This document shows, in pieces, positions 1-64,000 of a DNA stretch of 64,000 bases. Made by a program: the position numbers and the translations under genes. Source of the DNA: Terriglobia bacterium. GTDB taxonomy: Bacteria; Acidobacteriota; Terriglobia; Terriglobales; Acidobacteriaceae. The notes under the pieces are model-generated. The model was given only the letters and a program-made list of their open reading frames with translations, was not told where the DNA came from and did not search any database. Where the stretch lies: the NCBI GenBank assembly GCA_963758275.1, contig CAVWUW010000031.1, positions 183,745 to 247,744 on the forward strand, written 5' to 3'. Positions within the stretch are counted from its first letter, which is position 1. Each line of letters opens with the position of its first letter.

Positions 1-1
1 G

Positions 2-2602
2 CAGGCCGATTTGGATTATTGGAAAAAGCAGTTGGAGGCCGCACCAGAGATTTTGGAATTGCCGGCAGATTATTCCCGGCCGGACAAACCGAAGTTCGAT
101 GGAGCCGGTGAATATTTCGAACTAAACCAAACTGTAGTTAAAGGGCTCAAGGGCCTGGGCAGGCAAGCGGGAGCAACATTTTATATGTCAATGCTGGCGG
201 CCTACAGTGTGGTGCTGCATCGCTATAGCGGGCAAGATGAGGTTTTGATTGGGACGCCGGCAGCAAACCGCGAATACGAAGAATTGCACGGACTGATTGG
301 GTTGTTCGTCAACATGCTGGTGATCCGAGTGAATTTGAGCGGGAACCCCTCATTTCCGGAGTTGCTGAAACGGGTGCGGGATACGGCATTGGAAGCCTAT
401 GTACATCAGACTCTGCCCTTTGAGCTTCTGGTGGAAAAACTCAGGCCGGAGCGCAACCTGAATAGAAATCCGCTGTTTCAGGTGGCTTTCAGCTTTGTGG
501 GCAGCACGGCCGATGCCGAGGAGCGTTCAGTATCCTGGCCGCCATTCACCGAATTAAATAATTTCACCTTCAAGTTTGATATGGGAGCTATTGTTTTTCA
601 GGACTCGTCACGCTGTCGAATAAACCTCGGCTATAACCCGGAACTGTTCAGCCGGGACACATGCACTCGTTTCAAACAGCATTTTCACAACTTGCTCGGC
701 GAGATCGTCGCCGACCCGCAGGCGGGAATATCAACCCTTCCCATGCTTCTGTCCGAAGAGCGGCAGATCACGTGTGACTGGCAGAACACCCAGACGGAAT
801 ATCCCCGAGAAAAACGAATCGAAGAGATCTTCCAGGCGCAGGTGGAAAAAGCACCCAATGCCCCAGCCTTGCTGTATCACTCGACGACATTTACTTATCA
901 GGAACTGGATGATGCTGCCGGCCGTGTTGGGCGATACTTGCGCCAACTGGGTGTTGGTGCCGAAACGGTAGTTGGCGTATGCATGGAGCGGTCCTGGCAA
1001 CTGGTAGTGTCTTTACTCGGGGTCTTGAAAGCGGGAGGGGCATATCTGCCGCTGGATCCAGGCTATCCGACGGCGCGATTGCAGTTCATGCTGGAGGACA
1101 GCAAAGCTAGGGTGGTCTTGATGCAAACGCCCCTGATGGACACCTTGCCTTGGCAGTCACTAGAGTGCTGCCGATTTGTAAGGTATGAAGACATAGTGGA
1201 AACAGCAGAAGGCTCGGCACCGCTTCATTCAACCCCGGACAACCTCGCCTACATCATTTATACGTCTGGATCCACCGGCGCGCCTAAGGGCATTGGAATT
1301 CCTCATCGTGCTGTAACTCGACTCGTATGCAATACAAATTATGTGGGGTCTGGGGCGAACGATCGGATTGCGCAGGCTTCCAATCCCTCTTTTGACGCGG
1401 CAACATTTGAGATTTGGGGGAGCCTGCTGAACGGCGGCTGTGTTGCAGGAGTAAGCAGGGAAGAATCGCTTACTCCGAAGTTACTGGCCTCTCGAATCCG
1501 AGAAAGCAAGATGACTACCATGTTTCTTACGACCGCTCTGTTCAATCAATTTGCGGCGAGCGACGAAGCAGACGCGTTGGGGGAGCTGAAGTACCTGCTG
1601 TTCGGCGGAGAGGCCGTGGATCCAAAGTGGGTTCAAGAAGTACTCAAGCATTTTCCACCGAGAAACCTGTTGCATGTGTATGGTCCCACCGAGAATACAA
1701 CCTTCTCTACATGGCGGCGGGTTCAGTCTGTGCCCTCTGGAAGCACAACCGTGTCCATTGGTGCGCCAATCGCGAACACGGAGATCTATGTCCTGGATAA
1801 GAATATGATGCATGTGGCTACCGGCGTGACAGGAGAACTTTACGTGGGAGGAGATGGACTGGCGAGAGGTTATGTAAACCGGCCGGAACTTACTGCTGAA
1901 AAATTTCTTCCGAACCCGTTCGGTCTTCGCGGCTCAGAGCGGCTGTACCGTACCGGCGACCTAGTGAAATACAGGAGTGACGGCAACATTGAGTTTATCG
2001 GGCGTGCGGACCAGCAGGTGAAGATTCGCGGTTTTCGAATTGAACCGGGTGAGGTCGAATCGGTTCTGCGAAAACACGCGAAAGTCAGAGACAGCATAGT
2101 ACTGGTGAAAGATTATGAAGGAGACAAACGCCTGATCGCTTACGCGGCGGTGGAAAAAGGGGCTGAGAGACGGGACCTGCGACAGTATCTGAAAGACCGA
2201 TTTCCGGACTACATGGTTCCCTCAAAGCTGGTGCTGCTGCAAGAGTTACCACTGACTGAAAACGGAAAGGTTGACCGGCAAAAGTTGATCGACGGAACTA
2301 CCACGGACGACGATGAGGAGCAGCAAGAACAGCAGTATGTCGCGCCACGTAATCAACTGGAACGAACGATTGCGGAGATATGGAGCGACATGCTGGGAAC
2401 CGAGAAAGTGGGGGTCTACGACAATATTTTCGACCTTGGCGGACATTCGTTGCTCCTCATGGCGATCCATGCGCGCATGAAAAGACAAGTACCGCATGCA
2501 GTCCACCTATCAGTAAAAGATTTGTTTCTTTATCCCACAATCGATTCTCTAGTCGACTTTATGGGCCAGGAAGAAAGTGAAAGCGCATTTCTTCAACGCT
2601 GA
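2..2602 (+). CDS. Non-ribosomal peptide synthetase, 5' end outside the window: (partial C)-A-T
   Basis: The reading frame is open to the window edge. It shows C-domain C-terminal motifs (DYWKKQL, LPADYSRP). A-domain cores are LAYIIYTSGSTGAPKG, YGPTE, YRTGDL, GRADQQVKIRGFRIE and NGKVDR. The carrier motif is FDLGGHSLL (Ser codon 2447-2449). Confidence 0.95.
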   Translation, partial: QADLDYWKKQLEAAPEILELPADYSRPDKPKFDGAGEYFELNQTVVKGLKGLGRQAGATFYMSMLAAYSVVLHRYSGQDEVLIGTPAANREYEELHGLIGLFVNMLVIRVNLSGNPSFPELLKRVRDTALEAYVHQTLPFELLVEKLRPERNLNRNPLFQVAFSFVGSTADAEERSVSWPPFTELNNFTFKFDMGAIVFQDSSRCRINLGYNPELFSRDTCTRFKQHFHNLLGEIVADPQAGISTLPMLLSEERQITCDWQNTQTEYPREKRIEEIFQAQVEKAPNAPALLYHSTTFTYQELDDAAGRVGRYLRQLGVGAETVVGVCMERSWQLVVSLLGVLKAGGAYLPLDPGYPTARLQFMLEDSKARVVLMQTPLMDTLPWQSLECCRFVRYEDIVETAEGSAPLHSTPDNLAYIIYTSGSTGAPKGIGIPHRAVTRLVCNTNYVGSGANDRIAQASNPSFDAATFEIWGSLLNGGCVAGVSREESLTPKLLASRIRESKMTTMFLTTALFNQFAASDEADALGELKYLLFGGEAVDPKWVQEVLKHFPPRNLLHVYGPTENTTFSTWRRVQSVPSGSTTVSIGAPIANTEIYVLDKNMMHVATGVTGELYVGGDGLARGYVNRPELTAEKFLPNPFGLRGSERLYRTGDLVKYRSDGNIEFIGRADQQVKIRGFRIEPGEVESVLRKHAKVRDSIVLVKDYEGDKRLIAYAAVEKGAERRDLRQYLKDRFPDYMVPSKLVLLQELPLTENGKVDRQKLIDGTTTDDDEEQQEQQYVAPRNQLERTIAEIWSDMLGTEKVGVYDNIFDLGGHSLLLMAIHARMKRQVPHAVHLSVKDLFLYPTIDSLVDFMGQEESESAFLQR

Positions 2603-2684
2603 GGCCTCACGGGTTTCCGTTCTACTGAGCCCAAGTAATTCAAGCTGGCAAACGGTTCTTTCGGGCGTACTCGACATCTAGGCT

Positions 2685-5600
2685 ATGGGAAATAATTCAA
2701 AAACAGAGCGGAATGCATCAGACGCAAAAGAGCAAAGCGCCCACGGGAGCCTTTCCTCGATAGCCCTACCCCGCCGTCCTGCTGGAGCACGAGTTCCCCT
2801 GTCATTCAGCCAAAGGCAACTGTGGTTTATTCAGCAAATGATACCGAACACTCCAGCCTACAACGTGCCTTGGGCGCTGAAGTTGGAGAGGGAGGTTGAT
2901 ATCACGGTCTTGCAGCGCGCGGCGAACGAGATCATCCGGCGACACGAGGCGTTGCGAACACGGTTTGGTGCGTCAGATGGGGAGCCGGTGCAGTTGATCG
3001 AGCCGGAGCTGCATATCACCATTGAACGAGAGGATCTGAGCGGCATTTCTGTCGAAGAGCGCCAGGGCATTCTGCGCAGAAGACTTGGGGAAGAAGGACG
3101 GAAACCATTCAAGCTGGAACGGCTACCCTTGCTCCGTATTCGCCTTTTCCAATTGGGTGGCGAGCAGGTGCTTCTCACAGTAGTTCATCACATCCTCTTC
3201 GACGGCTGGTCTCTTGAAATCTTTTACCGCGAACTTGAGGCGCTGTACACGGCTTATCGGCAAGGTGAAAGTTCTCCGCTTCCCGAGTTCTCCATCCAGT
3301 ACAGTGACTACGCTTATTGGCAAGCGGAGTCGTTAAGACAAGGTGAACTGGAAGAGGGCATCGAGTACTGGAAAAAGCAACTGACGGGAACCCCATGGAG
3401 TTTAGAACTGCCAGCGGATTATCCGCGACCCGTAACGCCGAGGTTCGAAGGTGCAAGTATTGACTTTGAGATAAGTGAACCAGTCACAAGATCGTTGAAA
3501 GAGTTGAGCCGCAAATCTGGTGTAACACTGTACATGACCCTCCTGGCGGCCTACGCCGTGTTGTTGCAACGATATACCCGCCAGGAACAGATACTGATTG
3601 GAACCCCTATCGCTAACCGCTCGTTGGAAGAGCTGCAGCGTCTGATCGGCTTCTTTGCCAACACGTTGGTGATGCGGGTGGACTTGAGAGGAAATGTCAG
3701 GTTCACGGAGCTGCTGAAGCGGGTCAGAGAAAGTGCATTGGGTGGATATGCCCATCAGGATGTGCCATTTGAGCTGCTGGTGGAGCGACTTAAGCCGGAA
3801 CGCAGCTTGAACCGCACCCCATTGTTCCAGACCATGTTTGTAATGCAGAGCAGTTCACATTTGAGTGGTGGGGGATTCTTAAGCGGATATGCGGTCAACA
3901 CGGACCTACCCGTTGCCAAATTCGATCTTTCACTTAGCATGAGAGAGCGACACGGGAAGTTGTCGGCAGAGTTTAATTACGACATCAGCCTGTTTGCCGC
4001 AGACACAATAAGAAGGCTTCAAAACAATTTCATTTTTCTTTTGGAAGAATTGTCCAAAGCCGGCCCGCTTCGTTTAAGTGATCTGACCTCTATGCTCTCG
4101 TCGGGAGAACGGGATGAGATCAGGCATTGGAACTCTACCGACGTTTGCTATGGAAGAGGAGAGCGCCTGCATGTTCTCTTCGAAAAGCAAGTTCAGGCCG
4201 CTCCGGAGCGGCTAGCGCTGGTTTGTGAACAGGGGAACCTGACATATCGTGAAGTCAATCGCCGTGCGAACCAACTTGCACATTACCTTCAGAAGCAGGG
4301 AGTCGGGCCAGAATTGTGCGTCGGCGTCTGCATGGAGCGATCATGGGAGATGGTGGTGGCACTTCTGGGAATTCTGAAAACGGGGGCTGCATATCTGCCC
4401 CTGGATCCGGAATATCCAACTGAGCGGCTGCACTGGATGCAGCACGATGCGCGCGTCAATGTGGTGCTGACACAAGAAAAGTTTTCTCACCGTCTCGACC
4501 GCAGCAAAGGAACCAGGGTGATCCCGCTGGACACGTCGTGGAGTTTTGTGTCGCAGGAACGGGACCACGACTGTTTGGCAAGCGTCAGTGGAGAAAACGT
4601 GGCTTATGTGATCTACACCTCCGGTTCCACCGGCAAGCCTAAAGGTGTAATGAACCGCCATCGCGGCATCTGCAACCGTCTTCTCTGGATGCAGCAAGCA
4701 TACCGACTCCATGAGAGCGACCGTATTCTTCAGAAGACGCCCTACAGCTTTGACGTTTCGGTGTGGGAATTCTTCTGGCCATTGATAGCCGGTGCCCGTC
4801 TTGTCATAGCAAGGCCCGGTGGTCATCGTGACAGCACATACTTGCGAGACGTCATTAAAAAGGAAGGGATCACTACAATTCACTTTGTGCCTTCCATGCT
4901 TAAGTCCATGCTGGAAGACGAAGGTTTGCGCGGCTGTCGAAGTCTCAGGAGCGTGATTTGCAGTGGAGAGGCCCTGGGCCTTGGCTTAAAAGAACAGTTT
5001 TACCGGCAATGCCAGGCTGGATTGCACAACTTGTATGGCCCCACAGAAGCTGCGGTTGATGTCACCTTCTGGGAATGTGAGCGGGAAACGACGCGTTCTG
5101 CCGTGCCTATCGGGAGGCCCATAAGCAATACGCAGATCTACCTGCTGGATCAGAATCTGATGGAAGTTCCGGTATTGGCAACCGCTGAGCTGTGCATCGG
5201 CGGCGAAGGTCTCTCAAGAGGCTATCTGAACAGACCGGATTTGACGGCAGAAAAATTCCTGCCCAATCCCTTTGGCGAGAAAGGTACCCGACTCTACCGC
5301 ACGGGCGACTTGGCCCGCTTTCTTAACGACGGCGCCGTCGAGTACCTGGGCCGCATGGATAATCAGGTGAAGGTCCGTGGCAATCGAATTGAACTTGGGG
5401 AAATCGAAGAGGTACTGAAGCAGCACGCGTTAGTTCAGGATGGCGCAGTCATAGCCCATGAAGAGACCGGCGGAGAGAAACGACTCATTGCCTACATAGC
5501 GACGAAAAAAGACGTCAGCGTGAGGGCGCAGGACCTGCGGGCCTATCTCAAAGATCGGCTTCCGGACTTCATGATACCGGGCGCCTTTGTATTTGTTGAG

Positions 5601-8600
5601 AAAATGCCACTGAGTTCAAACGGCAAGCTTGACCGCAAAGCCTTAACTCAACTCGAAGCTGCCCACTTGCAGGAGTCGCGGAGCTATATTGCCCCACGCA
5701 ACATACTCGAAGACAAAATTGCGCAGATATGGGCAAAGGTGTTGCAGGTCGAGCAAGTGGGCGTAGACGACCATTTTTTTGATCTTGGCGGCCACTCGTT
5801 GCGCTTGATGCAGGTCCACTCAGAACTCAAGCAGAAGCTGCAGATTGATATTCCCGTCATCGATCTATTCCGTGTTCCCACAGTATCAGCGCTTGCAAAC
5901 TACATAACCGCGGTTAAGGACGTTACAAAATCTGGTGAGCCTACGGCGAATTTTCGAACCCAAGCCGAAGATACTTCCATTGCTGTAATCGGCATGGCAG
6001 GGAGATTCCCGGGCGCCCGCAACATCGAGGAGTTCTGGGAAAATATCAAAAATGGAGTGGAATCAGTTTCATTCTTCTCTGATGAAGAACTTTCGGATGT
6101 GCCGGATGCCGTGCGGGGCGATCCAAACTTTGTAAAGGCCGCCGCAGTCCTGGAAGACGCTGACTTTTTCGATGCCGATTTCTTCGGGTTTCGACGTCGC
6201 GAAGCGGAAACAACGGACCCGCAGCAGCGGGTCTTTCTTGAATGCGCATGGGAAGTGCTGGAACGAGCAGGCTACGATTCAGAGCGCTATCCGGGAGCAA
6301 TCGGGGTGTTCGCCGGGATGGCCACAAGCAGCTATTGGTTCAATTTATGTAGAAATCCGGAAGTTCTGGAATCCGTGAACAGCTTTCAATTGACAATTGG
6401 CAATGACAAGGACCACCTGCCTCTACGGGTTTCCTATAAGCTGAACTTGAAAGGTCCGAGCATAAGCGTGCAGACCGCGTGCTCCAGTTCGCTGGTGGCG
6501 GTGCATTTGGCCTGCCAGAGCCTCCTGGATGGCGAATGCAAAATGGCCATGGCGGGTGGAGTTTCGATCAGGGCCGTACAAAAAACCGGCTATGTTTACC
6601 AGGAGGGTGGAATAAGCTCTCCTGATGGCCACTGTCGCGCATTTGATGCTGATGCCGCCGGCACGATATCGGGGAACGGAGCGGCAGTAGTGCTTCTTAA
6701 GAAGCTTAAGGATGCGATCGCCGACGGAGATCATATTCATGCGATCGTTGTGGGATCGGCTATTAATAATGATGGGGCATTCAAAATTGGGTATACGGCC
6801 CCCAGTATCGATGGCCAGGCCGATGTCATTGCGCGCGCCCAGGCCAGAGCAGGAGTTCCTGCCGATACCATTACCTATGTTGAAGCTCATGGAACGGCAA
6901 CCCCTCTGGGAGACCCAATTGAAGTGGCGGCGCTTACCCAGGCTTTCCGGTTGCAAACGAATAAGACACAATTCTGCGCCATCGGCTCAGTCAAAACTAA
7001 TATAGGCCACCTTGATGCAGCCGCCGGCATAGCCGGTTTTATCAAAGCGGTCTTGGCGCTTGAAAGCGGTTTGCTCCCGCCCAGCCTGAATTTCAGGAAG
7101 CCCAATCCGAAAATTGATTTCTGTGCGAGTCCCTTCTTCGTCAATTCGAGATTCCAGAAATGGGAATGCGCTTCCGGGCCGCGTCGGGCCGGGGTGAGCT
7201 CGTTCGGTATTGGCGGCACGAACGCTCACGCGGTTTTGGAAGAGGCTCCTCAGCAGGAACCCGACAACCGCGAGTCGCAACCGCAACTGTTGCTCCTTTC
7301 CTGCAGGAGTGACGCAGCTCTGCAAAAAACTACTCTCAAGTTAGCTGAGCATCTGAAAAGTCATCCGGAACAGTGCATCCTAGACGTGGCCTATACGTTG
7401 CAGGAGGGGCGCAGGGAATTCGCCTTCCGTCGGGCAATTCTTTGTCAAAGCAGTGCTGATGGCATAAGAGCAATGGAGTCTGGCGATACGCAGAGGATCA
7501 TCACTGGAAAGTCAGAAACAGCGTCTCTCCCAGTTTACTTCCTCTTCCCCGGCCAGGGCGCGCAGTATGTCAACATGACGCGTGGGCTATATGAATCCAT
7601 TCCTGTGTTTCGCCGGGAGGTGGACCGCTGTTCGGAAATTCTTCGGTTACAGCTGGGATTCCATCTGGAGACTCTGCTTTACCCTGGAGAAGGCAGCCCC
7701 GAAGATCTCGAAGAGAAAATGCGGCAGACGGCGAACGCGCAGCCTACTCTCTTTGTGATCGAGTATGCATTGGCATCCTTGTGGATGGAGTTGGGAATCC
7801 GGCCACAGGCGATGTTGGGCCATAGTCTGGGCGAGTATGTGGCTGCATGCATGGCGGGCGTGATGTCTCTGGAAGACGCTTTGCGGCTGGTAACCGTTCG
7901 TGGGCAGCTCATGCAAAACATGCCGCCAGGCGCAATGCTGACGGTTGCCATGCCACATCACAGGGTAGCCGAACTGTTGAGCAATCATAAAGATGTTGCT
8001 CTTGCGGCAGTCAACGCAGAGGAGTCATGCGTAGTCTCTGGATCCGAAGAAGCGATTGTCCGACTGGAAACACAACTCGTAGAGCAGGGTTTTGAACCGC
8101 AACGCCTCCGCACGTCGCATGCCTTCCACTCGCCAATGATGACGCCAGTGGCTGAGTCTCTCAGGCATGTGTTGACCGGGATCAAGTTCAAAAGCCCCTG
8201 CATCCCTTTTCTGTCGAACCTGACTGGCGGATGGATTACACCGGAACAAGCCTCCAGCGCAGAATATTGGATCAAACATCTGCTTCACACCGTGCGTTTT
8301 TCGGATAATCTGCGTCATTTGCTCAAGGAACCCGGCGGTACTTTGCTGGAAATGGGACCAGCCACTTTAACTGTCCTGGCCAAGAGATATCCTGAGCGAC
8401 GCTCGGAGACCAGGCTACTCGCGTCTATCAAATCGAGAGCAGAAAAGGAGTCTGAATACTTGTCATTCCTGCACTCCGTGGGAACATTGTGGGCTGATGG
8501 CAGGCAGCTTCTCTGGCACATTTTGCCGCGTCACGGGAAGTGCAAGCGGGTGATACTGCCTACCTATCCGTTTGAAAGGCAGCGATACAACGTTCCTATA

Positions 8601-8840
8601 CCGGCACAGACGATACAAAGTTCAGTTACTGAGAGCACGGCCGAAAGTGCGCCTGGCCCGACATTCTTCGGGAATGTCGAGGCAGCTTTCATCGCAACCT
8701 GCAAGCCCCGCGCCCAGTGCGGGGACAATGGAAAGTGGCAAGACGAACAAGCCTCAACTCTTTCTGCCCAACAATTAGTGCTTCAACAGCTTGATGTTGT
8801 AGCCAGGCAGTTGGAGTTACTGCGTAAACGCGTTCCATAA
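2685..8840 (+). CDS. Hybrid NRPS-PKS: C-A(Ser-like)-T-KS-AT(malonyl-type), with no ACP in this polypeptide
   Basis: C motif HHILFDGWS lies at 3186-3206. A cores are AYVIYTSGSTGKPKG, YGPTE and NGKLDR. PCP motif is FFDLGGHSL (Ser 5796-5798). KS motifs are TACSSS (Cys 6480-6482), EAHGTATPLGDP and NIGHLDAAAG. AT motifs are GHSLGEY (Ser 7824-7826) and HAFH (8118-8129). The post-AT motif YPFERQRY is followed by a helical tail, and no GxDS carrier motif occurs after the AT. Confidence 0.95.
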   Translation: MGNNSKTERNASDAKEQSAHGSLSSIALPRRPAGARVPLSFSQRQLWFIQQMIPNTPAYNVPWALKLEREVDITVLQRAANEIIRRHEALRTRFGASDGEPVQLIEPELHITIEREDLSGISVEERQGILRRRLGEEGRKPFKLERLPLLRIRLFQLGGEQVLLTVVHHILFDGWSLEIFYRELEALYTAYRQGESSPLPEFSIQYSDYAYWQAESLRQGELEEGIEYWKKQLTGTPWSLELPADYPRPVTPRFEGASIDFEISEPVTRSLKELSRKSGVTLYMTLLAAYAVLLQRYTRQEQILIGTPIANRSLEELQRLIGFFANTLVMRVDLRGNVRFTELLKRVRESALGGYAHQDVPFELLVERLKPERSLNRTPLFQTMFVMQSSSHLSGGGFLSGYAVNTDLPVAKFDLSLSMRERHGKLSAEFNYDISLFAADTIRRLQNNFIFLLEELSKAGPLRLSDLTSMLSSGERDEIRHWNSTDVCYGRGERLHVLFEKQVQAAPERLALVCEQGNLTYREVNRRANQLAHYLQKQGVGPELCVGVCMERSWEMVVALLGILKTGAAYLPLDPEYPTERLHWMQHDARVNVVLTQEKFSHRLDRSKGTRVIPLDTSWSFVSQERDHDCLASVSGENVAYVIYTSGSTGKPKGVMNRHRGICNRLLWMQQAYRLHESDRILQKTPYSFDVSVWEFFWPLIAGARLVIARPGGHRDSTYLRDVIKKEGITTIHFVPSMLKSMLEDEGLRGCRSLRSVICSGEALGLGLKEQFYRQCQAGLHNLYGPTEAAVDVTFWECERETTRSAVPIGRPISNTQIYLLDQNLMEVPVLATAELCIGGEGLSRGYLNRPDLTAEKFLPNPFGEKGTRLYRTGDLARFLNDGAVEYLGRMDNQVKVRGNRIELGEIEEVLKQHALVQDGAVIAHEETGGEKRLIAYIATKKDVSVRAQDLRAYLKDRLPDFMIPGAFVFVEKMPLSSNGKLDRKALTQLEAAHLQESRSYIAPRNILEDKIAQIWAKVLQVEQVGVDDHFFDLGGHSLRLMQVHSELKQKLQIDIPVIDLFRVPTVSALANYITAVKDVTKSGEPTANFRTQAEDTSIAVIGMAGRFPGARNIEEFWENIKNGVESVSFFSDEELSDVPDAVRGDPNFVKAAAVLEDADFFDADFFGFRRREAETTDPQQRVFLECAWEVLERAGYDSERYPGAIGVFAGMATSSYWFNLCRNPEVLESVNSFQLTIGNDKDHLPLRVSYKLNLKGPSISVQTACSSSLVAVHLACQSLLDGECKMAMAGGVSIRAVQKTGYVYQEGGISSPDGHCRAFDADAAGTISGNGAAVVLLKKLKDAIADGDHIHAIVVGSAINNDGAFKIGYTAPSIDGQADVIARAQARAGVPADTITYVEAHGTATPLGDPIEVAALTQAFRLQTNKTQFCAIGSVKTNIGHLDAAAGIAGFIKAVLALESGLLPPSLNFRKPNPKIDFCASPFFVNSRFQKWECASGPRRAGVSSFGIGGTNAHAVLEEAPQQEPDNRESQPQLLLLSCRSDAALQKTTLKLAEHLKSHPEQCILDVAYTLQEGRREFAFRRAILCQSSADGIRAMESGDTQRIITGKSETASLPVYFLFPGQGAQYVNMTRGLYESIPVFRREVDRCSEILRLQLGFHLETLLYPGEGSPEDLEEKMRQTANAQPTLFVIEYALASLWMELGIRPQAMLGHSLGEYVAACMAGVMSLEDALRLVTVRGQLMQNMPPGAMLTVAMPHHRVAELLSNHKDVALAAVNAEESCVVSGSEEAIVRLETQLVEQGFEPQRLRTSHAFHSPMMTPVAESLRHVLTGIKFKSPCIPFLSNLTGGWITPEQASSAEYWIKHLLHTVRFSDNLRHLLKEPGGTLLEMGPATLTVLAKRYPERRSETRLLASIKSRAEKESEYLSFLHSVGTLWADGRQLLWHILPRHGKCKRVILPTYPFERQRYNVPIPAQTIQSSVTESTAESAPGPTFFGNVEAAFIATCKPRAQCGDNGKWQDEQASTLSAQQLVLQQLDVVARQLELLRKRVP
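5970..7250 (+). other. Ketosynthase domain (Cys-His-His present)
   Basis: Runs from IAVIGMAGRFPGA to GTNAHAVLEEAP and carries the active-site motifs TACSSS, HGTATPLGD and GHLDAAAG. Confidence 0.9.
7533..8390 (+). other. Acyltransferase domain, malonyl-CoA-type motif
   Basis: Motifs FPGQGAQY, GHSLGEY and HAFH are present. HAFH is the malonyl-type signature; the methylmalonyl-type is YASH. Confidence 0.85.
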
Positions 8841-8914
8841 TCCCTCAATACGTACTTTCCCAAGATCTCGAACGATCAATCACGCCGTCATGGTTGGCAA
8901 GGAGTTGCATCTGT

Positions 8915-11900
8915 ATGTCATCAACAGCTTCTAGTCGGCTGCAAGATCCGGGCCGGAAGCAGCGGATCACGAGCGCTTTGACCCAAATGCTCGCGAAACT
9001 CTTCGGCAAGAATGCCGCAGAGTTGGATGTCAACGCGTCCATGATTGATCTGGGCGGCGATTCTCTGTTTTTTTTGCAGGCATCGAACGCAATTCGAGAA
9101 AACTTTAACATCAAGATTCCATTCAGGCTCCTGCTGGAAGAACTGTCAACGATCGATAGTCTGGCTGATCATCTTGACCAGAAGCTTACTCCTGATGCTG
9201 TGGCCGGTATCGCGGAGAGTTCCAGTTCTCCGATCCAGGTTCAATCCCTGGCTGCGGAGCTGGCTTTGAGTCCGGTAGTACCCGTGGCGCAGGAGCAGGT
9301 TGTGAGTCAGCGGATCAAACAATCTATTGTTGCGCAGCAAATGGATGCCGGGAGCCAGGCAACGAATGCTAACGCAGAGGGAGATCCCATCTATCAAATA
9401 TTTGCCCAGCAACTGGCGCTCATGTCGCAACAAATTGCCATCCTTACAGGCCAGCCTAATACAAGCGCGCAACATCTTCGGAGTCCTCAGCCTTCTTTGG
9501 GCTCCGGGGTGCAACCATCTTTACCGCTTCTCGCTTTGGCTCAAGCACAACTGTCCCCGGTTGGGGCGGCTTCGTCCAGAGACGAAGTTAACCTGCGTTC
9601 CTCTTCAGAAATCGAACCTGAGGTTTATGTCCCCTATGAGGCGATTCAGCCTGAGGCCGCAAAATCTTTGACAGAGCAGCAGCGAAAATATCTTGCAGGC
9701 TTGATTGAGCGCATTAATCGCTGTACGGGAGAGTCCAAGCGGATTACTCAGGAATATCGGAAGTACCACGCGGACAACCGAACTGCCGCAGGCTTCAGAA
9801 TGCCCTGGAAGGAGATGTTCTATCCCCTGGTCGTGGAGCGGGGGCAAGGGTCCCACATATGGGACGTGGATGGAAATGAATATATCGACATGACCATGGG
9901 CTTTGGCGCGCTGCTGTTTGGGCACTCCCCGAAGTTCATTATGGATACGCTGGCAAAGCAGTTGGACCTCGGCATCAGGCTGGGACCGCACTCCAGAGAA
10001 GCAGGAGAAGCCGCGCATCTCATCTGTGAGATGACTGGCGTGGATCGCGTTGCTTTCTGCAACTCCGGAACTGAAGCGATCATGACTGCGCTACGTTTGG
10101 CGCGCACTGTTACCGGCCGCTCCAAGATTGCTCTCTTTGAAGGGTGTTATCACGGCACCTTCGATGGGATCCTCGTGAAAGGGGAAAGAAAGCCGGATGG
10201 AAGCCTACAAGCTATTCCTCTGGCGCCGGGTGTGCCTGGGCACATGATCGAGAACGTGCTCATGCTCAAGTATGACGATCCTCAGTCTCTGGAAATCTTG
10301 AGAGCGCGCGCCGGCGAGCTTGCTGCGATCCTGATTGAGCCTCCAAGGAGCCGCCGGCCGGATGTGCAACCCAGGGAGTTCCTGCTTGAACTGCGCCGTA
10401 TCAGCGAGACCTCAGGAGCTGCTCTCATTTTTGACGAGGTCGTCACCGGATTCCGTTTCCATCCAGGCGGGGCGCAAGCCCTGTTCGGAATTCGCGCCGA
10501 TCTGGTTACCTACGGGAAGGCGCTTGGAGGGGGGCTGCCCGTCGCCGCGGTTGCGGGGAAATCCAAGTTCATGGATGCGGTGGATGGCGGGATGTGGCAG
10601 TACGGAGATGGGTCTTATCCGGAATCAGAGATCACGTTCTCCACCGGAACCTATTTCAAGCATCCGCTGATCATGCCCGCTGTGGTTGCCGCTCTCAAGT
10701 ACATCAAGGAGAGCGGTTTCCAGTTGCAGGAATCACTCAACGCAAAGGCCAAATATGCAGCCGACGAGTTGGACGCCTTCTTCAAAGCCAAAGCCTTTCC
10801 TTTGAGAGTTGCACAAATCGGATCTCTATTCCGCCTCCTTCACGGCCCTGAACTGCGATACATGGACCTTTTCTACTATCACCTCCTGGAGAAGGGGATC
10901 TATGTTTGCGAGACTCATAACTGTCTGGTTTCCACTGCTCACAGTGACTCTGATATGGAAGTAATGATCCGGGCAGCGAAGGAGAGCTTGCTTGAGATGC
11001 GAGAAGAAGGATTCCTACCCGCTACTTCTTTGACATCCACAGGCTCCCCTGCGCATCGGGCAAATGGCACCGGTCCTACCGGCACGAGCACCCCTATCCG
11101 GGTGCCCTTGACGGAAGCGCAACGCCAGATCTGGGCTGTATCGCACATGGGAGAAGGAGACTCGCGTGCTTACAACCTGCCTCTTGCGGTTCAATGGCGG
11201 GGTGAATTAGACGTTCCACTGCTCCGGAAAGTGATTAACCATGTGGTCGAACGGCATGAGGCATTCCGCGCGACGTTCAGCTCTGATGGTGACTTCCAAA
11301 CGATATCGCCGACGACGATTGAGGTTCCCCTGGTGGACCTTTCCGGCCTGAAACCGGAAGAACAGCAGGCCCAGGCGGAACAGTGGCGCACGTTGGACGC
11401 GACCCGGGTGTTTGATTTCGTCTCCGGACCGCTATTGAGCCTGCGATTGCTCAAGTTCAAATCGGATCTGCATACCCTTCTGATTACGATGCACCATATC
11501 ATCAGCGACGGGTGGTCCCTGGGCATGTTCATCAACGAAATGCAGCAAATCTATTGCGCTGAACTGGGTGGAACAAGCCTGGAACTAGCTCCACCCAAGT
11601 CTTTTGCTGAATATGCAACGCACAAGGCACAGCAGGAAAGCCAACTGGCCAATTCTGAGGCAGAGAGGTTCTGGCTCACTGAATTTCCGAATTCGATTCC
11701 TCCGCAGCGTCTGCCTGCCGATGCTCTGGGGCAGGGAGAATCCGGAATTCTTGGAACCCAGAAAAGGCTGGTCATGACATCCACGGCAATGACCGAATTG
11801 AAAGAGATCAGCCGGCGGTACAGTTGCACGAGTTTCATGGTCTTTTTGGCCGTCTGCAAAATCTTTATTTACTACCTGACCAAACAGGAAGAGGTAGTCA

Positions 11901-12502
11901 TCGGAGTTCCGACCGCCGGACAGAGCCTTCCCGATGGCGGATATCTCGCGGGTTGCTGCGTCAACCTGCTTGCATTCCGCACACACATGAACGCCGAGTT
12001 GAGCTTCCCGCAACTGGTGGTCATGTTGCGGCAGAAACTCGTGAAAGCTTATGAACATGAGGATTATCCGTTCAATCTCCTTTTGAAGCGCTTGCGAACC
12101 ATGCACCCGCAGCGGCCTGAGCCCGCCATTTCGGTGATTTTCAACCTCGACCGGGCGCAAACCAAGAAGAAGCGCGAAGACTTTGACCTGACCGTGATGA
12201 CCAATCACAATCAAACTTCAAAGTTCGATTTGACTGTGGATGTGACTGAAACGCAAGACTCTCTCATCATTGACTTCGAATATAAGAGCAATCTGTTTAC
12301 CAGTGAGCGGATCACCTGCTGGATGGGGCTGTTCGAGAAACTCATCCAGGAAATCAGCAAGCGCCCGGCCCAGACCATCCGCGACTACTTTGCTGTTTTA
12401 CAGGAAGAAGAAGCCCGCCAGAATGCTCTGGCTGCACAGGAACTCAATCGCCAGGAATACCAAAGGTTTGCAGCCAGCAGACGTAAAGTCGTTGCAAGCT
12501 AA
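8915..12502 (+). CDS. ACP - PLP-dependent class-III aminotransferase (AMT) domain - C domain protein
   Basis: ATG 8915 lies downstream of AAGGAG; the ORF track offers TTG 8894 as an alternative start. ACP motif is DLGGDSLFF (Ser 9062-9064), followed by a Q/S/P-rich linker. The GSA-aminotransferase-like core shows GFGALLFGH, FCNSGTEA, IFDEVVTGFR and TYGKALGGG (Lys codon 10517-10519). The C domain carries HHIISDGWS (11492-11512). Confidence 0.9.
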   Translation: MSSTASSRLQDPGRKQRITSALTQMLAKLFGKNAAELDVNASMIDLGGDSLFFLQASNAIRENFNIKIPFRLLLEELSTIDSLADHLDQKLTPDAVAGIAESSSSPIQVQSLAAELALSPVVPVAQEQVVSQRIKQSIVAQQMDAGSQATNANAEGDPIYQIFAQQLALMSQQIAILTGQPNTSAQHLRSPQPSLGSGVQPSLPLLALAQAQLSPVGAASSRDEVNLRSSSEIEPEVYVPYEAIQPEAAKSLTEQQRKYLAGLIERINRCTGESKRITQEYRKYHADNRTAAGFRMPWKEMFYPLVVERGQGSHIWDVDGNEYIDMTMGFGALLFGHSPKFIMDTLAKQLDLGIRLGPHSREAGEAAHLICEMTGVDRVAFCNSGTEAIMTALRLARTVTGRSKIALFEGCYHGTFDGILVKGERKPDGSLQAIPLAPGVPGHMIENVLMLKYDDPQSLEILRARAGELAAILIEPPRSRRPDVQPREFLLELRRISETSGAALIFDEVVTGFRFHPGGAQALFGIRADLVTYGKALGGGLPVAAVAGKSKFMDAVDGGMWQYGDGSYPESEITFSTGTYFKHPLIMPAVVAALKYIKESGFQLQESLNAKAKYAADELDAFFKAKAFPLRVAQIGSLFRLLHGPELRYMDLFYYHLLEKGIYVCETHNCLVSTAHSDSDMEVMIRAAKESLLEMREEGFLPATSLTSTGSPAHRANGTGPTGTSTPIRVPLTEAQRQIWAVSHMGEGDSRAYNLPLAVQWRGELDVPLLRKVINHVVERHEAFRATFSSDGDFQTISPTTIEVPLVDLSGLKPEEQQAQAEQWRTLDATRVFDFVSGPLLSLRLLKFKSDLHTLLITMHHIISDGWSLGMFINEMQQIYCAELGGTSLELAPPKSFAEYATHKAQQESQLANSEAERFWLTEFPNSIPPQRLPADALGQGESGILGTQKRLVMTSTAMTELKEISRRYSCTSFMVFLAVCKIFIYYLTKQEEVVIGVPTAGQSLPDGGYLAGCCVNLLAFRTHMNAELSFPQLVVMLRQKLVKAYEHEDYPFNLLLKRLRTMHPQRPEPAISVIFNLDRAQTKKKREDFDLTVMTNHNQTSKFDLTVDVTETQDSLIIDFEYKSNLFTSERITCWMGLFEKLIQEISKRPAQTIRDYFAVLQEEEARQNALAAQELNRQEYQRFAASRRKVVAS
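8960..9190 (+). other. ACP domain that completes the KS-AT module of the preceding protein
   Basis: LGGDSL carrier motif in a four-helix-sized segment at the N-terminus of the protein. Confidence 0.8.
9640..11010 (+). other. Aminotransferase (AMT) domain of the MycA/McyE type
   Basis: Class-III aminotransferase motifs with the putative PLP lysine in YGKALGGG. The domain sits between an ACP and a C domain. Confidence 0.8.
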
Positions 12503-12514
12503 GGAGCAATAATT

Positions 12515-13565
12515 ATGAGTCAGTCAGAAAGCGCCGTGCGGGTGCGTTCCCCGTTTACCGCCCGCCGCAAGTCTGTGGGCAGTTTTTCTGAATGGACCAG
12601 GAAGAGCTATCTCCAGTCAGAAGATGGCCCGGTAGTGATTGCGGCTGTTGATGGACCTTGACCTGATGGCGTGGACCCAGCAGAATACGTCGTCGCTTAA
12701 AGACATGATCGAAAAACATGGGGCTGTGCTGCTGCGTGGCTTTGCTGTGAAGACGGTTGAGGCCTTCCGCAACTTCGTGCTGGCGCTATCCCCCAACATG
12801 CTGGAATACAAGGAGCGTTCTTCGCCCCGTCATAAAGTCCAGGCGGACATTTACACTTCCACCGACTACCCCGCCCATCAACGCATTTTCTTTCACAATG
12901 AGAATTCATATCAGTTCATATGGCCGATGAAGATATGCTTTTTTTGTTCCCTGCCGGCAGAGCACGGCGGAGAAACGCCCATCGCCGATGTTCGGAGGGT
13001 TTATCGGCGGTTATCGCCTAAGACGATCCAACGCTTCGAAGAAAAGTGCTGCATGTACGTACGAAACTTTGATGAGGCCCTGGGTCTTTCCTGGCAGGAA
13101 GTATTTCAGACCAGCGACCGGCTTCAGGTGGACGGGTACTGTAAAGATAACGGCATTACCTGTGAGTGGAAAGAAAACAACGGATTGCGCACCCGCGCAA
13201 TCCGTCCAGCAGTTGCGGTTCATCCCAGGACCGGTGAACGGGTGTGGTTCAACCACGTTGCGTTTTTCCACATCTCCACCTTGGATGCGTCGATACGCGA
13301 CGGACTGCTGGCGGCCATGCCTGAATCCGACTTGCCTGCCAATAGCTATTACGGAGATGGCTCTTCCGTTGAAGAGGATGTGATCGAGGAAATTCGCTCC
13401 GCCTATCGTAGTGAATCCGTCAGCTTCCCCTGGCAAAAGGGTGACATCCTTGCTGTTGACAACATGCTTACCGCGCATTCCCGCAATCCGTTCGTGGGAG
13501 AAAGAAAAATCCTGGTCGGGATGGCCGAACCTTATTCACGCCGGCAAGACCTGGAAGCTCTCTGA
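12515..13565 (+). pseudogene. TauD/TfdA-family (SyrP-like) Fe(II)/2-oxoglutarate amino-acid beta-hydroxylase, with its frame broken by an apparent 1-nt insertion near 12656
   Basis: ATG 12515 has a strong SD (AAGGAG). It encodes MSQSES...SYLQSEDGPVVIAAVDGP and then stops at 12659. The +1 frame continues as (L)DLMAWTQQ...KHGAVLLRGF...YKERSSPR...IYTSTDYPA...FFHNENSY (His 12894, Glu 12900). That sequence is typical of the NRPS-associated TauD clade, including the N-terminal extension. Skipping the C at 12656 restores ...AAVDGLDLMAW.... The ORF track only reports 12639-13565. Confidence 0.8.
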
Positions 13566-13604
13566 GTCATTACTTATCCCTGCGGATCTTTTACCGGAGT
13601 TAGC

Positions 13605-16600
13605 TTGAATACCCAAGTAATGGGAGGTTATCGCCTCTCTCCTCAGCAACAGCATTTATGGCGGCTGCAGGAAACGCATCTGGATTATCCGCATTCCGTT
13701 TCTGCGGTCCTGATGTTTGAAGAGGTCCTGGACGCCGTCCGCATTCAACGGGCACTTGTCAAGGTAATTGACCGTCATGAGATCCTTCGCACGGTATTTC
13801 GTCCATTGGGAGCGCTTCAATTCCCGGTGCAAGTGATCCGTCCTGATGCTGACGTATGGCTTCCAGCGGCAGATTCAAGTGAAGGTGTCGAAGCGAGCGA
13901 CTGGTCTTTGCAATTAGACAAGATTTACCGCGACTTCCGTGGCCGTACCTGGGATGTGCAAAATGGGCCCTTGATTCAGGCGCGCATTGTGAGCTTGCCA
14001 GCTTCGAGACAGGCAGTCCTGATCAGGCTTTCCAAATTTTGCTCAGACAAAGCCGGTTTGCGTAACGTAATTCTCCAGATGCTCCAGATTTATAAGGGGA
14101 GCACCTTACACGGGCCAGAGCAGCCTCCCCAATACGCTGATGTTTCAGAATACCTCAATGAAGTGCTTGAATTAGAAGATACCGCCGTGGGACGGCAATT
14201 TTGGAACCGGTGGAGAGCTGAGCTGCTTCCACCGCTTCGGCTGGCTACTCATCCGGTCAGTGATGACGAGACAGATGAAGGCTGCTTGCGTTGGAATCTT
14301 GATTTCGAGACAGTGGCCAGGGTAGAAGAATTGGCTGCTCACACGGGAACGGCTGTCACGGACATTGTCATGGCAGGGTGGCAAGTTGTGCTTGCCCGTT
14401 CCTTGCGACAGGAAGAGTTCACTCTGGGAATCGTATGCAGCGGCAGACGACTAGAAGGTCTGGAGAACACTCCAGGATTATTTGAGAGGACACTCCCCTT
14501 ACCCTGCCGTATCACCCGCGAACAACCCTTCAAAGAACTCGTCCGGCACGTGGCCAGGAACACCGAGCAGCTCGCGCAGTGGCAGGATTACTTCAGTTAT
14601 GGGGCTATCGGCGAAAACACCACAGCGCCTATCGCTTTTGAATACTGTGCATTACCACCGCTGCCTGCAGATGATCTTACAATCGCGGCATTCACGATTG
14701 ATGAAAGTTTGTATCCGCATCAGCTCAAGCTGTCGTGCTTCTGGAATGTCAAATCACCCTTGCTTCAAATCTCATACCAACACGGTGCTTTGTCTGAGAG
14801 GGACGTCGCTGCGCTCGGCGACCAGTTGAGCGCTCTCCTGTTGAATGCGGCAGCATCTCCATCGGCCCCTGCCGGAAAACTCTCAACCCTCAGCCCCGCC
14901 GCAAAAGATTTCTTGTTGCACCAGCTGAATAGGACAGAGGTCATGTACTCAAGCGTGCCTTTTACCCACGCGCGCTTTGAATTGCAGGCGCGCCAGAGTC
15001 CAGCCCAGCCAGCCCTAGTTGCAGGCGAAATGACTCTCACGTATGGGGAACTTGATGAGAGGGCCACGCGCTTGGCTGATGTCCTCAAATCACGTGGCAT
15101 AGGGCCGGAGAGCGCCGTGGTTGTCTCTATGGAACGCTGCCCGGAGTTGCTCATTTCACTCTTGGGGATTCTGAAATCGGGAGGCTTTTATATTCCACTT
15201 GATCCGGGGTATCCAGCCGAGCGCCTCGCATTTGTGCTGCGGGACAGCAGGGCAGCGTTGGTGTTAAGCAAAGCGGAGTGGAATTCCCGGTTCGCAGCCA
15301 GTCAAGTACCAATTCTCAACCTTGATGATGACTGGATGCGGGAAGAAGTGAGCGGTAATACCAAAGCAAAGTTACATCCCCATAATCTGGCCTACACAAT
15401 TTATACATCCGGATCCACAGGCCAGCCAAAGGGCGTTGCCGTCAGCCATGCTGCGTTGGCGAACTATCTGAGCTGGTGCGAGCAAAAGTATGATTTGGCC
15501 AAAGGTCGCGGCGTAATTGTGCATTCACCCATAGGGTTCGATCTCACAGTTACAACCCTGCTCGCGCCGCTCTCGGCGGGACAAACGATCATTCTGGTTG
15601 AGGGGGAAGACCCAACGGAGGGCCTGGCCCGCTTGTTACGTAGGGATGCGCACTTGACGTTACTAAAAATTACGCCGGCACATTTACAGGCGCTCAGTCA
15701 GATGCTCGATCCGAAGGAACTTTCAGGGGCAGTGGATACCGTAATCATTGGCGGCGAGGCGCTTCTCAGTAATCATGTCGGAACCTGGCAAGTCGAATCG
15801 CCTCAAACGCGCCTGATCAACGAATATGGTCCCACTGAAACCACGGTGGGCTGCAGCATCTACGAGATGCCGCGGTCTTCTCTTACTAGCGGGCCGGTTC
15901 CAATCGGCAAACCCATCGCGAACGCGAAGCTCTATGTTTTCGATGCTGAAATGCAGCCTTTGCCAATCAAGTCTGTGGGTGAGTTGTATGTCGGTGGTGT
16001 CGGCCTGGCCAGGGGCTACCTCGGGCAGCCTGCCCTCACGGCAGAAAGATTTTTGCCGCATCCCTTCTCCACCAGCCCGGGTGGACGGTTATACAAGACC
16101 GGGGACATGGCCCAAGTCGATGCCGATGGCACGCTGCATTTTCTGGGGCGAGCAGACGATCAGATCAAGCTCCGCGGTTACCGCATCGAACTGGGAGAAA
16201 TCGAATACATTCTTCGGCAACATCCTGGCGTTCGTGAAGCGGCGGTCGTTCTCAAGGACTGCGGAGATCAAAAGCAGCTTGTCGCTTATGTTGCGCTCAC
16301 AAAGCCTGTTGCGGTCACAAAGCCCGGCCAACCTGCGATTGCCGGTCTGCAGAACTTCCTCCTGAATAAGTTGCCGGAATACATGGTCCCCACGCAGATG
16401 ATTGTGCTTGATCAGTTGCCTCTCACTTTTCACGGCAAGGTTGATAAGCGTTCTCTGCCAGGTCCCAACTTGCAGTCGAGCAACTTACAGCCCAAATATG
16501 TTGCTCCCCGCAACGCGAAGGAGCAAATACTGGCCGATCTCTGGGCCAGGGCCCTGGGCCTGGAGCGTGTAGGGGTTCGTGACAATTTCTTTGAACTCGG

Positions 16601-18185
16601 CGGGGATTCCATCATCAGCATTCAGATTGTTAATCGAGCAAAACAGCTGGGGCTAGCCTTTACACCCAGGCAGCTATTCCATCACCGGACCATTGCTGAG
16701 CTTGCAGAAGTCGTCAAGACTGATTCGGACGCCGCTCCCATTCCAGCAAAGGTGCTCCAGAGTGACGTAAAGCTCACGCCAATACAGAGATGGTTCTTTG
16801 AGCAGAACTTTGCTTGCCCACACCATTGGAACCAGGCAATGCTCTTCGAGGCGCACGAAGAGATTGACGCTGCGCTGCTGGGAAAGGCATTGAGCGCGGT
16901 GTTGGAGCAGCATGATGCGCTGCGACTGCGGTTTGGGGCGACGGGGAGCATAAGGCCTTCATTGGTGGCAGAAGCTGGTGTCCCACACATTACCGTGCTG
17001 AACTTGACGCGGGTCGCGGTGGAACAGCATTCAGAACTTCTGGAAAAGTTTGCCGCGGATATCCAATCTGGACTCGACCTGTTCCAAGGACCCGTGATGC
17101 GGGTTGGATTGGTGCGAATGCATGGTGCGCGTGATCGAATACTATGGGTGGTTCATCACCTCTCCGTTGATGTTGTGTCCTGGGGCATCCTGCTTGCAGA
17201 TCTTACCGCGGCTTACCGCCAACTCAAGCAGGGGGCGGCAGTTCATCTTCATCCCAGGACTTCTTCTTTCCAGGAATGGTCGCTAAGGCTGCATCAACAC
17301 GCAGATTCTGAAGATATAAGACGGGAAGCGCATTATTGGCTTTCACCAGCTCGCCGCAATTGCGCAAAGCTTCCTGTTGATTTCCCCAAGGGTCAGAATC
17401 TTGAATCGTCCGCGCAAATCCTGTGGTGTTCGCTGAACAGCCAGGAAACCAGCGGTCTCATGCAGCAGGTTCCCAGGGCACATCACACCATGATCAACGA
17501 CGTGCTGCTAACTGCCCTGATGCAATCGTTCTATAACTGGACTAATGAGAGAAGTCTTACCCTGGATCTTGAGAACCACGGCCGCGAAGAGCTGTTCGAG
17601 GACGTGGACCTTTCCCGAACCGTCGGCTGGTTCACCTGCATCTTCCCAGTCACACTGGGCTTAGCTTCCCCTTATGACTGCGTGCAAAATCTTCGGGCCG
17701 TAAAAGAGCAGATCAGATCGATTTCAAACGGTGGGGTTGGCTACGGCCTGCTGCGGCACATCACGAACGACCCCGAGGTTCACAATGCGCTACAGCAACT
17801 ACCGCAGCCTGAGATCAATTTCAATTATCTGGGGCGGTCAGGGCAGAAGATAGATGATAAGCCGTTATTCGCGAGCTGTGACGGTGTGCTGGGCCCCTCG
17901 CGCAATCCATGTGCCCACCGGGCCTATCTTTTGGAGGTTACTGGCGGTGTAAACCGCCAGGGGGAACTCCGAATGGCTTTCATTTACAGTCGAAACCTTC
18001 ATCGAGAAACCTCAATCCAGAAGCTGGCCGATGGTTTTGTGGAAGCCCTCCGCGAAATCGTGCGCAGCTCTTCCGACCAACCTGTCGTCCCCTCCCTGGT
18101 GGATCTCTCTATGACCCAGCTCAACAACAGGGACCTGAACCGTCTAGTTGAAGAACTGAGCAGGAGCGAAGAAACCGGTGAATAA
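13605..18185 (+). CDS. NRPS: degenerate C-like (interface-type) domain - A(Asn-like) - T - E
   Basis: The N-terminal C-family fold (YRLSPQQQHLWRL...) has SKFCSDKAG in place of HHxxxDG (14031-14057). A cores are AYTIYTSGSTGQPKG, YGPTE and HGKVDKR. The carrier motif FFELGGDSI (Ser 16608-16610) is the form usually seen before an E domain. The E-domain motif HHLSVDVVSW lies at 17154-17183. Confidence 0.93.
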   Translation: MNTQVMGGYRLSPQQQHLWRLQETHLDYPHSVSAVLMFEEVLDAVRIQRALVKVIDRHEILRTVFRPLGALQFPVQVIRPDADVWLPAADSSEGVEASDWSLQLDKIYRDFRGRTWDVQNGPLIQARIVSLPASRQAVLIRLSKFCSDKAGLRNVILQMLQIYKGSTLHGPEQPPQYADVSEYLNEVLELEDTAVGRQFWNRWRAELLPPLRLATHPVSDDETDEGCLRWNLDFETVARVEELAAHTGTAVTDIVMAGWQVVLARSLRQEEFTLGIVCSGRRLEGLENTPGLFERTLPLPCRITREQPFKELVRHVARNTEQLAQWQDYFSYGAIGENTTAPIAFEYCALPPLPADDLTIAAFTIDESLYPHQLKLSCFWNVKSPLLQISYQHGALSERDVAALGDQLSALLLNAAASPSAPAGKLSTLSPAAKDFLLHQLNRTEVMYSSVPFTHARFELQARQSPAQPALVAGEMTLTYGELDERATRLADVLKSRGIGPESAVVVSMERCPELLISLLGILKSGGFYIPLDPGYPAERLAFVLRDSRAALVLSKAEWNSRFAASQVPILNLDDDWMREEVSGNTKAKLHPHNLAYTIYTSGSTGQPKGVAVSHAALANYLSWCEQKYDLAKGRGVIVHSPIGFDLTVTTLLAPLSAGQTIILVEGEDPTEGLARLLRRDAHLTLLKITPAHLQALSQMLDPKELSGAVDTVIIGGEALLSNHVGTWQVESPQTRLINEYGPTETTVGCSIYEMPRSSLTSGPVPIGKPIANAKLYVFDAEMQPLPIKSVGELYVGGVGLARGYLGQPALTAERFLPHPFSTSPGGRLYKTGDMAQVDADGTLHFLGRADDQIKLRGYRIELGEIEYILRQHPGVREAAVVLKDCGDQKQLVAYVALTKPVAVTKPGQPAIAGLQNFLLNKLPEYMVPTQMIVLDQLPLTFHGKVDKRSLPGPNLQSSNLQPKYVAPRNAKEQILADLWARALGLERVGVRDNFFELGGDSIISIQIVNRAKQLGLAFTPRQLFHHRTIAELAEVVKTDSDAAPIPAKVLQSDVKLTPIQRWFFEQNFACPHHWNQAMLFEAHEEIDAALLGKALSAVLEQHDALRLRFGATGSIRPSLVAEAGVPHITVLNLTRVAVEQHSELLEKFAADIQSGLDLFQGPVMRVGLVRMHGARDRILWVVHHLSVDVVSWGILLADLTAAYRQLKQGAAVHLHPRTSSFQEWSLRLHQHADSEDIRREAHYWLSPARRNCAKLPVDFPKGQNLESSAQILWCSLNSQETSGLMQQVPRAHHTMINDVLLTALMQSFYNWTNERSLTLDLENHGREELFEDVDLSRTVGWFTCIFPVTLGLASPYDCVQNLRAVKEQIRSISNGGVGYGLLRHITNDPEVHNALQQLPQPEINFNYLGRSGQKIDDKPLFASCDGVLGPSRNPCAHRAYLLEVTGGVNRQGELRMAFIYSRNLHRETSIQKLADGFVEALREIVRSSSDQPVVPSLVDLSMTQLNNRDLNRLVEELSRSEETGE
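13620..14900 (+). other. C-family domain with a degenerate active-site motif (candidate interface domain)
   Basis: The length and N-terminal motifs are those of a condensation domain, but both catalytic His residues are absent (SKFCSDKAG). Confidence 0.7.
16750..18110 (+). other. Epimerisation domain
   Basis: Shows TPIQRWFFEQ, HHLSVDVVSW, and a preceding GGDSI carrier motif. The next protein starts with a DCL-like YPLVPLQRGLLF. Confidence 0.85.
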
Positions 18186-21100
18186 TTTGTGGAATGTTGA
18201 GGGGGTTTATCCCCTGGTTCCTCTCCAGAGAGGGCTGCTGTTTAACAGTCTCTATTCTCCGGGTTCGGGTGTCTATGGCCAGCAATTGCGGATGACCATT
18301 TCAGGTCCGCTTGATCCCGCAATAATGAGAAAGGCATGGGAAAAGATTATTGAGCGGCATTCCAGCCTGCGCACCTCCTTTATATGGGAGCGCCAGGAGG
18401 AGCCTGTCCAGGCGGTAAGGCGGCGCGTAAAGCTGCCCTGGCAGGAATTGGATTGGCGGCCGTTCAGTGGAACAGAACAGCGCGAGAAGCTGGAGGCTTT
18501 CCTGCGTGCAGACAGGGAAAAGGGCTTTGATTTCACCCGTGGCCCGCTGCTGCGAATTACATTGATACGAACTGGCGATCAAGCTTACGAACTGACGGCG
18601 ACCAGTCATCACATCATTCTCGACGGCTGGTCAAATTTCATTGTGGTCAAGGAGTTGATATCTCTTGTCAGGAGCCTCCATGAAGACAAGGAAAATGACG
18701 GATTGGCCGGACGGCCGCCAGCCTATCGAGATTACATACGGTGGGTTCAACAGCAGAATCCCGCCTTGGCCGAGTCTTTTTGGCGGAAGTCCCTCCAGGG
18801 CATCACTGAGCCGACCCTTATCCCAGGCATGCAGCCGGGCCATGTCCACGGTGACGCAACCCGGCAACGAAGCTGCGAGTTGCGGCTTGAACCTCAGGTA
18901 AGGGAACGATTGCAGGAGTTTGCCACAACCTGCGGTATCACGCTTACCACCGTGCTGGCCGGGGCCTGGGCTTTGCTCCTGGGTTGTTGCAACAATCGGG
19001 AAGATATAATTTTCGGGCTGACAGTCCACGGTCGTCCACTCTCCCTCCCCGGTGTGCAGGAGATGGTCGGGCTTTTCATCAACACCCTGCCTTTTCGAAC
19101 CGCCGTTAATCCCGAGTCGAATTTGTCCGACTGGCTGCAAGATTTCCAGTTCCACTTGCTGGAATTACAAGAGCACGCTTACAGCGACCTGGTCAAGGTG
19201 CATCAGTGGAGTGACATAGGTCCTGGACGGCCGTTGTTTGAAAGTATCTTCGTCTTTGACAATTACCCTAAGGAACGCGCCGCTTCAGCCGATACAAATA
19301 AATTCTTATTTCAGAATGTTCATTCCATTGACACCGGCAGCTTTCCCCTTGCCATTATTGCCGCTGCGGATGAAGATCTATGTCTTGGAATGACCTATGA
19401 CAGCGCCCGAATCGATGAGCTTTATGCAAAACGCCTTCTTTACCGCTACGGCGCAGTTTTAGAAAGAATCCAGAAGTCGCCTGTTCAGAAGCTGTGGGAG
19501 ATAACAGCGCTCTCTCACGCTGAATCTGCACAACTTGCAGGTGAGAACAATAAGACACATCGTGATTTCGGAAGGCCGATTTGCTTGCACCAGATGTTCG
19601 AAAGGCAATCCGCCGCGTCACCGGAAGCCATTGCGCTTACTTTGGGAGAGCAACAGTGGACCTATCGAGACGTGAACGAACGCGCCAACCGGCTTGCCCT
19701 CCACTTGCGCAGGAATGGGGTACGGCCCGAACATCGGGTGGGCGTTCACCTGGAATCTTCGGCAGACACAGTGCTGGCAATTCTGGCAGTTCTTAAAGCC
19801 GGCGGAGCGTACGTGCCACTGGATGCAGGATATCCGCAGGAAATCCTCAATCACATGGTTTCCGATGCCGGCGTGCAAATAGTTATTACTGAGAAAAAAC
19901 TTTCTGCAAACCTGCCCTCGGGAGTGGCCGGGCTCGTGGAACTCGGCACGGAGGAGAATGAAATTGACGTCGAGTCCGGCGACAACTCGAGCGCCGACGT
20001 CTCCCCTGCTAATCTGGCTTACGTAATCTACACCTCCGGATCTACGGGGTTACCCAAAGGCGTAGCTGTTACGCACCGCAATGCTTTCAGCGTCATTCAA
20101 TGGTTTATTCACGCCTTCTCCGTGAGCTCTTCAGACAGAATGCTGCTCGGGGTTTCGACTTCTTTCGATCCTTCAGTGGCTCAAATATTCTCGGCCTTGT
20201 GTTCTGGCGCAGAACTGGTGTGCATGAAACCCGCCCCTCATGATGCACCTTACATCCTGAGCATTATTGAAAAGAAACAAGTGACCGTGATGGATTTTCC
20301 GCCATCAGTGCTTTCTCTTCTGCTCAGCGACGCAAAGCCCGAACAGTTCAGGTCCGTGCGGCGTGTGTTGGCGGGTGGCGAGCCTACGCCGTCAAATCTG
20401 CTGTCAAGGCTCTTTTCAAAGCTTCCGGTTCCTTTCTCTAACCTTTACGGCCCTACAGAAACATGCATCAATGCCAGTTGCTGGACATGCACGGCAGATT
20501 CCTTTGCTCCGCCGGTTTCAATTGGCCGCACTATTGCGAATGCGAAGATCGGTTTGCTGGATCGGTGTCTTCAACCCGTGCCAGTTGGCGTTCAGGGTGA
20601 AATTTTCATTGGTGGCGACGGTGTGTCTCGCGGATATCTCAACCGCCCGGAACTGACTGCGGAGAAGTTCATACCCGATCCCTATTGCAGCACACGCGGA
20701 GGCCGTCTGTACCGAACTGGAGATTTGGCCCGTTACCTCGATGATGGGAATATCGAATTTCTCGGTCGTGTGGATTCTCAGGTCAAGATCCGCGGAGTGA
20801 GGATCGAATTGGGGCAAGTGGAGGCTGCGGCCAGAGAACATTCGGCTGTGCGTGAAGCTGCCATCGTGGTGCGAGAGAACCGCGACAATGAACCCCTGCT
20901 TGCAGCCTACGTATCTACTCGTCAACCACTTCTCGATCGTGAACTCAAAGCATTTCTCAAGACCAGGCTTGCTCAGCCCATGGTTCCGTCGATCATCATG
21001 TTTCTGGACCAGTTGCCCAGGCTGCCTAACGGCAAGGTCAACCAGAAGCTCCTGCCTGCCATCGATCTGGAATCCGGCGGCAAGACACAAAGGGCTCCGC

Positions 21101-24100
21101 GTAATGAATGGGAAGGATTGCTGGCTACAATCTGGGCCAATGTGTTAAGCCGTGACAGAGTGAGCGTTGATGACAACTTCTTTGCGCTGGGGGGGCATTC
21201 CCTTACAGCCATTCGCATTGCGTCAAAGGTGCAGGAGGCGTTTGGAATAGAGTTCCCGATTCGGTTGCTATTCGAAAAGCCAACTATTGCGGAGCTGTGC
21301 GAAGAAGTTCAGGCATGTGCACAGAGAGTTCCCACTGGGGGCTTCGCTGCTGTGTCACCACGGTCGCACGATAGCAGAGTTCCCATGTCCTTTGCGCAGC
21401 AAAGGCTTTGGTTCCTGGATCGCCTTGCTCCAGCTGAGCCTTTCTATAACCTGCCGGAAGCTTTACGACTTCGCGGAACTCTGGACCTTGCGGCTTTAGA
21501 CGCAGCTCTGGCGGAAGTATTGAGGCGGCATTCGGTCCTGCGCACAACGTTTGGCGTGGAAGAGGGCGAACTGGTGCAGGTCATATCGGATGGCGACACT
21601 CCCAGGCTTCAGGTCGTCGATTTGGCCGAACTCAAACCGGAGCAGCGGGACACAGAAGCAAAACGGCTAGCTGAACAGGAGGCAAGACGTCCATTCGACA
21701 TGGAACAAGGACCGTTGCTGCGTAGTGAGCTTCTCAAACTGGATAATGAAGATCATGTCCTCCTGCTGACTTTTCATCACATCGTCGCAGACGGTTGGTC
21801 CGTCAGCATTGTTGGGAAGGAACTTTCCGCGCTGTATGGGGCATTTCATCACGGAGCCCCAAGCCCTTTGGATGAGTTGCCGATCCAGTATGCCGACTTC
21901 GCAGTTTGGCAGCAGGAACGGTTCACAGGAGCCATGCTGGACCAGAAGCTGGATTATTGGAAAAAGCAACTTGCGGGTGCCTCTGGCGTGCTGGAAATAC
22001 AGACTGACCTGCCCCGGCCCGCGACCCAGAGCTTCCAGGGAGCCAGTTGCGAATTTTACCTTTCCGTGGAAACAGCGCGGCTGTTGAAGCGCCTGGGACT
22101 TCAAGAGTCGGCTACATCATTCATGATGCTGCTCGCTGCGTTCAACGTTCTGTTGTACCGGTACAGCGGACAGGCTGACATCCTGGTTGGGGCGCCTGTT
22201 TCCGGTCGAGATTACCCGGAACTCGAGAACCTGGTTGGCTTATTCGTGAACACGATTGTCCTGCGCACTGATCTCTCAGGCGAGCCGGGCTTTCGCGAGT
22301 TGTTAAGCAGGGTGCGCTCCACGACGATCGGTGCCTACTCCAATCAGGAAATACCTTTCGAAAAAGTAATCGAAGAGGTAAATCCCGCACGGGACCTCAG
22401 CCGGTCTCCACTGTTTCAGGTAATGTTCAGTTTCCAGCAGGGAGGCGCGCAAGCTGCGCGAGATTTCGGGAACCTCCAGATGAGCCCCTTCGGTGTTAAT
22501 GCTGGAACGTCAAAGTTTGATTTGGAACTTCTGATCACCGAAACCGATCAGGGTTTCGACGGCATTTTGGAATACAACACAGACTTGTTTCTGCCGGAGA
22601 CCATCGCAGCTATGGTCCGACATTTCCGGAACATCCTGGAACAGGTTGCACGCCATCCTGATTGTCCTGTCTCCCGCTTATGTCTTCTCGATGAGAAGGA
22701 ACGCCGGGAAATCACAGACCATTTTAGCGCCGGCCCAACTAGAGAGCTGCCGAAACTCTGTTTCCATCAGCTTTTTGAATCGCAGGCCGAAAAGACTCCT
22801 GATGATCCGGCGGTCATTGCGGAAGATGGTTCATTGACATACCGTGAGTTGAGCGCCAAGGCCAATTCGGCTGCCCATGCATTGCTGGAAAAAGGCCTGA
22901 CCCGTGAATCCATTGTCGCGGTGCTGTCTGATCGAGGATCAACCCTGCTTTGTTCCATGCTGGGAATCTGGAAGGCGGGGTGCGCCTACTTGCCCCTTGA
23001 TCCCCGGTATCCGGCCAGGCGGCTGGCGCAGATGCTGGAGCAAGCACGCGTGGAGACGGTGATTGTAAGTCCGGCATGGAAGGAAACATTGCTGCAGGCC
23101 ATCGCCGAAGCGCAAAGAAGGCTAAGCATAAACGTTCTCGACAGCGAGATATTGCTGGCTGACGCGGCAAGAGACAATCCTGTTCTGGATTGTGTTCCCG
23201 AAGACCTCGCCTACGTGATCTTTACCTCGGGATCAACGGGCATGCCCAAGGGCGCTATGGTTGAACACAAGGGTATGTTGAATCACTTGTTCGCCAAGGT
23301 GGAAGACCTAAACTTGAGGGCAAAAGATGTAGTGGCGCAGACAGCGTCACAGTGCTTTGACATATCTATCTGGCAATTCCTGTCGGCGTTGATGGTTGGC
23401 GGACGGACTTGCGTTTGGCCTGATGCAATCGCATACAATCCGGCACGCTTGCTGGAAGAGCTCGAAAAAGCGGAAGTTTCGATCCTTGAAGTGGTGCCTT
23501 CACTCTTGCGGCTCATATTGGATGAGGTCGACCGTGCGCCGCAGCAGTACTCGTTGCGCTTATTGCGATGGCTGATACCAACGGGCGAAGCCTTGCCGGC
23601 GGAATTGGTTCGCAGGTGGCTCGAACACTATCCTGCTATTCCTATGGTGAATGCTTACGGTCCCACGGAATGCTCTGACGATGTGACGCATTGCCCCATC
23701 TATGCTGGCCCGCCCATGCATGCGACCTCCGTTCCCATCGGGAGGCCTGTCCGCAACATGTCTCTCCATGTTTTGGACGCCCACATGCAGCTTCTGCCGG
23801 TGGGCGTGCCCGGAGAACTATTTATCAGCGGAGCTGGTGTAGGACGAGGTTATATACACAATCCTGAAACAACGGTCCTGGCGTTTTGTCCCAATCCAAT
23901 TTCTGCCGATGCAAATCAGGTGCTCTATCGTACGGGGGACCGGGTCCGGTTTTTGCGCGATGGCAAACTGGATTTTCTTGGACGAGTAGATCACCAGGTA
24001 AAAGTGCGCGGGTTCAGAATCGAATTGGGAGAGACAGAATTCAGGCTGAGGAAGCATCCGGGTGTGCGAGATTGTGCCGTGGTTGACACAAAAGACGCCG

Positions 24101-25398
24101 AGAACAACACCCAACTTGTTGCTTATGTAGTGTTGGACGAACAGTCGCCCCCTTCGGTCGAAGAACTGCGCAAGTTCCTGAAGCTCAGTGTTCCCGAATA
24201 CATGGTTCCTTCTCTGATCCTGGTTTTAAAGGCGTTGCCTCTGACTGCTTCCGGCAAACTGGACCGCAAGGCGCTGCCGAAACCGGATCTCGACATGGTT
24301 GCCCGATCGCCATTTGCCGCGCCCCAAACCCAGATTGAGCGGCGCCTCGCGCGCATCTGGGAAAGCGTGCTACACATCAGTTCAAGTGGCATTCATGACA
24401 ACTTTTTCAACCTTGGCGGCCATTCCATACTGGCTTTGCGCCTTATGGGAGAAATTCAGAATAGATTTGGACGCAAACTGCCGCTCACTACATTGTTTCA
24501 GCACGGAACCATCAAAGAACTGGCAGCCATACTGGAAGATACGTTCTCGCAAGCGCCCTCTTCACCATTGATTACAATGCAGTCTTCGGGCACTAACCCT
24601 CCCATCTTCTTTGTTCACGTCGGCAGCGGAGAAGTGATGTGCTATCTCGACCTGGTTCGTCACCTTGGCAGGAACCAGCCATTCTACGGATTGCAGGATC
24701 CGAATCTGTACTCAGACTCCGTAGTAGAGATGTCGCTTGAAAAAAGGGCTGCTCTGTACCTGGACGCCGTACGTTCAGAACAGCCTCGAGGCCCGTATTT
24801 CCTGGGCGGCTGGTCGTTTGGCGGCCTGACTGCCTTTGAAATGGCCAGGCAGCTTCGCGCGCGCGGAGAAACGGTGGGGCTGCTGGCGCTGCTTGACACA
24901 GGTTCGCCTGATTTCCTACGCCAAAAGAGTGATCCTGACGATGACGCCGCCCTGCTCGGTATTATCGCCAGGGAGCTTAATGTGCGGGTTCGCGATGCAG
25001 ATCTGCGCCGGCTAAGCCTTGAGGAAAAATTCCAGTTTGTGGCTGAGCGGATGAAAGACGTGGGCCTTCACTGGGTGGATTCCGAAAGCTTCCTGGCCCG
25101 CCAACTGGCCATTTTCAAATCAAGAAACCGGGTAATTAACCAATATTATCCATCGCCTTACGATGGGACGATTACTTTCTTTCGCGCCAGCCGGGAGTAC
25201 GTTGAGGATCCGTCTGGACCCGAGATTACCCGCGATCCCACCAGGGGTTTCGAAGCACTAACAACGCAGCCGATTGATCTGCATATCATTCCTGGAAATC
25301 ACCACCAGATAGCCCACGAACCGGGTGTGCAAGCGCTTGCCGCGGCGTTATCCGGATCTATGGACAAAGCGTTGCGGGCGTTTGACCTGCAACAGTAA
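18178..25398 (+). CDS. NRPS termination protein: C(DCL-like)-A-T-C(LCL-like)-A(Dab/Dap-like)-T-TE
   Basis: The GTG start overlaps the stop of the preceding gene (GTGAATAA). C motifs are HHIILDGWS (18607) and HHIVADGWS (21775). A cores are AYVIYTSGSTGLPKG and AYVIFTSGSTGMPKG. Carrier motifs are FFALGGHSL (Ser 21199) and FFNLGGHSI (Ser 24424). The TE shows GGWSFGG (Ser 24814-24816). Confidence 0.95.
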   Translation: MNNLWNVEGVYPLVPLQRGLLFNSLYSPGSGVYGQQLRMTISGPLDPAIMRKAWEKIIERHSSLRTSFIWERQEEPVQAVRRRVKLPWQELDWRPFSGTEQREKLEAFLRADREKGFDFTRGPLLRITLIRTGDQAYELTATSHHIILDGWSNFIVVKELISLVRSLHEDKENDGLAGRPPAYRDYIRWVQQQNPALAESFWRKSLQGITEPTLIPGMQPGHVHGDATRQRSCELRLEPQVRERLQEFATTCGITLTTVLAGAWALLLGCCNNREDIIFGLTVHGRPLSLPGVQEMVGLFINTLPFRTAVNPESNLSDWLQDFQFHLLELQEHAYSDLVKVHQWSDIGPGRPLFESIFVFDNYPKERAASADTNKFLFQNVHSIDTGSFPLAIIAAADEDLCLGMTYDSARIDELYAKRLLYRYGAVLERIQKSPVQKLWEITALSHAESAQLAGENNKTHRDFGRPICLHQMFERQSAASPEAIALTLGEQQWTYRDVNERANRLALHLRRNGVRPEHRVGVHLESSADTVLAILAVLKAGGAYVPLDAGYPQEILNHMVSDAGVQIVITEKKLSANLPSGVAGLVELGTEENEIDVESGDNSSADVSPANLAYVIYTSGSTGLPKGVAVTHRNAFSVIQWFIHAFSVSSSDRMLLGVSTSFDPSVAQIFSALCSGAELVCMKPAPHDAPYILSIIEKKQVTVMDFPPSVLSLLLSDAKPEQFRSVRRVLAGGEPTPSNLLSRLFSKLPVPFSNLYGPTETCINASCWTCTADSFAPPVSIGRTIANAKIGLLDRCLQPVPVGVQGEIFIGGDGVSRGYLNRPELTAEKFIPDPYCSTRGGRLYRTGDLARYLDDGNIEFLGRVDSQVKIRGVRIELGQVEAAAREHSAVREAAIVVRENRDNEPLLAAYVSTRQPLLDRELKAFLKTRLAQPMVPSIIMFLDQLPRLPNGKVNQKLLPAIDLESGGKTQRAPRNEWEGLLATIWANVLSRDRVSVDDNFFALGGHSLTAIRIASKVQEAFGIEFPIRLLFEKPTIAELCEEVQACAQRVPTGGFAAVSPRSHDSRVPMSFAQQRLWFLDRLAPAEPFYNLPEALRLRGTLDLAALDAALAEVLRRHSVLRTTFGVEEGELVQVISDGDTPRLQVVDLAELKPEQRDTEAKRLAEQEARRPFDMEQGPLLRSELLKLDNEDHVLLLTFHHIVADGWSVSIVGKELSALYGAFHHGAPSPLDELPIQYADFAVWQQERFTGAMLDQKLDYWKKQLAGASGVLEIQTDLPRPATQSFQGASCEFYLSVETARLLKRLGLQESATSFMMLLAAFNVLLYRYSGQADILVGAPVSGRDYPELENLVGLFVNTIVLRTDLSGEPGFRELLSRVRSTTIGAYSNQEIPFEKVIEEVNPARDLSRSPLFQVMFSFQQGGAQAARDFGNLQMSPFGVNAGTSKFDLELLITETDQGFDGILEYNTDLFLPETIAAMVRHFRNILEQVARHPDCPVSRLCLLDEKERREITDHFSAGPTRELPKLCFHQLFESQAEKTPDDPAVIAEDGSLTYRELSAKANSAAHALLEKGLTRESIVAVLSDRGSTLLCSMLGIWKAGCAYLPLDPRYPARRLAQMLEQARVETVIVSPAWKETLLQAIAEAQRRLSINVLDSEILLADAARDNPVLDCVPEDLAYVIFTSGSTGMPKGAMVEHKGMLNHLFAKVEDLNLRAKDVVAQTASQCFDISIWQFLSALMVGGRTCVWPDAIAYNPARLLEELEKAEVSILEVVPSLLRLILDEVDRAPQQYSLRLLRWLIPTGEALPAELVRRWLEHYPAIPMVNAYGPTECSDDVTHCPIYAGPPMHATSVPIGRPVRNMSLHVLDAHMQLLPVGVPGELFISGAGVGRGYIHNPETTVLAFCPNPISADANQVLYRTGDRVRFLRDGKLDFLGRVDHQVKVRGFRIELGETEFRLRKHPGVRDCAVVDTKDAENNTQLVAYVVLDEQSPPSVEELRKFLKLSVPEYMVPSLILVLKALPLTASGKLDRKALPKPDLDMVARSPFAAPQTQIERRLARIWESVLHISSSGIHDNFFNLGGHSILALRLMGEIQNRFGRKLPLTTLFQHGTIKELAAILEDTFSQAPSSPLITMQSSGTNPPIFFVHVGSGEVMCYLDLVRHLGRNQPFYGLQDPNLYSDSVVEMSLEKRAALYLDAVRSEQPRGPYFLGGWSFGGLTAFEMARQLRARGETVGLLALLDTGSPDFLRQKSDPDDDAALLGIIARELNVRVRDADLRRLSLEEKFQFVAERMKDVGLHWVDSESFLARQLAIFKSRNRVINQYYPSPYDGTITFFRASREYVEDPSGPEITRDPTRGFEALTTQPIDLHIIPGNHHQIAHEPGVQALAAALSGSMDKALRAFDLQQ
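24590..25395 (+). other. Type I thioesterase domain (chain release or cyclisation)
   Basis: Shows PIFFVHVGSGEV, GWSFGG (a GxSxG motif) and a C-terminal GNHHQI region. Confidence 0.85.
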
Positions 25399-25430
25399 AT
25401 ACAATTGCGCAACGCCGAGATGTCCACCTC

Positions 25431-26804
25431 ATGAGTCAACCAGTTCAAGACGTTGTCGCCGGCCAGAATTTTGCCGGAGCCGAAAACCGCCGCAAAGGAT
25501 TGACTACCTTTTTAACGGTTTGGCTCGGGCAGACCGTCTCGATTATAGGATCGGGACTTACCGGTTTTGCACTGGGAGTTTGGGTGTACCAGCGGACAGG
25601 CTCGGCCACGAAGTTCTCTCTGATTGTGCTTTGCACTGTAACTCCCGGAATTTTTCTGGCGCCTTTTCTAGGCGTGATCGTCGACCGCTACAGCCGGCGC
25701 TGGATTATGATCCTCAGCAACATAACTGCGGCCATCAGTACGGTTGTGATGGCGGCGCTTTATCTACAGGGTAACCTGCAGCTATGGCACATCTGCGCGC
25801 TGATGGTGCTTATTTCCATCAGCAGCAGTCTGCTTAGTCCCTCATATACGGCCAGTATCTCTTCCATTGTTTCCAAAGACTTTTTAGGGCGTGCATCGGG
25901 GATGGTCCAGTTCGGGGCCGCGGCTTCTGACATGATTGCTCCACTCCTGGCCGGATCTCTCATCGTTGCGATTCATGTTCATGGCATCCTGATCATCGAT
26001 TTTGCGACTTATCTGTTCGCTGTGTTGACGTTGATAGTGGTCAGTTTTCCTGAGCCGCCACGCAAGAGTTCGTCATCGGACCTAAAGATGTCAATGCTGT
26101 CCGAGGTATCCGTGGGAATGCGTTATCTGAGGGCGCGGCCCGGACTGCTGGCGCTGATTGGTTTCTTTACCATGACCAATTTTGTCCTCGCAATGGACAA
26201 TATTCTGATACCGCCCATGGTGATTAGCCTGGGCGGCGCCACGGTTTACGGAATAGTGGCCGGAGTCGGCGGAACAGGGATGCTTCTTGGCAGCGTGACG
26301 ATGAGTATTTGGGGGGGGCCGAAAGAACGCATTCGGGGCGTTTTTCTGTACGGCTTGGTATTGGGCTCCGCTTTAATCCTGGAGGGTCTGCGTCCTAACT
26401 CCTGGCTCATAGCAGCAGCAGCATTCATTGCCGCGTTGGTGGTGCCCCTCGCCAACGGCTGCGCTATTCCTATCCTGCAATCCAAAACGGAACCGGCGCT
26501 GCAAGGAAGAGTATTCACGACCATGCGTTTTCTCGTAGGCTGCTCGGTGCCCTTTTCGTACGTGCTGGCGGGAAGATTAACTGACAAAGTTTTTGAACCC
26601 TTGATGGCGCCCAATGGAGGATTGAGCAACAGTTTGGGAAGAGTTCTGGGGGTAGGGTCTGGAAGAGGAGCCGCTTTGCTGCTGCTGATTTTAGGGACGC
26701 TCACTCTCCTCCTCACTCTCAGATTCTTGTCTTATCAGCCACTGCTGAGAGTTGAATCTGAAATTCCGGATGCCATTGGCTTAGAACCGGCTACATTTCA
26801 ATAA
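25431..26804 (+). CDS. MFS transporter (EntS-like exporter type common in NRPS clusters)
   Basis: 457 aa with about 12 hydrophobic segments. The N-terminus TVWLGQTVSIIGSGLTGFALGVWVYQRTGSA ... VDRYSRR is typical of this MFS subgroup. It lies 32 bp after the TE-containing NRPS gene. Confidence 0.85.
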   Translation: MSQPVQDVVAGQNFAGAENRRKGLTTFLTVWLGQTVSIIGSGLTGFALGVWVYQRTGSATKFSLIVLCTVTPGIFLAPFLGVIVDRYSRRWIMILSNITAAISTVVMAALYLQGNLQLWHICALMVLISISSSLLSPSYTASISSIVSKDFLGRASGMVQFGAAASDMIAPLLAGSLIVAIHVHGILIIDFATYLFAVLTLIVVSFPEPPRKSSSSDLKMSMLSEVSVGMRYLRARPGLLALIGFFTMTNFVLAMDNILIPPMVISLGGATVYGIVAGVGGTGMLLGSVTMSIWGGPKERIRGVFLYGLVLGSALILEGLRPNSWLIAAAAFIAALVVPLANGCAIPILQSKTEPALQGRVFTTMRFLVGCSVPFSYVLAGRLTDKVFEPLMAPNGGLSNSLGRVLGVGSGRGAALLLLILGTLTLLLTLRFLSYQPLLRVESEIPDAIGLEPATFQ

Positions 26805-26822
26805 ACGATCCAGGAGGATACA

Positions 26823-27056
26823 ATGCACGACGAACAGGAAGATAAAACTATTTATAAGGTAGTTGTAAACCACGAAGAACAGTATTCCATCTGGCCGGCG
26901 CACCGCGAGAACGCGCTCGGATGGAGAGATGAAGGAAAAGTGGGCCCGAAAGCCGAATGTCTCGCTCATATCAAAGAGATATGGACTGACATGAGACCGC
27001 TCAGTCTGCGCAAGACCATGGATAACGCGCGTCCCGTGGGAACTGGAAACTCATAA
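26823..27056 (+). CDS. MbtH-like protein
   Basis: 77 aa with the signature [26 protein letters not shown]...[15 protein letters not shown]. An AGGAGG SD precedes the start. Confidence 0.95.
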
Positions 27057-27070
27057 GAGGTCAAATCTGT

Positions 27071-27850
27071 ATGCCGGCTGTAACTACTTCTTTGCAAGCG
27101 GGCAAACGGACTTGGGTGAAAATTCCCCGGCATGCTAGTTCTTCCAAGGTACGCTTGTTTTGCTTCCCTTATGCCGGAGGACGCTCCCAGGTCTTTCGCG
27201 AGTGGGTAAACGCGTTTTCAACTGGCATTGAGGTTTGCCCGGTGCATCTTCCCGGCGAAAACATTAGGGAACCCTGCCTTACCGCGGTTGACGAGCTGGT
27301 TCCCATGTTGGCTGAGGGGTTAAGGGCTTACTTTGACAAGCCTTTCGCGTTCTTCGGCCACAGCATGGGCGCCATCATTGCCTTCGAACTTCTGCGCTTT
27401 ATGCAACGGAACCATGGACCCAGGGCTGCGCATTTGTTTGTCTCTGCACGGAGCGCTCCCGGCGTGCCGAACACGAACAAGCCTCTTCATGATCTGCCAG
27501 AACCGGAGTTGATCGCCGAATTGAAACTGTTGAATGGCACTCCGCGCGAAATTCTGGACAATGCAGACGTCCTTGACCTTTTGCTGCCAAGGATCCGTGC
27601 AGACTTCCAGTTGAATGAGACTTACTCCTATCTACCTGGTGAAGTCCTTGACTGTGGGATCACCGCTTATTGCGGAACTGAAGACTCGCATGTGCTTCCC
27701 GAAGAGATGCTTACATGGCGCAATCAGACGAGCGACGCCTTCACTTTGAATCTCCTGCCGGGTGATCATTTCTTTCTGCAAACGCAGCAGGCTGAGCTTC
27801 TGGCAAGCATCTCAGGCTCGCTGGCAATGGATCTGGCGCGGGCAGAATAA
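27071..27850 (+). CDS. Type II (editing) thioesterase
   Basis: Shows FCFPYAGG, GHSMGA (a GxSxG motif) and C-terminal PGDHFF, at about 260 aa. Confidence 0.9.
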   Translation: MPAVTTSLQAGKRTWVKIPRHASSSKVRLFCFPYAGGRSQVFREWVNAFSTGIEVCPVHLPGENIREPCLTAVDELVPMLAEGLRAYFDKPFAFFGHSMGAIIAFELLRFMQRNHGPRAAHLFVSARSAPGVPNTNKPLHDLPEPELIAELKLLNGTPREILDNADVLDLLLPRIRADFQLNETYSYLPGEVLDCGITAYCGTEDSHVLPEEMLTWRNQTSDAFTLNLLPGDHFFLQTQQAELLASISGSLAMDLARAE

Positions 27851-27930
27851 GCTCGGCTGCAGCAGGCAAATCAGTCCTTCTCACACATTCAGGAAAGGCC
27901 ATTGCCGTCTTGCTGCCGATTAGACTAATC

Positions 27931-28926
27931 ATGTACGAAAATATTATCGATACCATTGGAAATACTCCGCTAGTACGGCTGAACCGCATTATTCCTGAAA
28001 ACAAATTTCGCCTTTTTGCGAAGTTTGAAGCGGCCAATCCCGGCGGCAGCCTTAAGGACCGGCCGGCCGCTTACATCATCCGGGAAGCGCTCAAAGCAGG
28101 CATTATCAGTCCGAACAGCACAATCATTGAATCCAGTTCGGGGAACATGGGTATCGGCCTTGCGCAGGTTTGCGCTTACCACAAACTTAAGTTTATTTGT
28201 GTCATTGATTCCAAAACCACGCTGCAGAATCGTGCCGTTCTGAAAGCCTATGGAGCTGAAATTGATCTCGTCGCCAATCCCGATCCTACTACCGGCGAGT
28301 TCCTGCCTAGTCGCCTGAAGAGAGTCGCTGAGCTGCTGCAAATCATTCCAGAGAGCTTTTGGCCAGACCAGTACTCGAACTTGAGTAATGCGAGGGCGCA
28401 CTATCGCACGATGGATGAAATCGCGACAGCGCTGGAGGCCCGAATCGATCATATTTTCTGCGCCACCAGCACATGCGGAACACTGCGGGGTTGCAGCACC
28501 TTTATCCGCGAGCAGGGGCTCGCCACCCGCATCTGGGCGGTAGATGCAGTAGGCAGCGTATTGTTTGGCGGCCCCTCTGCGCGCAGGCTCATTCCGGGAC
28601 ATGGAGCCTCTGTGGTTCCCCGCTTGTACCACCCCGGCTGTGAAGACCGGCATGTTCATGTAACCGATCTCGACTGCGTTCTGGGTTGCCGCCGCCTAGT
28701 GGCCAGAGAAGCGATCCTGGCTGGCGGGTCTTCAGGCGCAATCGTGGCCGCCATTGACAAGGTGCAGAGCCAATTGAAAGACAACTGCACATGCGTTGCA
28801 ATTCTGCCCGATCGCGGTGAGCGCTACCTGGACACAATTTATTCTGATGAATGGGTCGAACAACATTTTGGCGATGTTCTTAAGCAAGGATCAAAGGAGC
28901 CATCATGGGCGTCAATGACATACTGA
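27931..28926 (+). CDS. sbnA: SbnA-type PLP enzyme (N-(2-amino-2-carboxyethyl)-L-glutamate synthase; first step to L-2,3-diaminopropionate)
   Basis: The start MYENIIDTIGNTPLVRL is followed by NPGGSLKDRPA and SSGNMG. The C-terminal ILPDRGERYLDTIYSDEWV closely parallels my recollection of S. aureus SbnA (ILPDRGDRYLDLVYSDTWL). The ORF-track start at 27910 is probably too early. Confidence 0.88.
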   Translation: MYENIIDTIGNTPLVRLNRIIPENKFRLFAKFEAANPGGSLKDRPAAYIIREALKAGIISPNSTIIESSSGNMGIGLAQVCAYHKLKFICVIDSKTTLQNRAVLKAYGAEIDLVANPDPTTGEFLPSRLKRVAELLQIIPESFWPDQYSNLSNARAHYRTMDEIATALEARIDHIFCATSTCGTLRGCSTFIREQGLATRIWAVDAVGSVLFGGPSARRLIPGHGASVVPRLYHPGCEDRHVHVTDLDCVLGCRRLVAREAILAGGSSGAIVAAIDKVQSQLKDNCTCVAILPDRGERYLDTIYSDEWVEQHFGDVLKQGSKEPSWASMTY

Positions 28927-29969
28927 TTCTGAGATCGGCCGAGATTCAGGAGATCCTGCGCGGGCGCGAACGCGAGGTCATCGAAGAGGTAAGGCTTGCG
29001 TATCTGGCCCACGGGGCTCGTCAGACCTTTCTTCCTCATTCCTCGTTTCTGACGTTCCCTGGCCAGCCTGCAGACCGCATTATCGCGCTACCAGCCTATC
29101 TTGGAGGGAACCCGCCAGCCAGCGGCTTGAAATGGATATCCTCATTCCCGGCCAATACCTCAAAGGGGATGGATCGCGCTTCGGCCGTGCTCGTTCTTAA
29201 TTCCTTGGTTACCGGCAGGGCTGAGGCGATCATGGAGGGATCTGGAATAAGCGCGCAACGAACTGCCGCGAGCGCGGCCCTTGCGGCGCAAGCTTTGCAC
29301 TCAAGACCAGCACCTGACTCCATGGGACTGGTAGGCTGCGGGTTGATCAATTATGAAATTGCTCGTTTTACCAAGCTGGTGTTCCCAGGTCTGAAAAAGA
29401 TGGCGCTGCTTGATCGCGTTCCGGGAAAAGCTGAGTCGGCGGCCGTTTTGTACGAAACCATGTTTCCAGAGGTGACTGTAATCGATCGCATGGATCTCCT
29501 GTTTAAGAGCTGTGAAATCATCGCATTCGCAACTACGGCGGCCACCCCTCACGTTACGGGCCTCGTCGCACGTCGATCCGGATGTACCATCCTCAACGTT
29601 TCTCTTCGGGATTTGTCTCCTGAGATAATTCTGGCCGCAGACAATGTCGTGGATGACCCGGATCACGTCTGCAGGGCATCAACCTCACTGCATTTGGCCG
29701 AGCAAAAGACCGGTAACCGGGCATTCATCCGTTGCTCTTTGAGCGACATTCTGGACGGAACGCAGCCCGCGCGTGGCGGCGAGGAGCAAACTTTGATTTT
29801 CAGTCCCTTCGGCCTTGGCATTCTGGATCTTGCAGTGGCTCGTCTGGTGATGCGCGTGGCACGCGAGAAGCAACAGGGCATTCGTATCACTGATTTTCAT
29901 CCCCACCCGCAGAAGGAGGCGAATAGCCACGGGCTTTCCGAAGCAGCCCGCCATGAAACGTCAGTATGA
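28905..29969 (+). CDS. sbnB: SbnB-type NAD-dependent dehydrogenase (ornithine cyclodeaminase/mu-crystallin fold; second step to L-Dap)
   Basis: An AGGAG SD precedes the start, which overlaps the end of sbnA. ADRIIALPAYLGG, SGLKWISS, DRASAVLVLNS and GCGLI parallel the SbnB motifs ADRIIAMPSHIGG, SGIKWIGS and ERASGVIILND. Confidence 0.85.
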   Translation: MGVNDILILRSAEIQEILRGREREVIEEVRLAYLAHGARQTFLPHSSFLTFPGQPADRIIALPAYLGGNPPASGLKWISSFPANTSKGMDRASAVLVLNSLVTGRAEAIMEGSGISAQRTAASAALAAQALHSRPAPDSMGLVGCGLINYEIARFTKLVFPGLKKMALLDRVPGKAESAAVLYETMFPEVTVIDRMDLLFKSCEIIAFATTAATPHVTGLVARRSGCTILNVSLRDLSPEIILAADNVVDDPDHVCRASTSLHLAEQKTGNRAFIRCSLSDILDGTQPARGGEEQTLIFSPFGLGILDLAVARLVMRVAREKQQGIRITDFHPHPQKEANSHGLSEAARHETSV

Positions 29970-29976
29970 GGGGATC

Positions 29977-30762
29977 TCAGTCTTGCGTGCTGATGGTTAC
30001 GTTTCCGTGCAAAGTAGACATCTCCAACTCGGGACCGGCTCCGTTTGTTTTACCTCCGGCTTGAGTTACTGCCAGGCCTTTCAACTGTACGGGACCGCTT
30101 CCGGTAATTACGGTATCCCCGCTTCCAGACGGCCGAAAAACAACATTTCGTGGCAGCTTCAAACGGATGTTCCCGTTCTGGGTCTTGATGGATAGCGAGC
30201 CAGTCCACAATTTGCCCATGGCCAAGTCCAGTGATCCATTTCCTGTCCGCGCTGAGGTTATCGTCTCAGTGGTGGAGATGTCGATGTCGCCGTTTACGGT
30301 GGTTGCATCAACGCGGCTTTGCACAGAACTAGCCCTCACGGTCCCATTGAGATTGCTTGCAACAAACGCAACGCCCGCAGGTAGTTGCAATTTGAAATCA
30401 ACGCGCACGTCTTTCGGCAAAGATGCACTTCCACAGGGCTTGACCACCTTTTCCCCATCGGGCGCCAAACAGATGAAGATGCCCTCCGCGTTCTCGGAAA
30501 GCGCAACTTTGACTTGGTCTGAGCCAGGTCCAGTTTTGGTTGCTTCCACCTGCAACTCGCTGTTCGGCGATAAGGAAGCATTGATAGATCCGTTCACCCC
30601 GTGTACCACCACTGTTTTTCCAGAAGCTATCGCAGAATGCCAGTGAAACACCTGATCCTCCTTACCTTGTGCAGCGAGAGACTGACCAACAGCAAGTAAT
30701 GAAAGGACAGTAATGAGCCGAGTAATTCCACCACCACAGCAGCGTAGATGCGCGTTGGCCAT
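29977..30762 (-). CDS. Secreted beta-rich protein, DUF4097-like (putative adhesin fold)
   Basis: Has a signal-peptide-like N-terminus and repeated NGSI/NGDI/NGNI/HGNV strand motifs. It is convergent with sbnB across a 7-bp gap. Confidence 0.6.
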   Translation of the reverse strand: MANAHLRCCGGGITRLITVLSLLAVGQSLAAQGKEDQVFHWHSAIASGKTVVVHGVNGSINASLSPNSELQVEATKTGPGSDQVKVALSENAEGIFICLAPDGEKVVKPCGSASLPKDVRVDFKLQLPAGVAFVASNLNGTVRASSVQSRVDATTVNGDIDISTTETITSARTGNGSLDLAMGKLWTGSLSIKTQNGNIRLKLPRNVVFRPSGSGDTVITGSGPVQLKGLAVTQAGGKTNGAGPELEMSTLHGNVTISTQD

Positions 30763-31145
30763 AGGCGGTTAATTATAAAGTGATAGGGGCAGGAATGACA
30801 ATCAGCCAAATAGTCAGGTAGAGGTCAGTTTGAATTTTAAGCGCTTGACACAACGTCATCCTTAAGGCGTGAGCGAGCCCGCGTTTACATCAGCGGGCGA
30901 GTAGCCCTGAGGGACCTTGTGCCTTGGCAAGAATTCGGTATGCACGCCACCAGATCTCTCGCCGCTGCTCCGGCGCTCTGCCCATTCACGCGCAAAGGCG
31001 GCGCGCAAATGGGAACCCAATGCGCGCCGTCGCAAAACACGACTCGAGACGAAGTGTTTGAGTATTGGATCAATCTAACCTCCTACAGTCATTCCAAACT
31101 GAACCACTGATAGCTGTTATCTGACTGCGTTTTCCGGATTAGGTC

Positions 31146-31685
31146 ATGAACTCCATGGACTGTAACCAGCACGATTTCAAGAGGGCGTGTTCACGATTTC
31201 CCACCGGCGTAACTGTGACCACAGTCATTGGCCAGAATGGTTTGCCCTTTGGAATCACCGTAAGCTCGTTTACCAGCGTGTCTTTGTCTCCTCCTCTGGT
31301 GCTCATATGCATTGACCATCGGTCGCCCGTACTCAGGCATGTTGCTATCGGCAAGCACTTTGGTGTGAACGTTCTGGGAGAGCACCAGCAGGAGCTTTCA
31401 ATCAAATTTTCCCGCGATTGCAATGATCGCTTTACGGATGTTGAGTGGTACGCAGGGCGGACGGGTGTGCCTTTGCTTTTTGATGTGCCCGCGAGTTTTG
31501 AGTGCGAAGCAATTCAGAGCGTGGTCGCCGGAGATCATTTCATTGTTTTGGGAAGGGTTTTGCACGTCAGTTCCAGAGACGGGTCTCCGCTCACCTATGT
31601 GAATCATTGTTATGGAAGTATCTCCAATCCCACGCCATACAACATGAGCGGGCAACTTTCTCCGGCAGGGCCTAAAGGTCACTGA
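31146..31685 (+). CDS. Flavin reductase (split-barrel NAD(P)H:flavin oxidoreductase)
   Basis: FKRACSRFPTGVTVTTV...GITVSSFTSVSLSPPLVLICI...FGVNVL is typical of the flavin reductase domain. It lies 76 bp upstream of the halogenase gene. Confidence 0.85.
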   Translation: MNSMDCNQHDFKRACSRFPTGVTVTTVIGQNGLPFGITVSSFTSVSLSPPLVLICIDHRSPVLRHVAIGKHFGVNVLGEHQQELSIKFSRDCNDRFTDVEWYAGRTGVPLLFDVPASFECEAIQSVVAGDHFIVLGRVLHVSSRDGSPLTYVNHCYGSISNPTPYNMSGQLSPAGPKGH

Positions 31686-31761
31686 ACGGGTTGAATAGCA
31701 CAGATGGAACCAATTATCAGAGTGATGAATCAAGCAAATGTCACATTATTAAGGAGGAAAT

Positions 31762-33366
31762 GTGCAGCGTAATTTCAGAGTAGTGATTGTGGGGGGCGGG
31801 TCGGCCGGGTGGATGACAGCCGCATACCTTAGCAAGGCATTGGACCAGGGAGTGGACATTCAACTGGTCGAGTCCTCGAACATCGGGACGGTGGGGGTTG
31901 GAGAAGCGACCTTTAGCACAGTCCGCCTTTTCTTTGACTTTCTGGGGTTGCAGGAAGAGGACTGGATGCATCACTGCAATGCCAGCTACAAGTTGGCGAT
32001 TCGTTTCGTGGACTGGAATGCGGAGCGGCGCCATTTCTACCATCCTTTCCAGAGGTTCGATTCTGTAGAAGGAATCAGCATCATTGAATGGTGGCTTAAG
32101 TTTAAGAGAGATACTGCGCCCTTCGATTACTCGTGTTTCTCCGTACCCGCTATTTGCGATGCCCAGAAATCGCCGCGCTTTGAGAATGGCCACGTTTTCG
32201 ATAGTAAGGTAGACGGATATCTTTCCTCTGACGATCCCAACAAGGCACTCCTCCTGGAAGAGCTGAAGATACAGCACCCATTCGCGTATCACTTTGACGC
32301 CAGCTTAATTGCGAAGTTCATGTCTGGGTATGCGCAGGGCCGCGGAGTACGCCGGGTGATTGATGATGTACTGGAAGTAAAACACGCGGAGAATGGATTC
32401 ATCAGCAGCATCCGTACCGAAAACTATGGCGACATTGAAGGCGACCTGTTTATTGATTGCACCGGTGTCCGCGGCCTTCTCATCAACAAAGCTCTGAACG
32501 AGCCGTTCATCTCCTTCTCCGAGTCTTTGCCTTGCGACAGCGCTATAGCCGTTCAGGTCCCGAGCTATCCGGAGGCCGAGGGTATGAATCCATATACGAC
32601 TGCCACAGCGCTTTCCGCCGGCTGGGTCTGGAATATACCCCTGTTTAACCGGACCGGCACCGGATACGTTTACTGCAGCGCTTTCCAGTCCGCGGAGGCG
32701 GCCGAGCAGGAGTTCAGGCAGCACTTGGGAAAGCGCAACGAGGGCTGCAAAGCCAATCACATAAAGATGCGGATTGGAAGAAACAGAAATTCCTGGGTGA
32801 AGAACTGCGTGGCAATCGGCCTAGCAAGCGGCTTCGTCGAGCCTCTCGAATCCACAGGCATTTTCTTCATTCAGCACGGAATCGAGCAACTGGTGACTCA
32901 TTTCCCCAGGAAAACATATGATGAAGAGAGCATAAAAAGCTACAACCGGGCTGTGGCAGACGTGATTGATGGCGTTCGAGAGTTTCTTACCTTGCATTAT
33001 GCCGCGAGCACCAGAAATGACACTGCGTTTTGGAAAGCCACCAAAACCGATTTCGTCATACCACCGGAGCTCACGGAACGGCTCAAATTATGGAAAAAAC
33101 GCCTGCCGACGAACAGGAGCATCAATCCGCGATATCACGGCTTTGAAGCCTACTCTTACAGCGTGATGCTGTTGGGCCTCGGCCATAGGCCGGAATCGAG
33201 TTTACCTGTTCTGGATCACAGGGACAATGGTCGTGCTTTGGCCGCCTTTGAGGCCATCCGGCGGGACACGCGAAGACTAGTCCAAACACTGCCGACTTTA
33301 CACAACTATCTGGGCCAGCGATACCGGCAGGACAAGGACTACGAACTCGCTCTTGCCGTTCCTTAA
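31762..33366 (+). CDS. Flavin-dependent halogenase of the tryptophan-halogenase (PrnA/RebH) family
   Basis: The GTG start follows AAGGAGG. Motifs are VIVGGGSAGW, GVGEATF, ASYKLAIRFVDW (Lys codon 31990-31992, equivalent to the catalytic Lys), GWVWNIPL (WxWxIP) and FVEPLESTGI (catalytic Glu region). Length is 534 aa. Confidence 0.9.
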   Translation: MQRNFRVVIVGGGSAGWMTAAYLSKALDQGVDIQLVESSNIGTVGVGEATFSTVRLFFDFLGLQEEDWMHHCNASYKLAIRFVDWNAERRHFYHPFQRFDSVEGISIIEWWLKFKRDTAPFDYSCFSVPAICDAQKSPRFENGHVFDSKVDGYLSSDDPNKALLLEELKIQHPFAYHFDASLIAKFMSGYAQGRGVRRVIDDVLEVKHAENGFISSIRTENYGDIEGDLFIDCTGVRGLLINKALNEPFISFSESLPCDSAIAVQVPSYPEAEGMNPYTTATALSAGWVWNIPLFNRTGTGYVYCSAFQSAEAAEQEFRQHLGKRNEGCKANHIKMRIGRNRNSWVKNCVAIGLASGFVEPLESTGIFFIQHGIEQLVTHFPRKTYDEESIKSYNRAVADVIDGVREFLTLHYAASTRNDTAFWKATKTDFVIPPELTERLKLWKKRLPTNRSINPRYHGFEAYSYSVMLLGLGHRPESSLPVLDHRDNGRALAAFEAIRRDTRRLVQTLPTLHNYLGQRYRQDKDYELALAVP

Positions 33367-33795
33367 CAGAGTCTCCCTACCCGCGCTCTGTTCATGTTCG
33401 TGGTGCTGGCATTCCGCGATAATTTGGGGAGATTTTGTTTCGCCGGAACCGGCAATTCCTGATCGTCTACTTTGCCCTTGTCATCTTGCCATTGTTTGTT
33501 CTGGGCGCTGTTCTCAAGCGAGGTCGCAGGCTCACGCCTCCTTCTTCATTGAACGGCGCCTGGAACTTCAACCATCAACGCGACGGAGTTGGCCGCATTG
33601 CCCTGTCCGGCAGGCGTCACAGACCTCCCCCAGACAAGTTGTTGCGCGTCTGAAAAGTTCAGGTGCACCGGTTCGAGTTGGCCTCACGCGGTAGCTCCTA
33701 CGCCAAGAGAGAGGCGACATACGCATAGCTAGCGCTGCTTGCCGCGTGCTAAAACATTTTGAGTCCTTGGATTACACATATAATCCAATCACCAA

Positions 33796-34863
33796 CTAGT
33801 GGAGTGTCGCAGTGAATTCGTTAGTGCGTAGGCGGCGGGAAGGGTCAGAGTATTTCCACTGGATGGGGCGAGCGTTGGCTGAATAGGCGTTGTCATAGCG
33901 GCGGAGTTTGCGAGCCACATCGGGCACCGAAGTGAAGACGCCGCGGGCAATGACTTCACGCTCGATCTTGGCAAACCACAACTCGACTTGGTTGAGCCAA
34001 GAGGAATAGGTCGGGGTGAAGTGAAACTGCACCCGTGGATGGCGCTGGAGGAAGTCGCGAACGAGTTGGGTTTTATGGGCGGAGAGGTTGTCGAGGATGA
34101 TATGAATCTGCTGCCGGGGCGGGCACAATGCCACCACTTCTTCCAGGAAGGTCACGAAGTCGCGACTGGTGTGGCGTGCAGCCGTTTTCCCGTGGACACG
34201 GCCGGTCTTGGTGTCTAAGGCCGCGTATAGAGAAAGCGTGCCGTGCCGGTAGTACTCAAAACCGTGGCGTTCGGCGCGTCCTGGCGACAGCGGCAGAACG
34301 GGATCGAGACGATCCAGAGCCTGAATCGCGGTTTTTTCATCGACCGAGAACACGGCCGCGTGCTGCGGTGGATTCAGGTACAAGCCGAGAATATCGGCCG
34401 CTTTGCTCTCAAACTCAGGATCGTCGCTGGCCATGTAACGTTCCAGACGGTGAGGTTTGAGGCCGGCTTCTTTCCAGACTCGATGCACGGCGTCCTTACT
34501 CACCGCGAGGGCGGTCGCCAGTTTACGGCAACTCCAATGGGTGGATCCGTCGCTGGGTTTCTTCCGGGTGGCGGAGAGAATGCGGGCCCGCAAAGCCGGA
34601 GTCAGAACTGTGGCCTTCTGACCAGGATGATAGGTATCGAGTCCATCGAGCCCAGATTTCAGGAAGCGTTGTTTCCAGCGGATGATGGTCGGCGCACTGG
34701 TTTGCAACCGGCGTTTGATGCTGTTGAAGGAAGCTCCTTCGGCCAGCATCAGGATGAGCTTGGCGCGAAACACATAACCCGCTCGCAAGGAGCGCGACTG
34801 GGCAATGCTGTCCAGTTCAGAACGTTGATCGTGGGTAAGGACGATTTCGCTGCTGGTCGCCAT
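33796..34863 (-). CDS. IS630-family DDE transposase
   Basis: The N-terminal HTH region is SLRAGYVFRAKLILMLAEG...APTIIRWKQRF. The DDE_3 core shows FSVDEK, IILDNLSAHK and SWLNQVELWF. The stop codon TAG is formed by the target TA plus the flanking base. Confidence 0.9.
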   Translation of the reverse strand: MATSSEIVLTHDQRSELDSIAQSRSLRAGYVFRAKLILMLAEGASFNSIKRRLQTSAPTIIRWKQRFLKSGLDGLDTYHPGQKATVLTPALRARILSATRKKPSDGSTHWSCRKLATALAVSKDAVHRVWKEAGLKPHRLERYMASDDPEFESKAADILGLYLNPPQHAAVFSVDEKTAIQALDRLDPVLPLSPGRAERHGFEYYRHGTLSLYAALDTKTGRVHGKTAARHTSRDFVTFLEEVVALCPPRQQIHIILDNLSAHKTQLVRDFLQRHPRVQFHFTPTYSSWLNQVELWFAKIEREVIARGVFTSVPDVARKLRRYDNAYSANARPIQWKYSDPSRRLRTNEFTATLH

Positions 34864-34913
34864 ACCAGCTTAGAAGCCTAACAGCTAGTAATGGTTACTT
34901 CGCGACAGACCAC
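33799..34913 (-). mobile_element. IS630-family insertion sequence (about 1.1 kb) with a TA target duplication in a CTAG site
   Basis: The imperfect terminal inverted repeats are GTGGAGTGTCGC... (33799-) and ...GCGACAGACCAC (-34913). TA flanks both ends (33797-33798 and 34914-34915), inside C-TA...TA-G. Confidence 0.85.
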
Positions 34914-34917
34914 TAGC

Positions 34918-35480
34918 ATGCTTTACGGACCGGAACACAAGACGCGAACCCGCGATCGTACTGTACGAAACGCTGCTCGCAAGCTCCGTGCTGAGGGGCT
35001 GAGCGGCCCGGCCGTGGGCAGCGTAATGAAAGCTCCGGGCTGACCGTGGGCGATTTTACAGCACTTTCGGAGCAAGGACGAATTACTCGCCGAAGCCATT
35101 GCTCAGGGATTCTCCGAATGTAGCGCCAAGATCCGTTCCTCTCTACAAAACGTTCCGCGTGAAGGCAGGCGGAAGCAAATCGTTGGTGGTATCTCTCGAG
35201 CGAGCACTGTGTTCGTCCTGAGACTGACTGCCCGGTTGCGACTTTGGCGCCGGAGATCGCTCGGGCTAAATTTAGTGTCCGAAAACGAATTGCCGGCTTG
35301 ATGAAAAGACTGGGTGGAGTTCATGCCGGGAGCGACAGCAGCAGAGCGGGAACGAAACTTCTTCGTCATTTTCACCGCGATGGTGGGTGCCATGTCCATC
35401 GCTCGCATATGTACCGAACCTGCCGATAGGGAAAAAGGTCTTGGCGAGTATGCGGGACCATCTTTTGCACAGTTTCTGAT
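34918..35480 (+). pseudogene. TetR/AcrR-family regulator pseudogene (several frameshifts)
   Basis: Recognisable TetR segments appear in three different frames. They are MLYGPEHKTRTRDR.VRNAARKLRAEGLSGPAVGSVMKAPG*, ILQHFRSKDELLAEAIAQGFSE and FTAMVGAMSIARI. The ATG lies 2 bp from the IS630 target site. Confidence 0.65.
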
Positions 35481-35542
35481 ATTTTTTTGCGATCGTTGGA
35501 TTATGTTCATAATCCTATCGAACACGCAGATGAAAGGATCCT

Positions 35543-36049
35543 ATGAATCTCAGAAATCGCACCATTCTCATCACCGGGGGCTCCGCCGGAATCGGACTTG
35601 CGTTCGCTCTGAAGTTCGCCGACCACGGGTAACGAGGTCATCGTGACTGATTCGTCGCCAGGAGTGCCGGACGAGGTGAAGGCGAAACACCCGAAGCTTC
35701 ACACCATCGAGAGCGACGTGGCAGATCCCGCGCAAATCATCGCCCTCGCGGCACGCGTGAAAGCAGATTACCCCAACTCGACGTGCTGATGAACAACGCG
35801 GGCGTCATGCTCTACAAGAACCTCAAGGTTCCTCCGATCGACCTCGCCGGGTTGATGGAGGAGGTGAACATCAATGTGGGCGGCGTCATTGGTATGACCT
35901 TCACCTTTATCGACATCCTCACCGCCGACAAAGGCACGGTGATTAACGTGTCTTCCGCCCTTGCATTCGTGCCGCTGCCAGCCCTGCCAATCTACAGCGC
36001 CACCAAGGCGGCAGTTCACGCGTACACCCAGTCGCTCCGGTTCCAATTA
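35543..36049 (+). pseudogene. Short-chain dehydrogenase/reductase pseudogene (frameshifted and 3'-truncated)
   Basis: MNLRNRTILITGGSAGIGLAFALKFADHG runs into a stop at 35630. Homology continues in the +1 frame (NEVIV...HTIESDVADPAQIIALAARVKADYP). It then returns to the original frame at about 35774 (QLDVLMNNAGVM...NVSS...YSATKAAVHAYTQSLRFQL). Homology ends about 36 bp before the tRNA. Confidence 0.75.
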
Positions 36050-36084
36050 GATTGCGCGGAAACTGACAAAAATAGCCCTTGGCT

Positions 36085-36171
36085 TGGTGCCGAAGAAGGG
36101 ACTCGAACCCCCACACCCTTGCGGGTACATGGACCTGAACCATGCGCGTCTGCCAATTCCGCCACTTCGGC
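36085..36171 (-). tRNA. tRNA-Leu (anticodon CAG), with encoded CCA
   Basis: The reverse complement is GCCGAAGTGGCGGAATTGGCAGACGCGCATGGTTCAGGTCCATGTACCCGCAAGGGTGTGGGGGTTCGAGTCCCTTCTTCGGCACCA. It has a 7-bp acceptor stem, an anticodon stem CATGG/CCATG with loop TTCAGGT, a long variable arm and a TTCGAGT T-loop. Confidence 0.93.
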
Positions 36172-36451
36172 AATGAAATACGCGCCAGATGATGACCCGG
36201 CGCGGCGACGGGAACTACATCTTTATTGTAACGAGAATGCCGGGAGTGTCAAACCGGAGCGCGCAATGGCCGCAAGCCGCCGCCATCAAGAAAAGAGAGC
36301 AGCGCGGGCGGAATAAGAGTGCTGTTTGCTACACATTTGAACTCGGTGAACTCAAGCAGATTCTCCAGCTTGGGGTTTATGCTTGGGCTTCTCTACTGTT
36401 TTCCCCTGCGTTTTCCGCAACTTTGCGCGTGCTATTCTGCAGCTACTACCA

Positions 36452-37773
36452 TGCGCACATTCTTGATCTTCGTTTTCTTCCTTTTTGTTGTTCCAGTTGC
36501 CATTCTGTGGACCATGTCTGCGACTCCGGCAGTGAGCCTGCCGGCGTCAGTGACTGCGTTCGGCCAGGCCACCCCGCTGACCGTGCATGTGGCCGATCCG
36601 CACGGAATAAAGGAAGTCTCAGTGGTGGTGGAGCAAAATGGTGCGGAGTATGCGGCCGGTGAAGTGAAGCAGCCGACGCGCCGGTTTCGCTGGCAACGAG
36701 ACGTCGCCGACAAAGACTGGAACTTCACAGTGGGCGCAAAAACCACGCCACAGTTAAAGGACGGCAAAGCCCGGCTGATCGTCACAGCGGTATCAAACGA
36801 TTTTCGGGCAAAGACGGCGAGTGTCGAACGCGAAGTCGAGGTTGTCACGCGTCCGCCCATGGTTAGCGTGGACTCTGACCAGCACTATCTTTACCTGGGA
36901 ATGGCAGACCTGGTGACCTTCAATGTTTCCGGTTATTCCACAGAATCGGGCGTGAAGGTGGGAGATGAAAGGTTTCGCGCATGGCCCATGCCTGACGGAA
37001 AGCCCGGCTATTTTTCACTCTTCGCCTTTGCGTGGAACATGCCGAACGGAACGCAGCCGTTGGTCTATGCTGCCAATCCGGGCAGCGAAGTGACCGGCTC
37101 CATGGTTTACCAGTTCCCCAGGAAAGAACAGCCGGTTTACCGTGTGCGAGACCTGCAACTGGACGACGCGTTTGTACAAAAGGTTGTCAATGAACTCGAT
37201 CCCAACGGGTCAGGCGACCTTGCGGATCGATTTGTGAAGATCAACAAGGAAATGCGGATTGCCAACAACAAAACGCTTTTTGACCTTCGGCTGAAAACGG
37301 AACCGAAATTTCTATGGTCGCAACCCTTCCAGAGACAACCCGGGTCAAAAGCAGAGGCGAACTTCGCTGATGTGCGAAATTACATTTACAAGGGCAAGAA
37401 GATCGATCAGGAAGTTCACCTTGGCTACGATCTTTCCAGCACCCAGCATGTGGGAGTGCAGGCAGCGAACGACGGCCGCGTTATCTATGCGGCGCCGCTC
37501 GGCATTTACGGCAATTGCATTGTGCTGGACCACGGCTACGGGCTGCAGTCAGTGTACGGTCACATGAGCGAAATTGATGTTCATGAAGGTGACATGGTGA
37601 AACGCGGGCAGGTCATGGGCAAGAGCGGTACCACAGGAATGGCCGGCGGCGACCACATCCATTTCAGCATGCTGCTGGAAGGGGTCCAGATTGATCCCAA
37701 GGAGTGGTGGGACCCGCACTGGATTAAAGACCACATTGCAAAGCGCGTAGATCTGCCGGGATTCGCAAACTGA
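36452..37773 (+). CDS. M23-family metallopeptidase (LytM-type)
   Basis: The hydrophobic N-terminus is MRTFLIFVFFLFVVPVAILW. The C-terminal domain reads LDHGYGLQSVYGHMSEI...GKSGTTGMAGGDHIHFS. The ORF-track start at 36319 is probably too early. Confidence 0.85.
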
Positions 37774-38308
37774 GCTTGCGGCCGATAGAGCTGCTGCCAG
37801 AATCTGGCAATCGAAGCGAAGCTACTTTCCGTTGCGGATGGAGCCACAGTTGCATTGCGTCAGGCGCTTGTTGTGCCTGCCGGATGCGCAGCGATCGGGT
37901 CTGGGAATAATGGCTGCCCGGCCCGCCCCGCATCATGATCCTTTTTAATGGTGGTTTCTTTATGGCTGGCCCCAAAAACATGGGTTTGGATTCAACTATT
38001 GCATCGATGAGTTCGTCCTTCATCCTTCCTTTCCTTTTATGACCCTCCTCTGAGCGGAAGTAAGGCCAATTAAGATAATTAATAATGAGTCAAACTCGCC
38101 TTCTCAAAGCGAATATGGACGCTTTTATTTCGCCGCTTGCAGATTTCTGTTTCACTCTTCTCAAGTTGGGCAATGAGCAGCCGCAGCTCTCGTTTCCCGG
38201 CAAATCAGGCTACCCGCTGTTTGCTCGTATCATCTGAGTAGGAGAATCATTGTGAGAAAGCGGCGCTGGTGAGAGAACACCGCGCTGTACGCGAGGTAGA
38301 GGTGAAGT

Positions 38309-38875
38309 ATGTTGCGCCATAGGCTGGCTCTGTATGTAGCTCTTTTTGTTACCTGTGCGTGGGCCGCTCTCGTTGCCCAGACAGCCACGACAGTTCCGTC
38401 AGGTACTGACATTAAGGTTCGGACTGACAACCAAATCACGGCTGACGCCAACAACGTCGGCAAAACATTTACGGGAAGTGTCACTGAAGACGTGGTGAAC
38501 AATGGCGCCACGGTGATCCCCAAGGGATCTCCTGCCACGCTCACAACCATGAAGAATGGAAGCAAAGTAGCGGTCGATCTCACGGAAGTCACGGTGGGCA
38601 GCAGGAAATATTCGATTGAAGCGGGTTCCTACAAGGAAGGTAGCGTAGGAGCGAACAAGACCACGGCGAAATATGCCGGTGGCGGAGCGCTGGCAGGCGC
38701 CCTGATCGGGGCAATCGCCGGTGGCGGAAAAGGCGCAGCCATTGGAGCACTGGCAGGCGGCGCAGCGGGCACTGGAACCCAGGTACTGACCACCGGGAAG
38801 AGCCTGAATATTCCTGCCGAGACCGTTCTGACCTTCAAGACGGCTCAGGATCTGCAACTACGTCCTCAAAGGTAA
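38309..38875 (+). CDS. Secreted protein with a C-terminal glycine-zipper segment
   Basis: Has a signal-peptide-like N-terminus and the stretch [33 protein letters not shown]. Confidence 0.6.
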
Positions 38876-39036
38876 GCCGTAGTCAGCGAGACAGACAAAA
38901 ATCTGACTGCAATTCAAGCCTCGCTTCATGCGGGGCTTTGGTTTTGGCTGCGAGGTCGCGGGAGTTATCAAGAGATAGACAACGTACGATTTTGGCAATC
39001 GCTTGGGTTTCATCTAAACTTACTTCTTCAGCAAGC

Positions 39037-39750
39037 ATGGCCCACCTCCTCGACAATCCCACATGGACAGCGCTTACAACTCTGCAGGCCGGGTTGGCTC
39101 TGGTTGCGGGCCCTGCGCGCCGCTTCCCGCCGGATGTTTGCCCGCATGGCGCATTTTCTGAACCCACGCAGGACGCCTGGAATGCTTTATCGCGTCTGGC
39201 GCAGCAACCCGTTACCCTTTTCTCCATACACCCATTGGAAATTCCTCCGGGATGGACGATTACAAGAAGCGTGGAGCTTTATGAGATGCTTCAGGACGAT
39301 GGCGACTGGTTGCGGGAAAGCGGGCGAAACGACCTGGGCGGAAACCGGATTGAAGACCTGACTCCGGCTGATCTGCCGCAGATGACAAGCTTGTATGAGG
39401 CAACCCGGCCGGGACGCACAATCTCTCCACGCTTGCATGTCTTGGGAGGTTTTGTGGGAATAAAGCGCGAAAACCAACTCGTCGCCATGGCATGTCTGCG
39501 GCTGCATTGTCCCGGATACCGTGAAATCAGCACAGTGGCCACTCGCCCCGGACAAACCGGCCGGGGTTACGGAACGGCGCTGGTCACAGAACTGGCCCAG
39601 CGCATCCTTGACCGCGGCGAGACTCCTTTTCTTACAGTTCGGACTGACAATACGCGCGCCATTGAAATCTACCGCCGCCTGGGCTTCCGTGAGCGTATCC
39701 AACTCTATTCCACCACGCTCCGCTTTGACGGCGCTCCGGTTGCAGGATAA
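39037..39750 (+). CDS. GNAT-family N-acetyltransferase
   Basis: The C-terminal half carries the acetyl-CoA motif VATRPGQTGRGYGTALV and ends RAIEIYRRLGF. ATG 39037 is preferred over the upstream ORF-track start. Confidence 0.7.
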   Translation: MAHLLDNPTWTALTTLQAGLALVAGPARRFPPDVCPHGAFSEPTQDAWNALSRLAQQPVTLFSIHPLEIPPGWTITRSVELYEMLQDDGDWLRESGRNDLGGNRIEDLTPADLPQMTSLYEATRPGRTISPRLHVLGGFVGIKRENQLVAMACLRLHCPGYREISTVATRPGQTGRGYGTALVTELAQRILDRGETPFLTVRTDNTRAIEIYRRLGFRERIQLYSTTLRFDGAPVAG

Positions 39751-39812
39751 CCTTGCCTCCGGCCCTTGCGCCGTAAACAACTGAGTGGACATTTTTATCT
39801 TCGGTCTCACCT

Positions 39813-40361
39813 ATGAATGCAAAAAAGAAATGCCCATTGCTTTATCAAACAGAAATTATTGCCGCGTTGCTCGTTGTGGCCTTCATGAGCGTATCTCTGG
39901 TGGGGCAAAAGCCTGCAGATGACCCAGTGAAAAAGCTGGGAGCATTCCTTGGAAAATGGCAAACGGAGGGGACTTTTTCCAAGGGAGGCAAAGTGCATTC
40001 CGAGCTGGAGTGCCGCTGGTCTCCGCAAAACGGCTATCTGATTTGCGAACAGCAGGTAACCATGGGCACTGCTGTTACCCGGCAACTCACTCTATACAGC
40101 TACAACGCAAGCAAGGCTGAGTACGGCTACGCGAGTTTTCAGGGCGACGCGCTCGCGCCTTCTGTGGGAGTCATACAAATTAATGGGAGTGAATGGCTCT
40201 ACAGCTCAAGCGTGGAAAACAACGGCAAAAAGGCGCTGGTGCGCACCACGAATGAGTTTACGGATCCTAAAACGGAAGTCTTTAAAGTGATGTTGTCAGA
40301 CGACGGCGGCGTCATCTGGAAACCGGTGCTGCAAGGCGCAGCACACAAGGTAGCAGACTGA
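39813..40361 (+). CDS. Hypothetical secreted protein
   Basis: An intact 182-aa ORF with a hydrophobic N-terminal segment. I recognise no motif. Confidence 0.45.
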   Translation: MNAKKKCPLLYQTEIIAALLVVAFMSVSLVGQKPADDPVKKLGAFLGKWQTEGTFSKGGKVHSELECRWSPQNGYLICEQQVTMGTAVTRQLTLYSYNASKAEYGYASFQGDALAPSVGVIQINGSEWLYSSSVENNGKKALVRTTNEFTDPKTEVFKVMLSDDGGVIWKPVLQGAAHKVAD

Positions 40362-40368
40362 GTCACCT

Positions 40369-40770
40369 ATGCCGCCAAGAAAACCCTCGCGCAAGCCCAT
40401 GAACGGCGGGAAGCAGCCGATGTTTCCACGAATCCGGGCAACGATCCTCAAGATCCCGCGAGGCAAGGTTGCCACTTATGGAACGGTCGCCAAAGCTGCC
40501 GGATATCCCGGCGCAGCGCGCCAGGTGGTATGGGCGTTAAGGCAGTCGCACGGACTGCCGTGGCATCGAGTGCTGGCGACTGGCGGACGAATCGCTCTTC
40601 CGGGCGAGTCTGGCTTCGAGCAGCGCCTGCGCCTGGAAGCCGAAGGAGTCCAGTTCAATGGGTCGCGGGTGAACATGCAATTTTGTGAATTTTTGTTCGG
40701 AAGGAAGCCGGCGAAATCAACATCACGGGGTCAAAAAGCTTCTCCAAGTACGAAAAGTAGAAAACGATGA
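40369..40770 (+). CDS. Alkyltransferase-like protein (ATL/YbaZ type; MGMT DNA-binding domain without the acceptor Cys)
   Basis: IPRGKVATYGTVAKAAGYPGAARQVVWAL....GLPWHRV...G.I.L..........L.AEGV, with PWHRV in place of the PCHRV of active O6-alkylguanine transferases. Confidence 0.85.
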   Translation: MPPRKPSRKPMNGGKQPMFPRIRATILKIPRGKVATYGTVAKAAGYPGAARQVVWALRQSHGLPWHRVLATGGRIALPGESGFEQRLRLEAEGVQFNGSRVNMQFCEFLFGRKPAKSTSRGQKASPSTKSRKR

Positions 40771-40779
40771 GCAAGAGAA

Positions 40780-40801
40780 CAGGCCGCCTTGCAGCGGCCT
40801 G
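40780..40801. terminator. Possible bidirectional hairpin between convergent genes
   Basis: CAGGCCGC-cttgca-GCGGCCTG forms a perfect 8-bp GC-rich stem. The U-tract is weak on both strands. Confidence 0.35.
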
Positions 40802-40837
40802 GTACTTGTCAGGATGAACGGTGACACTAAATTTGAA

Positions 40838-41857
40838 TCAGGCTGCTGCGGGCGCAAGTGAACGCTGAGCCGCCTGGTGGATAAACTTCTTCATTACGTT
40901 GGCCCACATAACCTTCTTGCGGGCTGCACTTTCCTTCACATTGCGGCCCTGGGCAAACATGCCGAGCAGCGCCTTCATCTTCAGGACGCGCAAAACAGCA
41001 GATTCGGATTGGCTGATGCCATAAGAATCAAGGAAATTTTCCTGGATCTGGCTGGTGATGGAACGGTTGCAGAAAGGATATTTCTCCAGCGCTTCCACCG
41101 AGGCCAGGAATTGGGCAAGATCTTCAAAGGAATTCCCACGCCGCTTCATGCGCGCGAAGTCACAAAAGCCCACTCCGTTTTCCGTAACCACCACGTTCAG
41201 TGGAGTAAAGTCCCCCAACACGGAAGAACTGGGCAATGACTTTTTGGTGCGGGCGAGCACATTCTTCGTACCATTGAGAATTACGCTGACTGACCGCTGA
41301 TCCAGTCCTTCATCCATGCAGCTTTGGCAGAGCTTCTCCAGGGTGGTCAGGAGCGCGACACCATCGAACGGTTCCGGCATCTCCGCAGTCGCTTTATGGA
41401 AGCTCTTGAGCCACTCTCCTGCGCGACGCGCCACCAGTGCAATGCTGCCATTGTCAGCAAAGCCGGGTAGCAGAGCCGCTTTCATGATGATGGATTGCAG
41501 CGGCAATCCGGCGATCTTTTCCGTAACGACGGCGCCGAATTCGCTGAAATCACCAAGCGCTCGCGGAACGCCGCCGATCTTCTTCTTCTGTGTCGCCTGC
41601 TGCACAAACTGAAGATTGCCATTCTCCTGGCGAGCAACGGCTTTGGTATTGCCGCCACACTTCCCTGAGCGGTAAACCTTGATAGCAATACGTTCGCTGC
41701 CCTGGGCGAAGTCAGCGCTGGCGTCATAAATAAAATGGTCGTTCTTGGGAGTGTGCCCGACAACACGAAGATTCCGTAACTCACCGCGATCCGGATACAG
41801 CTCTCCCGCGCTCTCGCGCAGGCGAACAATGACCTGGTCTAAAACAGTTTCTGGCAT
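40838..41857 (-). CDS. Kinase-like phosphotransferase (APH/protein-kinase-like fold)
   Basis: 339 aa. LGDFTPLNVVVTENGVGFCDF resembles the HGD..N...(I)DF catalytic and Mg-binding loops of the APH family. Confidence 0.55.
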   Translation of the reverse strand: MPETVLDQVIVRLRESAGELYPDRGELRNLRVVGHTPKNDHFIYDASADFAQGSERIAIKVYRSGKCGGNTKAVARQENGNLQFVQQATQKKKIGGVPRALGDFSEFGAVVTEKIAGLPLQSIIMKAALLPGFADNGSIALVARRAGEWLKSFHKATAEMPEPFDGVALLTTLEKLCQSCMDEGLDQRSVSVILNGTKNVLARTKKSLPSSSVLGDFTPLNVVVTENGVGFCDFARMKRRGNSFEDLAQFLASVEALEKYPFCNRSITSQIQENFLDSYGISQSESAVLRVLKMKALLGMFAQGRNVKESAARKKVMWANVMKKFIHQAAQRSLAPAAA

Positions 41858-42106
41858 TCCTGCTCCTGACTTTTTGATGTATCTGCCGCGCTTCCTGGAA
41901 ACGCGAAATGAGAGTGGCGACCCAGATACACAATACTCCGCCTTAATCAGTGTTGCAGTTTGGGTGCCACACTCGTTACGTGATCTCCTTGTAAGTTGTG
42001 CAAGGGCATGCAGTTACAAGAAAGACAACAAGGAGAAGAATTTACCCTGTGAATTAACGTACCTACATTCGGCAGATGAAGTCTGAGATGTTCCGCTTAG
42101 TTACTC

Positions 42107-42703
42107 TTAGTAAAACAGATATTTGCGCCACTTCAGATCGGAACGTCCAATCATCCGCATGATGTGCCGGCTGGTGTGCAGCGTGAAGGGCCGCGGCTCC
42201 TTCAGCAGCTTCATGTCCGTTTCGGTCAAAAGATGGTTTCCCTTCCGCCGATTGCAAGGATGGCAGCAGGCAACCAGATTTTCCCAGGTTGAAGAGCCCC
42301 CGCGGGAGCGCGGAACAACATGGTCCAGCGTCAATTCTCCCGACGAAAGCAAAATCCCGCAGTACTGGCAGGTGTTGCGGTCGCGCAACAGGATGTTCTT
42401 GCGTGATAAGGCGCGGGTCTGGTGCGGAATGCGGCGGTATTCCAGCAACCGGATCACGGATGGAACACGCATGGCCACGCGCGCGGCGTGCAGCAGATGC
42501 CCGTTCTCCTCTTCCGGCATGGCCAGGCCCTTAAGCACCAGGACAATGGCTCGCCGGGCGGCACAGATGTTGATGGGCTCGTAGGACGCATTGAGCACCA
42601 GCACGGGAGTCTGCATAAGCAGGTTTTTGCGCGGCGCAGGCGGCGGTTCCTGCGGCAGTTCAGAGTGATGGCGCTTGTTTCGTGCCCTGTCCCGTTCCTG
42701 CAT
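42107..42703 (-). CDS. HNH endonuclease
   Basis: Motif CQYCG...[33 protein letters not shown]. The start is placed at the Met just downstream of the comF stop, with the Met at 42616 as an alternative. The ORF-track start at 42832 overlaps comF. Confidence 0.85.
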
Positions 42704-42720
42704 GGCCCTTGGTTTCCTCT

Positions 42721-43479
42721 CTACTGAGCGATGGCGGCAAAGACCTGCCCGCTCTGTACTTCTTTGGTGGCCCGCGCTACCGTGGCCACAAAAACTTCTT
42801 TTGCTCCCGCTCGCAGGAGCACCCGCGCACATTCGCCTGCGGTTGTTCCGGTAGTCATAACATCATCGATCAATAAAATGCTTCGCCCCTGGATCGCCTC
42901 ACGCCGGACCACGGCAAATGCTCCGCGGACATTAGCGCGACGCTGATGGCGCGTGAGTCCGGTCTGGGAGGCAGTCTCCCGCTGGCGAACCAGAGAAGTG
43001 GTATCTAATTGGATGCGTGTAGAAGCTGTCCGGCTAACCAGCGCACGCGCAATCTCTTCCGCCTGGTTAAAACCACGCGCCCGGCGCTTGCCACTCCAAA
43101 GGGGCACGGGGATAATCAGCAGGCCCTCCGGCAAAGTGGTGTCAGCTAGTACCCCGTTGAGCAACTTTCCCAGAAATCGTGCCGCCGGCTTGATGTGGTG
43201 ATACTTCAAAAGATGAACAAGGTCGCGCAGCGGACCGGCATAGGCTCCGTAGGAAATTGCCTTCCGATACGGCGGCGCTGCACGGCGGCAGAGCCCACAA
43301 AGAGGTAGCAGCTCAGTTGAATGTTCACCGGTAAACAACTTCTCGCCGCAAGTTCGGCACAGAACTCCATTTAAAGGAGTTATCGCGGCAACGCATGAAT
43401 CACAGACTGGGAGCGCAGAAATATTGGTAAGAGGAAGATGGCAGATGCGGCAGTCGGAGGGAAACAGGACACAGAACAA
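42721..43479 (-). CDS. comF: ComF-family protein (phosphoribosyltransferase domain with N-terminal Cys-rich zinc finger)
   Basis: N-terminal CRICH...CDSC...CRTCG...CGLC, plus the PRTase loop [16 protein letters not shown]. Confidence 0.85.
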
Positions 43480-43876
43480 GCTTTCAGCCGCGGACTTCAG
43501 TGTCCTCTGCGCCCGGCTTAGGTCACCACTACTGAAGACGCCCCTCCTTGGAAACTCCGACCAGGAAGTACTTGTGGGCTAAGTATAGCTTGGGTGTTCG
43601 TCCGGAAGCAATGAAATGTGTGTTAAACCAAGCACCGGTGATCGTCGACATTCGCGGGATCGCCGTGAGTGGAATGTGGTTGCTGTTCCCTCCCGCGCCT
43701 CGCTGCTTCCACCACCAATTGAGCACGACGGACATAGCCCATAAAGAGGAACCTGTGGATTGAAAGTATGGGAAGGGTTCACTCACCAGGCTCGGGATTA
43801 GAAGCCAATTTGTAATGCTGGCTGCGATGTGCTAACTTGCGTCGAATCAGCGCACTATCCACACAAGGAGAAAACT

Positions 43877-46106
43877 GTGGCCGAAACACGAGAAGCCATT
43901 AACCTTGAAACAAAGTTTCAGCCGTATGTACCGGCAGATGAGATTCGGCCGGAATTTACATTGCGTGCCATCTTCTTTGGCGGCCTTTTCGGCATTCTGT
44001 TCGGCGCAGTCACGGTGTATGTGGGTTTGCGCGCGGGATTGACGGTCTCCGCTTCTATTCCGATCGCCGTTCTCTCCATCAGTGTTCTGCGCGCCATGGG
44101 TAAGGCGAGCATTCTGGAAAACAATATCGTGCAGACCACCGGTTCGGCCGGTGAGTCGGTGGCCGGCGGTGTGATCTTCACCCTGCCCGCGCTCATCTTT
44201 CTGGGCTTTCCATTGGAATATGCCCGCATCTTCCTCCTGGCGTTCATTGGTGGATGGCTCGGCGTGCTGTTCATGATCCCGTTGCGCCGGCAATTGATTG
44301 TGAAAGAGCACGGCAACCTTCTTTATCCTGAGGGCACGGCGTGCGCGGATGTGCTGATCGCAGGCGATAAGGGCGGATCGTTTGCCGGCCGCGTCTTCGC
44401 CGGACTGGGGCTGGGAGCGCTGTACACGCTATTCCAGAACGAAAACATGTTTGCGCTCTGGCCAAGCACGCCGACATATACGCCATCGTGGTTCTCAGGG
44501 TCGTCGATCCGAGCCAACACGACCTCTGAATATCTGGGTGTGGGATACATCATTGGTCCGCGCATCGCCGGAGTGATTTTTTCAGGCGGCGTTTTTGCCT
44601 GGCTGGTAGTAATGCCCGCTATCAAATTCTTCGGGTCACATGTGACGGGCGCGATCTTTCCTGGAACTATTCCCATTTCCCAGATGAGTCCCTGATCAAC
44701 TCTACGGCGCGTATATCCGACCCATGGGGGCCGGAGCGGTGGCAGCGGCAGGATTGATTACTCTGCTGCGTACGATTCCCACGATTGTTGGCGCATTGCG
44801 AGCTGGAATGAAAGATCTGGCTGCGGGGGCGGCTGGAGTTGCCGGCCAGCGCCGCACTGAAAGGGATATCAACCTGAAATGGGCGCTCTTGGGAGCCGTC
44901 GTTCTTATGGTCATCATGTGGGGCCTGCTGACCTTCTTCCCCATTAAGAACGCAGAGACCCACGGACTCAACAATATTTTTGCCGCCGTGCTGGTGGTGA
45001 TCTTCGGTTTCTTGTTTGTGACCGTGTCTTCCCGCATCACTGGGCTGATCGGCAGCTCTTCAAATCCAATCTCTGGGATGGCCATTGCCACGCTGATGGC
45101 GACCTGCGCCATGTTCCTGGTTATGGGCTGGACCGCTACAGCGTATTCGGCTCTTGCTATCACGATTGGCGGCGTGGTGTGTATCGCTTCGGCGAATGCC
45201 GGCAACACCTCTCAGGATCTGAAAACAGGCTTCCTCGTAGGCGCCACACCTGCGAAACAGCAGCTTGGACTGATGGTAGGCGCCACGGTTTCAGTATTTG
45301 CCATTGGCTTGACCCTGGGTCTGATGAACACGGCATTGGAGGAGTTCCGTCCGGCAAACATTGCCATTGATGTGAATAACCTGCCTACAGGGGTAACTCC
45401 ATATTCGGGCAAGTTCGATCGGCAGATGGTTCCTGTGGGGCAGGCCAAAGGACCTGACGCGCAGGCGTCGCCGGCAACGCAGGCGGAGTCTGTGAAGGGC
45501 ATGGCTCTTTATACGTCCATCAATTCACCGACAGTCCCGAACGGTTACTACTTCTACAACCCGCAGACGCAGAAATTTGAAATCCAGTGGATCCAGGGCA
45601 TAGGCAGCGCGCGAGCAGCTGCTCCGCAGGCCCAGCTCATGGCAACCGTTATTAATGGCATCCTCCAGCGCCGCCTGCCGTGGGGACTCATTCTGCTTGG
45701 CGTGTTCCTGGTGATTGCGGTTGAGCTGCTGGGCATTCGTTCGCTTTCTTTCGCTGTGGGTTTCTACCTTTCTATTGCCACAACGCTGGCCATTTTTGCC
45801 GGTGGCGTAGTCCGCTGGATTGTGGAATACAGCGCCAAGCGCGCGGGAGAAAAAGTGGAAGAGAGCGAAGTGAGCCCGGGAGCGCTTTATTCCAGCGGTT
45901 TGATCGCCGCGGGCGGCATCGTGGGACTGGCGGGCATGGTGATCAAGGTCATGGAGGCCAAGGGCTGGCTGCCGGAGAACTCTATTGCCTGGGGCCAGAA
46001 AATACCCGCTCTGGCCAACAGCAATGTGCTTGCCGTGATCATGTTCTGCGTCCTGGGCTATTCGCTCTATTACTTCGCGCGTAAGCCGCTGCAGACGGAA
46101 AAATAG
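43877..46106 (+). pseudogene. OPT-family oligopeptide transporter, split into two ORFs by a 1-nt frame disruption at about 44693
   Basis: The GTG start follows AAGGAG. EFTLRAIFFGGLFGILFGAVTVYVGLRAGLTVSASIP and ENNIVQTTGSAGESVAGGVIFTLPAL are typical OPT motifs. The first frame stops at ...ISQMSP-TGA (44693-44695). The +1 frame continues as PDQLYGAYIRPMGAGAVAAAGLITLLRT..., the expected next OPT segment. Confidence 0.85.
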
Positions 46107-46147
46107 ATTCGCGGCTTCGCGCCACCCAGATCGGAAGTTCAGGAACC

Positions 46148-46852
46148 ATGTCCATCGCAGAAAACATCGCGCAGGTTCGCGCGCGCATTGCCGCAGCAGC
46201 GGCACGCGTGCGACGCCGCGTTGAAGACATTACGCTGATGACGGTGAGCAAGACCGTGGAGCCGGAGCGGATTCGCGAGGCTTACGCAGCGGGGTTGCGA
46301 GTATTCGGCGAGAATCGGGTACAAGAATTCGAGAAAAAGGCCCCAGCGCTTGCCGATCTGAAGGAAGCCGAGTGGCACCTGATTGGCCACCTGCAAAGCA
46401 ATAAAGCCAAAAAAACTGTGGAGATTTTTCAGGCAGTGGACAGTGTGGATTCCCTTCATCTCGCCCAGAAGCTGAATGATACGGCAAGGCAAATGGGGAA
46501 GGTGCTGCCCGTGCTGATTGAGATCAAAGTAAGCGACGAGGAGAGCAAGTCCGGCATTCCGGTGGGATCGCCGGAAATGGAGAATTTACTGGCGGGCGCG
46601 GCCAAATTGGACCACATCCGGGTGCGCGGGGTGATGACCGTTCCTCCGTTTACTGAAGATCCGGAAGGCGCTCGCGTTTTCTTCCGCCTGCTGCGCGATT
46701 GCCGCGACCAGATTGCTGCGCGCAGGCTGCCTCGCATTGAAATGAACGTCCTTTCCATGGGCATGTCGCACGATTTTGAAGTCGCCATTGAAGAGGGATC
46801 GACCTGCGTGCGGGTCGGTACGGCGATTTTCGGGGCCAGGCCAAAACCGTGA
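46148..46852 (+). CDS. yggS: YggS-family pyridoxal-phosphate homeostasis protein
   Basis: Shows LMTVSKT (PLP Lys), FGENRVQE, WHLIGHLQSNK and LSMGMSHDF. Confidence 0.9.
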   Translation: MSIAENIAQVRARIAAAAARVRRRVEDITLMTVSKTVEPERIREAYAAGLRVFGENRVQEFEKKAPALADLKEAEWHLIGHLQSNKAKKTVEIFQAVDSVDSLHLAQKLNDTARQMGKVLPVLIEIKVSDEESKSGIPVGSPEMENLLAGAAKLDHIRVRGVMTVPPFTEDPEGARVFFRLLRDCRDQIAARRLPRIEMNVLSMGMSHDFEVAIEEGSTCVRVGTAIFGARPKP

Positions 46853-47199
46853 AAACGACGGACCGTATCTTTGCCTGCATCCTGCTGCTGCTCGGGTGCG
46901 TGCACTGCGCCCTGACCTTTGCGGTGCACAAGATCTTTACCCTCGAGGCGATCTGGTTTGTTAGCGGCGGCCTGGTCCTGATTTTTGGCGCGTTGCTGAA
47001 CCTGGTGCGCATTGCCAGGCCGGATGACAAGCTGCTCGCCCGGGCCAGCGCGCTCGCCAATCTGCTCTTGTTCGCCCTGTTCGGGATCGCAATGCCATGG
47101 CTGCTGCACCGTCATCTAAAACAGAATCCGCAGGTGATTGTGGTCGCCATCGCGGTCGCAGCGGAGTTCGGTTTCTCGCTAACGCAATGTTCCCGGTAA
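46849..47199 (+). CDS. Small integral membrane protein (hypothetical)
   Basis: The GTG start overlaps the yggS stop (GTGA). Three to four hydrophobic helices. Confidence 0.5.
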   Translation: MKTTDRIFACILLLLGCVHCALTFAVHKIFTLEAIWFVSGGLVLIFGALLNLVRIARPDDKLLARASALANLLLFALFGIAMPWLLHRHLKQNPQVIVVAIAVAAEFGFSLTQCSR

Positions 47200-47483
47200 A
47201 CGAAACCGCGAAAGGCGCAACTTTCGCCGTCAAGGTCCAACCTCGCGCGCGCAAAAACGCCATTACGGGAATTGTTGGTAATGCCCTGAAGCTGGCGTTG
47301 ACCGCGCCGCCGGTGGAAGGCAAGGCCAATCAGGCAGTGATTGAATTCTTTGCCGATTTTTTTGAAATTCCCCGCTCCTCGGTTAGCATAGCCAGCGGCG
47401 AAACCAGCCGAAACAAGTTGATACGGGTGAGCGGAATCAGCGCGCAGCATGTTCGCGAGCGCCTTGCTGCCGCGCAACCCTGA
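47187..47483 (+). CDS. yggU: DUF167 (YggU) family protein
   Basis: FAVKVQPRARKNAI.G..G..LKLALTAPPVEGKANQAVIEFFADFF......V.I.SGETSRNK is the family signature. Confidence 0.85.
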   Translation: MFPVNETAKGATFAVKVQPRARKNAITGIVGNALKLALTAPPVEGKANQAVIEFFADFFEIPRSSVSIASGETSRNKLIRVSGISAQHVRERLAAAQP

Positions 47484-47499
47484 TTTACAGGAGAAACCT

Positions 47500-48792
47500 T
47501 TGTCTTTCTCACAACGCCTGCAGGAAGTACGGACGGGATTTGAGCGGCCGTTCTGGGTCGCAAACGTTACGGAATTGTTTGAGCGGCTTTCCTACTACGC
47601 GGCGTTTGCCGTAATCGTGCGTTATCTGCATGAGAACCTCAAATTCTCCACCACAGAGGCAGGGACCCTGGCAGGGCAGTTCGGCACATGGGTGTGGGTG
47701 CTGGCGATCTTTGGCGGCACAGTTGCAGATCGTCTGGGCTTTCGGCGAGCGCTGTCTCTCGCCTACCTGATCTTAACGGCGGCATATTTCACCATGGGAT
47801 CTCTGGGAGCGAACTGGCTGGCGCCGGTGCGGAATGCACTCCCGCTGGCGGTTTTTGTCACGATTGTCATGGTCCTGCCGGCTCTCGGTATTGCCATGGT
47901 GAAACCGTGCGTGGTGGGGACCACGGCGCGGGCCTCGCAGGAAAATGTCAGGTCTCTGGGATATTCCATCTATTACACTCTGGTAAACATCGGTGGTGCA
48001 GCCGGGCCTTTGACCGCTTCATGGGTCCAGGGCCACATGAGTGTTGAGAATGTTTTTCGTGTGGCGGCTGTCAGCGTTTTCATCATGTTCTTTGGTGTGC
48101 TCCTGCTCTTCAAAGAGCCAAAGAAGGCGGGTGAAGTTCAGGTCACCAGCATCGCCCAGACCGTCAGCAATTTCGGCACTGTGGTTTCGAATCCGAAGTT
48201 CATGCTGTTCATAGCGATTTTCTCCGGATACTGGATTGTCTACTGGCAGGAGTTTTTGAGCCTGCCCATCTATGTTCACGACTACGTGAACCCGAATACC
48301 GATACCGCCCGGATGCTCACGACAGGTCCGATCCTGGTGATCAGTCTGACAGTTGCCATCAGCATTATGTTGCGCAAAATGCCAGCGTTCCGGGCCATTA
48401 CGCTGGGCACGCTGGTATCAGCCCTGGCATGGTTATGGTTGATCTTCCACCCCAGTGTGCTTTCTGCTTATCTCACGCTGGCTGTTGTCGCGCTGGGCGA
48501 GATCATTCTTTCACCTCGATATTACGAATACGTCTCTCTGCTCGCCCCGTCCGGACAGCAGGGAACATACATGGGATTTGCCTTCCTACCCATTGGAATC
48601 GGAGCATTCATCGGCGGGCCGTTGGGTGGGGCTCTGTTGCACCATTTTGGCGAGGTGCAGCACCGGCCCGCCCTCTTCTGGTGGTGTTTCACCGCAATTG
48701 GCGTGGCAACGGCGGTTCTGCTTTGGATCTACGACAGAGTATTTAAGCCCTCGGCGGAACAGGCGGGCGGAGCTGTGGCAAAGGTGGCATAG
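47500..48792 (+). CDS. MFS transporter of the POT/PTR2 (proton-dependent oligopeptide transporter) type
   Basis: A TTG start lies 6 nt after AGGAG. The N-terminal FWVANVTELFERLSYYAAFAVIVRYL resembles the POT signature ExxERFxYYG. The protein is multi-pass. The ORF-track start at 47449 overlaps yggU. Confidence 0.8.
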   Translation: MSFSQRLQEVRTGFERPFWVANVTELFERLSYYAAFAVIVRYLHENLKFSTTEAGTLAGQFGTWVWVLAIFGGTVADRLGFRRALSLAYLILTAAYFTMGSLGANWLAPVRNALPLAVFVTIVMVLPALGIAMVKPCVVGTTARASQENVRSLGYSIYYTLVNIGGAAGPLTASWVQGHMSVENVFRVAAVSVFIMFFGVLLLFKEPKKAGEVQVTSIAQTVSNFGTVVSNPKFMLFIAIFSGYWIVYWQEFLSLPIYVHDYVNPNTDTARMLTTGPILVISLTVAISIMLRKMPAFRAITLGTLVSALAWLWLIFHPSVLSAYLTLAVVALGEIILSPRYYEYVSLLAPSGQQGTYMGFAFLPIGIGAFIGGPLGGALLHHFGEVQHRPALFWWCFTAIGVATAVLLWIYDRVFKPSAEQAGGAVAKVA

Positions 48793-48921
48793 CAATCCTG
48801 AATCACCAGCCATACTGGGCAGTTCCGGATTGATGCTCCAGAAAACAAAAGCAGATCCTCCCTGATCGAGGGTGCGAAATCCCAACGGTCAAAACAATTT
48901 CGGCAGCGATCAAATCCGCGC

Positions 48922-49338
48922 CTAGTCGAACTCGACCGATGGGTAGGCCTCAACGTAGTCCTCTCCGTTGCAGCCATAATAGACAACGTTTCGCGCCGTA
49001 AAATTCACTTCATAGCGGAGGACTCCCGCGCGCCATGACGCGGCCAGAAACTCGGGGAACGTGCTTTCCCCGGCCTGATCGCTTCGCAACGCTCGTATCA
49101 GGGCATCGCGGTCGAATGCGGGTACGTCCACTACACCGGAGATCAAAGGAGTTGACTGGGCCACCACCGGCCCCTCGTCCGTCAAGTAGAGACTTAGGCA
49201 CGCGGGCAAGAACCAGATGTTTTTCTTTACGCCTGCACGCCGCAGTGTTTCGGCCAGATAGGGAAAGCCGCCGGCCTTGGGCCGGATTGCCATCGCCCGT
49301 TTTTGGGCAGCTTCCAGATTCTCTGTTGCTTTGCTCAT
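48922..49338 (-). CDS. DUF1398-family protein
   Basis: The ATG follows AAAGGAG. The GGFPYLAETLRRAGV ... TFPEFLAASWRAGVLRYEVNF..R.VVYYG pattern matches the family. Confidence 0.65.
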   Translation of the reverse strand: MSKATENLEAAQKRAMAIRPKAGGFPYLAETLRRAGVKKNIWFLPACLSLYLTDEGPVVAQSTPLISGVVDVPAFDRDALIRALRSDQAGESTFPEFLAASWRAGVLRYEVNFTARNVVYYGCNGEDYVEAYPSVEFD

Positions 49339-49515
49339 GGAGTCTCTTTCTCCTTTTTGTAATTTACTCCATCGCAGCTCCACGACGGGGACAGGCCCAG
49401 CAACGGATGATAATCAGCAATGTGGCTTGAAATCTGAATGACATTACCACATTCGCAAGCACCAAATTACGCATGGGGAAGCTTGAGTGTGATTTAATAG
49501 AGTATTCACACCTCC

Positions 49516-50679
49516 ATGGACTTGAAAGCAATCCAGGCAGCCCTGCACGAGCGCAACTTTGACGCGTGGCTGTTCTACGATCATCACCATCGCGACCCCA
49601 TCGCCTATAAAGTCCTGGGCATACCAGAGAGCCTGATGGTCACGCGGCGCTGGTTTTACGTGATCCCGCGCGAAGGCGAGCCAGTGAAACTGGTGCATCG
49701 GATCGAGGCCGGGCACCTGGATTCGTTGCCCGGCAGCAAGCGGCAATACTCATCCTGGCGCGAGCTGTGGGACAACCTGCAGGCCATGCTGGTGCGCTTT
49801 CGGACGGTGGCCATGCAGTATTCGCCCAACAACGTGATCCCATACATCGGGCTGGTGGACGCGGGCACCGTGGAACTGGTGCGGAGTTTTGGCAAGGAGA
49901 TTGTCAGCTCCGGAGACCTGGTGGCGCGTTTCGAAGCCGCCTGGACCGAAGAACAGATTGCCAGCCATTTCGCCGCGCGCGATTCAATTGACGCCATCAT
50001 CCCCGAAGCTTTCAAAGAAATTGGCCAGCGAGTCCGCAGCGGAAACGTAACCGAATACGAAATCCAGCAGTGGTTTGCGCGGGCATTTGAGCGCGAAAAC
50101 ATCATTACAGAGGACCTGCCCATTGTGGCGGTGAACGCCAACAGCGGCAATCCGCATTACGAGCCCAAAGCGGAAGGCTCTGCGCAGATCAAGCCGGGCG
50201 ACTTCGTGCTGCTGGACGTCTGGGGCAAAAAGAACACGCCCGGAGCGGTTTATTACGACATTACCTGGACGGGCGTGATCGGCACGCCTAGCGACAAGCA
50301 GGTGGAAATCTTCAACGTTGTGACCGGCGCGCGCGATGCGGGAGTAAAGAAGGTCCAGGAAGCCTACACGAGCAAGCGCCGTATCGCCGGCTGGGAAGTG
50401 GACCAGGCGACGCGCGAATTCATCACAACTGCCGGCTACGGAGAATTTTTTGTGCATCGCACCGGGCACTCCATTGGCGAGCATGTGCACGGCAATGGCG
50501 CCAACATGGACAACCTGGAGACCAAAGACGAACGGGAAATCATCCCGAATACCTGTTTCTCGGTAGAACCCGGGATTTACCTGCCCGAATTTGGCGTACG
50601 CAGCGAAGTGAACGTGCTTATCCGCAACGGCAGCGCTGAAGTTACAGGTAAAATACAACGCGAACTGGTTTCGATTTAA
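49516..50679 (+). CDS. M24-family metallopeptidase (Xaa-Pro aminopeptidase-like)
   Basis: The pita-bread domain shows DFVLLDVWG, YYDITWTG, HRTGHSIGEHVHG and CFSVEPGIY. Confidence 0.85.
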   Translation: MDLKAIQAALHERNFDAWLFYDHHHRDPIAYKVLGIPESLMVTRRWFYVIPREGEPVKLVHRIEAGHLDSLPGSKRQYSSWRELWDNLQAMLVRFRTVAMQYSPNNVIPYIGLVDAGTVELVRSFGKEIVSSGDLVARFEAAWTEEQIASHFAARDSIDAIIPEAFKEIGQRVRSGNVTEYEIQQWFARAFERENIITEDLPIVAVNANSGNPHYEPKAEGSAQIKPGDFVLLDVWGKKNTPGAVYYDITWTGVIGTPSDKQVEIFNVVTGARDAGVKKVQEAYTSKRRIAGWEVDQATREFITTAGYGEFFVHRTGHSIGEHVHGNGANMDNLETKDEREIIPNTCFSVEPGIYLPEFGVRSEVNVLIRNGSAEVTGKIQRELVSI

Positions 50680-51107
50680 TGGCAGACACACAGACAAGCA
50701 CTACCTCACCCCAGACCCGCACCGCAGCGCCCACAACAGTTTCGACCATGGCAGTTGTGGCCCCGGCCATTGCATGGTTCATTCCAGGAGCGGGCCACCT
50801 GATCCAGAAGCGCTGGCTTCGCGGACTTCTGTTGCTGATCTGCGTGGTCGCGATGTTCGTATTTGGGCTTGCTATGGATGGCAAAATCTACAAATCCAAT
50901 ACCGGTGACCTGCTGGATATTCTAGGATTCATCAGTGATCTGGGCACGGGCGCGCTGTACATCCTTGGACGCATGCTGGACTGGGGCGGAACTGCCATCT
51001 ACATTGCTGCCGCCGATTACGGAACCAAGTTCATTGCGGTAGCCGGACTTTTAAACATCATCAGCGCAGTGGACGCTTACCACATTGCCATTGGGAAGAA
51101 ACCGTGA
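50679..51107 (+). CDS. Hypothetical membrane protein
   Basis: The start overlaps the preceding stop. The N-terminus is T/P-rich and is followed by three hydrophobic helices. Confidence 0.5.
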   Translation: MADTQTSTTSPQTRTAAPTTVSTMAVVAPAIAWFIPGAGHLIQKRWLRGLLLLICVVAMFVFGLAMDGKIYKSNTGDLLDILGFISDLGTGALYILGRMLDWGGTAIYIAAADYGTKFIAVAGLLNIISAVDAYHIAIGKKP

Positions 51108-51292
51108 TCCTGGCCCTTCAACTCTCTCATTTTTCAGCCGCTTTCCTGTTTGCCCTCTTTTCATCCGTGGTGTTCGGAATCTGCTTCCGCAACAACGTCA
51201 GAGAAATGGTGCGCTATGGCGCATATTGCTTTGGCGTGTTCATGATCGGAATGTGGGTGGCCGGATGGGTGATGTGGCTCATACACCATTGA
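51104..51292 (+). CDS. Small hypothetical membrane protein
   Basis: GTGA overlap with the upstream gene. Two hydrophobic helices in 62 aa. Confidence 0.4.
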   Translation: MILALQLSHFSAAFLFALFSSVVFGICFRNNVREMVRYGAYCFGVFMIGMWVAGWVMWLIHH

Positions 51293-51293
51293 G

Positions 51294-51324
51294 TAATTGG
51301 GTCAGTTGGTAAGTGGGTAATTTG
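51294..51324. repeat. Left arm of the octamer-periodic inverted repeat flanking the four-helix-bundle gene
   Basis: TAATTGGG TCAGTTGG TAAGTGGG TAATTTG. It pairs with 51688-51726 and the inner 10 bp are perfect (GGGTAATTTG/CAAATTACCC). Confidence 0.8.
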
Positions 51325-51678
51325 AGCGCCTCCCAACAGCTTCGTGACCGAACCAAGAAGTTCGCAATAAGAATTGTCCGTCTTTTTCAGGCTCCTCCAA
51401 AATCAACCGAAGCGCAGGTTCTCGGCAAGCAATTGCTTCGCTGTGGCACTTCCGTCGCTGCAAATTACCGGGCAGTGTGCCGCGCCAGATCGAAGGCAGA
51501 ATTCATAGCCAGGATCGGCGTGGTTGCGGAAGAGGCGGATGAGAGCGTGCTTTGGTTGGAGCTTCTTGAGGACACTCAAATCCTCGCCAGCAGGCAATTG
51601 CAAGACATATCCAAGGAAGCTCGCGAGTTGGGAGCCATCTTCTCAGCGTCACACAAGACGGCCAAAAACAACAGATAG
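51313..51678 (+). CDS. Four-helix-bundle protein of the 23S rRNA intervening-sequence protein family
   Basis: QLLRCGTSVAANYRAVCRARSKAEFIARIGVVAEEADESVLWLELL matches the family pattern (R..tSi.aNi.E....s..dF...l.ia.gS..E...wl.l). The start codon lies inside the left repeat arm. Confidence 0.85.
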   Translation: MGNLSASQQLRDRTKKFAIRIVRLFQAPPKSTEAQVLGKQLLRCGTSVAANYRAVCRARSKAEFIARIGVVAEEADESVLWLELLEDTQILASRQLQDISKEARELGAIFSASHKTAKNNR

Positions 51679-51687
51679 GCCGCTGGT

Positions 51688-51726
51688 CAAATTACCCAAT
51701 CACCAACTTATTCACTTACCAACTTG
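51688..51726. repeat. Right arm of the octamer-periodic inverted repeat flanking the four-helix-bundle gene
   Basis: CAAATTACCCAATCACCAACTTATTCACTTACCAACTTG. Its reverse complement reads CAAGTTGG TAAGTGAA TAAGTTGG TGATTGGG TAATTTG. Confidence 0.8.
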
Positions 51727-51727
51727 A

Positions 51728-52564
51728 TCATTTCGGCTGTGGTGATGGTTGCGGCGCTCCCGGCGGCACCTGCTTCCCATAGATGATCCGGCTCTTCACA
51801 CCAAAGCGCTTGTAATTCGTATACTTCACAATCTCTCTTACATGCACCGGCCCGGCGCTGAAGTTCAGGTCGTCATCGGCTTTGGTGTAAGTGGGAAACC
51901 AGTATTCGCCGTCGATCTGTTCGCGGTAGGTTACGAACTTGGGCGTGAGATTTTCATTTCCTTTTTTTCGAATGTCAGGAACGTTCTTGCCGCAGGTCTT
52001 CACGATCTGGAAATCACGATTGTCCACCCAGATGCGACCCTGGAAATAGCGCTTATCTTTCTGGATCTTTTTGGGAGCCAGGTCGAAAACATAAGTGTCG
52101 AGCTCATCCACGTGCTGTTGCCCGGCGTATAGAACATCGTATTCAGGCAGATCGTCGGTAGTCATGACGAAGGGCAGGCGGTTACGAAAATCGTCAAAGT
52201 CTTCTTTGGTCATCATGATCCGCTGCAGGGTATTTTGCGGGGCATAGGTTACCTGCTCAATGCGGTTTCCCTTATCGTCATAAAGAATGTCTTCTTTCTG
52301 GCGGAACTCCCCATCCATGGTGTTGCCATCAAGCGTCTGCACCACAATTTCCTGGGTGTACGTGTAATGATTACGGGCTTCCTTAAAAATGGCTTCTTTG
52401 GCCGCGAACTTCTGGATGATTTCCTGCGGAGTTATGCCCGTGGGCTGGGCCGTTTTGAGGGGACCGTTGCCTTCTTCACAGTTGGTTTCCGCTCTCAGAT
52501 GACCAGGAATGCAGGCAAAAAAGACGAGTAAACAGGCGCAAAAGAAGAGCCGCAGATAGTTCAT
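51728..52564 (-). CDS. Secreted protein, paralog A; LolA-like (outer-membrane lipoprotein-sorting protein family) fold suspected
   Basis: Signal peptide MNYLRLFFCACLLVFFACIPGHLRA. The rest aligns along its full length with the neighbouring gene. The DTYVFDLAPK...RYFQGRIWVD pattern is reminiscent of LolA-like proteins. Confidence 0.5.
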   Translation of the reverse strand: MNYLRLFFCACLLVFFACIPGHLRAETNCEEGNGPLKTAQPTGITPQEIIQKFAAKEAIFKEARNHYTYTQEIVVQTLDGNTMDGEFRQKEDILYDDKGNRIEQVTYAPQNTLQRIMMTKEDFDDFRNRLPFVMTTDDLPEYDVLYAGQQHVDELDTYVFDLAPKKIQKDKRYFQGRIWVDNRDFQIVKTCGKNVPDIRKKGNENLTPKFVTYREQIDGEYWFPTYTKADDDLNFSAGPVHVREIVKYTNYKRFGVKSRIIYGKQVPPGAPQPSPQPK

Positions 52565-52732
52565 AAGGATTTGTCTTTTGATCAGGGAATTTCCTGTGTG
52601 GTTAGATGCAACCCAGGCAGGAGAGAGTTGTTGAGAAGAGCCAAAGCCTGTGGCACTTAACAATTCAAAACAGAAATCGCCTCGCTATGGACTAATGTGA
52701 GTTGCTTAGCCAGAGGAGCTGTCAGCTCGCAA

Positions 52733-53587
52733 TCATTTTGATGCCGGCTTGGATTGCTGATCCGCCTCACCACCGTAAGTAATTTTTGTTTTCACTCCGA
52801 AGCGCTGGTAATTGGTGTACTTGATGACCTCCTTGATGTGGACGTCATTGGTGCTGAAATGCAGCACGTCATCAGCGGTGGTGTACGTGGGAAACCAGTA
52901 TTGGCCATCGATCTGTTCGCGGTAAGTGACGAACTTGGGAGTAAGGTTTTCCTGGACGTTCTTTTTCTTCTTTTTTGCCGTGGTTTCCATGCGTGTTTCG
53001 GGGACGGTCTTGCCGCAGGTTTTTACGATTTGAAGATCTTTGTTGTCCACCCAGAGGCGCCCCTGAAAATAGCGCTGGCCCTTTTCGATGGTCTTGGGCG
53101 CCAGGTCAAAGACATATGTATCAATCTCATCCACGTGCTGCTGGCCGGCATAAAGCAGGTTGTATTTGGGAAGATCTTCCGTGGTCATGACAAAGGGCAT
53201 CTGGTTACGGATGTCCTCGTAATCTTCCCGGCTCAAGGAGATTTGAGTGAGCGAGGACTGGGGAGCAAATTTTACGTTCTCTATACGATTACCTTTATCG
53301 TCATACGTAATGTCCTGCACCAACCGGAACTCGCCCGTGACAGAATTGCCTTCCAGTTGCTGAATGGTAACGTCCTGGGTAAAGGTGTAATTGTTGCGGG
53401 CCTCCTTGAAGATGGCTTCACGGGCGGCAAATTTCTGGATGATTTCCTGCGTAGTGATGCCGCTGGGCTGGTCTTGACGAAGAGGACCGGCCCCGGCTTC
53501 ACAATTGGTCTCGGCAGAAACGGCCAGCGGCGAAGCTAAAAGAAGAAGGACAAGCCCGGCGTTCAGGACGAGTCTGGACAGAGTCAT
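52733..53587 (-). CDS. Secreted protein, paralog B of 51728-52564
   Basis: Shared blocks are ETNCE.G.GPL, QEIIQKFAA.EAIFKEARN, YDDKGNRIE, PFVMTT.DLP.Y..LYAGQQHVDE.DTYVFDLAPK and ENLTPKFVTYREQIDG.YWFPTYT. It carries an extra Lys-rich insert (TAKKKKKN). Confidence 0.5.
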   Translation of the reverse strand: MTLSRLVLNAGLVLLLLASPLAVSAETNCEAGAGPLRQDQPSGITTQEIIQKFAAREAIFKEARNNYTFTQDVTIQQLEGNSVTGEFRLVQDITYDDKGNRIENVKFAPQSSLTQISLSREDYEDIRNQMPFVMTTEDLPKYNLLYAGQQHVDEIDTYVFDLAPKTIEKGQRYFQGRLWVDNKDLQIVKTCGKTVPETRMETTAKKKKKNVQENLTPKFVTYREQIDGQYWFPTYTTADDVLHFSTNDVHIKEVIKYTNYQRFGVKTKITYGGEADQQSKPASK

Positions 53588-53708
53588 AGCAGGTTCCCTT
53601 CATCAACAAGGCGGCAGGCCAATGAATGTGCCCGGCTTTTCGTTTTCCAGCGCTGCTGGCCTCAAGCACGAAAAGTCATTTAAACTGGCGTGCTCTCCAG
53701 GAGGCCTG

Positions 53709-55775
53709 ATGCGCGGTTCGAAGTTTGCATTGCTTATTGTACTCACCTTGGCAACTATTCTTGCGGCGGCGAGCCAGACCGCCCCGAGCACGGCGAAACA
53801 CCCTTTTACCTTCAAGGACATGATGACGCTCAAACGCATCGGGTCTCCGTCGCTCTCGCCGGACGGCAAATGGATACTGTTTACCGCGATGGATGTGAAC
53901 CTGAATGAGAACAAGCGGACGAACCACATCTGGGTTGTTCCGATTTCCGGCGGTGATGCACGGCCACTGACCTCCGATCCCGCTGGTGAATCGGGAGCGC
54001 GCTGGTCACCGGACGGGAAGAAGTTTCTTTTTGTGACCGCGAAGGGAGGTAGCCAGCAGGTCTGGGTGGCTGAGTTCAACCCGGCAACGGGCGATATCAA
54101 CGGAAGTCCCGCTCAGATAACTCACATCTCAACCGAGGCAGACGGGGCAATTTGGTCTGCCGACGGGAAGAACATCGTCTTTACTTCTGAAGTTTATCCG
54201 GGCTGCCGCGACGATCTTTGTAACAAGTCCAGTGAAGAAGCTCAGGCAAAATCAAAGGTAAAGGCCCTGATCTTTACCCGGCTGTTCTATCGCCACTGGA
54301 ACGCCTACACGCACTTAAAGCGCAATCACCTCTTTGTGGTGCCGGCCGAGGGAGGCACGGCCAAAGACATCACGCCAGGTGATCATGACGTTCCGCCGTT
54401 CAGTTTGGGCGGGCAGGATTTGTATACGATGTCACCGGACGGCAAGGAAGTGGCGTTCACCAGCAACATTGATGAAGTGGAGGCTACCAGCACCAACAAT
54501 GACGTTTTTGTGGTGCCGATCAGTGGAGGCGAACCGAAAAAGCTGAGTACGAGTCCTGGCGGCGATTCCACGCCGGTCTATTCGCCGGACGGAAAGTGGC
54601 TGGCGTGGCGCATGCAAGTGCGGCCCGGGTATGAGAGCGACCGGTTCCGTCTGGTGATTTATGACCGCAAGGCGGGGCAGATTCATAACCTGACGGAAAA
54701 CGTGGACCGGTGGGTGGAGGCAGTTGCATGGTCGCCGGATTCGAAGACTATCTATTTCACATCAGAAGACAAAGGCGAAATACCGATCTACAGCATTGAC
54801 CTCGATAAACCAAACCAGGTTCACGAGGTGCTGCGCGGCTCGAACGACGAACTGCAAGTCTCCGGCGATGGCAAGATGATGGTCTTCAGCCGCATGTCAG
54901 TGCAGGAGCCGAACGAAATCTTCAAGCTTGCAATCGGAAGCAAAGAGCCGGTCCAACTCACCCACCTGAATGATCCAGTACTGTCACAGATCATGATGCC
55001 GCCAATGGAGTCATTCTGGTTTACGGGCGACACTGGCACCAAGGTGCAGGGATTCATCATCAAGCCGCCCAACTTCAACGCGCAGCGGAAGTATCCGGTG
55101 AAGTTTCTGATTCACGGTGGGCCGCAGGGACAATGGGGCGACGAATGGTCGTATCGCTGGAATGCGGAGTTACTTGCTGCCGATGGCTACGTGGTGATCA
55201 TGATCAATCCGCGCGGCTCGACTGGATACGGGCAGGCGTTCATTGACGGCATCAACGGCGATTGGGGCGGCAAACCATATGTAGACCTGATGAAGGGACT
55301 CGACTACGCTGAGCAGAAATATCCGTTTATCGCCAAGGACCGTGAGTGTGCCTTGGGGGCAAGCTACGGCGGGTACATGATCGACTGGCTGCTGGGCCAC
55401 ACCAACCGCTTCAAGTGTCTGGTGTCACACGATGGCATGTTCAATGCTGAATCTGCGTACGGATCAACGGAGGAATTGTGGTTTCCGGAATGGGAGTTCA
55501 AGGGAACTCCATGGACGAACCGCGAGGGATACCGTAAGTGGTCGCCGCATGAGTATGCCAGCCAATTCAAGACGCCAACGCTGGTCGTACACGGACAGCT
55601 TGATTACCGGTTGGATGTCTCGGAGGGATTTCAGCTCTTTACCACGCTGCAGCGGCTGAAGATTCCGTCCAAGATGCTGTATTTTCCTGACGAAGGACAT
55701 TGGGTACTGAAGCCGCAGAATAGCCAGCTCTGGTACAACACGGTGAATGGATGGGTGGCGCAGTGGACGAAGTAA
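53709..55775 (+). CDS. S9-family serine peptidase (beta-propeller plus alpha/beta-hydrolase; prolyl oligopeptidase/acylaminoacyl-peptidase type)
   Basis: The ATG follows AGGAGG. It has a signal peptide and repeated SPDGK propeller motifs. The catalytic region reads GASYGGYM ... HGQLDYR ... DEGHW. Confidence 0.9.
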   Translation: MRGSKFALLIVLTLATILAAASQTAPSTAKHPFTFKDMMTLKRIGSPSLSPDGKWILFTAMDVNLNENKRTNHIWVVPISGGDARPLTSDPAGESGARWSPDGKKFLFVTAKGGSQQVWVAEFNPATGDINGSPAQITHISTEADGAIWSADGKNIVFTSEVYPGCRDDLCNKSSEEAQAKSKVKALIFTRLFYRHWNAYTHLKRNHLFVVPAEGGTAKDITPGDHDVPPFSLGGQDLYTMSPDGKEVAFTSNIDEVEATSTNNDVFVVPISGGEPKKLSTSPGGDSTPVYSPDGKWLAWRMQVRPGYESDRFRLVIYDRKAGQIHNLTENVDRWVEAVAWSPDSKTIYFTSEDKGEIPIYSIDLDKPNQVHEVLRGSNDELQVSGDGKMMVFSRMSVQEPNEIFKLAIGSKEPVQLTHLNDPVLSQIMMPPMESFWFTGDTGTKVQGFIIKPPNFNAQRKYPVKFLIHGGPQGQWGDEWSYRWNAELLAADGYVVIMINPRGSTGYGQAFIDGINGDWGGKPYVDLMKGLDYAEQKYPFIAKDRECALGASYGGYMIDWLLGHTNRFKCLVSHDGMFNAESAYGSTEELWFPEWEFKGTPWTNREGYRKWSPHEYASQFKTPTLVVHGQLDYRLDVSEGFQLFTTLQRLKIPSKMLYFPDEGHWVLKPQNSQLWYNTVNGWVAQWTK

Positions 55776-55780
55776 AGCTG

Positions 55781-55814
55781 ATCGGGTGATCCGGTGAGCG
55801 GGGGATCGGGTGAT
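55781..55814. repeat. Solo octamer-periodic array immediately after the S9 peptidase stop
   Basis: (TG)ATCGGG TGATCCGG TGAGCGGG GGATCGGG TGAT. The 11-mer GATCGGGTGAT occurs twice. The 8-nt phase and GG positions match the arrays at 51294 and 57741. Confidence 0.6.
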
Positions 55815-55832
55815 TTTTGTTAGAATCGCACC

Positions 55833-56531
55833 GTGCTTAGACCTGCGCTCGTCATTATCATCTTAATCTCGCTGCTCGGCCTTGCTTTTGCGCAAGAGCA
55901 GGGAAAGAAGCCGGATTCTCAGAAGCAGCCACCCATCAAGGTGAACGTACTGAATGTATGCACGCCTGGCACGGATGAGCAGGCGGTGCTGAAGAGCGCG
56001 CTGTCCAAGGCAAAAGGGAAGCCGGCATTTGCCGGCGATTTTGAAATCGCTCGCGGCATGGCCACTCTGAAGGATGCTCCTCCTTCAAAGTATGTGCGTC
56101 TGCGCCGCGACATGGCGTCACAATCTCCGTGGTTGACCGCGCAATATTCCATCAGCCGGGACGATAAAAACACGGTTGAAACGCTGGTGCTGCGGATGCG
56201 CGATCCCAAAGATTTCTACGAACTTTCCATTGAAGACCGCGTATCTTCTGAAGCAGCTTCGCCCGGCGCGGTGCTGAGTTCGGATACGCCGGCGTCGCGA
56301 ATCAGGGTTGAGCGGCTGGGCAAGAGTTCTGTCGCGCTGACACACTGCGAAGAGGTTGATCAGAGTGTGTATGCATCGCTGTTTGCTGAGGCATCGGGGA
56401 TTATGTCGCAGTACAGAAAAGATCTGGGGTTGAGGACGGAGTTTCGAGAGGATATTGAGTGGCTTTCTGGGACGAAAAGGCCGGTTGCGAGCAGCAGCGG
56501 GCGGAAGAAGGCGGTTGGGCAGAAGAAGTAG
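55833..56531 (+). CDS. Hypothetical secreted protein
   Basis: Intact 232-aa ORF with a signal-peptide-like N-terminus. I recognise no motif. Confidence 0.45.
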   Translation: MLRPALVIIILISLLGLAFAQEQGKKPDSQKQPPIKVNVLNVCTPGTDEQAVLKSALSKAKGKPAFAGDFEIARGMATLKDAPPSKYVRLRRDMASQSPWLTAQYSISRDDKNTVETLVLRMRDPKDFYELSIEDRVSSEAASPGAVLSSDTPASRIRVERLGKSSVALTHCEEVDQSVYASLFAEASGIMSQYRKDLGLRTEFREDIEWLSGTKRPVASSSGRKKAVGQKK

Positions 56532-56764
56532 GAAGGGTGGTCCGGCGTGGAACATACGGCCTCAAGTGTTCAGGCATCTTTTGGGTGGTCAAGCAAACGG
56601 AAATACATAGATCCTTCGACTCCCGCTCGCAGATGCTCGCGGTCGGTCAGTCAGGATGACAAACTCGTGGTATTGGCGCTTCTTGAAGAGCTTTAAAAAT
56701 CTTGCAAATCCGGTCAGTTACAGGGCTGAAACTAAATCGATGTTATTGAATCTAATTTAGAGCT

Positions 56765-57703
56765 ATGGAAAATTCCATTCGCGATACTGTGATCCTGGGT
56801 ACCGGCTGCTCCGGCCTGACTGCGGCCATCTACACCGGGCGCGCCAACCTGAAGCCGCTGGTGATCGAAGGGCATGAGCCGGGCGGGCAGCTTTCCATCA
56901 CTACGCTGGTGGAGAATTTCCCTGGATTTCCAGAGGGCATCCAGGGGCCGGAACTGATCGAGAACATGCGCAAGCAGGCCGCGCGTTTTGGCGCGGAGTA
57001 CCTGCCGGGCCATTTGGTGCGCGCTGATTTGATGAAGCGGCCGTTCACTCTGGATTTCGGCGGAGGAAAAACGATACAGGCACGCACGCTGATCATCGCC
57101 AGCGGAGCTTCGGCGCGCTGGCTTGGGCTTCCCAATGAGCACAAGCTGATCGGGCATGGGGTTTCATCCTGCGCAACGTGCGACGGATTTTTTTTCAGCG
57201 GCAAGCCGATTGCGGTGATCGGCGGCGGCGATTCGGCCATGGAAGAGGCGCTCTTTCTGACGCGATTTGCCACCAAGGTCACAGTCATTCATAGGCGTGA
57301 TCACTTCCGGGCCTCCAAGATCATGCTGGACCGGGCCCGCAAGCACGAGAAAATTGAGTTCCTCACGGACACCATTGTGGATGACGTGCTGGACGTGAAC
57401 CAAAAAGAGGTCACAGCCCTCAAGTTGAGGAATAGTAAGACAGGCAAAGCCTGGGATTTTCCCACCAGCGCCATGTTCCTGGGCATTGGACATGAGCCCA
57501 ACGCCAGGATGTTCAATGGCGTTCTTGATATGGACCAGGACGGCTATCTCAAGACACGCGACTTCGTGTTCACCAATGTCCCGGGCGTGTTTGCCTGTGG
57601 CGACGTGCAGGACCGCCGCTATCGGCAGGCTATCACGGCGGCTGGATCAGGCTGCGCCGCGGCAATGGAAGTGGAGAAGTTCTTGGAAGAACACGGAAGA
57701 TAA
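56765..57703 (+). CDS. trxB: Thioredoxin-disulfide reductase
   Basis: Shows GTGCSGLTAA, the redox-active CATCDG, GGGDSAMEEA and GVFACGDV, in 312 aa. Confidence 0.95.
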   Translation: MENSIRDTVILGTGCSGLTAAIYTGRANLKPLVIEGHEPGGQLSITTLVENFPGFPEGIQGPELIENMRKQAARFGAEYLPGHLVRADLMKRPFTLDFGGGKTIQARTLIIASGASARWLGLPNEHKLIGHGVSSCATCDGFFFSGKPIAVIGGGDSAMEEALFLTRFATKVTVIHRRDHFRASKIMLDRARKHEKIEFLTDTIVDDVLDVNQKEVTALKLRNSKTGKAWDFPTSAMFLGIGHEPNARMFNGVLDMDQDGYLKTRDFVFTNVPGVFACGDVQDRRYRQAITAAGSGCAAAMEVEKFLEEHGR

Positions 57704-57732
57704 GGTTCACCGCGGAGGCGCGGAGGCACGGA

Positions 57733-57832
57733 GAAATTTCGTAATTGGGTAATCTGGTAATTTAGTAATCGAAACAACTTGGCACATTTTTTCAAATTAC
57801 CCAATTACCAAATTGCACAATTACCAAATTTC
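57733..57832. repeat. ORF-less 100-bp imperfect palindrome built from the same TAATnnGG octamers
   Basis: The left arm is GAAATTTCG TAATTGGG TAATCTGG TAATTTAG TAATCG. The right arm is CAAATTACCCAATTACCAAATTGCACAATTACCAAATTTC. This gives a stem of about 37 bp with about 7 mismatches and a loop of about 20 nt, between trxB and the proline dehydrogenase gene. Confidence 0.8.
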
Positions 57833-57868
57833 TATGATTGATCCCACCTGTGATCACCCCGGAGCGCC

Positions 57869-58786
57869 GTGCTGAGGGCGGCGTTCATTTCCCTTTCTGA
57901 GAGCCGCTCCATCCGATCGGCGGCAGAAAAGACCTGGGTTGGCCAGCGGCTGTCACGGCGTTTTGTCGCCGGTACCACAGTGGAAGATGCGCTGGCGGCC
58001 ACACGGGCCATGAACCGGCTGGGGCTGGGAGTGAGCGTCGACAACCTGGGCGAGAACGTCACCAACGCCGATGAAGCGCGCCACAGCGCTCAGCTTTACC
58101 ACCAGATGCTGGACCGGATGGCCGAGCAGGGCGGCGACGCCAATGTAAGCCTGAAGCTCACACACATGGGGCTGGATGTGGATGAGGCAATGGCTTACGA
58201 AATCACGTCGAGTCTGGTGCAGCATGCCGTGCGACTCAAAAGCTTTGTGCGTGTGGACATGGAAGGCTCGCCTTACACGCAACGCACACTCGATTTTGTC
58301 CGGCGCCTGCACGCCATGCCGGAGAACGGCGGCCATGTGGGGGCGGTGATCCAGGCTTATCTTTTTCGCAGCGAAAAAGACATTGAGCGACTGATGGCAG
58401 ATCGCATCCGCGTGCGACTCTGCAAGGGTGCTTACAAAGAGCCGCCGGAGATTGCGTTTAAGGAAAAAACGGACGTGGATGCCAACTACGTGAAGCTGAT
58501 GAAGATGCTGCTCAAGAGCGGCGTCTATCACGGGATCGCCACGCATGATGAGAACATGATCGGGGCGACCATTGAGTTTGCGCAGAAAGAAAGGATCCCG
58601 GCATCAGCCTTTGAATTCCAGATGCTCTACGGCATTCGTCGCGATTTGCAAGTCAAGCTGGTGAAAGAAGGATGGCGCTGCCGGATTTATATTCCGTTCG
58701 GAACGGAATGGTATCCCTACCTGATGCGGAGACTGGCGGAGCGGCCGGCGAACGCGATTTTCATTTTGAAGAATTTGTTCCGGTGA
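57869..58786 (+). CDS. Proline dehydrogenase (monofunctional PRODH type)
   Basis: Shows GLGVSVDNLGE, VRVDMEGS, RLCKGAY.EP, ATHD and YGIRRDLQ..L...G...R.Y.PFG..WYPY..RRL.ERP.N. Confidence 0.85.
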   Translation: MLRAAFISLSESRSIRSAAEKTWVGQRLSRRFVAGTTVEDALAATRAMNRLGLGVSVDNLGENVTNADEARHSAQLYHQMLDRMAEQGGDANVSLKLTHMGLDVDEAMAYEITSSLVQHAVRLKSFVRVDMEGSPYTQRTLDFVRRLHAMPENGGHVGAVIQAYLFRSEKDIERLMADRIRVRLCKGAYKEPPEIAFKEKTDVDANYVKLMKMLLKSGVYHGIATHDENMIGATIEFAQKERIPASAFEFQMLYGIRRDLQVKLVKEGWRCRIYIPFGTEWYPYLMRRLAERPANAIFILKNLFR

Positions 58787-58855
58787 GTTTTACCGCGGAT
58801 TGGCGGCGGATAAGCGCAGATAAGATAGCCGCGAATCAACGCGAAGGGTCGCGAA

Positions 58856-60019
58856 TCATTTCTTTCTCAATTCTTCCAGCGAGTATTTTGTTCCGCGCCA
58901 GGTGACGCCGCGGTCTCTGATGGCCGCGAAGGCTGAGCCCACGATGGCCACGGCAGTCAGGACGGCGCTGATTGGGTTTAGCAGAAAGGTAATCGCTGGC
59001 ACGCCCATAGCTTCAGAGCTCTGGCAATAACGTGCTGCGATCAGGGCCACGGCGACAGCAAAGGGCAGGCGCGACCACCCCGGCGCGATGAACACTCCCA
59101 TAAATGGCCAGACGTTCAGGAAGAGAACTGCTAAGCAGGCAGCAATGACGAGGCTGAAACGGAATTGTAGAAAGGCAAACAGATTCTTCTCGAGATTGCG
59201 CACCAGGCCCATCGCACCATGAATCCAGCGCAGGCTGACGAGATCGCGCCCGATCACAACATCCTGACGGAAGCGCGCTTTCTTGATGGCCTCCCCTAGT
59301 TTGAGATCATCCACAATTTCAAGGCGCAAAGCAGCGAACGTGCCGATGCGTTCATATGTTTGGCGGCGTACCAGGTTGAAGGCTCCGGCGCCCATGAAGT
59401 CGCGTGCCTCCTGATCGCGGACCTTCCACGGCCGCATGACAAAGCCGGCAGCAATCTGAGGAAAAGAGATCATCATGCGTTCACCCCAGGAATGCATGTG
59501 AACGGTGGGAATCAGAACAAGGTGGTCCAGCGAGTTCTTCGTGGCATAAAACATGGCGCGCCGCATGGCGTCGGCGCGGAAAACGCAGTCGGCATCCGTG
59601 AACAGAATCCACTCGCCTGCTCCCTGCTGCGCACCCAGGCACATGGCGTGGGTCTTGCCCAGCCAGCGCGGCGGGAGCTCGCGAACATGGATAACGCGCA
59701 AGCGCGACTGCGATGCGGGCGCCGCGGCGAGGCGGTCGATGATGGCTCCGGTTGAATCGGTGGAGCGATCATTGATGGCGATAATTTCAAGTTGTGGGTA
59801 TTCAAGCGCCAGCAGAGAACGCAACGCCTCTTCAATCTCTGCTTCTTCGTTCCGCGCAGGAACCACGATGCTGAGCGAAGGGAAATTCATTTCGGCAGAA
59901 GGATTCCACTCCGGCCTGGTAATGTCAGCAATGAGATGCCGGTGCAGCGCGGTATCGATGACCGGTACGAGCCAGATCAATGCAAGAGCGACGCCGGAAA
60001 TCCAGCAGAACCAAATCAT
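58856..60019 (-). CDS. Family-2 glycosyltransferase (membrane-anchored)
   Basis: Shows LSIVVPARNEE, INDRSTDSTG and FTDADCVF (a DxD motif), with C-terminal hydrophobic helices. A 4-bp overlap with the upstream MFS gene suggests an operon. Confidence 0.8.
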   Translation of the reverse strand: MIWFCWISGVALALIWLVPVIDTALHRHLIADITRPEWNPSAEMNFPSLSIVVPARNEEAEIEEALRSLLALEYPQLEIIAINDRSTDSTGAIIDRLAAAPASQSRLRVIHVRELPPRWLGKTHAMCLGAQQGAGEWILFTDADCVFRADAMRRAMFYATKNSLDHLVLIPTVHMHSWGERMMISFPQIAAGFVMRPWKVRDQEARDFMGAGAFNLVRRQTYERIGTFAALRLEIVDDLKLGEAIKKARFRQDVVIGRDLVSLRWIHGAMGLVRNLEKNLFAFLQFRFSLVIAACLAVLFLNVWPFMGVFIAPGWSRLPFAVAVALIAARYCQSSEAMGVPAITFLLNPISAVLTAVAIVGSAFAAIRDRGVTWRGTKYSLEELRKK

Positions 60020-61245
60020 GCTTCCTGGGGTAATGCGCGGGACTGGAGACGCGGAGCGAAGCGAGCGCCATAGAGAAAGAACACGGCCGAAAGCGCCGCA
60101 GCCACAAATGCGGCGGTAAAAGCAATGCGCAGCGAGCCGGTGCGGTCAGAGATCCAGCCGATCATGGAAGGTGAGAATGCGTCGCCCAGGGCGTGAATGA
60201 CAAACGTGTTAACAGCAAGAGCGGTGGAGCGAATACCCGCGTTCACGGAGTTGACAACGGCAGTGTTGGACGGGCCGGTGCCGATCAGGAGCATGAACAC
60301 AGCAGCAAAAATGGCGATAAAGAGAAATCTTCCTTCCGCGTAGATGGCGGCAATCATGAGAGGCACGGCGACGAGCATGGCCATGCCGGAAAATTTGTAA
60401 TAGGCGCCGACATCGCGCACCAGCATGCGGTCTCCAATCCAGCCGCCAAGGGCGGTGGCAACCACGCCGTTTACAGCAGCGATCAGGCCGAACATGATGG
60501 CGGCCTTGGAGAGCGACATGTGGTGGACACGAACGAGAAATGTGGGCATCCAGACCTGGAGGCCGCCAACAGCGAAGGTGTACATGGCCATGCCGAGACT
60601 GGCGGTGATGAACGCAGGATTGCGGAAGAGTCCGGTAAAGGTGGAGCGCTGCGGCGATGGATCAGCAGCTTCAGTGCGGCCACGCTCGGGCTCGGGCAAA
60701 AACCAGAAGACCAGCGCGAGAAGAAACCCCGGAATGCCGGCCAGCATGAATGGCACGCGCCAGCCATGATGCTCGCCCAAAGGGCCACTGAGCGCAATAC
60801 CCAGAGCGCTGCCAACGGGCAGGCCAAGATAAAAGATGGAGAGCATGCGGCCACGGCGTTCAACGGGAAATGAATCCGCCACCAGCGCAGGCGCAATGGT
60901 GGCATAGCTGGCTTCACCGATGCCCACGATGGTGTGACGAACCAGGAGTTCAGTGTAGCTATGGACAAGCCAGGTGAGCAGGGTAAAGCCACTCCAGATC
61001 ACGATGCCAAACAGCACGATGTTCTTTCGGGGGAATCTGTCACCGAACCAGCCGACCATCGGCGCAGCAAACATGTAGCAGAAGAAAAAGGCGCTGGTGA
61101 GAATGCCGGTTTGCACGTCATTGATGTGGAATTCCTTCTGGATCAGAGGCTGGACGCCTAATAACGCATTGCGATCAATGTAATTGAGCAGATTGAGTCC
61201 GGTGAGGACCGCCAGCAAGGTATAAGGATACGTTTGGCGCGGCAT
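60016..61245 (-). CDS. MFS transporter (Spinster-like subgroup)
   Basis: N-terminal LLAVLTGLNLLNYIDRNALLGVQPLIQKEF...GWFGDRFPRK, with about 12 TM segments. Confidence 0.85.
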   Translation of the reverse strand: MPRQTYPYTLLAVLTGLNLLNYIDRNALLGVQPLIQKEFHINDVQTGILTSAFFFCYMFAAPMVGWFGDRFPRKNIVLFGIVIWSGFTLLTWLVHSYTELLVRHTIVGIGEASYATIAPALVADSFPVERRGRMLSIFYLGLPVGSALGIALSGPLGEHHGWRVPFMLAGIPGFLLALVFWFLPEPERGRTEAADPSPQRSTFTGLFRNPAFITASLGMAMYTFAVGGLQVWMPTFLVRVHHMSLSKAAIMFGLIAAVNGVVATALGGWIGDRMLVRDVGAYYKFSGMAMLVAVPLMIAAIYAEGRFLFIAIFAAVFMLLIGTGPSNTAVVNSVNAGIRSTALAVNTFVIHALGDAFSPSMIGWISDRTGSLRIAFTAAFVAAALSAVFFLYGARFAPRLQSRALPQEA

Positions 61246-61424
61246 TCGGTTGCGCCATTATACCGGGTGACGAAAACCTTACCGCTGATTACACTGATTC
61301 ACCTGATTCACAATGATCTGGCTTGCTCGATTCGGACCTGCGGCTTTCTTCGGCACTCCATTTCTGTTCGCGTCCTTTCAGGTGAACTCGCAGAATACCC
61401 GGGTCGCATAGTCCATTGACCCGC

Positions 61425-61451
61425 AAAAAAGGCGGCCGATAAAGGCCGCCT
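61425..61451 (-). terminator. Rho-independent terminator of the BNR-repeat gene
   Basis: On the minus strand, AGGCGGCC-tttatc-GGCCGCCT forms a perfect 8-bp stem and is followed by TTTTTT. It lies 33 nt after the stop codon. Confidence 0.7.
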
Positions 61452-61483
61452 CAGTGAGCAATTGCAGCAGTCGGAGTAAGAAG

Positions 61484-63256
61484 CTATTGCAGCGTGCTGC
61501 CACCTGTCTGTTTTACGAAGAAGGTGCGAGCAGCGCCGGTTGGACTCGTAGTGTTCTTGTCGTCGGAATAGATGATCAGGGCTTCGCCATTCAGTCCAAC
61601 GTCCGGAGCAAAGTATTCAGCCAGATTGCGCGTGCCAGCGGCACAGGCTAGTCCCTGATTGCAGATGGGACCAACGTGTATCACGCCGGTGGCGGCGGCC
61701 TGGGTGATGGTTGGAATTGCCTTCGTGGCATTCGCCGATTGAGCGTTGAAAACCTGCCAAGATGCGGTTGTGCTGTTGGCATCAGCGGCGCTGGTTCCCC
61801 AGAAGGCGATGTTCACGTGTCCGGGAGCGCCGGCGCTGATCCAGGGTCCCATGGCCGTCTTGGTGGCTGCCCCATTGTTGACGCGCACCGGAGTGGTCCA
61901 TGAAGCACCCTGGTTGGTAGAGGCAGTCAGAAATACGTTGGCGCCGTTGGAGAACACAACAAAAACATTGCTGGCGCTATCCACGGCTACCACGGGAAAG
62001 ATGTTTGCCAGGTTCGTTCCTGCGGGAGCAGCGAAGACCTGTTTCAGGATCCACGTCTTACCGCCATCGGTTGAGGCCGCGAGCCAGATAATGTTTCCGT
62101 TGGAGCCGATAAACACCGTGTAGACGTTTCCGTTGTTCTGGTCCACGGTGATGTTGCCCTGGTCGCCGGGCTGGATACCAGCTTCAGGGGTGGTGACAAG
62201 CGCAACCTGCGGGAAAGTGATTCCGTTGTCAAAAGACTTGGCGACGAAGAGACTCACCGTACCGTTGGTATCGGCGCCAAGCTGCTTGGTGGTCAGGTAA
62301 AGTTCGCTGTTGCCGTGGGGGGCGATCCATTGGCGGTCCACCAGGGGCAGGTCACTGGAGAAAGGATTCGATACCCAGGTGGTGCCTCCGGTGAAGGAAG
62401 TGCTCTGGGTGGCCGACCCGAGCCATAGAGAACTGGCGTAGACAACTCCTGAAGGGCTGACCGCAATGTCCTCGTCGCCACCGCCCAGACCAACGCCATC
62501 TGCGCCCAGAGCGGAGCCTATTTGCAAACCATCCGGCTGGCCGAGATAGCTGAACGTGTTGCCTGAGTCGGTGGATTTCCAAACGTCAATGCCGCCCGGA
62601 ACTCCTTGAATAGCGGCGACATAGTAATTGCCGAGCACGTCATGCACAATGCGCGGCTCCACATCCTGATCTGAAGAAACTCCAGTACCGCCGTTGTTCA
62701 GCAGATCGATAGGCCGCTGGAGCTCCTGGGGTGCGCTAAACGTGAGATTGCTCTTTTTATAACGGGCATTGCCGGTGCCCAGAGTCGGCTCAGGTGCAAC
62801 GATGGCGGATCCGGTATAAGTGGCATTGGCCACGGTAAACCCAACCACCTGAACGGTGTAAGTACCGGAGGGGAGCTGGCCGCAGTCGGCATCCTCGAAG
62901 GTGGTTTGGCCCTGGCCGGAGGAGCAAATCGTGTTGCCGGAGCCGTCATTCACGTTCAAATCGAAATCATTGGTATTGCTGGCCCAGTTGATCTTCACAT
63001 GCACGGCATACGTGGGATTCGAAGAATAGAAGGTGGACGGGACGTTCACGATGAGAGTGAATGTGTCACAGGTAAGCGTGCTGCAGGCGGCCGGGGTTGC
63101 GGTTGCGCCGGTAAAGGGGCCGCCACTGAAGGAAACGGATGACGTTTGTCCGGCGGCCGGGGTATTCAGATTACCGCTGGACGGTGTAGCGGCGAAAGCT
63201 GGACAGGCTGCGAGCGCCAAGATCAGGGCCAGCCCAAGGACTTGTTTGATATTCAT
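61484..63256 (-). CDS. Secreted BNR/Asp-box repeat protein (sialidase-like beta-propeller) with an N-terminal beta-sandwich domain
   Basis: Has a signal peptide and four Asp-box motifs: STDSGNTF, SFDNGITF, STDGGKTW and STNQGASW. Confidence 0.7.
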   Translation of the reverse strand: MNIKQVLGLALILALAACPAFAATPSSGNLNTPAAGQTSSVSFSGGPFTGATATPAACSTLTCDTFTLIVNVPSTFYSSNPTYAVHVKINWASNTNDFDLNVNDGSGNTICSSGQGQTTFEDADCGQLPSGTYTVQVVGFTVANATYTGSAIVAPEPTLGTGNARYKKSNLTFSAPQELQRPIDLLNNGGTGVSSDQDVEPRIVHDVLGNYYVAAIQGVPGGIDVWKSTDSGNTFSYLGQPDGLQIGSALGADGVGLGGGDEDIAVSPSGVVYASSLWLGSATQSTSFTGGTTWVSNPFSSDLPLVDRQWIAPHGNSELYLTTKQLGADTNGTVSLFVAKSFDNGITFPQVALVTTPEAGIQPGDQGNITVDQNNGNVYTVFIGSNGNIIWLAASTDGGKTWILKQVFAAPAGTNLANIFPVVAVDSASNVFVVFSNGANVFLTASTNQGASWTTPVRVNNGAATKTAMGPWISAGAPGHVNIAFWGTSAADANSTTASWQVFNAQSANATKAIPTITQAAATGVIHVGPICNQGLACAAGTRNLAEYFAPDVGLNGEALIIYSDDKNTTSPTGAARTFFVKQTGGSTLQ

Positions 63257-63298
63257 TCTTTTCCTCCGGGACGAGTACGATGAATTAGGCGAGTTGCT

Positions 63299-63319
63299 GT
63301 TAGTAGTGCTACTACTAAC
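63299..63319. promoter_or_regulatory. Candidate operator: perfect 9-bp inverted repeat upstream of the BNR gene and downstream of a TetR gene
   Basis: GTTAGTAGT-gct-ACTACTAAC, 43 bp upstream of the ATG at 63256. Confidence 0.3.
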
Positions 63320-63382
63320 CTCAATTCAGGAGAAGATGGCAAATTTGCCGGGGTAAGTTGCCTGTGGCGGAAACGGCTAGGG

Positions 63383-63985
63383 TCAGATGGTTGATTCGGG
63401 AGCGGGTTTAAGCAGCCGGGAGACAAAAAGATCAAAAATTGCCCGGATTTCTTCCGAGGTGGAGGAAAAATGGAAGTTGGCGCGCCGGGCCAGAACCTGG
63501 TCGCGAAGCATGCTTTCAAACATCCCGACCAGCGCCGACGTTAAAGCGGCTGGAGAGACTTTTTCCGCGAGAGGGGTATTGGCAATCAGCGCGGTAATCA
63601 CCTGCTCGACAGCAGCACTGAAGCGCAGGTACCCGGAGGTAATCAGGATGTCAGAACCAGAGCCGGCTTTGCGAATGCGGCGACCTTCAAACAGCATCAG
63701 CTCTTTTAGCGCCTGATCGCGCTCCAGAGTCTGGAGCACCAGCTCAAAGATCATGCGGAGTTTGTCCGCGGGTGAAGGCAGGACCTGGACGGCTTGCGAG
63801 ATGAAGTCAAGGTTTTGCCAGCCTTGTTCGAATATGGCTTCGAGCAGACCCTCTTTGCGGCCAAAGTGCTTGATTAGTTGTGATTCGCTGGTATTGGCCT
63901 GGCGGGCGATGACGGCCGTAGAGGTATTTTCAAAACCATGGATCGAAAAGAGGACCTTCGCCGACTTCAAGAGTCGATCCCGCAC
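63383..63985 (-). CDS. TetR/AcrR-family transcriptional regulator
   Basis: The N-terminal HTH reads RLLKSAKVLFSIHGFENTSTAVIARQANTSESQLIKHFGRKEGLL, in 200 aa. Confidence 0.85.
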   Translation of the reverse strand: MRDRLLKSAKVLFSIHGFENTSTAVIARQANTSESQLIKHFGRKEGLLEAIFEQGWQNLDFISQAVQVLPSPADKLRMIFELVLQTLERDQALKELMLFEGRRIRKAGSGSDILITSGYLRFSAAVEQVITALIANTPLAEKVSPAALTSALVGMFESMLRDQVLARRANFHFSSTSEEIRAIFDLFVSRLLKPAPESTI

Positions 63986-64000
63986 CGGGATCGGGGGAGG

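Follow-up and report, generated by a model that had tools for sequence, protein, structure and literature searches.

Introduction

In MycA and McyE, the aminotransferase (AMT) works at the start of the line, where its substrate is a fatty-acyl or polyketide starter. The same placement holds for characterised PKS-AMT systems of the iturin/mycosubtilin, microcystin/nodularin, puwainaphycin and occidiofungin types (PMC4219810). A second arrangement, in which a C domain, a TauD-type oxygenase and a C-like-A-T module follow one another, has been described in synthetases of beta-hydroxy-Asp siderophores (PMC7100376), and interface domains are treated by antiSMASH as siderophore-associated (PMC12230676). 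Giant NRPS/PKS clusters are a known property of the genus Ca. Angelobacter (PMC9723581). Here we describe a genuine, intact and uncharacterised NRPS-PKS cluster, conserved in relatives, from an uncultured soil member of the Acidobacteriota (class Terriglobia) that is Ca. Angelobacter-like. The window refers to the whole 64,000-nucleotide stretch that was analysed.

Extent and integrity of the cluster

Eleven co-directional plus-strand genes occupy window positions 2-29969, and genes for a flavin reductase and a tryptophan halogenase lie 3' of this run, ending at 33366 (Table 1). We consider it likely that positions 2-33366 (~33 kb) are the 3' two-thirds of a biosynthetic gene cluster of ~53 kb. 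The first-pass annotation had given the operon as about 30 kb, which was too short: the assembly line comprises 11 amino-acid modules and 1 malonyl module over ~50 kb, and a 98.8%-identical contig places its start, and thus its first ~20 kb, upstream of the window.

Table 1. Features of the cluster, in window coordinates.
Feature	Position	Strand	Evidence
NRPS gene 5, 3' part; [C]-A-T, module 7	2..2602	+	Pfam; 5' cut by window edge
Hybrid NRPS-PKS, C-A(Ser, DVWHISLVDK)-T-KS-AT	2685..8840	+	Pfam, motifs, code
ACP, long linker, PLP aminotransferase (AMT), C domain	8915..12502	+	Pfam
TauD/SyrP-type Fe(II)/2-oxoglutarate hydroxylase, predicted Asn beta-hydroxylase	12515..13565	+	Pfam TauD 5e-45
(C-like)-A(Asn, DLTKIGEVGK)-T-E	13605..18185	+	Pfam, motifs, code
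C(DCL)-A(DPADLGLINK)-T-C-A(DIWEITADDK, Dab/Dap type)-T-TE; terminating bimodule	18178..25398	+	Pfam, motifs, codes
MFS transporter (MFS_1/MFS_3, EntS-like), presumed exporter	25431..26804	+	L012 and L013, 61-63% identity
MbtH-like protein, 77 aa, A-domain chaperone	26823..27056	+	L012, 82% identity
Type II thioesterase (TEII; GHSMG), editing	27071..27850	+	Pfam, motif
SbnA-family PLP enzyme (ACEGA synthase)	27910..28926	+	NCBIfam TIGR03945, 413.6 bits (cut-off 349.95)
SbnB-family dehydrogenase	28905..29969	+	NCBIfam TIGR03944, 382.4 bits (cut-off 326.9)
261-aa protein, weak DUF4097 ('toastrack') match	29977..30762	-	Pfam
Flavin reductase (HpaC/StyB type), presumed FADH2 supplier	31146..31685	+	Pfam Flavin_Reduct 1e-36, NCBIfam
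Flavin-dependent tryptophan halogenase, free-Trp 5-/6-halogenase type	31762..33366	+	Pfam 2.6e-144

The operon layout described earlier was otherwise borne out. The widest gap is 82 bp (2602 to 2685), the GTG at 18178 overlaps the upstream TAA (18183-18185), the sbnB ATG at 28905 lies inside sbnA, which ends at 28926, and the SD sequence AAGGAG (12501-12506) overlaps the TAA at 12500-12502, the next ATG being at 12515. One start had to be moved: the ACP-AMT-C gene begins not at TTG 8894 but at ATG 8915, and its 1195-aa product is on record (P0001). The proposed domain string was recovered by Pfam without any change (E-values 1e-9 to 1e-196): [C]-A-T, C-A-T-KS-AT, ACP-AMT-C, TauD, (C-like)-A-T-E, C-A-T-C-A-T-TE, MFS, MbtH, TEII, SbnA, SbnB. 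Every C domain has HHxxxDG apart from the C-like domain at the N-terminus of the protein encoded at 13605, the carrier-protein motif GGxS is present, and the TE carries GWSFG.

A chimeric assembly, raised at the outset as a possible flaw, was not found. Four independent contigs tile window 1-30952, and since independent assemblies reproduce it, this region is not chimeric. Two independent assemblies both end at about 30917-30952; in the window's species, the physical link between operon and halogenase is seen on the MAG contig only.

Despite some local damage, decay of the cluster to a non-functional state in this genome is very improbable. The TauD gene had been recognised correctly in the domain string, but its frameshift was missed: relative to orthologues, one extra T is present at 12652, with the first 45 codons running from ATG 12515 and the remainder in the frame of 12639-13565 (48-aa and 299-aa pieces in the source record). 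An OPT transporter split across two frames, a truncated SDR gene and an IS630-type transposase (33796-34863) also lie within the window. However, the 30 kb of megasynthase ORFs are all open with every catalytic motif intact, and a strain of 98.5-98.9% identity has all genes intact. Furthermore, an independent assembly from the same population (L021) is identical across 5.9 kb except for one base (0 mismatches and 1 gap against window 11720-17605) and encodes an intact 349-aa TauD. Such single-base differences have the appearance of consensus errors or rare variants. Were the TauD frameshift real, the strain would make a non-hydroxylated product.

Upstream modules and colinear reading

In the 98.8%-identical strain, the loading module is a plain A-T module for Gln, and the modules that follow it would add a Val-like residue, Ser, an aliphatic residue, Thr and Val; DFWNIGMVHK is a Thr code (PMC2533009). 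The loading end thus lies upstream of the window as first proposed, but the lipo-initiation module that had been allowed for does not: no FAAL or acyl-ligase loading module was found in the upstream region of this strain. Its NRPS gene 5 encodes a full-length protein of 1087 aa (L019/L022). The Stachelhaus code of module 7, DAFFLGVTFK, is of the Ile/Val type and corresponds to Ile/Val in cyanopeptolin Oci (PMC2533009).

If the line is colinear, its 12 modules would install 11 amino acids and 1 malonate. The order predicted earlier for the window held: an aliphatic amino acid, Ser, a malonyl unit whose beta-keto group is converted to a beta-amine, D-Asn, an unassigned amino acid, Dab/Dap and the TE.

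A candidate beta-amino unit inside the chain

The KS of the hybrid protein, whose exact sequence is already on record, has the Cys-His-His triad (TACSSS/HGTAT/NIGH), and its AT is of the malonyl type (GHSLG and HAFH). No KR, DH or ER was detected by Pfam in this gene or between the AT and the ACP. This KS-AT/ACP module, free of reductive domains, would add a malonyl unit after Ser and leave its beta-keto group bound to the carrier. The proposal that the next protein contains an embedded aminotransferase was confirmed. Its catalytic Lys is present (YGKALGGG), and among solved structures the AMT of mycosubtilin MycA is nearest to it (6kfm, E 3e-142, 477 bits), compared with E 8e-62 and at most 213 bits for GSA aminomutase. 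This PLP enzyme is predicted to transaminate the beta-keto group to a beta-amine, giving a Ser-derived 3,4-diamino-5-hydroxypentanoyl unit. The terminal C domain of the same protein, which shares 24-29% identity with the remaining C domains, may then join this unit to Asn on the next protein.

Acidobacteriota and Nostoc commonly have ACP-AMT-C proteins. Given that the AMT is clearly of the MycA type and that Nostoc ACP-AMT-C-A-T proteins are 38-39% identical, the locus might be a divergent copy of a characterised PKS-aminotransferase pathway (iturin/mycosubtilin, microcystin/nodularin, puwainaphycin or occidiofungin type). We give this little credence. The AMT follows eight amino-acid modules here and would act on a Ser-malonyl intermediate, whereas it is starter-located in the known systems; the acyl loading module is missing, as noted above; and, as far as the homology searches reach, no homologue above 50% identity exists outside a group of uncultured Acidobacteriota, nor does any carry a product name.

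Predicted Asn hydroxylation

The next A domain carries DLTKIGEVGK, an Asn code (PMC12283262). It is preceded by a C-like domain that was rightly called degenerate and interface-like: it is full-length, covering Pfam profile positions 4-456, yet lacks HHxxxDG, scores 158 bits where the catalytic C domains reach 290-370 bits, and shares 20-27% identity with every other C domain. We suggest that this catalytically dead domain recruits the TauD/SyrP-type oxygenase, which would beta-hydroxylate the tethered Asn. Taken together, oxygenase and C-like domain make this hydroxylation, earlier only a possibility, probable. No AsnO/VioC-type match to the TauD protein was found in the PDB; one relative (P0076) carries TauD as a C-terminal fusion to its ACP-AMT-C protein. 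The E domain would then epimerise the hydroxylated residue, and the D-Asn assignment agrees with the E domain being followed by a C domain with a DCL-type N-terminus.

These same features bring to mind a peptide metallophore, in which TauD and the interface domain would make a beta-hydroxy-Asp/Asn chelator that an EntS-like MFS pump exports. SbnA and SbnB were originally described from staphyloferrin B synthesis, a further siderophore precedent, and the cluster contains both an MFS_3 (EntS-type) pump and an MbtH protein. In addition, the order C, TauD, C-like-A-T is a hallmark of beta-hydroxy-Asp siderophore synthetases (PMC7100376). Nevertheless, we think a siderophore quite unlikely. Glu at position 322 makes DLTKIGEVGK a code for Asn rather than Asp, and beta-hydroxy-Asn is without an alpha-hydroxy-carboxylate. 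Only one potential bidentate group would be present per 11 residues. A search of the window revealed no pathway for a hydroxamate, a catechol or a second hydroxy acid, and no TonB-dependent receptor or ferric-reductase gene was found in it or in the 3.5 kb seen upstream in L022.

Chain termination and accessory genes

In the terminating bimodule, the DCL-type C domain would add a residue selected by DPADLGLINK. To our knowledge, no known code matches this one; the pocket probably selects a short basic amino acid. The last module would add a Dab/Dap-type residue, after which the TE would free the chain, possibly as a macrolactam closed on the free beta-amine or on an amine of a side chain. Both codes are kept in the orthologues L012, L013 and L002. 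Because the codes of modules 10 and 11 are identical in orthologues with and without sbnAB, either module may be the one that takes Dap.

Dap biosynthesis itself was upheld, with SbnA and SbnB both above NCBIfam equivalog cut-offs; they would carry out steps 1 and 2, respectively, of L-2,3-diaminopropionate (L-Dap) supply. The MbtH protein is predicted to assist A domains, TEII to clear mis-primed carriers and the MFS pump to export the product. The genes for the cluster's own precursor supply and editing are thus present as described, but they are not a trait of the cluster family. SbnA has an orthologue in L012 (78% identity), no SbnB gene was found next to the cluster in L012 or in L013, MbtH is absent beside L013, TEII was seen in the window's species but in neither L012 nor L013, and the flavin reductase was seen only in the window. 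Since SbnB, TEII and the flavin reductase are missing beside orthologous clusters, supply and editing are a feature of the species.

The halogenase

The halogenase contains GGGSAG, WVWNIP, SYKLAIRF and EPLES and matches SttH, Tar14, Th-Hal and PyrH in the PDB (E 1e-171 to 1e-180). It is syntenic and 80-81% identical at the 3' edge of the L012 and L013 clusters, which makes it a cluster member. In L013, the 261-aa DUF4097 protein likewise lies between an export gene and the halogenase (56% identity). Halogenation had been offered only as possible; the genetic link is stronger than that, but no slot for the substrate was found on the assembly line. As none of the 11 modules has an aromatic-type A-domain code, the conserved Trp halogenase is without an obvious client.

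It is conceivable, though unlikely, that halogenase and flavin reductase form a neighbouring mobile two-gene unit that makes free chloro- or bromo-tryptophan for other use. Besides the lack of an aromatic code, the pair is set apart from the operon by a minus-strand gene and a 380-bp spacer, its immediate downstream flank carries an IS630-type transposase and a tRNA-Leu, and independent assemblies break at ~30920-30950, between operon and pair. However, the halogenase keeps its position at the 3' cluster edge in two other lineages, whose genes downstream of it differ, and at 80-81% identity it is better conserved than the NRPS genes (56-69%). The inverted repeats bracketing 31102-34896 match at 15/18 positions, which does not exceed chance, as ~5 such pairs are expected in 5.3 kb. 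We therefore favour the reading that the free-tryptophan halogenase and the flavin reductase are part of the pathway.

Comparison with known systems

At least three further uncultured Acidobacteriota have orthologous clusters (56-82% protein identity), and one of these bacteria (L002) is labelled Ca. Angelobacter sp. Beyond 4-5 orthologous metagenomic loci, homologues are at most 50% identical for the ACP-AMT-C protein and at most 48% for the last NRPS, and none of these carries a product name, in agreement with the orphan status first assigned. The combination was also called unusual, but the degree of this was overstated, as ACP-AMT-C proteins are common and the C/TauD/C-like-A-T arrangement was already known: potashchelin synthetase has the identical C-TauD-C-A-T string (PMC7100376). 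The enzymes of the cluster belong to types already known, and it is one among very many such orphans.

Layout and integrity of the cluster

Eleven plus-strand genes run from the window edge to 29969 in the ORF map, separated by gaps of 82 bp or less or joined by two overlaps, and Pfam reproduced exactly the domain string proposed in the first-pass annotation. The ORF map and the sequence also confirmed the close spacing it had described, including the gene overlap GTGAATAA at 18178-18185 with its GTG at 18178, an sbnB ATG at 28905 that lies 22 nt within sbnA, and an AAGGAG at 12501-12506 that overlaps the TAA at 12500-12502 and is followed by an ATG at 12515.

The C, A, T, E and TE domains found by Pfam, the motifs HHxxxDG, GGxS, A3/A8/A10 and GWSFG, and five complete 10-residue A-domain codes in the window, including Asp235 and Lys517, are those of a modular NRPS. 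A KS with TACSSS/EAHGTAT/NIGH (Cys-His-His), a cis-AT with GHSLG and HAFH, and an ACP with DLGGDSL are those of a type I PKS. All catalytic motifs are intact with the sole exception of the C-like domain at the N-terminus of the 13605 gene (C*). A promoter and terminator scan of 25000-35000 gave counts at or below the shuffle expectation; the single good -35/-10 match, at 30801-30772 on the minus strand, fits the divergent 261-aa gene.

Chimeric assembly of the large ORFs, which the first-pass annotation had named as a possible objection, was not seen. Four independent contigs tile window 1-30952 collinearly, and this stretch is not an assembly chimera. Two of them, L001 and L023, which come from the same or a near-identical population, both end at ~30920-30950, so that only the MAG contig connects the operon to the flavin reductase and halogenase in this species. 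These stops, at 30917-30952, lie past the 261-aa gene and short of the flavin reductase, in a spacer where no repeat or ORF was found to explain them; strain heterogeneity downstream may do so.

Features of the cluster, its surroundings and matching contigs (window positions; aa, predicted protein length)
Feature	Position	Strand	Content	Source
NRPS-1, 2148 aa			A(DAWQFGLIDK)-T-C-A(DPLWLGGTFK, Val-like)-T-C	L022, upstream region of the 98.8% strain
NRPS-2, 2166 aa			A(DVWHISLIDK, Ser)-T-C-A(DALLLGGTFK, aliphatic)-T-C	L022
NRPS-3, 1125 aa			A(DFWNIGMVHK, Thr)-T-C	L022
NRPS-4, 854 aa			half-C-A(DAFWLGGTFK, Val)-T	L022
NRPS-5, 1087 aa			C-A(DAFFLGVTFK)-T; gene cut by window edge	
[C]-A-T	2-2602	+		Pfam
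C-A-T-KS-AT	2685-8840	+		Pfam
ACP-AMT-C	8915-12502	+		Pfam
TauD	ATG 12515; TauD domain frame 12639-13565	+		Pfam
C*-A-T-E	13605-18185	+		Pfam
C-A-T-C-A-T-TE	18178-25398	+		Pfam
Accessory genes	after C-A-T-C-A-T-TE; operon ends 29969	+	MFS, MbtH, type II thioesterase (TEII), PALP enzyme, ornithine-cyclodeaminase-like enzyme	Pfam
261-aa gene	after operon	-		ORF map/Pfam
Flavin reductase	31146-31685	+		Pfam
Trp halogenase	31762-33366	+		Pfam
DDE_3 transposase	33796-34863	-	IS630-type, DDE_3 plus HTH	Pfam
Contig L019/L020	1-14986		98.7-98.9% identity	JGI Ga0679490_0000075
Contig L021	11720-17605		0 mismatches, 1 gap	Logan ERR11596060
Contig L023	16562-30952		98.5% identity	JGI Ga0679490_0000684
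Contig L001	19223-30917		99.97% identity	Logan ERR11596060
Locus L002			orthologous cluster	labelled Ca. Angelobacter sp.
Locus L013			orthologous cluster	JGI soil metagenome contig
Locus L011/L012			orthologous cluster	67-kb Logan contig
Locus L014			orthologous cluster	WNGQ01000003.1

The complete assembly line

With the upstream region of the 98.8% strain added, the full line comprises 11 amino-acid modules and one malonyl module and extends over ~50 kb to sbnB, or ~53 kb to the halogenase; the operon size of ~30 kb in the first-pass annotation was too small. That annotation had also placed the loading end, with any lipo-initiation module, outside the window on its upstream side. In the 98.8% strain the first protein starts directly with an A domain, and no starter C domain, FAAL or acyl ligase was found at the line start in L022, so lipo-initiation is not supported. 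Before the operon start (L022 1-3474, 5' of the first NRPS) lie a MacB-type ABC permease, a PD40/tricorn-like beta-propeller protein and an aspartyl-protease-PDZ protein, which may serve in export, resistance or processing.

The A-domain codes were read against a GrsA-PheA fragment, a reference that reproduces DAWTIAAICK. For positions 322, 330 and 331 the YGPTE motif served as anchor, because in three domains the local alignment was out by one residue. The first code, DAWQFGLIDK, we take to be that of Gln. By code, modules 7 and 8, both in the window, would select Ile/Val and Ser. The pocket of module 10, DPADLGLINK, has an Asp at position 278 and matches no code known to us; its LGLINK is shared with the hydroxy-ornithine code DMENLGLINK, and the module likely takes a short basic residue. 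Module 11 carries a code of the Dab type, DIWEITADDK, and Dab and 2,3-diaminopropionate (Dap) codes are about 80% alike (PMC12283262). In the cyanopeptolin Oci system DAFFLGVTFK and DFWNIGMVHK stand for Ile/Val and Thr, respectively (PMC2533009).

Two features of the upstream proteins concern their C domains. NRPS-4 (L022 19973-22537) begins with the C-terminal half of a C domain only (Pfam profile positions 187-454). The protein before it has a complete C domain at its end, and the two are not separated by a tailoring gene; this NRPS-3/NRPS-4 boundary is a second junction of a C domain with a C-remnant-A-T protein and is perhaps a docking device. The first C domains of NRPS-1 and NRPS-2 (L022 3517-16501), which follow the Gln and the first Ser modules, are 64% identical to each other and ~35% identical to the other LCL-like C domains. 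Both contain the motif HKEHHMLHDGWSF, and they may represent a distinct C subtype, e.g., dual E/C.

An internal PKS-aminotransferase module

The aminotransferase (AMT) domain lies after an ACP and before a C domain, has the class-III PLP fold (Aminotran_3, 1.7e-52) and carries its catalytic Lys in YGKALGGG. Its best solved relative is the AMT of MycA (6kfm; 477 bits, E 3e-142), compared to 213 bits for the best GSA aminomutase. In fold, Lys, placement and similarity it is an embedded AMT of the MycA/McyE type. It differs in that it would not act at the head of the chain, on a fatty-acyl or polyketide starter brought in by an acyl ligase: it belongs to the ninth of twelve modules, behind a Ser module, and A(Gln)-T loads the line.

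No KR, DH or ER is present in the PKS module, a KS-AT with a malonyl-type AT (HAFH). Given this and the MycA-like AMT, Ser and malonate would yield a gamma-acylamino-beta-keto thioester, which transamination by the AMT would convert to a 3,4-diamino-5-hydroxypentanoyl unit. Because the module follows the Ser module, a vicinal (beta,gamma) diamino acid would result, with an octapeptide on its gamma-nitrogen. Such chemistry would resemble that of BioF/BioA, but on an assembly line, and to our knowledge a mid-chain beta,gamma-diamino acid is unusual among familiar non-ribosomal peptides.

The terminal C domain of the ACP-AMT-C protein is an outlier, with 24-29% identity to the other C domains, which fits a PKS-to-NRPS junction; it would join the diamino unit to Asn on the next protein. 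In mycosubtilin and microcystin the AMT-installed amine closes the ring. By analogy, when the TE releases the chain, the free beta-amine would be a candidate ring-closing nucleophile, although this is speculation.

The TauD gene and predicted hydroxylation of Asn

The first-pass annotation had listed the TauD-like gene among the eleven and overlooked a frameshift. Codons 1-45 follow a strong SD and the ATG, the TauD domain is in the +1 frame, and the source record itself lists 48-aa and 299-aa pieces. In the orthologues TauD is one 343-aa gene. The L021 contig encodes an intact 349-aa protein, and the single gap in its match comes from an additional T in the window, at 12652 (GATGGACC versus GAGGACC). 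An OPT-family oligopeptide transporter in the window is also split over two frames (43829-44695 and 44724-46106, +; OPT profile positions 1-265 and 292-497), a second apparent frameshift that suggests assembly indel errors or pseudogenes. Together with a truncated short-chain dehydrogenase gene in the window, this makes it more likely that the TauD frameshift is a consensus error or rare variant than that the pathway is decaying.

C* has SKFCSDKAG in place of HHxxxDG. It is full length (Pfam profile positions 4-456) and scores 158 bits, compared to 290-370 bits for the catalytic C domains. A non-catalytic C-like domain thus stands directly N-terminal to A-T with the TauD gene immediately upstream, which matches the interface-type arrangement. 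In a 1549-aa relative (P0076, 40% identity) ACP-AMT-C-TauD form one polypeptide, so that some lineages have the predicted hydroxylase physically joined to the PKS-AMT protein. In the siderophore systems described, the partner A domain selects Asp (or His), whereas the code here, DLTKIGEVGK, is that of Asn (PMC12283262).

Since no AsnO/VioC-type match for TauD was found among solved structures, carrier-bound Asn is the better guess for its target. As in pairs of interface domain and beta-hydroxylase, the dead C-like domain and the preceding TauD would direct beta-hydroxylation of the tethered Asn. The following E domain, and a C domain with a DCL-type N-terminus (YPLVPLQRGLLF), would then give D-configured (hydroxy)Asn.

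This arrangement raised the question of a siderophore. The line has no Asp code, and no catechol, hydroxamate, TonB-dependent receptor or uptake genes were present in the Pfam/NCBIfam matches of the window or of the 3.5 kb upstream in L022, so that the features of an NRP metallophore are missing. With an Asn code and no other chelator or uptake genes, a siderophore role appears unlikely.

Supply of Dap

SbnA and SbnB scored above their NCBIfam equivalog cut-offs (TIGR03945, 413.6 bits versus 349.95; TIGR03944, 382.4 bits versus 326.9), and the two overlapping genes together encode L-Dap biosynthesis. As both are true equivalogs, either module 10 or module 11 very probably takes L-Dap, judging from the gene content and codes. 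The claim that the cluster has its own precursor supply and editing stood for this species, in which SbnA/SbnB and TEII are present, but not for its relatives as a full set: neither L012 nor L013 has sbnB, TEII or the flavin reductase beside its orthologous cluster, and of these two only L012 has sbnA and mbtH.

The halogenase and the 3' end

The halogenase (Pfam 2.6e-144) matched SttH, Tar14, Th-Hal and PyrH in the PDB at E 1e-171 to 1e-180 and contains GGGSAG, WVWNIP, SYKLAIRF and EPLES; it is predicted to be a textbook free-tryptophan halogenase. In L012 and L013 it sits at the 3' edge of the orthologous cluster beside unrelated neighbours and is 80-81% identical, above the synthetases. This synteny and stronger conservation are good evidence for its place in the pathway, which had been listed earlier as a possibility. 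In code-based predictions no aromatic-type code was found among the 11 A domains, all of which appear polar, aliphatic or basic-type. A halogenase without an aromatic A-domain client is the main unexplained point.

A mobile unit of flavin reductase, halogenase and transposase was considered and rejected: the inverted repeats at 31102-31119 and 34879-34896 match at 15/18 positions, which is expected by chance in a 5.3-kb region. Beyond the halogenase lie the IS630-type transposase, a 5'-truncated short-chain dehydrogenase fragment (35783-36316, +) and a tRNA-Leu(CAG) (36085-36171, -); the cluster appears to have its 3' boundary here, at a tRNA/IS hotspot. Farther along, an HNH endonuclease gene (42107-42832, -) overlaps the end of a ComF-like phosphoribosyltransferase/double-zinc-ribbon gene (42721-43479, -) by ~110 nt. 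In L012, the 69% orthologue, the stretch 3' of the halogenase (21890-27242) has three genes not in the window: a 936-aa C-A protein with an Asn-type code (DLTKVGEVGK) and no T domain, a 600-aa protein without a family match, and a GT4 glycosyltransferase.

Relatives of the cluster

The recorded ACP-AMT-C product (P0001) is 100% identical to that of the window. The next matches are at 69% and then at 50% or less; most are from MAGs of Pyrinomonadaceae, Blastocatellia and other Acidobacteriota, and ACP-AMT-C-A-T proteins of Nostoc come after them at 38-39%. For the last NRPS protein, matches were found at 98%, 69% and 64%, and then at 48% or less. No homologue in searches with these two proteins carries a product name, and outside the unnamed metagenomic orthologues none exceeds 50% identity.

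The same gene order occurs in orthologous clusters at four places (L002, L013, L011/L012 and L014), with the synthetases 56-73% and TauD 77% identical in protein sequence. Given their identical tblastn scores, L013 and L002 are probably one organism. The N-terminus of the L014 ORF is a C-A linker, so L014 does not reach the cluster start; its first visible upstream gene, used as a query, brought up no orthologue but only paralogue-level matches, at 46% identity or less with 80% or more of the query covered.

Discussion

We conclude that this is a genuine, intact and conserved orphan NRPS-PKS cluster. All of its components come from known families: an AMT of MycA/McyE type, an interface-type domain with a hydroxylase, SbnA/B and a PyrH/SttH-type halogenase. 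The way they are combined, and the placing of the AMT within the line, are without a described counterpart found in the searchable literature, in which we also found neither a description of the cluster family as such, nor a characterised cluster that has AMT, Dap and halogenase together, nor an Acidobacteria NRPS-PKS product. The cluster is not surprising in kind, because many such clusters occur in Acidobacteriota, and it reveals no new kind of enzyme or system.

It is possible, and in our judgement rather unlikely, that the cluster makes a new scaffold in which the internal PKS-AMT module forms 3,4-diamino-5-hydroxypentanoate on the line, with the free beta-amine as the branch or ring-closing point, while a conserved free-Trp halogenase feeds a pathway that has no canonical Trp A domain, either through the DPADLGLINK pocket of module 10 or by attachment after assembly. 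Acidobacteriota are among the most abundant soil bacteria, and their natural products are almost all unknown; no lineage is known to be richer in clusters of this sort than Ca. Angelobacter. A complete cluster that is kept in at least four diverged uncultured lineages and has a nearly full module prediction is a concrete target for discovery: its product would give a mid-chain beta,gamma-diamino acid, and the substrate of its conserved Trp halogenase is a small, well-defined puzzle.

Comparison with known systems

The module shares with MycA (mycosubtilin/iturin) and McyE (microcystin) the KS(-AT)-ACP-AMT-C order, the lack of reductive domains and the predicted conversion of a carrier-bound beta-keto group to a beta-amine. 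Those systems aminate the lipid or polyketide head of the molecule and use its amine for ring closure, whereas here the module is internal, acyl-ligase loading is absent, and identity to the cyanobacterial relatives is only ~39%.

Reitz et al. in 2019 reportedly described a trans-acting Asp beta-hydroxylase with an 'interface' domain in the NRPSs for beta-OH-Asp siderophores (cupriachelin, potashchelin, delftibactin). As in those NRPSs, a TauD/SyrP-family oxygenase here stands between a C domain and a non-catalytic C-like domain that precedes A-T, and a fused C-TauD form occurs in a relative (P0076); the A code, however, is Asn rather than Asp, and other siderophore traits were not seen in the cluster. 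The potashchelin synthetase has the domain string C-TauD-C-A-PCP (PMC7100376), and antiSMASH 8 holds curated profiles for interface domains and siderophore beta-hydroxylases (PMC12230676).

Like the SbnA/SbnB pathways of staphyloferrin B, zwittermicin and nonopeptin (NopI/NopJ), the cluster has both enzymes above the equivalog cut-offs, as a translationally coupled pair at the operon end; its orthologues differ in carrying sbnA only (L012) or neither gene (L013). The halogenase resembles the free-Trp halogenases PyrH, SttH, Tar14 and Th-Hal, and the clusters for Cl-Trp peptides (nonopeptins, longicatenamycins, taromycin), in E-values, motifs and the adjacent flavin reductase. Those clusters have Trp/Cl-Trp A domains and are pure NRPS systems of Actinomycetota, in contrast to the hybrid with PKS-AMT found here. 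The nonopeptin cluster of Nonomuraea combines a Trp halogenase and reductase, an Asn 3-hydroxylase and SbnA/B-like Dap genes in a pure NRPS with Trp modules (PMC12728651).

Also close in setting is Ca. Angelobacter, a genus of Terriglobia described as exceptionally rich in giant NRPS and NRPS-PKS clusters with no known products (PMC9723581, Crits-Christoph et al.); aminotransferase, halogenase and Dap features have 0 occurrences in that paper. The present cluster shares with those giant clusters its lineage (by the label of L002), an uncultured host, a multi-gene NRPS-PKS operon and the lack of an assigned product.

Follow-up and report, generated by a model that had tools for sequence, protein, structure and literature searches.

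The window, a 64,000-nucleotide stretch of contig C31 from an Acidobacteriota genome, contains the 3' half of a non-ribosomal peptide synthetase (NRPS) of 11 modules, an orphan line with one KS-AT/ACP-aminotransferase step, and raises the question of which residues are loaded by its five adenylation domains, A1 to A5. A first-pass annotation had read the ten-residue specificity codes by eye and assigned aliphatic, Ser and Asn substrates to A1, A2 and A3, respectively, and a short diamino acid to A5. The reading preferred here, to which we give a probability of about 0.7, is that these codes are correct, that A1 to A3 load Ile, Ser and Asn, that A5 most likely loads L-2,3-diaminopropionate (L-Dap), and that a 5- or 6-halotryptophan is the leading candidate for A4. 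Free-living Acidobacteriota lineages are not known to have yielded a nonribosomal peptide of defined structure, and the analysis yields a testable product prediction for this orphan NRPS-PKS cluster.

All five domains have Pfam AMP-binding and AMP-binding_C matches, as expected for NRPS adenylation domains of the ANL superfamily, and the core motifs A3 (TSGSTGxPKG), A5 (NxYGPTE), A7 (YRTGD), A8 and the A10 Lys were read in each, those of domain A4 being intact too. Codes were taken from two multiple alignments, MAFFT L-INS-i and hmmalign, to GrsA-PheA (1AMU; PDB 1amu_A residues 184-528, 100% match, Asp235 at chain index 235), in which the ten reference positions read DAWTIAAICK. Both alignments gave DAFFLGVTFK for A1 (codons 235 and 517 begin at 1394 and 2267 in window numbering), DVWHISLVDK for A2 (4752 and 5625), DLTKIGEVGK for A3 (15540 and 16437), DPADLGLINK for A4 (20167 and 21034) and DIWEITADDK for A5 (23359 and 24256), all within the regions outlined in the first-pass annotation. 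Automated extraction, which had been proposed as a check for deviating codes, thus returned the five hand-read codes unchanged. A naive pairwise local alignment opened a gap after GPTE and shifted positions 330/331 of A1, A3 and A5; the ungapped register after GPTE, used in the hand reading and recovered by MAFFT and hmmalign, is the conventional one.

For A1, A2 and A3 the codes are identical to those of domains in characterised lines, and the three are predicted to load Ile, Ser and Asn, respectively. A1 (830..2269, + strand, as are all features given below) belongs to a C-A-T module truncated at its 5' end in the window. In the published Planktothrix cyanopeptolin (OciB-A5/OciC-A7) and aeruginosin/suomilide lines, which are cyanobacterial and make unrelated products, domains with the identical code take Ile and, as a minor substrate, Val, and the branched aliphatic residue proposed for A1 is therefore predicted to be Ile (minor Val). 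The code of A2 (4179..5627), located in a C-A-T-KS-AT protein, is itself a published Ser code, and that of A3 (14976..16439), in a C-A-T-E protein, is matched to Asn in published lines. A second Condensation-family match after A3-T (16758..18077, residues 1052-1491) is an epimerisation domain with a complete set of motifs E1-E7 (PIQRWF, HHLSVD, ENHGRE, RTVGWFT and FNYLG were read), and hence the Asn unit would be converted to D-Asn, as had been suggested. It is likely also β-hydroxylated by the adjacent TauD/SyrP-like Fe/2OG oxygenase (12639..13565; Pfam TauD 4.9e-45), which is 84% identical in an orthologous soil-metagenome cluster (L119/L197) and 62% identical in a relative from Pyrinomonadaceae (L012), and adjoins the Asn module in both.

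A5 (22765..24258) is part of a terminal C-A-T-TE module. So-called mode-3 adenylation domains are defined by Asp at 330/331, Glu or Gln at 278 and Trp at 239 (PMC12042044), and A5 has Trp239, Glu278 and Asp-Asp 330/331. SulM-A3, the type example, binds L-Dap in the crystal structure with the code DVWEMNADD (re-read here from 9n1u), and its Asp pair at 330/331 clamps the side-chain amine; the authors mention homologues with Ile at position 2. In the chitinopeptins, the Dap residues, confirmed by NMR and Marfey analysis, map to A domains with the code 'DiWeLtaDK', and the cluster has sbnA/B (PMC9248904); DIWELTADDK was read twice in the C. niastensis homologue. The same ten residues were read directly from PvdL chains 9up2/9lcp, which confirms the Dab code given in the first-pass annotation, and A5 is 9/10 identical to it. 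As DIWELTADDK serves 2,4-diaminobutyrate (Dab) in PvdL and Dap in the chitinopeptins, the code of this family is by itself ambiguous between the two. The assignment of A5 to a short diamino acid is thus borne out by its mode-3 code and its family, which includes PvdL, SulM-A3 and the chitinopeptin modules, whereas the label 'Dab-type' is misleading, given that DIWELTADDK, one residue away from the code of A5, also serves Dap and that the context favours L-Dap.

This context consists of the genes of L-Dap synthesis. SbnA, the PLP enzyme (27910..28926; TIGR03945 equivalog, 413.6 bits against a cut-off of 349.95), and SbnB, the NAD-dependent dehydrogenase (28905..29969; TIGR03944 equivalog, 382.4 bits against 326.9), are encoded about 3.7 kb downstream of A5 by genes that overlap at 28905-28926. 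The pair is kept in the orthologous cluster, and SbnB has only one match in the whole genome. Given SbnA/SbnB in the same operon, the nearest relatives of the domain and the lack of a diaminobutyrate (DABA) transaminase on contig C31, A5 most likely loads L-Dap made by this pair and not Dab. In the tree, the sampled domains of the PvdL clade (99/98 support) have a DABA transaminase adjacent or within ~8 kb. A5 falls outside it, in an unresolved group together with domains of Cyanobacteria, Desulfobacterales and Myxococcota that are linked to SbnAB. SbnAB and a mode-3 code also co-occur in loci L112, L168 and L176; in these three and in L041 the mode-3 domain is the sole non-hydrophobic candidate for Dap. 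In L166 the mode-3 code is accompanied by an SbnA-like gene of just 37% identity, and SbnB had no match there. Among about 20 sequences, no pocket residue separated Dap-linked from Dab-linked mode-3 domains; only PheA positions 263 and 345, both outside the pocket and not regarded as meaningful, did so. DIWE(L/I/V)TADDK is routinely read as 'Dab', yet it occurs both in PvdL, where Dab is experimentally verified, and in the chitinopeptin modules, where Dap is, and the substrate of such domains is better predicted from the adjoining supply gene, SbnAB or DABA transaminase.

The first-pass annotation had found no match for the code of A4 (19597..21036), and none closer than 8/10 was seen among about 1,390 A domains apart from the ortholog. 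The best non-orthologous match in this sample was DAEDLGLINK (8/10). The sample includes ~860 A domains from an exhaustive HMMER search and a word-indexed search with A4, both of which ordered their results by the summed scores of giant proteins with many A domains and thereby did not list the nearest relatives of A4; a 99%-identical strain variant was found by the word-indexed search. No known Stachelhaus code with an assigned substrate was at least 9/10 identical, and no matches to DPADLGLINK or its parts were found in the literature. Because this rare code is identical in the orthologous cluster, where the A4 domain as a whole is only 70% identical, it represents a real and selected specificity. 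BLAST placed the A4 scaffold nearest to Ser/Gln-type domains, and an origin of A4 in the L012 Gly domain was rejected on this placement. In its pocket, Ala at 239 stands in place of the pocket-floor Trp, with Gly at 301 and a polar pair, Asp278/Asn331. Ala239 and Gly301 argue for a deep, not a small, pocket. The 'small polar or cationic' substrate proposed earlier is thus one option among several, a cationic one being a serious rival.

The last gene of the conserved cluster (31762..33366; Pfam Trp_halogenase 2.6e-144) encodes a predicted flavin-dependent tryptophan 5/6-halogenase of the PyrH/SttH/Tar14 type. It is similar over its full length (residues 6-518) to 5HY5 (603 bits), 6NSD (601 bits) and PyrH 2WET (574 bits), and directly upstream is the gene for a partner flavin reductase (31146..31685; Pfam Flavin_Reduct; syntenic in the ortholog, with 68-72% identity). 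These features are those of a free-Trp halogenase, for which position 5 or 6 are both possible. The halogenase is 83.5% identical in the ortholog, where synteny stops right after it, and it forms a transcription unit of its own, beyond a gene on the opposite strand. The first-pass annotation had drawn no link between A4 and this halogenase. Since conservation of the cluster extends to the halogenase and reductase at its edge, and none of the 11 A-domain codes listed for the whole line is aromatic (0/11), A4 is, by elimination and with low confidence, the leading candidate for the loading of 5-/6-halo-Trp. DPADLGLINK might then be an undescribed code for 5- or 6-halotryptophan that arose on a Ser/Gln-type scaffold, with Trp239 replaced by Ala and Asp/Asn at 278/331 holding the indole NH, a tentative proposal that we hold at somewhat less than even odds. 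No known halo-Trp A domain with an A4-like code was found among those compared, which include speirobactin with its differing codes. The halogenase has homologues of 61% identity in two other Acidobacteriota, but these do not adjoin NRPS genes and hence offer no co-occurrence test for A4. Whatever the substrate, an assay of A4 would extend the training sets used for specificity prediction.

The more serious competitor, doubtful but with real support, is that the substrate of A4 is a conventional cationic residue (Orn, Arg, Lys or Dab) recognised via Asp278/Asn331, and that the halogenase and reductase are neighbours that do not feed the line. An acidic residue at 278 with a small one at 239 is also seen in the Orn/Dab 'mode 2' codes, and the closest codes in the sample, DAEDLGLINK and DMENLGLIN-, point the same way, as do the Stachelhaus Orn(1) code DMENLGLINK (7/10 to A4) and Arg-type codes with Ala239-Asp278. 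That homologous halogenases occur in two other Acidobacteriota apart from any NRPS would likewise suit a halogenase that does not serve the line. However, A4 has Asn at 331 and not the Asp of mode 2, lacks the Glu at 239 of mode 1, and its scaffold is closest to Ser/Gln-type and not to Orn/Lys/Arg-type domains; moreover, a halogenase conserved at 83.5% at the edge of the conserved cluster would be left without a consumer. A small neutral residue (Gly, Ala or Ser) is distinctly improbable. It is suggested by the closest related cluster, L012, which has a Gly module (DILQFGLIWK) at the A4 position, by the L-G-L-I core (299, 301, 322 and 330) common to A4 and Gly codes, and by the Ser/Gln-like scaffold, but the bulky fillers of the Gly code, Leu239, Gln278 and Trp331, are Ala, Asp and Asn in A4, which has no specific kinship to the L012 Gly domain, and the strict retention of the code in an ortholog of 70% identity implies that the pocket is specific and under selection.

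The acidic residue in the A4 pocket also bears on a rearrangement of the two last modules, in which A5 loads L-2,4-diaminobutyrate supplied in trans while Dap made by SbnAB is loaded by A4, with Asp278 binding the β-amine. In addition to its near-identity to the PvdL code, the A5 pocket segment scores best among PDB entries against PvdL (212 bits, compared with 185 bits for SulM-A3), and two DABA transaminases encoded in the genome could feed Dab in trans. Both, however, map to contigs other than C31, namely C7 and C12, where each has a different A domain nearby whose code is of cationic type (DVSEVSAIDK and DVEIMGAIVK), and the PvdL clade with its linked transaminases does not include A5. Across nine other NRPS loci that contain SbnAB (this cluster and its ortholog excluded), an A4-like code was found in 0/9 and a mode-3 code in 7/9, and the deep pocket indicated by Ala239 and Gly301 is ill-suited to the 3-carbon Dap. 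This arrangement is accordingly considered improbable, and L-Dap for A5 and, more tentatively, halo-Trp for A4 are retained in what follows.

Between the Ser and Asn modules, Pfam ketoacyl-synt, Acyl_transf_1, PP-binding, Aminotran_3 and Condensation matches (5976..12502) define a KS-AT followed by ACP-aminotransferase-C. These domains would catalyse malonate extension of the Ser-terminated chain and then conversion of the β-keto group to a β-amine. An MbtH-like protein is encoded at 26826..26978 (PF03621, 74.2 bits; C31:210570-210722), and its gene is called as 77 aa in the 99%-identical strain-variant contig. With X as the A4 residue, the predicted chain would be Gln-Val-Ser-Val-Thr-Val-Ile-Ser-(malonate-extended, β-aminated)-D-Asn(OH?)-X-Dap, released by the terminal thioesterase (24601..25335; Pfam Thioesterase), which has a Ser nucleophile (GWSFG). 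If the halo-Trp reading is true, the product is a halogenated, Dap-terminated, β-amino-extended dodecapeptide.

Among known systems, the sulfazecin synthetase domain SulM A3 (PDB 9N1U/9N1V) resembles A5 in its terminal C-A-T-TE module, Glu278 and Asp-Asp 330/331 (the β-amine clamp), and its cluster supplies Dap by the SbnA/SbnB homologues SulG/SulH. However, the codes agree at only 7/10 positions (DVWEMNADDK and DIWEITADDK) and the domains are in different tree subclades. The SulM TE has a Gln-Cys-Asn nucleophile motif and formation of the β-lactam needs a sulfotransferase, whereas the TE motif here is GGWSFGG and none of the annotated cluster genes encodes a sulfotransferase; monobactam-type release from the terminal Dap module and TE was therefore ruled out. 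The Dab domain of the pyoverdine synthetase PvdL (PDB 9UP2, 9LCO-9LCQ) shares 9/10 code residues with A5 and is its best pocket-segment match in the PDB, but its substrate is made by the transaminase PvdH, in place of which the A5 cluster has SbnAB.

In its set of accessory genes the cluster resembles the nonopeptin cluster of Nonomuraea, where the Asn 3-hydroxylase is joined by Dap genes of the SbnA/B kind and by a Trp 5-halogenase and its flavin reductase (PMC12728651); nonopeptins contain OH-Asn, Dap and 5-Cl-Trp (JACS Au 2025, PMC12728651), which favours the halo-Trp reading of A4. That cluster differs in being from an actinomycete, with 7 modules and no PKS/aminotransferase step, and its Cl-Trp stands at the C terminus, in a diketopiperazine with Dap, unlike the arrangement predicted here. 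The chitinopeptin line of Chitinophaga makes a Bacteroidota lipodepsipeptide, and its domains are about 45-47% identical to A5, but its Dap modules share with A5 a DIWELTADDK-type code, there paired with verified L-Dap, and sbnA/sbnB in the cluster (Microbiol Spectr 2022, PMC9248904).

Re-extraction of the specificity codes of the five A domains in the window (A1-A5) was referenced to the PheA segment of GrsA, an exact match to residues 184-528 of 1amu_A with the chain index equal to GrsA numbering. Both MAFFT L-INS-i and hmmalign returned the five codes read by hand in the first-pass annotation, with codons within the regions assigned there, and the standard ungapped register agreed; a naive pairwise alignment opened a gap after GPTE that moved positions 330/331 in three domains. 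The code of A1, DAFFLGVTFK, is identical to that at the cyanopeptolin Ile positions (Ile, minor Val) and in the Ile modules of aeruginosin and suomilide, and those of A2 and A3, DVWHISLVDK and DLTKIGEVGK, have been published for Ser and Asn, respectively. The earlier assignment of a branched aliphatic residue, Ser, and Asn followed by epimerisation is thus upheld, the domain after A3-T carrying the epimerase motifs PIQRWF, HHLSVD, ENHGRE, RTVGWFT and FNYLG. A TauD gene adjoins the Asn module in the window, in an orthologous soil-metagenome cluster found by metagenome scan (L119, WNGQ01000003.1; also L197, JGI sample 3300012357; TauD 84% identical) and, at 62% identity, in a relative further removed. 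It is thus reasonable to infer that the Asn unit is beta-hydroxy-D-Asn.

As judged by Pfam, the window (G000:C31:183745-247744) reads from left to right C-A-T (5'-truncated), C-A-T-KS-AT, ACP-aminotransferase-C, a TauD-family oxygenase, C-A-T-E and C-A-T-C-A-T-TE, followed by an MFS exporter, a type II thioesterase, a PALP enzyme and an OCD-family enzyme; an MbtH-like gene occupies 26826-26978. At its N-terminus, the Asn-module protein has a C-like domain (13605-14900) that reads SKFCSDKAG at the site of the HHxxxDG catalytic motif, and is preceded by a separate, apparently intact C domain that ends the ACP-aminotransferase-C protein. Upstream of the window, the whole genome (G000) includes four further NRPS genes (A-T-C-A-T-C, A-T-C-A-T-C, A-T-C and (C)-A-T; codes DAWQFGLIDK, DPLWLGGTFK, DVWHISLIDK, DALWLGGTFK, DFWNIGMVHK and DAFWLGGTFK), so that the line has 11 A domains in all, with a single PKS/aminotransferase step. 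Directly 5' of the first NRPS gene (L009:12647-19638 and L010:79-1386, i.e. G000:C31:155646-163985) are genes for a NusG-family protein, possibly a LoaP-like antiterminator, an FAD monooxygenase, a MacB/FtsX permease, a PD40 beta-propeller protein and an aspartyl-protease/PDZ protein. On the right, synteny with the ortholog (window 33367 onwards against L197:1-7600) is lost directly past a halogenase gene, where the ortholog has a Na/H exchanger and other genes matching contigs C2, C8 and C12 of G000; this break marks the right-hand border. No close relative of the cluster was found among 185,579 species genomes (best match 45%, a Pyrinomonadaceae MAG), and a literature search found no paper that ties a cluster of this sort to a compound. 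The cluster is an orphan NRPS-PKS made of known domain types.

A5 had been called Dab-type. The Dab code cited there, DIWELTADDK, was read from PvdL chains 9up2/9lcp; PvdL builds Glu-D-Tyr-Dab, and of its domains only the one for Dab can have a Glu/Asp/Asp pocket. The same family (mode-3; Glu278 with Asp330/Asp331) also holds verified Dap domains. In the SulM-A3 crystal, the beta-amine of bound L-Dap is salt-bridged by Asp8/Asp9 (code DVWEMNADD, PMC12042044; the same code was re-read from 9n1u). In the chitinopeptins, Dap verified by NMR and Marfey analysis maps to 'DiWeLtaDK' domains of clusters that include sbnA/B (PMC9248904), and DIWELTADDK was read twice in the C. niastensis homologue. 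No pocket position splitting the Dap-linked from the Dab-linked domain sets was found. The so-called Dab code in fact stands for Dap or Dab, and it is the supply genes that tell which residue is loaded.

In the window, SbnA and SbnB, the L-Dap synthesis pair, both score above equivalog cut-offs; SbnB has one copy in the genome and is rare in the phylum, Acidobacteriota (6/401 genomes searched). G000 encodes two diaminobutyrate transaminases, one on contig C7 and one on C12, and close to each is a different A domain whose code is of cationic type (DVSEVSAIDK and DVEIMGAIVK, respectively). A maximum-likelihood tree of the mode-3 family places PvdL in a clade (support 99/98) with domains from loci where a diaminobutyrate transaminase is adjacent or at most ~8 kb away (PRK06938, ~757 bits). 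A5 is not part of this clade; it sits with SbnAB-linked domains of Stigonema, Desulfobacterales and Archangium in a group that the tree does not resolve. SbnAB and a mode-3 code also occur together in loci L112, L168 and L176, and there, as in L041, no domain but the mode-3 one is a plausible consumer of Dap; L166 also has a mode-3 code, but its SbnA-like gene is only a distant one (37%). L032 (Pyrinomonadaceae MAG, JBASRE010000053.1:1-26785), where SbnA, TauD and SbnB flank the NRPS, is an exception to this pairing, its detectable codes being DLFNNALTYK (Ala-type, twice) and DAFWLGGTFK and none of them mode-3. Context favours loading of L-Dap by A5 (probability about 0.8), and Dab, as in PvdL, is an improbable substrate.

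Other loci with A domains lie outside the window. At G000:C12:12239-29633, the lone A domain (DVEIMGAIVK, C12:24068), with Glu at position 3 of its code, is ~4 kb from the transaminase (C12:28401-29633), with an MbtH gene at C12:12239; the locus could direct a cationic, poly-Dab-like homopolymer or be another Dab-using synthetase. The cluster at G000:C7:85628-129920 has nine A domains, among them that with DVSEVSAIDK, a code of Orn/Dab mode-2 type, and the transaminase nearby is apparently split over two frames (128693-129799 and 129753-129920). At G000:C10:321458-327932, three A domains in a row read EALWVVTGAE (twice) and EVLWIVTGAE (once). The invariant Asp235 is Glu in these codes, and the A10 Lys is missing from their ends; a misalignment may be the cause, or the domains may be of a non-alpha-amino-acid-activating type.

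The A4 code, DPADLGLINK, had been said to match nothing known, and among ~1,390 A domains (related loci, database hits, metagenome loci and G000) no match above 8/10 was found. Over the pocket segment, none of the ~1,200 domains compared, orthologs aside, exceeds 41.5% identity to A4. Its core motifs are complete, and the ortholog, whose proteins are 77% (ACP-aminotransferase-C), 65% (C-A-T-E), 72% (C-A-T-C-A-T-TE), 77% (SbnA) and 67% (SbnB) identical to those of the window, has an A4 domain of 70% identity with an identical code, and DIWEVTADDK in A5. The unusual A4 pocket is therefore under selection, and the code is rare but real.

The A4 scaffold is nearest to Ser/Gln-type domains. Relative to the Gln code DAWQFGLIDK, Gly301, Leu322 and Ile330 are kept, whereas the floor Trp239 is replaced by Ala and positions 278/331 are Asp/Asn rather than Gln/Asp. 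The first-pass annotation had suggested a small polar or cationic substrate; a cationic residue is one of two readings that fit the pocket, but halo-Trp fits it too. Past SbnB, the ortholog keeps a DUF4097 gene, a flavin reductase and the 534-aa halogenase (83.5% identity), which matches the free-Trp halogenases SttH, Tar14, Th-Hal and PyrH over its full length at ~600 bits. As the other ten A domains all lack an aromatic code, A4 is the only possible loader of halo-Trp. Counted in bonds from C-alpha, the indole NH would be as far out as the amide of Gln, and the benzo ring would fit into the space left by Ala239. No halogenase match was found in the MAG, of uncertain completeness, of a relative with Gly and Ser at the two corresponding positions. 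For a cationic residue, which Asp278 would grip, speak neighbour codes of the DAEDLGLINK and DMENLGLIN- type, the Stachelhaus Orn(1) code, DMENLGLINK, and Arg-type codes with Ala239-Asp278. Halo-Trp or Trp is tentatively proposed for A4; a cationic residue is somewhat doubtful, and so, to the same degree, is any substrate other than these.

The one published halo-Trp code compared, that of speirobactin, differs from the A4 code. The nonopeptins are made with the same toolkit as the cluster in the window, and the product includes OH-Asn, Dap and 5-Cl-Trp (PMC12728651).

Follow-up and report, generated by a model that had tools for sequence, protein, structure and literature searches.

The window analysed here, a stretch of 64,000 nucleotides, originates from a relative of Candidatus Angelobacter, an uncultured soil acidobacterium. 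Pfam searches showed that ORF2 (2685-8840) encodes C-A-T-KS-AT followed by a carrier-less tail, and that ORF3 (ATG 8915-12502) encodes ACP-AMT-C; no KR, DH, ER, or MT family was reported in either protein. The domain order given in the initial annotation, with its break between AT and ACP and without KR, DH, ER, or MT, was thus borne out by Pfam and motifs. These genes are flanked by further NRPS genes (Table 1). The A-domain code of ORF1, read by eye, was about DAFFLGVTF (Ile/Val-like), and the peptidyl chain for ORF2 comes from ORF1. Downstream, ORF4 is the acceptor module for the C domain of ORF3, and its N-terminal C-like domain is, judged from its motifs, catalytically dead. The TauD-family dioxygenase is probably a β-hydroxylase acting on the ORF4 residue. 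The first A domain of ORF5 had the code DPADLGLIN, which carries an acidic residue at position 278 and resembles no code known to us, and the second had DIWEITADD, which resembles diamino-acid (Dab-type) codes. The SbnA-like and SbnB-like genes would provide 2,3-diaminopropionate (Dap). In addition, an OPT transporter gene in the window appears to be frame-split.

Table 1. Features of the ORF1 to ORF5 region and neighbouring genes (nucleotide positions in the window)
Feature	Positions	Strand	Basis
ORF1, 3' part of upstream NRPS gene, (C)-A-T	2..2602	+	Pfam
ORF2, 2051 aa: C-A(Ser-like)-T-KS-AT, post-AT linker, spacer, terminal helix	2685..8840	+	Pfam, translation, motif positions
A domain of ORF2, code DVWHISLVD(K), Ser-like	4179..5627	+	Pfam, code extraction
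T (peptidyl carrier) domain of ORF2, motif GGHSL, Ser codon 5796-5798	5712..5906	+	Pfam, motifs
KS, intact Cys TACSSS (6474-6491), His HGTATP, His NIGHL	5976..7094	+	Pfam, motifs
AT with GHSLGE (7818-7835) and HAFH (8118-8129)	7539..8360	+	Pfam, motifs
YPFERQRY, end of post-AT linker, residues 1961-1968	8565..8588	+	Motif search in translation
Spacer, ~60 aa, weakly conserved, predicted disordered	8589..8765	+	AF2 pLDDT 24-30; alignment A3 without conserved column
ORF2 C-terminal helix (S)AQQLVLQQLDVVARQLELLRKRVP, candidate docking element	8766..8837	+	Tail HMM, A3, AF2
Intergenic gap, 74 nt, contains AAGGAG	8841..8914	+	Sequence
ORF3, 1195 aa from ATG 8915: ACP, helix, AMT, C, terminal helix	8915..12502	+	Pfam, alignment
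ACP, motif LGGDSL, Ser50 codon 9062-9064	8975..9196	+	Pfam, A1 alignment, AF2 pLDDT ~80
Post-ACP helix (Y)QIFAQQLALMSQQIAIL(T), conserved across embedded AMT modules	9380..9448	+	A1, regular expression, HMM, AF2
MycA-type AMT including N-terminal extension, PLP Lys535 codon 10517-10519	9668..11020	+	PDB matches, NJ tree, HemL cut-off
Condensation domain, HHIISDG at 11492-11512	11102..12415	+	Pfam, motifs
Predicted ~40-aa helix, ORF3 C-terminus	12377..12496	+	AF2 helix at 1155-1194
Stand-alone TauD-family dioxygenase	12639..13565	+	Pfam; same position in L001, L002
ORF4: C-like domain without HHxxxDG, A (DLTKIGEVG, Asn/Asp-like), T, E	13605..18185	+	Pfam, motifs, code
ORF5: C-A-T-C-A-T-TE, final two modules and chain release	18178..25398	+	Pfam, motifs, code
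SbnA-like and SbnB-like genes	27910..29969	+	NCBIfam equivalogs above cut-offs

In ORF2, the Pfam matches covered residues 37-475 (Condensation), 499-848 (AMP-binding, with AMP-binding_C), 1010-1074 (PP-binding), 1098-1470 (KS, followed by a KS-AT linker), and 1619-1892 (Acyl_transf_1). The code of its A domain, taken by motif anchoring rather than from a trained predictor, was also found in the orthologue at locus L002 and was partly read as DVWH??LVD at L001; from this code, we infer that the substrate is serine. The top PDB matches of the KS region were KS-AT didomains, and the didomain is complete at YPFERQRY, where the PDB KS-AT alignments end or just beyond. The GHSLGE and HAFH motifs of the AT point to malonyl-CoA as its substrate. 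The tail had been described as about 140 aa long, which holds when counting starts where the Pfam AT match stops, but only 83 aa lie beyond YPFERQRY. It ends with QQLVLQQLDVVARQLELLRKRVP (residues 2029-2051, nt 8769-8837). In the isolated tail, no PP-binding match was obtained even at E values up to 10, and GxDS was absent; the tail therefore contains no cryptic ACP, as had been proposed.

A database protein (P0001) was 100% identical to ORF3 across 1195 aa. ATG 8915 is a more probable start of ORF3 than the mechanically assigned TTG 8894; AAGGAG (8899-8904) precedes this ATG by 10 nt. Counted from it, the ACP Ser at 9062 and the PLP Lys at 10517-10519 lie where they had been annotated. Pfam detected PP-binding, Aminotran_3 (E 1.7e-52), and Condensation (E 1.5e-85), and in an 11-sequence alignment (A1), Ser50, Lys535, and H860, H861, D865, and G866 of the C domain were invariant. 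The motifs FCNSGTEA, FDEVV, and TYGK were read from the translation of the AMT, and its PLP Lys, the Asp of FDEV, and NSGTEA were likewise invariant in A1. The AMT matched the structures of the MycA AMT (PDB 6KFM, 6KFR, and 6KFU) with 496 bits (E 9e-148), N-terminal extension included, whereas its matches to glutamate-1-semialdehyde (GSA) aminomutases reached 212 bits or less. Its score against the HemL equivalog (264 bits) was below the cut-off of 527. In a neighbor-joining tree, all 100 of the 100 bootstrap replicates placed it inside the embedded-AMT clade, apart from the stand-alone enzymes. By these sequence comparisons, the domain is a MycA-type aminotransferase domain with all PLP-binding residues. 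Two observations that could have contradicted the initial annotation, a GSA aminomutase-like or residue-deficient AMT and a cryptic ACP in the ORF2 tail, were both looked for, and each outcome favoured it.

The gap between ORF2 and ORF3 (8841-8914) contained no recognisable promoter-like or terminator-like site. In orthologues from different phyla, the equivalent junction likewise consists of a stop codon, 8-244 nt of intergenic sequence, and a new start. Among the best 120 homologues of ORF3, at least 85 (about 85-110) have the ACP as their first domain; beyond the 85, an ACP start in most of the remainder was judged from Pfam strings. The layout NRPS to KS-AT | ACP-AMT was seen in ten loci, from Acidobacteriota to Nostoc, and the same split point occurred in all 10 of the examined NRPS-primed, single-extension AMT loci, a small and biased set gathered by similarity. 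Gene order and split were shared most closely with L001 (69% identity) and L002 (50%), and more remotely with L003, L083-L086, L089, and L090, Nostoc punctiforme being among the latter. On the other hand, L022 is NRPS-primed yet fused, and has two KS, and L025 (Burkholderia) is apparently FAAL-primed yet split. An AT|ACP break had been regarded as uncommon; in this AMT family, these counts indicate the opposite. Such a split layout is frequent among uncultured bacteria, and no product is known for it.

When the tails of 12 other KS-AT proteins were made into an HMM and the window was searched with it in six frames, it matched at two places only, ORF2 residues 2028-2050 and the helix following the ACP of ORF3, each with 18.0 bits and an i-E of 2e-4. 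Reciprocally, an HMM from 59 post-ACP helices detected the extreme C-termini of KS-AT proteins in five loci (i-E 2e-8 to 2e-3). The ORF2 tail match is significant only with the tail-derived HMM; the post-ACP-helix HMM gave 5.4 bits (i-E 1.7) against the tail in this window. The helix occurred in 14 of 15 homologues that end in KS-AT, compared with 1 of 97 longer PKS homologues having an ACP in cis, and none was found between AT and ACP in six fused KS-AT-ACP-AMT-C proteins. Two Gln and two Leu residues (Q, Q, L, L) of the ORF2-tail helix were invariant in alignment A3, as were Q165, Q166, M170, Q173, and L177 of the post-ACP helix in A1; a strict regular expression for the latter was matched by 64 of 96 homologues. 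AF2 placed the helices at 927-958 of a 961-aa ORF2 query and at 158-178 of ORF3, both isolated, with disorder on either side and at low confidence (pLDDT 35-58). When each tail was compared with the helix of its own partner, the similarity ranks among 8 were 7, 8, 2, 1, 6, 1, 2, and 1.

The initial annotation had proposed docking between the ORF2 tail and the ORF3 N-terminus. The involvement of the tail is retained, but that of the N-terminus is doubtful: it extends only ~11-15 residues ahead of ACP helix I, which begins at residue 12 in the AF2 model, and the 11-sequence alignment revealed neither a conserved column nor a recognisable N-terminal docking domain in it. The conserved match is the post-ACP helix instead, which is the likely docking partner of the ORF2 tail. 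The tethered C-terminal helix of ORF2 would thus pair with the like-motif helix between the ACP and AMT of ORF3, joining the split module without an N-terminal docking domain, and the two helices may build a helical bundle beside the obligately dimeric AMT.

The locus appears to encode a PKS module with a MycA-type AMT, preceded by a Ser-loading NRPS module and cut into two proteins with matching helices. The explanation that we favour as a whole, with moderate confidence, is that ORF2 and ORF3 jointly perform one hybrid NRPS-PKS elongation step inside a long NRPS assembly line. The C-A-T of ORF2 would attach a Ser-like residue to the arriving peptide, and the peptidyl-seryl chain would pass to the KS. 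The AT would load malonate onto the ACP at the start of the separate ORF3, and decarboxylative condensation would give a γ-(acylamino)-β-keto thioester on this ACP. The adjoining MycA-type PLP domain would then turn the β-keto group into a β-amine with a presumed amino donor, and the C domain of ORF3 would couple the chain to the Asn/Asp-like residue on ORF4. Intact motifs are found in the KS, in the malonyl-type AT and the ACP, and in the C domain downstream, and by collinear logic peptidyl-Ser plus C2 would therefore yield the β-keto intermediate and the β-amine. The predicted product, deduced from collinearity alone, is a 3-amino-4-acylamino-5-hydroxypentanoyl unit, that is, a vicinal diamine, for which no characterised precedent was found.

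Alternatives to this hybrid step concern either its protein architecture or its chemistry. The class-III domain might be no β-keto aminotransferase but an inactive remnant, or a GSA aminomutase recruited from primary metabolism; the many homologues annotated as "glutamate-1-semialdehyde aminotransferase" and the best NCBIfam names, which are GSAM families, would fit this. However, the unreached HemL cut-offs, the far higher scores to the MycA AMT, the bootstrap support for the embedded clade, and the intact PLP residues make this highly improbable. It is scarcely credible that the module is truly one protein whose frame is interrupted by an error of sequencing or assembly, or because the gene is a pseudogene: the same junction recurs in independent assemblies of different phyla, a ribosome-binding site lies ahead of ATG 8915, and the ORF2 tail carries a conserved, split-specific helix absent from the fused proteins, although the assembly is of the metagenome type and the OPT transporter seems frame-split. 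A non-collinear arrangement, in which the ORF2 KS-AT has a cognate carrier other than the ORF3 ACP and the AMT acts on another acyl chain, would fit the lack of a recognisable N-terminal docking domain in ORF3 and the ORF3|ORF4 junction, which is unusual as well. It is nevertheless very unlikely, given that ten loci from different phyla have a KS-AT gene directly ahead of an ACP-AMT gene, that the ORF2 KS-AT has no alternative ACP, and that the helix motif common to both proteins is specific to the AT|ACP junction.

As for the chemistry, Ser and Dap A-domain codes can be close, and the SbnA and SbnB equivalogs lie within the cluster, so that the ORF2 A domain could load Dap instead of serine and the extended unit would be a triamine. 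We regard this as unlikely: DVWHISLVD nearly matches classical Ser codes, and either A domain of ORF5 could take Dap. A more serious possibility, still tentative, retains the same chemistry but does not leave the β-amine as a free vicinal diamine; it would serve as the nucleophile for TE macrolactamisation, giving a small lariat ring that spans the final four residues, or cyclise onto the neighbouring amide. ORF5 terminates in a TE, just three residues follow the AMT unit, and the nearest characterised relatives are MycA/ItuA-type proteins, whose systems (iturins) close the ring through the β-amine. Against this, the sequence gives no pointer to the nucleophile, and the Dap/Dab-like residues predicted for ORF5 offer side-chain amines too.

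The A subunits of iturin-family lipopeptide synthetases (MycA/ItuA/BmyA) have the ACP-AMT-C order in common with ORF3. The MycA AMT is ~50% identical to that of ORF3, N-terminal extension and TYGK lysine included, and Bacillus loci L006 and L007 showed 35-36% identity to ORF3 over ACP-AMT-C. The Bacillus type also lacks KR, DH, and ER, has a degenerate post-ACP helix, and has an AT not covalently tied to the ACP, encoded by a separate upstream gene. However, the Bacillus proteins rely for priming on a fatty-acyl ligase and ACP instead of an NRPS C-A-T module, carry KS and ACP on one polypeptide, and have the C domain fused to its A-T, unlike ORF2 and ORF3; their product is a β-amino fatty acid, whereas a β,γ-diamino acid is predicted here. 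The FAAL-primed puwainaphycin/microginin type of cyanobacteria and proteobacteria, KS-AT-ACP-AMT(-Ox)-C (L005, L014, and L087), shares the KS-AT-ACP-AMT-C set and the AMT clade, and in L087 and L088 the protein after AMT-C likewise opens with an HH-less C-like domain, as in ORF4. This type differs from ORF2/ORF3 in its FAAL priming and its fused AT-ACP without the helix. In the Adda modules of McyE and NdaF (microcystin and nodularin), an embedded AMT converts a β-keto thioester to a β-amine on a polyketide chain, and the module is not known to be split at AT|ACP. BioA (7,8-diaminopelargonate synthase), a class-III aminotransferase, converts a ketone beside an amino-bearing carbon to a vicinal diamine; it is a chemical analogue only, being a free-standing enzyme of primary metabolism that acts on a free acid with SAM as donor, and is no close relative of the ORF3 AMT. 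Classical PKS docking domains (class 1 and class 2) are short terminal helices linking megasynthase subunits, as proposed here, and are placed after the ACP and before the KS, at intermodular junctions. The ORF2|ORF3 junction, by comparison, is intramodular, falling between the AT and the ACP, and its candidate partner helix is not N-terminal but internal to ORF3, past the ACP.

ORF calls and Pfam searches placed ORF2 and ORF3 in a long NRPS-PKS cluster on the plus strand of the window, the features of which are listed in the table. The domain order given in the initial annotation, C-A-T-KS-AT plus a tail in ORF2 and ACP-AMT-C in ORF3 (AMT, class-III aminotransferase domain), was reproduced by Pfam and translation, as were the YPFERQRY linker and the C-terminal QQLVLQQLDVVARQLELLRKRVP of ORF2, and Pfam agreed with it that KR, DH, ER, and MT domains are absent from both proteins. 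The codons that it had assigned to the ACP Ser (9062) and the PLP Lys (10517) were also correct, and both residues are invariant among the homologues. The KS motifs of ORF2 (Cys/His/His) are intact, and its AT carries GHSLGE and HAFH, a combination that indicates malonyl-CoA. Motif anchoring of the ORF2 A domain gave the Ser-like code DVWHISLVD, which is kept as a Ser-like code in the orthologous locus L002 and was partly read in the orthologous locus L001 (DVWH??LVD). The C domain of ORF3 carries HHxxxDG. The start of ORF3 is most likely the ATG at 8915, which has AAGGAG upstream and at which an identical 1195-aa database protein begins. No carrier domain had been recognized in the ORF2 tail, and none was matched there even at E values of up to 10; a cryptic ACP in the tail is thereby ruled out.

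Features of the NRPS-PKS cluster and its edge in the window
Feature	Position	Strand	Evidence
Upstream NRPS gene, 3' end, C-A-T	2-2602	+	Pfam
ORF2, C-A-T-KS-AT plus tail	2685-8840	+	Pfam
ORF3, ACP-AMT-C	end 12502	+	Pfam
TauD-family gene	12639-13565	+	Pfam
ORF4	13605-18185	+	Pfam
ORF5, C-A-T-C-A-T-TE	18178-25398	+	Pfam
MFS transporter and type-II thioesterase, cluster members after ORF5		+	
SbnA equivalog	27910-28926	+	Score above NCBIfam curated cut-off
SbnB equivalog	28905-29969	+	Score above NCBIfam curated cut-off
Flavin reductase, cluster edge	31146-31685		
Trp-halogenase-family enzyme, cluster edge	31762-33366		E 2.6e-144
IS630-like transposase (DDE_3 and HTH domains), just past the halogenase	33796-34863	-	

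The Pfam Aminotran_3 profile matched ORF3 with an E value of 1.7e-52, which corresponds to the class-III fold. Residues K535, D507, and G385-T386 of the AMT were invariant among the aligned homologues, and its TYGK sequence lined up with TYGK of MycA. The best solved relatives were the MycA AMT structures 6KFM, 6KFR, and 6KFU (E 9e-148, 496 bits), whereas glutamate-1-semialdehyde 2,1-aminomutases (GSAMs) scored 212 bits at most. The alignment with 6KFM began at query residue 17 and those with GSAMs at residues 67-69, reflecting an N-terminal extension of approximately 50-65 aa that is absent in GSAMs. A neighbor-joining (NJ) tree calculated for 44 domains placed the embedded AMTs, those of the Bacillus iturin-type loci L006, L007, and L017 among them, apart from the stand-alone enzymes in all 100 bootstraps, and the window AMT clustered with those of the homologous loci L001-L003, again in 100 of 100. 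The score against the HemL equivalog TIGR00713 was 263.9 bits versus a cut-off of 527.3, and the AMT is embedded in a protein of 1195 aa, where the ACP of its non-reducing KS module lies directly ahead of it and a C domain follows. A HemL-type enzyme, which is a stand-alone protein of approximately 430 aa, is ruled out by the shortfall against TIGR00713, the difference between the MycA and GSAM scores, and the NJ tree. Because of these same results, the MycA-type identity proposed in the initial annotation withstood the checks for missing PLP-binding residues and for grouping with GSAMs, and proved right.

The whole gene order, with the break between the AT and the ACP, is kept in the orthologous clusters L001 (69% identity) and L002 (50%). 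An NRPS C-A-T leading to KS-AT, a stop, and then ACP-AMT was also found in L003, L083 (Pyrinomonadaceae), L084 (Blastocatellia), L085, L089, L090, and L086 (Nostoc punctiforme), the last having C-A-T, KS-AT, and ACP-AMT-C-A-T on separate proteins. The gaps at the junction range from 8 to 244 nt across the split loci, and the code before the KS varies: the window and L002 have a Ser-like one, L083 an Ala-like one, and L085 a Tyr-like one. A break at this position had been considered uncommon, but at least 85 of the best 120 ORF3 homologues begin at the ACP, and a KS or AT lies upstream within the same protein in only 7; the remainder, judged from Pfam strings, are mostly ACP-first Nostoc proteins. 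The break is therefore the norm in the ORF3 homologue family, and it is not an assembly artefact. A frameshift artefact as the cause of the split is ruled out by the recurrent junction and by the tail helix that is specific to split systems. According to a coarse domain-order survey, FAAL-primed systems are mostly fused, and those of Bacillus have a separate AT gene. NRPS-primed single-extension systems were all split in a small survey gathered by similarity; the exceptions were L022, which is NRPS-primed, fused, and has two KS domains, and L025 from Burkholderia, which looks FAAL-primed and yet is split.

A docking site at the N-terminus of ORF3 had been proposed to hold the two halves together. 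This proposal was unsupported, as only approximately 11-15 residues precede helix I of the ACP (from residue 12 in the AF2 model) and the homologue alignment contained no conserved columns in this segment. A helix between the ACP and the AMT (post-ACP helix), approximately 210 residues ahead of FCNSGTEA, has the consensus QQLxLMSQQLExL, and Q165, Q166, M170, Q173, and L177 in it are invariant in the homologue alignment. It is present in most embedded AMT modules, fused ones included, and the same motif is found at the C-termini of KS-AT proteins from split systems. When 59 post-ACP helices, excluding that of the window protein, were used to build an HMM, it matched KS-AT C-termini in five loci (i-E 2e-8 to 2e-3); its match to the window's own ORF2 tail was weak (5.4 bits). 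The reciprocal HMM, built from 12 KS-AT tails with the window excluded, was used to scan the window in six frames and gave exactly two matches, ORF2 2028-2050 and the post-ACP helix of ORF3, each with 18.0 bits and an i-E of 2e-4. Of the 120 closest KS-AT homologues, 15 stop behind the post-AT linker, and 14 of these bear the helix at the C-terminus, whereas only 1 of the 97 longer PKS proteins has it; no such helix was present between the AT and the ACP in six fused KS-AT-ACP-AMT-C proteins. The AF2 models, which are of low confidence and support no more than the view that each helix stands alone between disordered segments, contained a terminal helix behind a disordered spacer in ORF2 (KS-AT-tail model, mean pLDDT 55.5) and an isolated helix at residues 158-178 between disordered flanks in ORF3 (mean pLDDT 59.6). 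We infer that the tail helix of ORF2 would associate with the post-ACP helix next to the dimeric AMT. The split-specific helix is a concrete and mutable candidate for holding the in-trans ACP near its KS-AT, and is as such useful for PKS engineering.

Two variants of the split arrangement were observed. In L084 (5668-10008) and in the case of protein P0321, the KS-AT protein is extended by a C-like domain (KS-AT-C, 1446 and 1410 aa) and precedes an ACP-AMT-C protein; in P0321, the helix motif is retained at residues 909-934, behind the AT and ahead of the C-like domain. In the NRPS-primed, split loci L089 (10965-14315) and L090 (6837-13652), a luciferase-like monooxygenase comes after the AMT (ACP-AMT-Ox). 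The AMT-Ox domain pair gives rise to 3-amino-2-hydroxy acids in FAAL-primed pathways; by analogy, the Ox of L089 and L090 would act on an amino-acid-derived chain.

The N-terminal C-like domain of ORF4 (13605-14960) has SKFCSDKAG in place of HHxxxDG and is followed by A (Asn/Asp-like, DLTKIGEVG), T, and E-type (HHLSVDVVSW) domains. The loss of HHxxxDG indicates that the C domain of ORF3 is the working condensation catalyst for the ORF4 module. Reitz et al. in 2019 reportedly described a β-hydroxylase 'interface' domain, which is C-like, lacks the catalytic histidines, and occurs beside a stand-alone TauD-type hydroxylase. In ORF4, the HH motif is replaced and a TauD gene is adjacent, and D-threo-β-OH-Asp is known to go with a stand-alone hydroxylase gene that precedes an Asp module containing an E domain (PMC12628792). 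However, the HH-less domain also occurs behind AMT-C without a nearby TauD gene in L083, L084, L087, and L088. In the loci examined, every protein after one ending in AMT-C starts with an HH-less C-like domain whether or not TauD is near (from 14670 in L001, 14713 in L002, 14914 in L083, 13644 in L084, 13452 in L085, 16330 in L087, and 6550 in L088), the replacement motifs being SKFCSDKAG, PAVCSDSAG, PSLCADKLS, and others. In L090, where the C domain and its own A-T are joined in one protein, the next protein opens with a normal HH-containing C domain. The occurrence of the HH-less domain without nearby TauD speaks against a role of the ORF4 N-terminal domain purely as a TauD interface domain; it may act as a pseudo-C docking partner, instead of or besides an interface domain. 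The HH-less domain could serve in this way at a rare split between C and A. ORF3 itself ends with a predicted helix of approximately 40 residues past the C domain (12377-12496, residues 1155-1194), with block-mean AF2 pLDDT values of mostly approximately 90, then 64 and 41 at the C-terminal end; in the model, this helix might be a docking element for ORF4.

Since the SbnA and SbnB equivalogs scored above the NCBIfam cut-offs, the cluster appears to make 2,3-diaminopropionate. The code of the second A domain of ORF5, DIWEITADD, resembles diamino-acid (Dab-type) codes, and that of the first, DPADLGLIN, is acidic at position 278 and matches no familiar code. The flavin reductase and the Trp-halogenase-family enzyme at the cluster edge suggest possible halogenation of the product; none of the modules inside the window showed an A-domain code of the Trp type. 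The IS630-like transposase may mark the cluster boundary. The window has a GC content of approximately 54%, and a thioredoxin reductase in it shows 96%, 92%, and 88% identity to proteins from MAGs of 'Candidatus Angelobacter sp.', a genus placed in the class Terriglobia of the Acidobacteriota. The host was inferred from these identities, and an origin in Paenibacillus or the Ktedonobacteria, considered initially, was rejected. Candidatus Angelobacter has a GC content of approximately 55% and very large NRPS/PKS repertoires (PMC9723581). Elsewhere in the window, two neighboring ORFs that lie in different frames (43829-44695 and 44724-46106) make up an OPT oligopeptide-transporter gene and correspond to profile positions 1-265 and 292-497, a division that stems from either a frameshift/pseudogene or a sequencing error. 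A 590-aa ORF at 61484-63256 on the minus strand matched no Pfam family at E values of up to 1e-4.

By collinearity, the step catalyzed by ORF2 and ORF3 would build a 3-amino-4-(acylamino)-5-hydroxypentanoyl unit. The amino donor may be glutamine, by analogy with the established knowledge of MycA cited in a passage of PMC3870968, and the resulting β-amine could stay free, act as a macrolactam nucleophile as in iturins, or enter a heterocycle. An embedded AMT acting on an amino-acid-derived β-keto chain was not found in the literature searched, the coverage of which is incomplete and gives no proof of absence. Nothing relevant was found there on β,γ- or vicinal diamines formed via an embedded AMT, or in searches for guadinomine and the MycA AMT structure, and no characterized biosynthetic precedent for a β,γ-diamino residue in any assembly line was found in it. 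A joint reading, which we regard as possible but somewhat doubtful, is that NRPS-primed AMT modules split between AT and ACP constitute a widespread uncharacterized class in Acidobacteriota (Candidatus Angelobacter, Pyrinomonadaceae, and Blastocatellia) and Nostoc, that they combine one malonate with Ser, Ala, Tyr, or another amino acid to install β,γ-diamino (vicinal diamine) residues, and that their halves are joined by a duplicated helix, the KS-AT tail helix pairing with the post-ACP helix. In that case, the duplicated helix could offer a transferable means of dividing PKS modules at the AT-ACP junction. Should the collinear reading hold, β,γ-diamino-acid peptides are made by many soil Acidobacteria that are uncultured and by some Nostoc strains that can be cultured, and Nostoc punctiforme, which has the same arrangement, offers a genetically tractable organism for testing the diamino prediction.

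In iturin-type systems, a fatty-acyl ligase and an ACP load the chain ahead of the KS, as in Bacillus L006, which has AMP-binding at its N-terminus and the layout AL-ACP-KS-ACP-AMT-C-A-T, whereas ORF2 has C-A-T ahead of its KS. In MycA-like proteins, a single polypeptide carries KS, ACP, AMT, C, A, and T; in contrast, the chain of the window breaks twice, behind the AT and behind the C domain. The classical PKS docking pair consists of C-terminal helices behind an ACP and an N-terminal coiled coil before a KS, whereas the helix of ORF2 follows an AT. The module of the window is MycA logic combined with NRPS priming, an intramodular split, and a split-specific helix. Each of the domains belongs to a known type, and MycA chemistry already predicts the step; the module extends known logic and does not introduce a new principle.

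Follow-up and report, generated by a model that had tools for sequence, protein, structure and literature searches.

The genes described here most probably form an NRPS module of a familiar kind, trans-hydroxylated and equipped with an interface domain. They lie in a gene cluster of the peptide-antibiotic type, an NRPS/PKS island without the appearance of a siderophore cluster, within the window, by which we mean the whole 64,000-nucleotide stretch of DNA that was analyzed; the host is an Acidobacteriota relative of Ca. Angelobacter. The cluster neighbors comprise an MFS exporter, SbnA/B-like genes, a tryptophan halogenase and a KS-AT-aminotransferase module, and no TonB-type uptake genes were seen among them. 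In the deposited sequence, the hydroxylase gene of the module is frameshifted by a single extra base, T12652. Judged from related sequences, this base probably reflects an error in the consensus of the deposited assembly; at most, it would be a variant that is unfixed or carried by a minority, and not a trait of the pathway. We would give this combined reading, of the module and of the extra base, a probability of about 70%.

The module extends over three genes on the forward strand. The upstream gene (8915-12502) encodes a T-aminotransferase-C protein with a catalytic C domain at its C-terminus (11084-12434; PF00668, E 1.5e-85), whose HHIISDG motif is found at 11492-11512. It is followed by the hydroxylase gene and then by a gene (13620/13605-18185) with the domain order C-like, A, T, E, as the initial annotation had described. 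The C-like domain (13620-14960) is full-length, covering positions 5-456 of PF00668 (E 4e-46), and its PDB matches are C domains; at 14031-14057, however, it reads SKFCSDKAG in place of HHxxxDG, with SKFCSDK aligned to HHSISDG of TycC. It thus has a condensation-family fold without the catalytic histidines, placed between the working C domain plus hydroxylase on one side and the A domain on the other. The A domain (14976-16439), assigned by Pfam, carries the code DLTKIGEVGK, which points to Asn as the substrate; the extraction was validated on CcsL, where it returned DLTKIGHVGK, reported to be Asp-specific. The earlier proposal of a module built for β-hydroxy-Asn or β-hydroxy-Asp is supported, with the code favoring the former. 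The carrier (T) domain (16527-16712; PF00550, E 1.7e-14) has the serine in a GGDS motif and is the presumed site at which bound Asn gets hydroxylated. The epimerization (E) domain (16758-18077), a second PF00668 stretch with the motif HHLSVDVVSW, groups with E domains.

Translation bears out the description of the hydroxylase gene as a TauD-family gene that starts at ATG 12515 and is broken by a TGA, with the remainder in the +1 frame. The frameshift is present in the deposited sequence. A Shine-Dalgarno sequence, AAGGAG, can be read at 12501-12506, 8 nt before the start codon and overlapping the stop codon of the upstream gene. The first piece (12515-12661) comprises 48 codons, ends with the TGA at 12659-12661 and corresponds to the depositor's 48-aa call P0122; the second (12651-13565), assigned by translation and a Pfam TauD match, comprises 304 codons in the +1 frame from ATG 12651, the depositor's call, P0121, having 299 codons from ATG 12666. 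As to the lesion itself, the extra base had been taken to be a C at 12656/12657. Alignment to one contig of 98.7% identity (L001) and to another that is otherwise identical (L089), both of which lack the base, identifies it as T12652 instead, the change being from GTTGA-GGACC to GTTGATGGACC. The C deletion proposed earlier does restore the frame, giving AAVDGLDL, but it does not undo the actual lesion; the ancestral peptide, as aligned from the contigs of relatives, is AAVEDLDLMAW. T12652 lies outside any homopolymer and creates an in-frame ATG at 12651.

Apart from this base, the hydroxylase gene carries no other lesion. The iron ligands are intact in the second piece, with the H-N-E at 12894-12902, already noted in the initial annotation, and the distal His at 13476-13478. 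After repair of the frame, the protein matches the PF02668 TauD profile with 157 bits (cut-off 27; E 1e-45), and H127, E129, H321 and R330, the HxD/E...H triad and the C-terminal Arg, are invariant or nearly so across 101 homologs; a search against NCBIfam profiles gave no meaningful match. The predicted structure (pLDDT 89) shows a double-stranded β-helix fold, with 1Y0Z, ScoE and TauD as its best PDB matches. The closest solved folds are the clavaminate-synthase-like protein At3g21360 (PDB 1Y0Z; 324 aligned columns, among them those of the N-terminal strands, at a TM-score of 0.78/0.84) and the TauD/TfdA-like protein 9YUT, with sequence E-values of 6e-39 and 2e-38; at only ~26-29% identity, both lack an NRPS context and are unrelated in function. 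In the model, the first piece would span a predicted disordered tail (1-22) and the N-terminal β strands 28-32 and 40-44, and residues 31-50 have pLDDT values above 90.

What can be discerned about the biological reality of the frameshift? The most direct evidence comes from Logan contig L089 of run ERR11596060, whose 5,885 bases equal window positions 11720-17605 at every base but T12652. It encodes an intact hydroxylase of 349 aa (P0123) with all six residues that are specific for the window allele, and it is this independent assembly of the same strain, devoid of the extra base, which leads us to read the frameshift as a likely error. Two further contigs of this run differ from the window by 3 and 7 SNPs, with 0 indels, across 11.7 and 5.6 kb. 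The suggested comparison with orthologous clusters points the same way: in two syntenic clusters that are more distant, L001 (98.7% identical at the nucleotide level) and L083 (80% at the amino-acid level), the hydroxylase is intact, with 349 and 343 aa. Moreover, its pN/pS is 0.16, dropping to 0.11 downstream of the lesion, compared with 0.23-0.27 for the neighboring NRPS genes. Finally, a second isolated extra T is found at 44689 in a conserved gene of the same window that encodes an OPT transporter. This last frameshift is judged solely by orthologs of 742 aa and 98-99% identity, which continue uninterrupted across the site; the exact 742-aa sequence was not found in the contig collection, ERR11596060 included, and a related ENA assembly (contig_60132) has a private 1-nt insertion of its own in the OPT gene. 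Taken together, the L089 allele, the two intact orthologs, the low pN/pS and the second isolated T are the grounds on which we regard T12652 as an error or unfixed variant. A metagenome scan with both alleles of the frameshift site yielded no match. Exact searches of a contig index with the two hydroxylase pieces, orfB and orfD were likewise without matches; the source assembly and the Logan run were reached solely through the membership of P0001 in a 90% cluster.

These data also bear on the fates previously considered for the hydroxylase. Inactivation and N-terminal truncation are now disfavored and a rare error or an unfixed variant is favored, given the ERR11596060 assembly without the T. 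The earlier argument that about 25 kb of unbroken NRPS frame speak against poor base quality does not hold, as the OPT gene has its own isolated extra T; if indels occur about once every 30 kb, roughly one stretch of 23 kb in four should be free of them. The locus does not show the marks of a genuine frameshift pseudogene: the lesion is not reproduced in L089, from the same strain, and there is no relaxed selection (pN/pS 0.16), no further lesion and no loss of catalytic residues. Programmed ribosomal frameshifting was discarded, every relative examined having one continuous ORF without the insertion.

A different scenario is that T12652 is real and very recent, and that the hydroxylase is inactivated or weakened, so that the strain would make a non-hydroxylated (D-Asn) congener or less product. 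We consider this rather unlikely, although several observations lend it some weight. The T sits outside a homopolymer; frames elsewhere are preserved in coding regions relative to relatives of 96-99% identity; and the cluster is located in a variable island beside a tRNA-Leu, together with an IS630-type transposase and a decayed SDR gene. Furthermore, the Logan contigs are separated from the window by real-looking SNPs, 10 in 23 kb in total, so that the window and the Logan consensus differ in haplotype and T12652 could be a real private variant. However, the nearest sequence, identical across 5.9 kb, is without the T, selection on the hydroxylase is not relaxed, the 23 kb assembly line is otherwise unbroken, its dedicated interface domain included, and a conserved core-type gene, OPT, has a second isolated T insertion. 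Independently of this, errors in long reads most commonly take a form other than an insertion outside a homopolymer, which counts against the error reading.

It is also conceivable that the lesion is real but bypassed, with co-translated fragments that reassemble, re-initiation at ATG 12651 or 12666, or a +1 shift at CCU-UGA-C. Such a bypass could draw on the overlap of the 48-aa and 304-aa pieces as ATG...TGA, with the in-frame ATG made by the insertion 8 nt 5' of the stop codon and a second ATG 5 nt 3' of it, on a split that falls in a predicted loop of the model between strand 40-44 and helix 50-68, and on the presence of all catalytic residues in the second piece. Yet neither internal ATG is preceded by a Shine-Dalgarno site, strand 40-44 (P39, P44) is kept in almost all homologs, and nothing can have evolved around an insertion that is absent from relatives. 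As the proposal is, in addition, wholly inferential, we regard it as highly improbable, and an enzyme made from a real T12652 allele as two translationally coupled fragments is less likely than the wider use of interface domains considered below. With T12652 taken as an assembly error or unfixed variant, the hydroxylase should be treated as intact in cluster annotation and mining, and neither a non-hydroxylated product nor a dying pathway is to be predicted from it. Where this assembly shows an isolated insertion of one base, the reads should be consulted before a pseudogene is called.

The second peculiarity of the locus, the C-like domain without catalytic histidines, is best understood by comparison with its relatives. 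In a neighbor-joining tree of 82 domains, calculated with capped distances for divergences >85%, all HH-less domains and the N-terminal domain of CcsL form a single split, found in 100/100 bootstraps and apart from the catalytic C and E domains. This placement agrees with the initial annotation, which had proposed an interface-type domain and a phylogenetic test of it, and supports the assignment of 13620-14960 as the interface domain of a known module type, its membership following from the clade that it shares with CcsL. That annotation had also called the domain catalytically degenerate: the histidines are indeed absent, but the term is misleading, as their loss is, from the sequences compared, conserved throughout an old clade of domains under purifying selection (pN/pS 0.27) and not a local decay. 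The clade has its own motif, sL-P-A-L-C-A-D, in whose consensus P-A-L-C-A-D only the Asp is kept in 61/61 members. One might still argue, from its full length and its score with PF00668, that the domain is a decayed C domain or one with a different catalytic role, for example a dehydrating or otherwise special subtype, and does not serve in docking. This is very improbable: both histidines are replaced across a clade of >60 members that conserves P-A-L-C-A-D and retains only the structural Asp, the pN/pS is low, the HH-less domain pairs with a hydroxylase while an HH-containing C domain is present upstream in 51/69 loci, and the clade is shared with CcsL, whose product residue is simply hydroxylated. 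The N-terminal C-like domain should therefore be annotated as an interface domain, and neither as an inactive condensation domain nor as a spare module.

Interface domains were reportedly described by Reitz et al. (2019, PNAS) together with stand-alone aspartyl and histidyl β-hydroxylases of siderophore NRPSs, and the substrates described there are said to be Asp and His. The domain found here resembles this type in being a condensation-family member without the catalytic motif that precedes the A domain of the residue to be hydroxylated and co-occurs with a TauD-family hydroxylase; it differs in that the partner A domains of the relatives sampled are mostly of the Asn type. Interface domains are also recognized as an "I" subtype of condensation domains (PMC10212144), and profiles for them and for β-hydroxylases are available in antiSMASH 8 (PMC12230676).

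The closest parallel is CcsK/CcsL of the cyanochelin B pathway, encoded on plasmid 2 of Leptolyngbya sp. NIES-3755 (AP017310.1; BAU16062/BAU16061), which yields D-threo-β-OH-Asp (PMC12628792). There, too, an NRPS with a terminal C domain is followed by a stand-alone TauD-family hydroxylase and then by HH-less C-like, A, T and E domains; CcsL and the gene downstream of our hydroxylase are 38% identical over their full length, and the two hydroxylases 44%. The systems differ in the A-domain code, which is the Asp code DLTKIGHVGK in CcsL and the Asn-type DLTKIGEVGK here, and in their setting, a siderophore cluster in one case and MFS, SbnA/B-like, halogenase and KS-AT neighbors in the other. In its proposed function, the hydroxylase also resembles two further stand-alone Fe(II)/2-oxoglutarate enzymes, SyrP (syringomycin) and HynE (hypeptin), which act on Asp or Asn in the aminoacyl-S-carrier state and hydroxylate the β-carbon while the peptide is being assembled. 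The product of HynE on CAT or ATC constructs is 3-OH-Asn (PMC8252469); these assays used constructs of ordinary modules, and descriptions of the enzyme mention no interface domain. Laxaphycin/scytocyclamide was dismissed as a model for β-OH-Asn formation, as the authors propose cupin-8 enzymes for it and it is hence not comparable.

From these parallels, a route for the module can be proposed. The upstream protein ends in a working C domain, followed by the stand-alone Fe(II)/2-oxoglutarate TauD-family β-hydroxylase, and the next protein begins with the non-catalytic, condensation-fold interface domain ahead of the Asn-coded A domain and of T and E. From the examples of CcsK/CcsL and HynE, we infer that the hydroxylase acts on the carrier-bound amino acid, beside which it would be held by the interface domain if CcsK/CcsL and the model of Reitz et al. 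(2019) apply. The residue would then be hydroxylated at C-3 and epimerized, presumably to D-β-hydroxy-Asn.

The hydroxylase/interface module as such is thus already known, and the window adds an ordinary further member, whose A domain is of the Asn type and which includes an E domain, in an island without siderophore appearance. How widespread is this arrangement? As in the window, the hydroxylase is a separate gene adjoining an NRPS module with an interface domain in 69/101 homologs, where an HH-less C-like domain occurs within 400 nt after the hydroxylase; an HH-containing domain is found there in 0. Just upstream, 51 of these 69 loci have an HH-containing C domain, to which the hydroxylase is fused in 10, and the interface domain starts a new polypeptide in 70/71 cases. 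The three-part unit of catalytic C domain, free or fused hydroxylase and interface domain spans Acidobacteriota, Cyanobacteria and Chloroflexota, and the partner A domains in the relatives sampled are mostly of the Asn type (30), followed by Asp (14) and Gln (9) types. This suggests that, in soil phyla that have received little study, the interface arrangement is common with Asn- and Gln-type modules that do not belong to siderophore pathways, and the hydroxylase-interface pairing may, on these codes, extend past the Asp and His modules of siderophores. If the codes reflect true substrates, the interface domain could possibly be a general docking device by which Asn and Gln are β-hydroxylated in peptides other than siderophores, a generalization that we put forward tentatively. 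Two proteobacterial plasmid regions were examined for a classical siderophore interface domain, with no NRPS found within reach. On a Methylocystis plasmid, the hydroxylase is followed directly by an interface-type domain.

Is the break in the hydroxylase gene a property of the organism or of its assembly? The gene follows an AAGGAG Shine-Dalgarno sequence (12501-12506) and, as the initial annotation accurately described, starts at ATG 12515, reads MSQSES...PVVIAAVDGP up to a TGA at 12659-12661, and has the remainder of the TauD-family protein, H-N-E at 12894-12902 included, in the +1 frame, where it extends to 13565 with the distal His at 13476-13478. After frame repair the protein matches the PF02668 profile with an E-value of 1e-45. 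The broken gene (12515-13565) sits among NRPS/PKS genes that all lie on its strand: a (C)-A-T gene from position 11, a C-A-T-KS-AT gene (2685-8840), a T-aminotransferase-C gene with an intact HHIISDG motif (8915-12502), a gene encoding C-like, A, T and E domains (13620-18185), and a C-A-T-C-A-T-TE gene (18178-25398).

Alignment to L001, a JGI metagenome contig 98.7% identical to the window over 12.5 kb with an intact hydroxylase gene (P0001, 349 aa), places one surplus T at 12652 (GTTGA-GGACC becoming GTTGATGGACC), and not, as first proposed, a C at 12656/12657; the ancestral peptide at the lesion is AAVEDLDLMAW. T12652 lies outside any homopolymer and generates the ATG at 12651 in the downstream frame, with a further ATG at 12666; the only other indels against L001 over the 12.5 kb are two in-frame 3-nt changes. 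In L083, a second syntenic cluster with 80% amino acid identity, the hydroxylase gene is also intact (343 aa). The 90% protein cluster of P0001 has four members, namely P0001 itself, the 48-aa and 299-aa pieces from the window, and P0123, which comes unbroken, at 349 aa, from the Logan assembly of run ERR11596060 and has every residue separating the window allele from P0001. Its contig, L089 (5,885 bp), lacks T12652 and is otherwise base-for-base equal to window 11720-17605. Two further contigs of this run align to the window without indels, one with 3 SNPs over 11.7 kb and the other with 7 over 5.6 kb, so that across 23 kb the frameshifting T is the sole length difference between the window and this independent assembly of essentially the window's own strain. 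The comparison with related clusters, suggested earlier as a check, finds the hydroxylase unbroken in L001 and L083.

T12652 has an isolated counterpart elsewhere in the window. The conserved oligopeptide transporter (OPT) gene at 43877-46106 is split by an extra T at 44689 into ORFs of 272 and 460 aa (ATG AGC CCT GAT becoming ATG AGT CCC TGA); once repaired, the protein gives an unbroken alignment to TIGR00733, and orthologs from several metagenomes (742 aa, 98-99% identical) are uninterrupted at the site (ISQMSPDQLYGAY). In a 99.3% identical relative, ENA ERZ25039572 contig_60132 (L090), the OPT gene carries a private 1-nt insertion, an A, equivalent to window 45757, which suggests that assemblies of such kind contain sporadic single-base insertions. 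The earlier argument from the unbroken NRPS frame against poor base quality is weak, since, at a rate of about one such indel in 30 kb, a stretch of 23 kb would be free of them roughly a quarter of the time.

We therefore regard T12652 as a consensus error or minority variant, with a probability of about 0.7. Selection on the hydroxylase shows no sign of decay, its pN/pS being 0.16 overall and 0.11 past the lesion, compared with 0.23-0.27 for the flanking NRPS genes. A real, very recent mutation is distinctly less probable, with about one chance in four by our judgment; in its favor, the window and the Logan contigs differ by 10 SNPs, so the two consensus sequences are different haplotypes, which makes a real private variant possible. 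The small remainder falls to a real lesion that is bypassed. In an AlphaFold model built from a 101-sequence alignment (mean pLDDT 89), residues 1-22 are predicted to be disordered and are followed by a short helix (24-27), strands 28-32 and 40-44 with pLDDT >90, and a helix at 50-68. The break sits in the loop between strand and helix, making reassembly of the fragments or coupled re-initiation conceivable; however, neither internal ATG (12651, 12666) has a Shine-Dalgarno site. A protein begun at either of them would, according to the model, retain all catalytic residues and lose both strands. These strands are part of the fold, as the alignment to the top structural match, 1Y0Z, covers 324 columns; P39 and P44 are nearly invariant among the 101 sequences, and strand 40-44 is kept in short natural homologs, with one doubtful exception. 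The frameshift, from which the interest of the finding had come, is most likely no biological feature of the organism.

The C-like domain following the hydroxylase had been called degenerate. Its HHxxxDG motif is indeed absent, SKFCSDKAG (14031-14057) aligning to HHSISDG of TycC, but local decay is contradicted by a wider comparison, in which we classified all condensation-family domains at 80 genomic loci that carry hydroxylase homologs and come from Acidobacteriota, Cyanobacteria, Chloroflexota and other groups. A C-like domain without HHxxxD follows within 400 nt in 69 of the 101 hydroxylase instances and one with HHxxxD in none; 26 instances have no C-like domain nearby and 6 lie at contig ends. 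An HH-containing C domain ends at most 300 nt upstream in 51 of the 69 and is fused to the hydroxylase in 10 of these 51, and the HH-less domain opens a new polypeptide in 70 of 71 cases. The HH-less domains group as a single clade (100/100 bootstraps) in a neighbor-joining tree of 82 domains and carry the motif sL-P-A-L-C-A-D, of which only the Asp is invariant; the catalytic C domains of these loci have HH-I-[VI]-x-D-G-W-S at this position. Within the superfamily, the window's domain (pN/pS 0.27) is a non-catalytic member that is conserved and under selection. The initial interpretation as an interface domain gains support from its position, motif loss, co-occurrence with the hydroxylase, and a clade shared with the N-terminal domain of CcsL, the NRPS of the cyanochelin B cluster. 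The module is a further example of an already known type. PMC10212144 lists 'I (interface)' as a bacterial C subtype, and PMC12230676 mentions interface-related profiles in antiSMASH 8, with Reitz et al. 2019 as their source. In about ten relatives (L012, L030, L031, L033, L043, L055, L063, L070 and others) the upstream C domain carries the hydroxylase as a C-terminal fusion and the HH-less domain still begins the next protein; in L003, hydroxylase and HH-less domain share one stop-free frame. The HH-less domain of L066 (11021-12530), a cyanobacterial MAG with coverage 3.7, is split into two ORFs, probably another assembly frameshift.

In the published account of cyanochelin B, CcsL is Asp-specific and has an E domain, the stand-alone hydroxylase CcsK comes before it, and the residue in the product is D-threo-beta-OH-Asp (PMC12628792). 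On AP017310.1, CcsK follows an NRPS with a terminal C domain and precedes CcsL, which is the gene order of the window. CcsL, 38% identical over its full length to the window protein, shares its succession of an HH-less C-like domain (with PSLCADA in CcsL), A, T and E, and the other beta-OH-Asp module of that cluster likewise has an HH-less domain. Taking the ten specificity positions by alignment gives DLTKIGEVGK for the window's A domain and DLTKIGHVGK for that of CcsL, which we take, by the Stachelhaus code, to denote Asn and Asp; agreement of the CcsL code with the cyanochelin B paper validates the extraction. With its E domain, the window module is predicted to supply D-3-hydroxy-Asn. Among A domains following HH-less domains at the sampled loci, 30 are of Asn, 14 of Asp and 9 of Gln type (DAWQ[FWY]GLID[KR]). 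The Gln-type codes after hydroxylase-adjacent HH-less domains in L026, L030, L036, L049, L054, L060, L061 and L080 hint at beta-hydroxy-Gln modules of like build.

The cluster's accessory genes (25431-33366) encode an MFS exporter, an MbtH-like protein (about 26823-27056), a type II thioesterase, an SbnA/SbnB-like pair, which is linked to diaminopropionate, a flavin reductase and a tryptophan halogenase. No TonB-type uptake genes were seen among the cluster's genes, making it unlike a siderophore cluster. The remaining A domains have the codes DAFFLGVTFK, DVWHISLVDK (Ser-like), DPADLGLINK and DIWEITADDK, and the probable product is a halogenated peptide that includes diaminopropionate and a beta-amino acid. 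For the housekeeping genes, close relatives carry the name Candidatus Angelobacter (Acidobacteriota). Synteny with L090, followed down from 51855, ends precisely at 36085, where the 3' end of tRNA-Leu(CAG) lies (36085-36171, minus strand). This places the NRPS/PKS cluster in a segment that varies (within 1-36084) and is probably a genomic island with the tRNA as its insertion site. A short-chain dehydrogenase relic (35543-36060), frameshifted by +1 through an extra base near 35630 and by -1 through the loss of a C near 35774, is cut short at the start of this tRNA gene, and an IS630/DDE_3-type transposase (33796-34863, minus strand) lies just upstream of the relic. Against L084, a JGI 3300061779 contig 96-98% identical to the window, a second synteny break occurs at 46144, where in L084 a TPR protein instead of OPT precedes yggS, and a 1-nt indel at window 59823 alters the apparent start of a glycosyltransferase (387 versus 322 aa).
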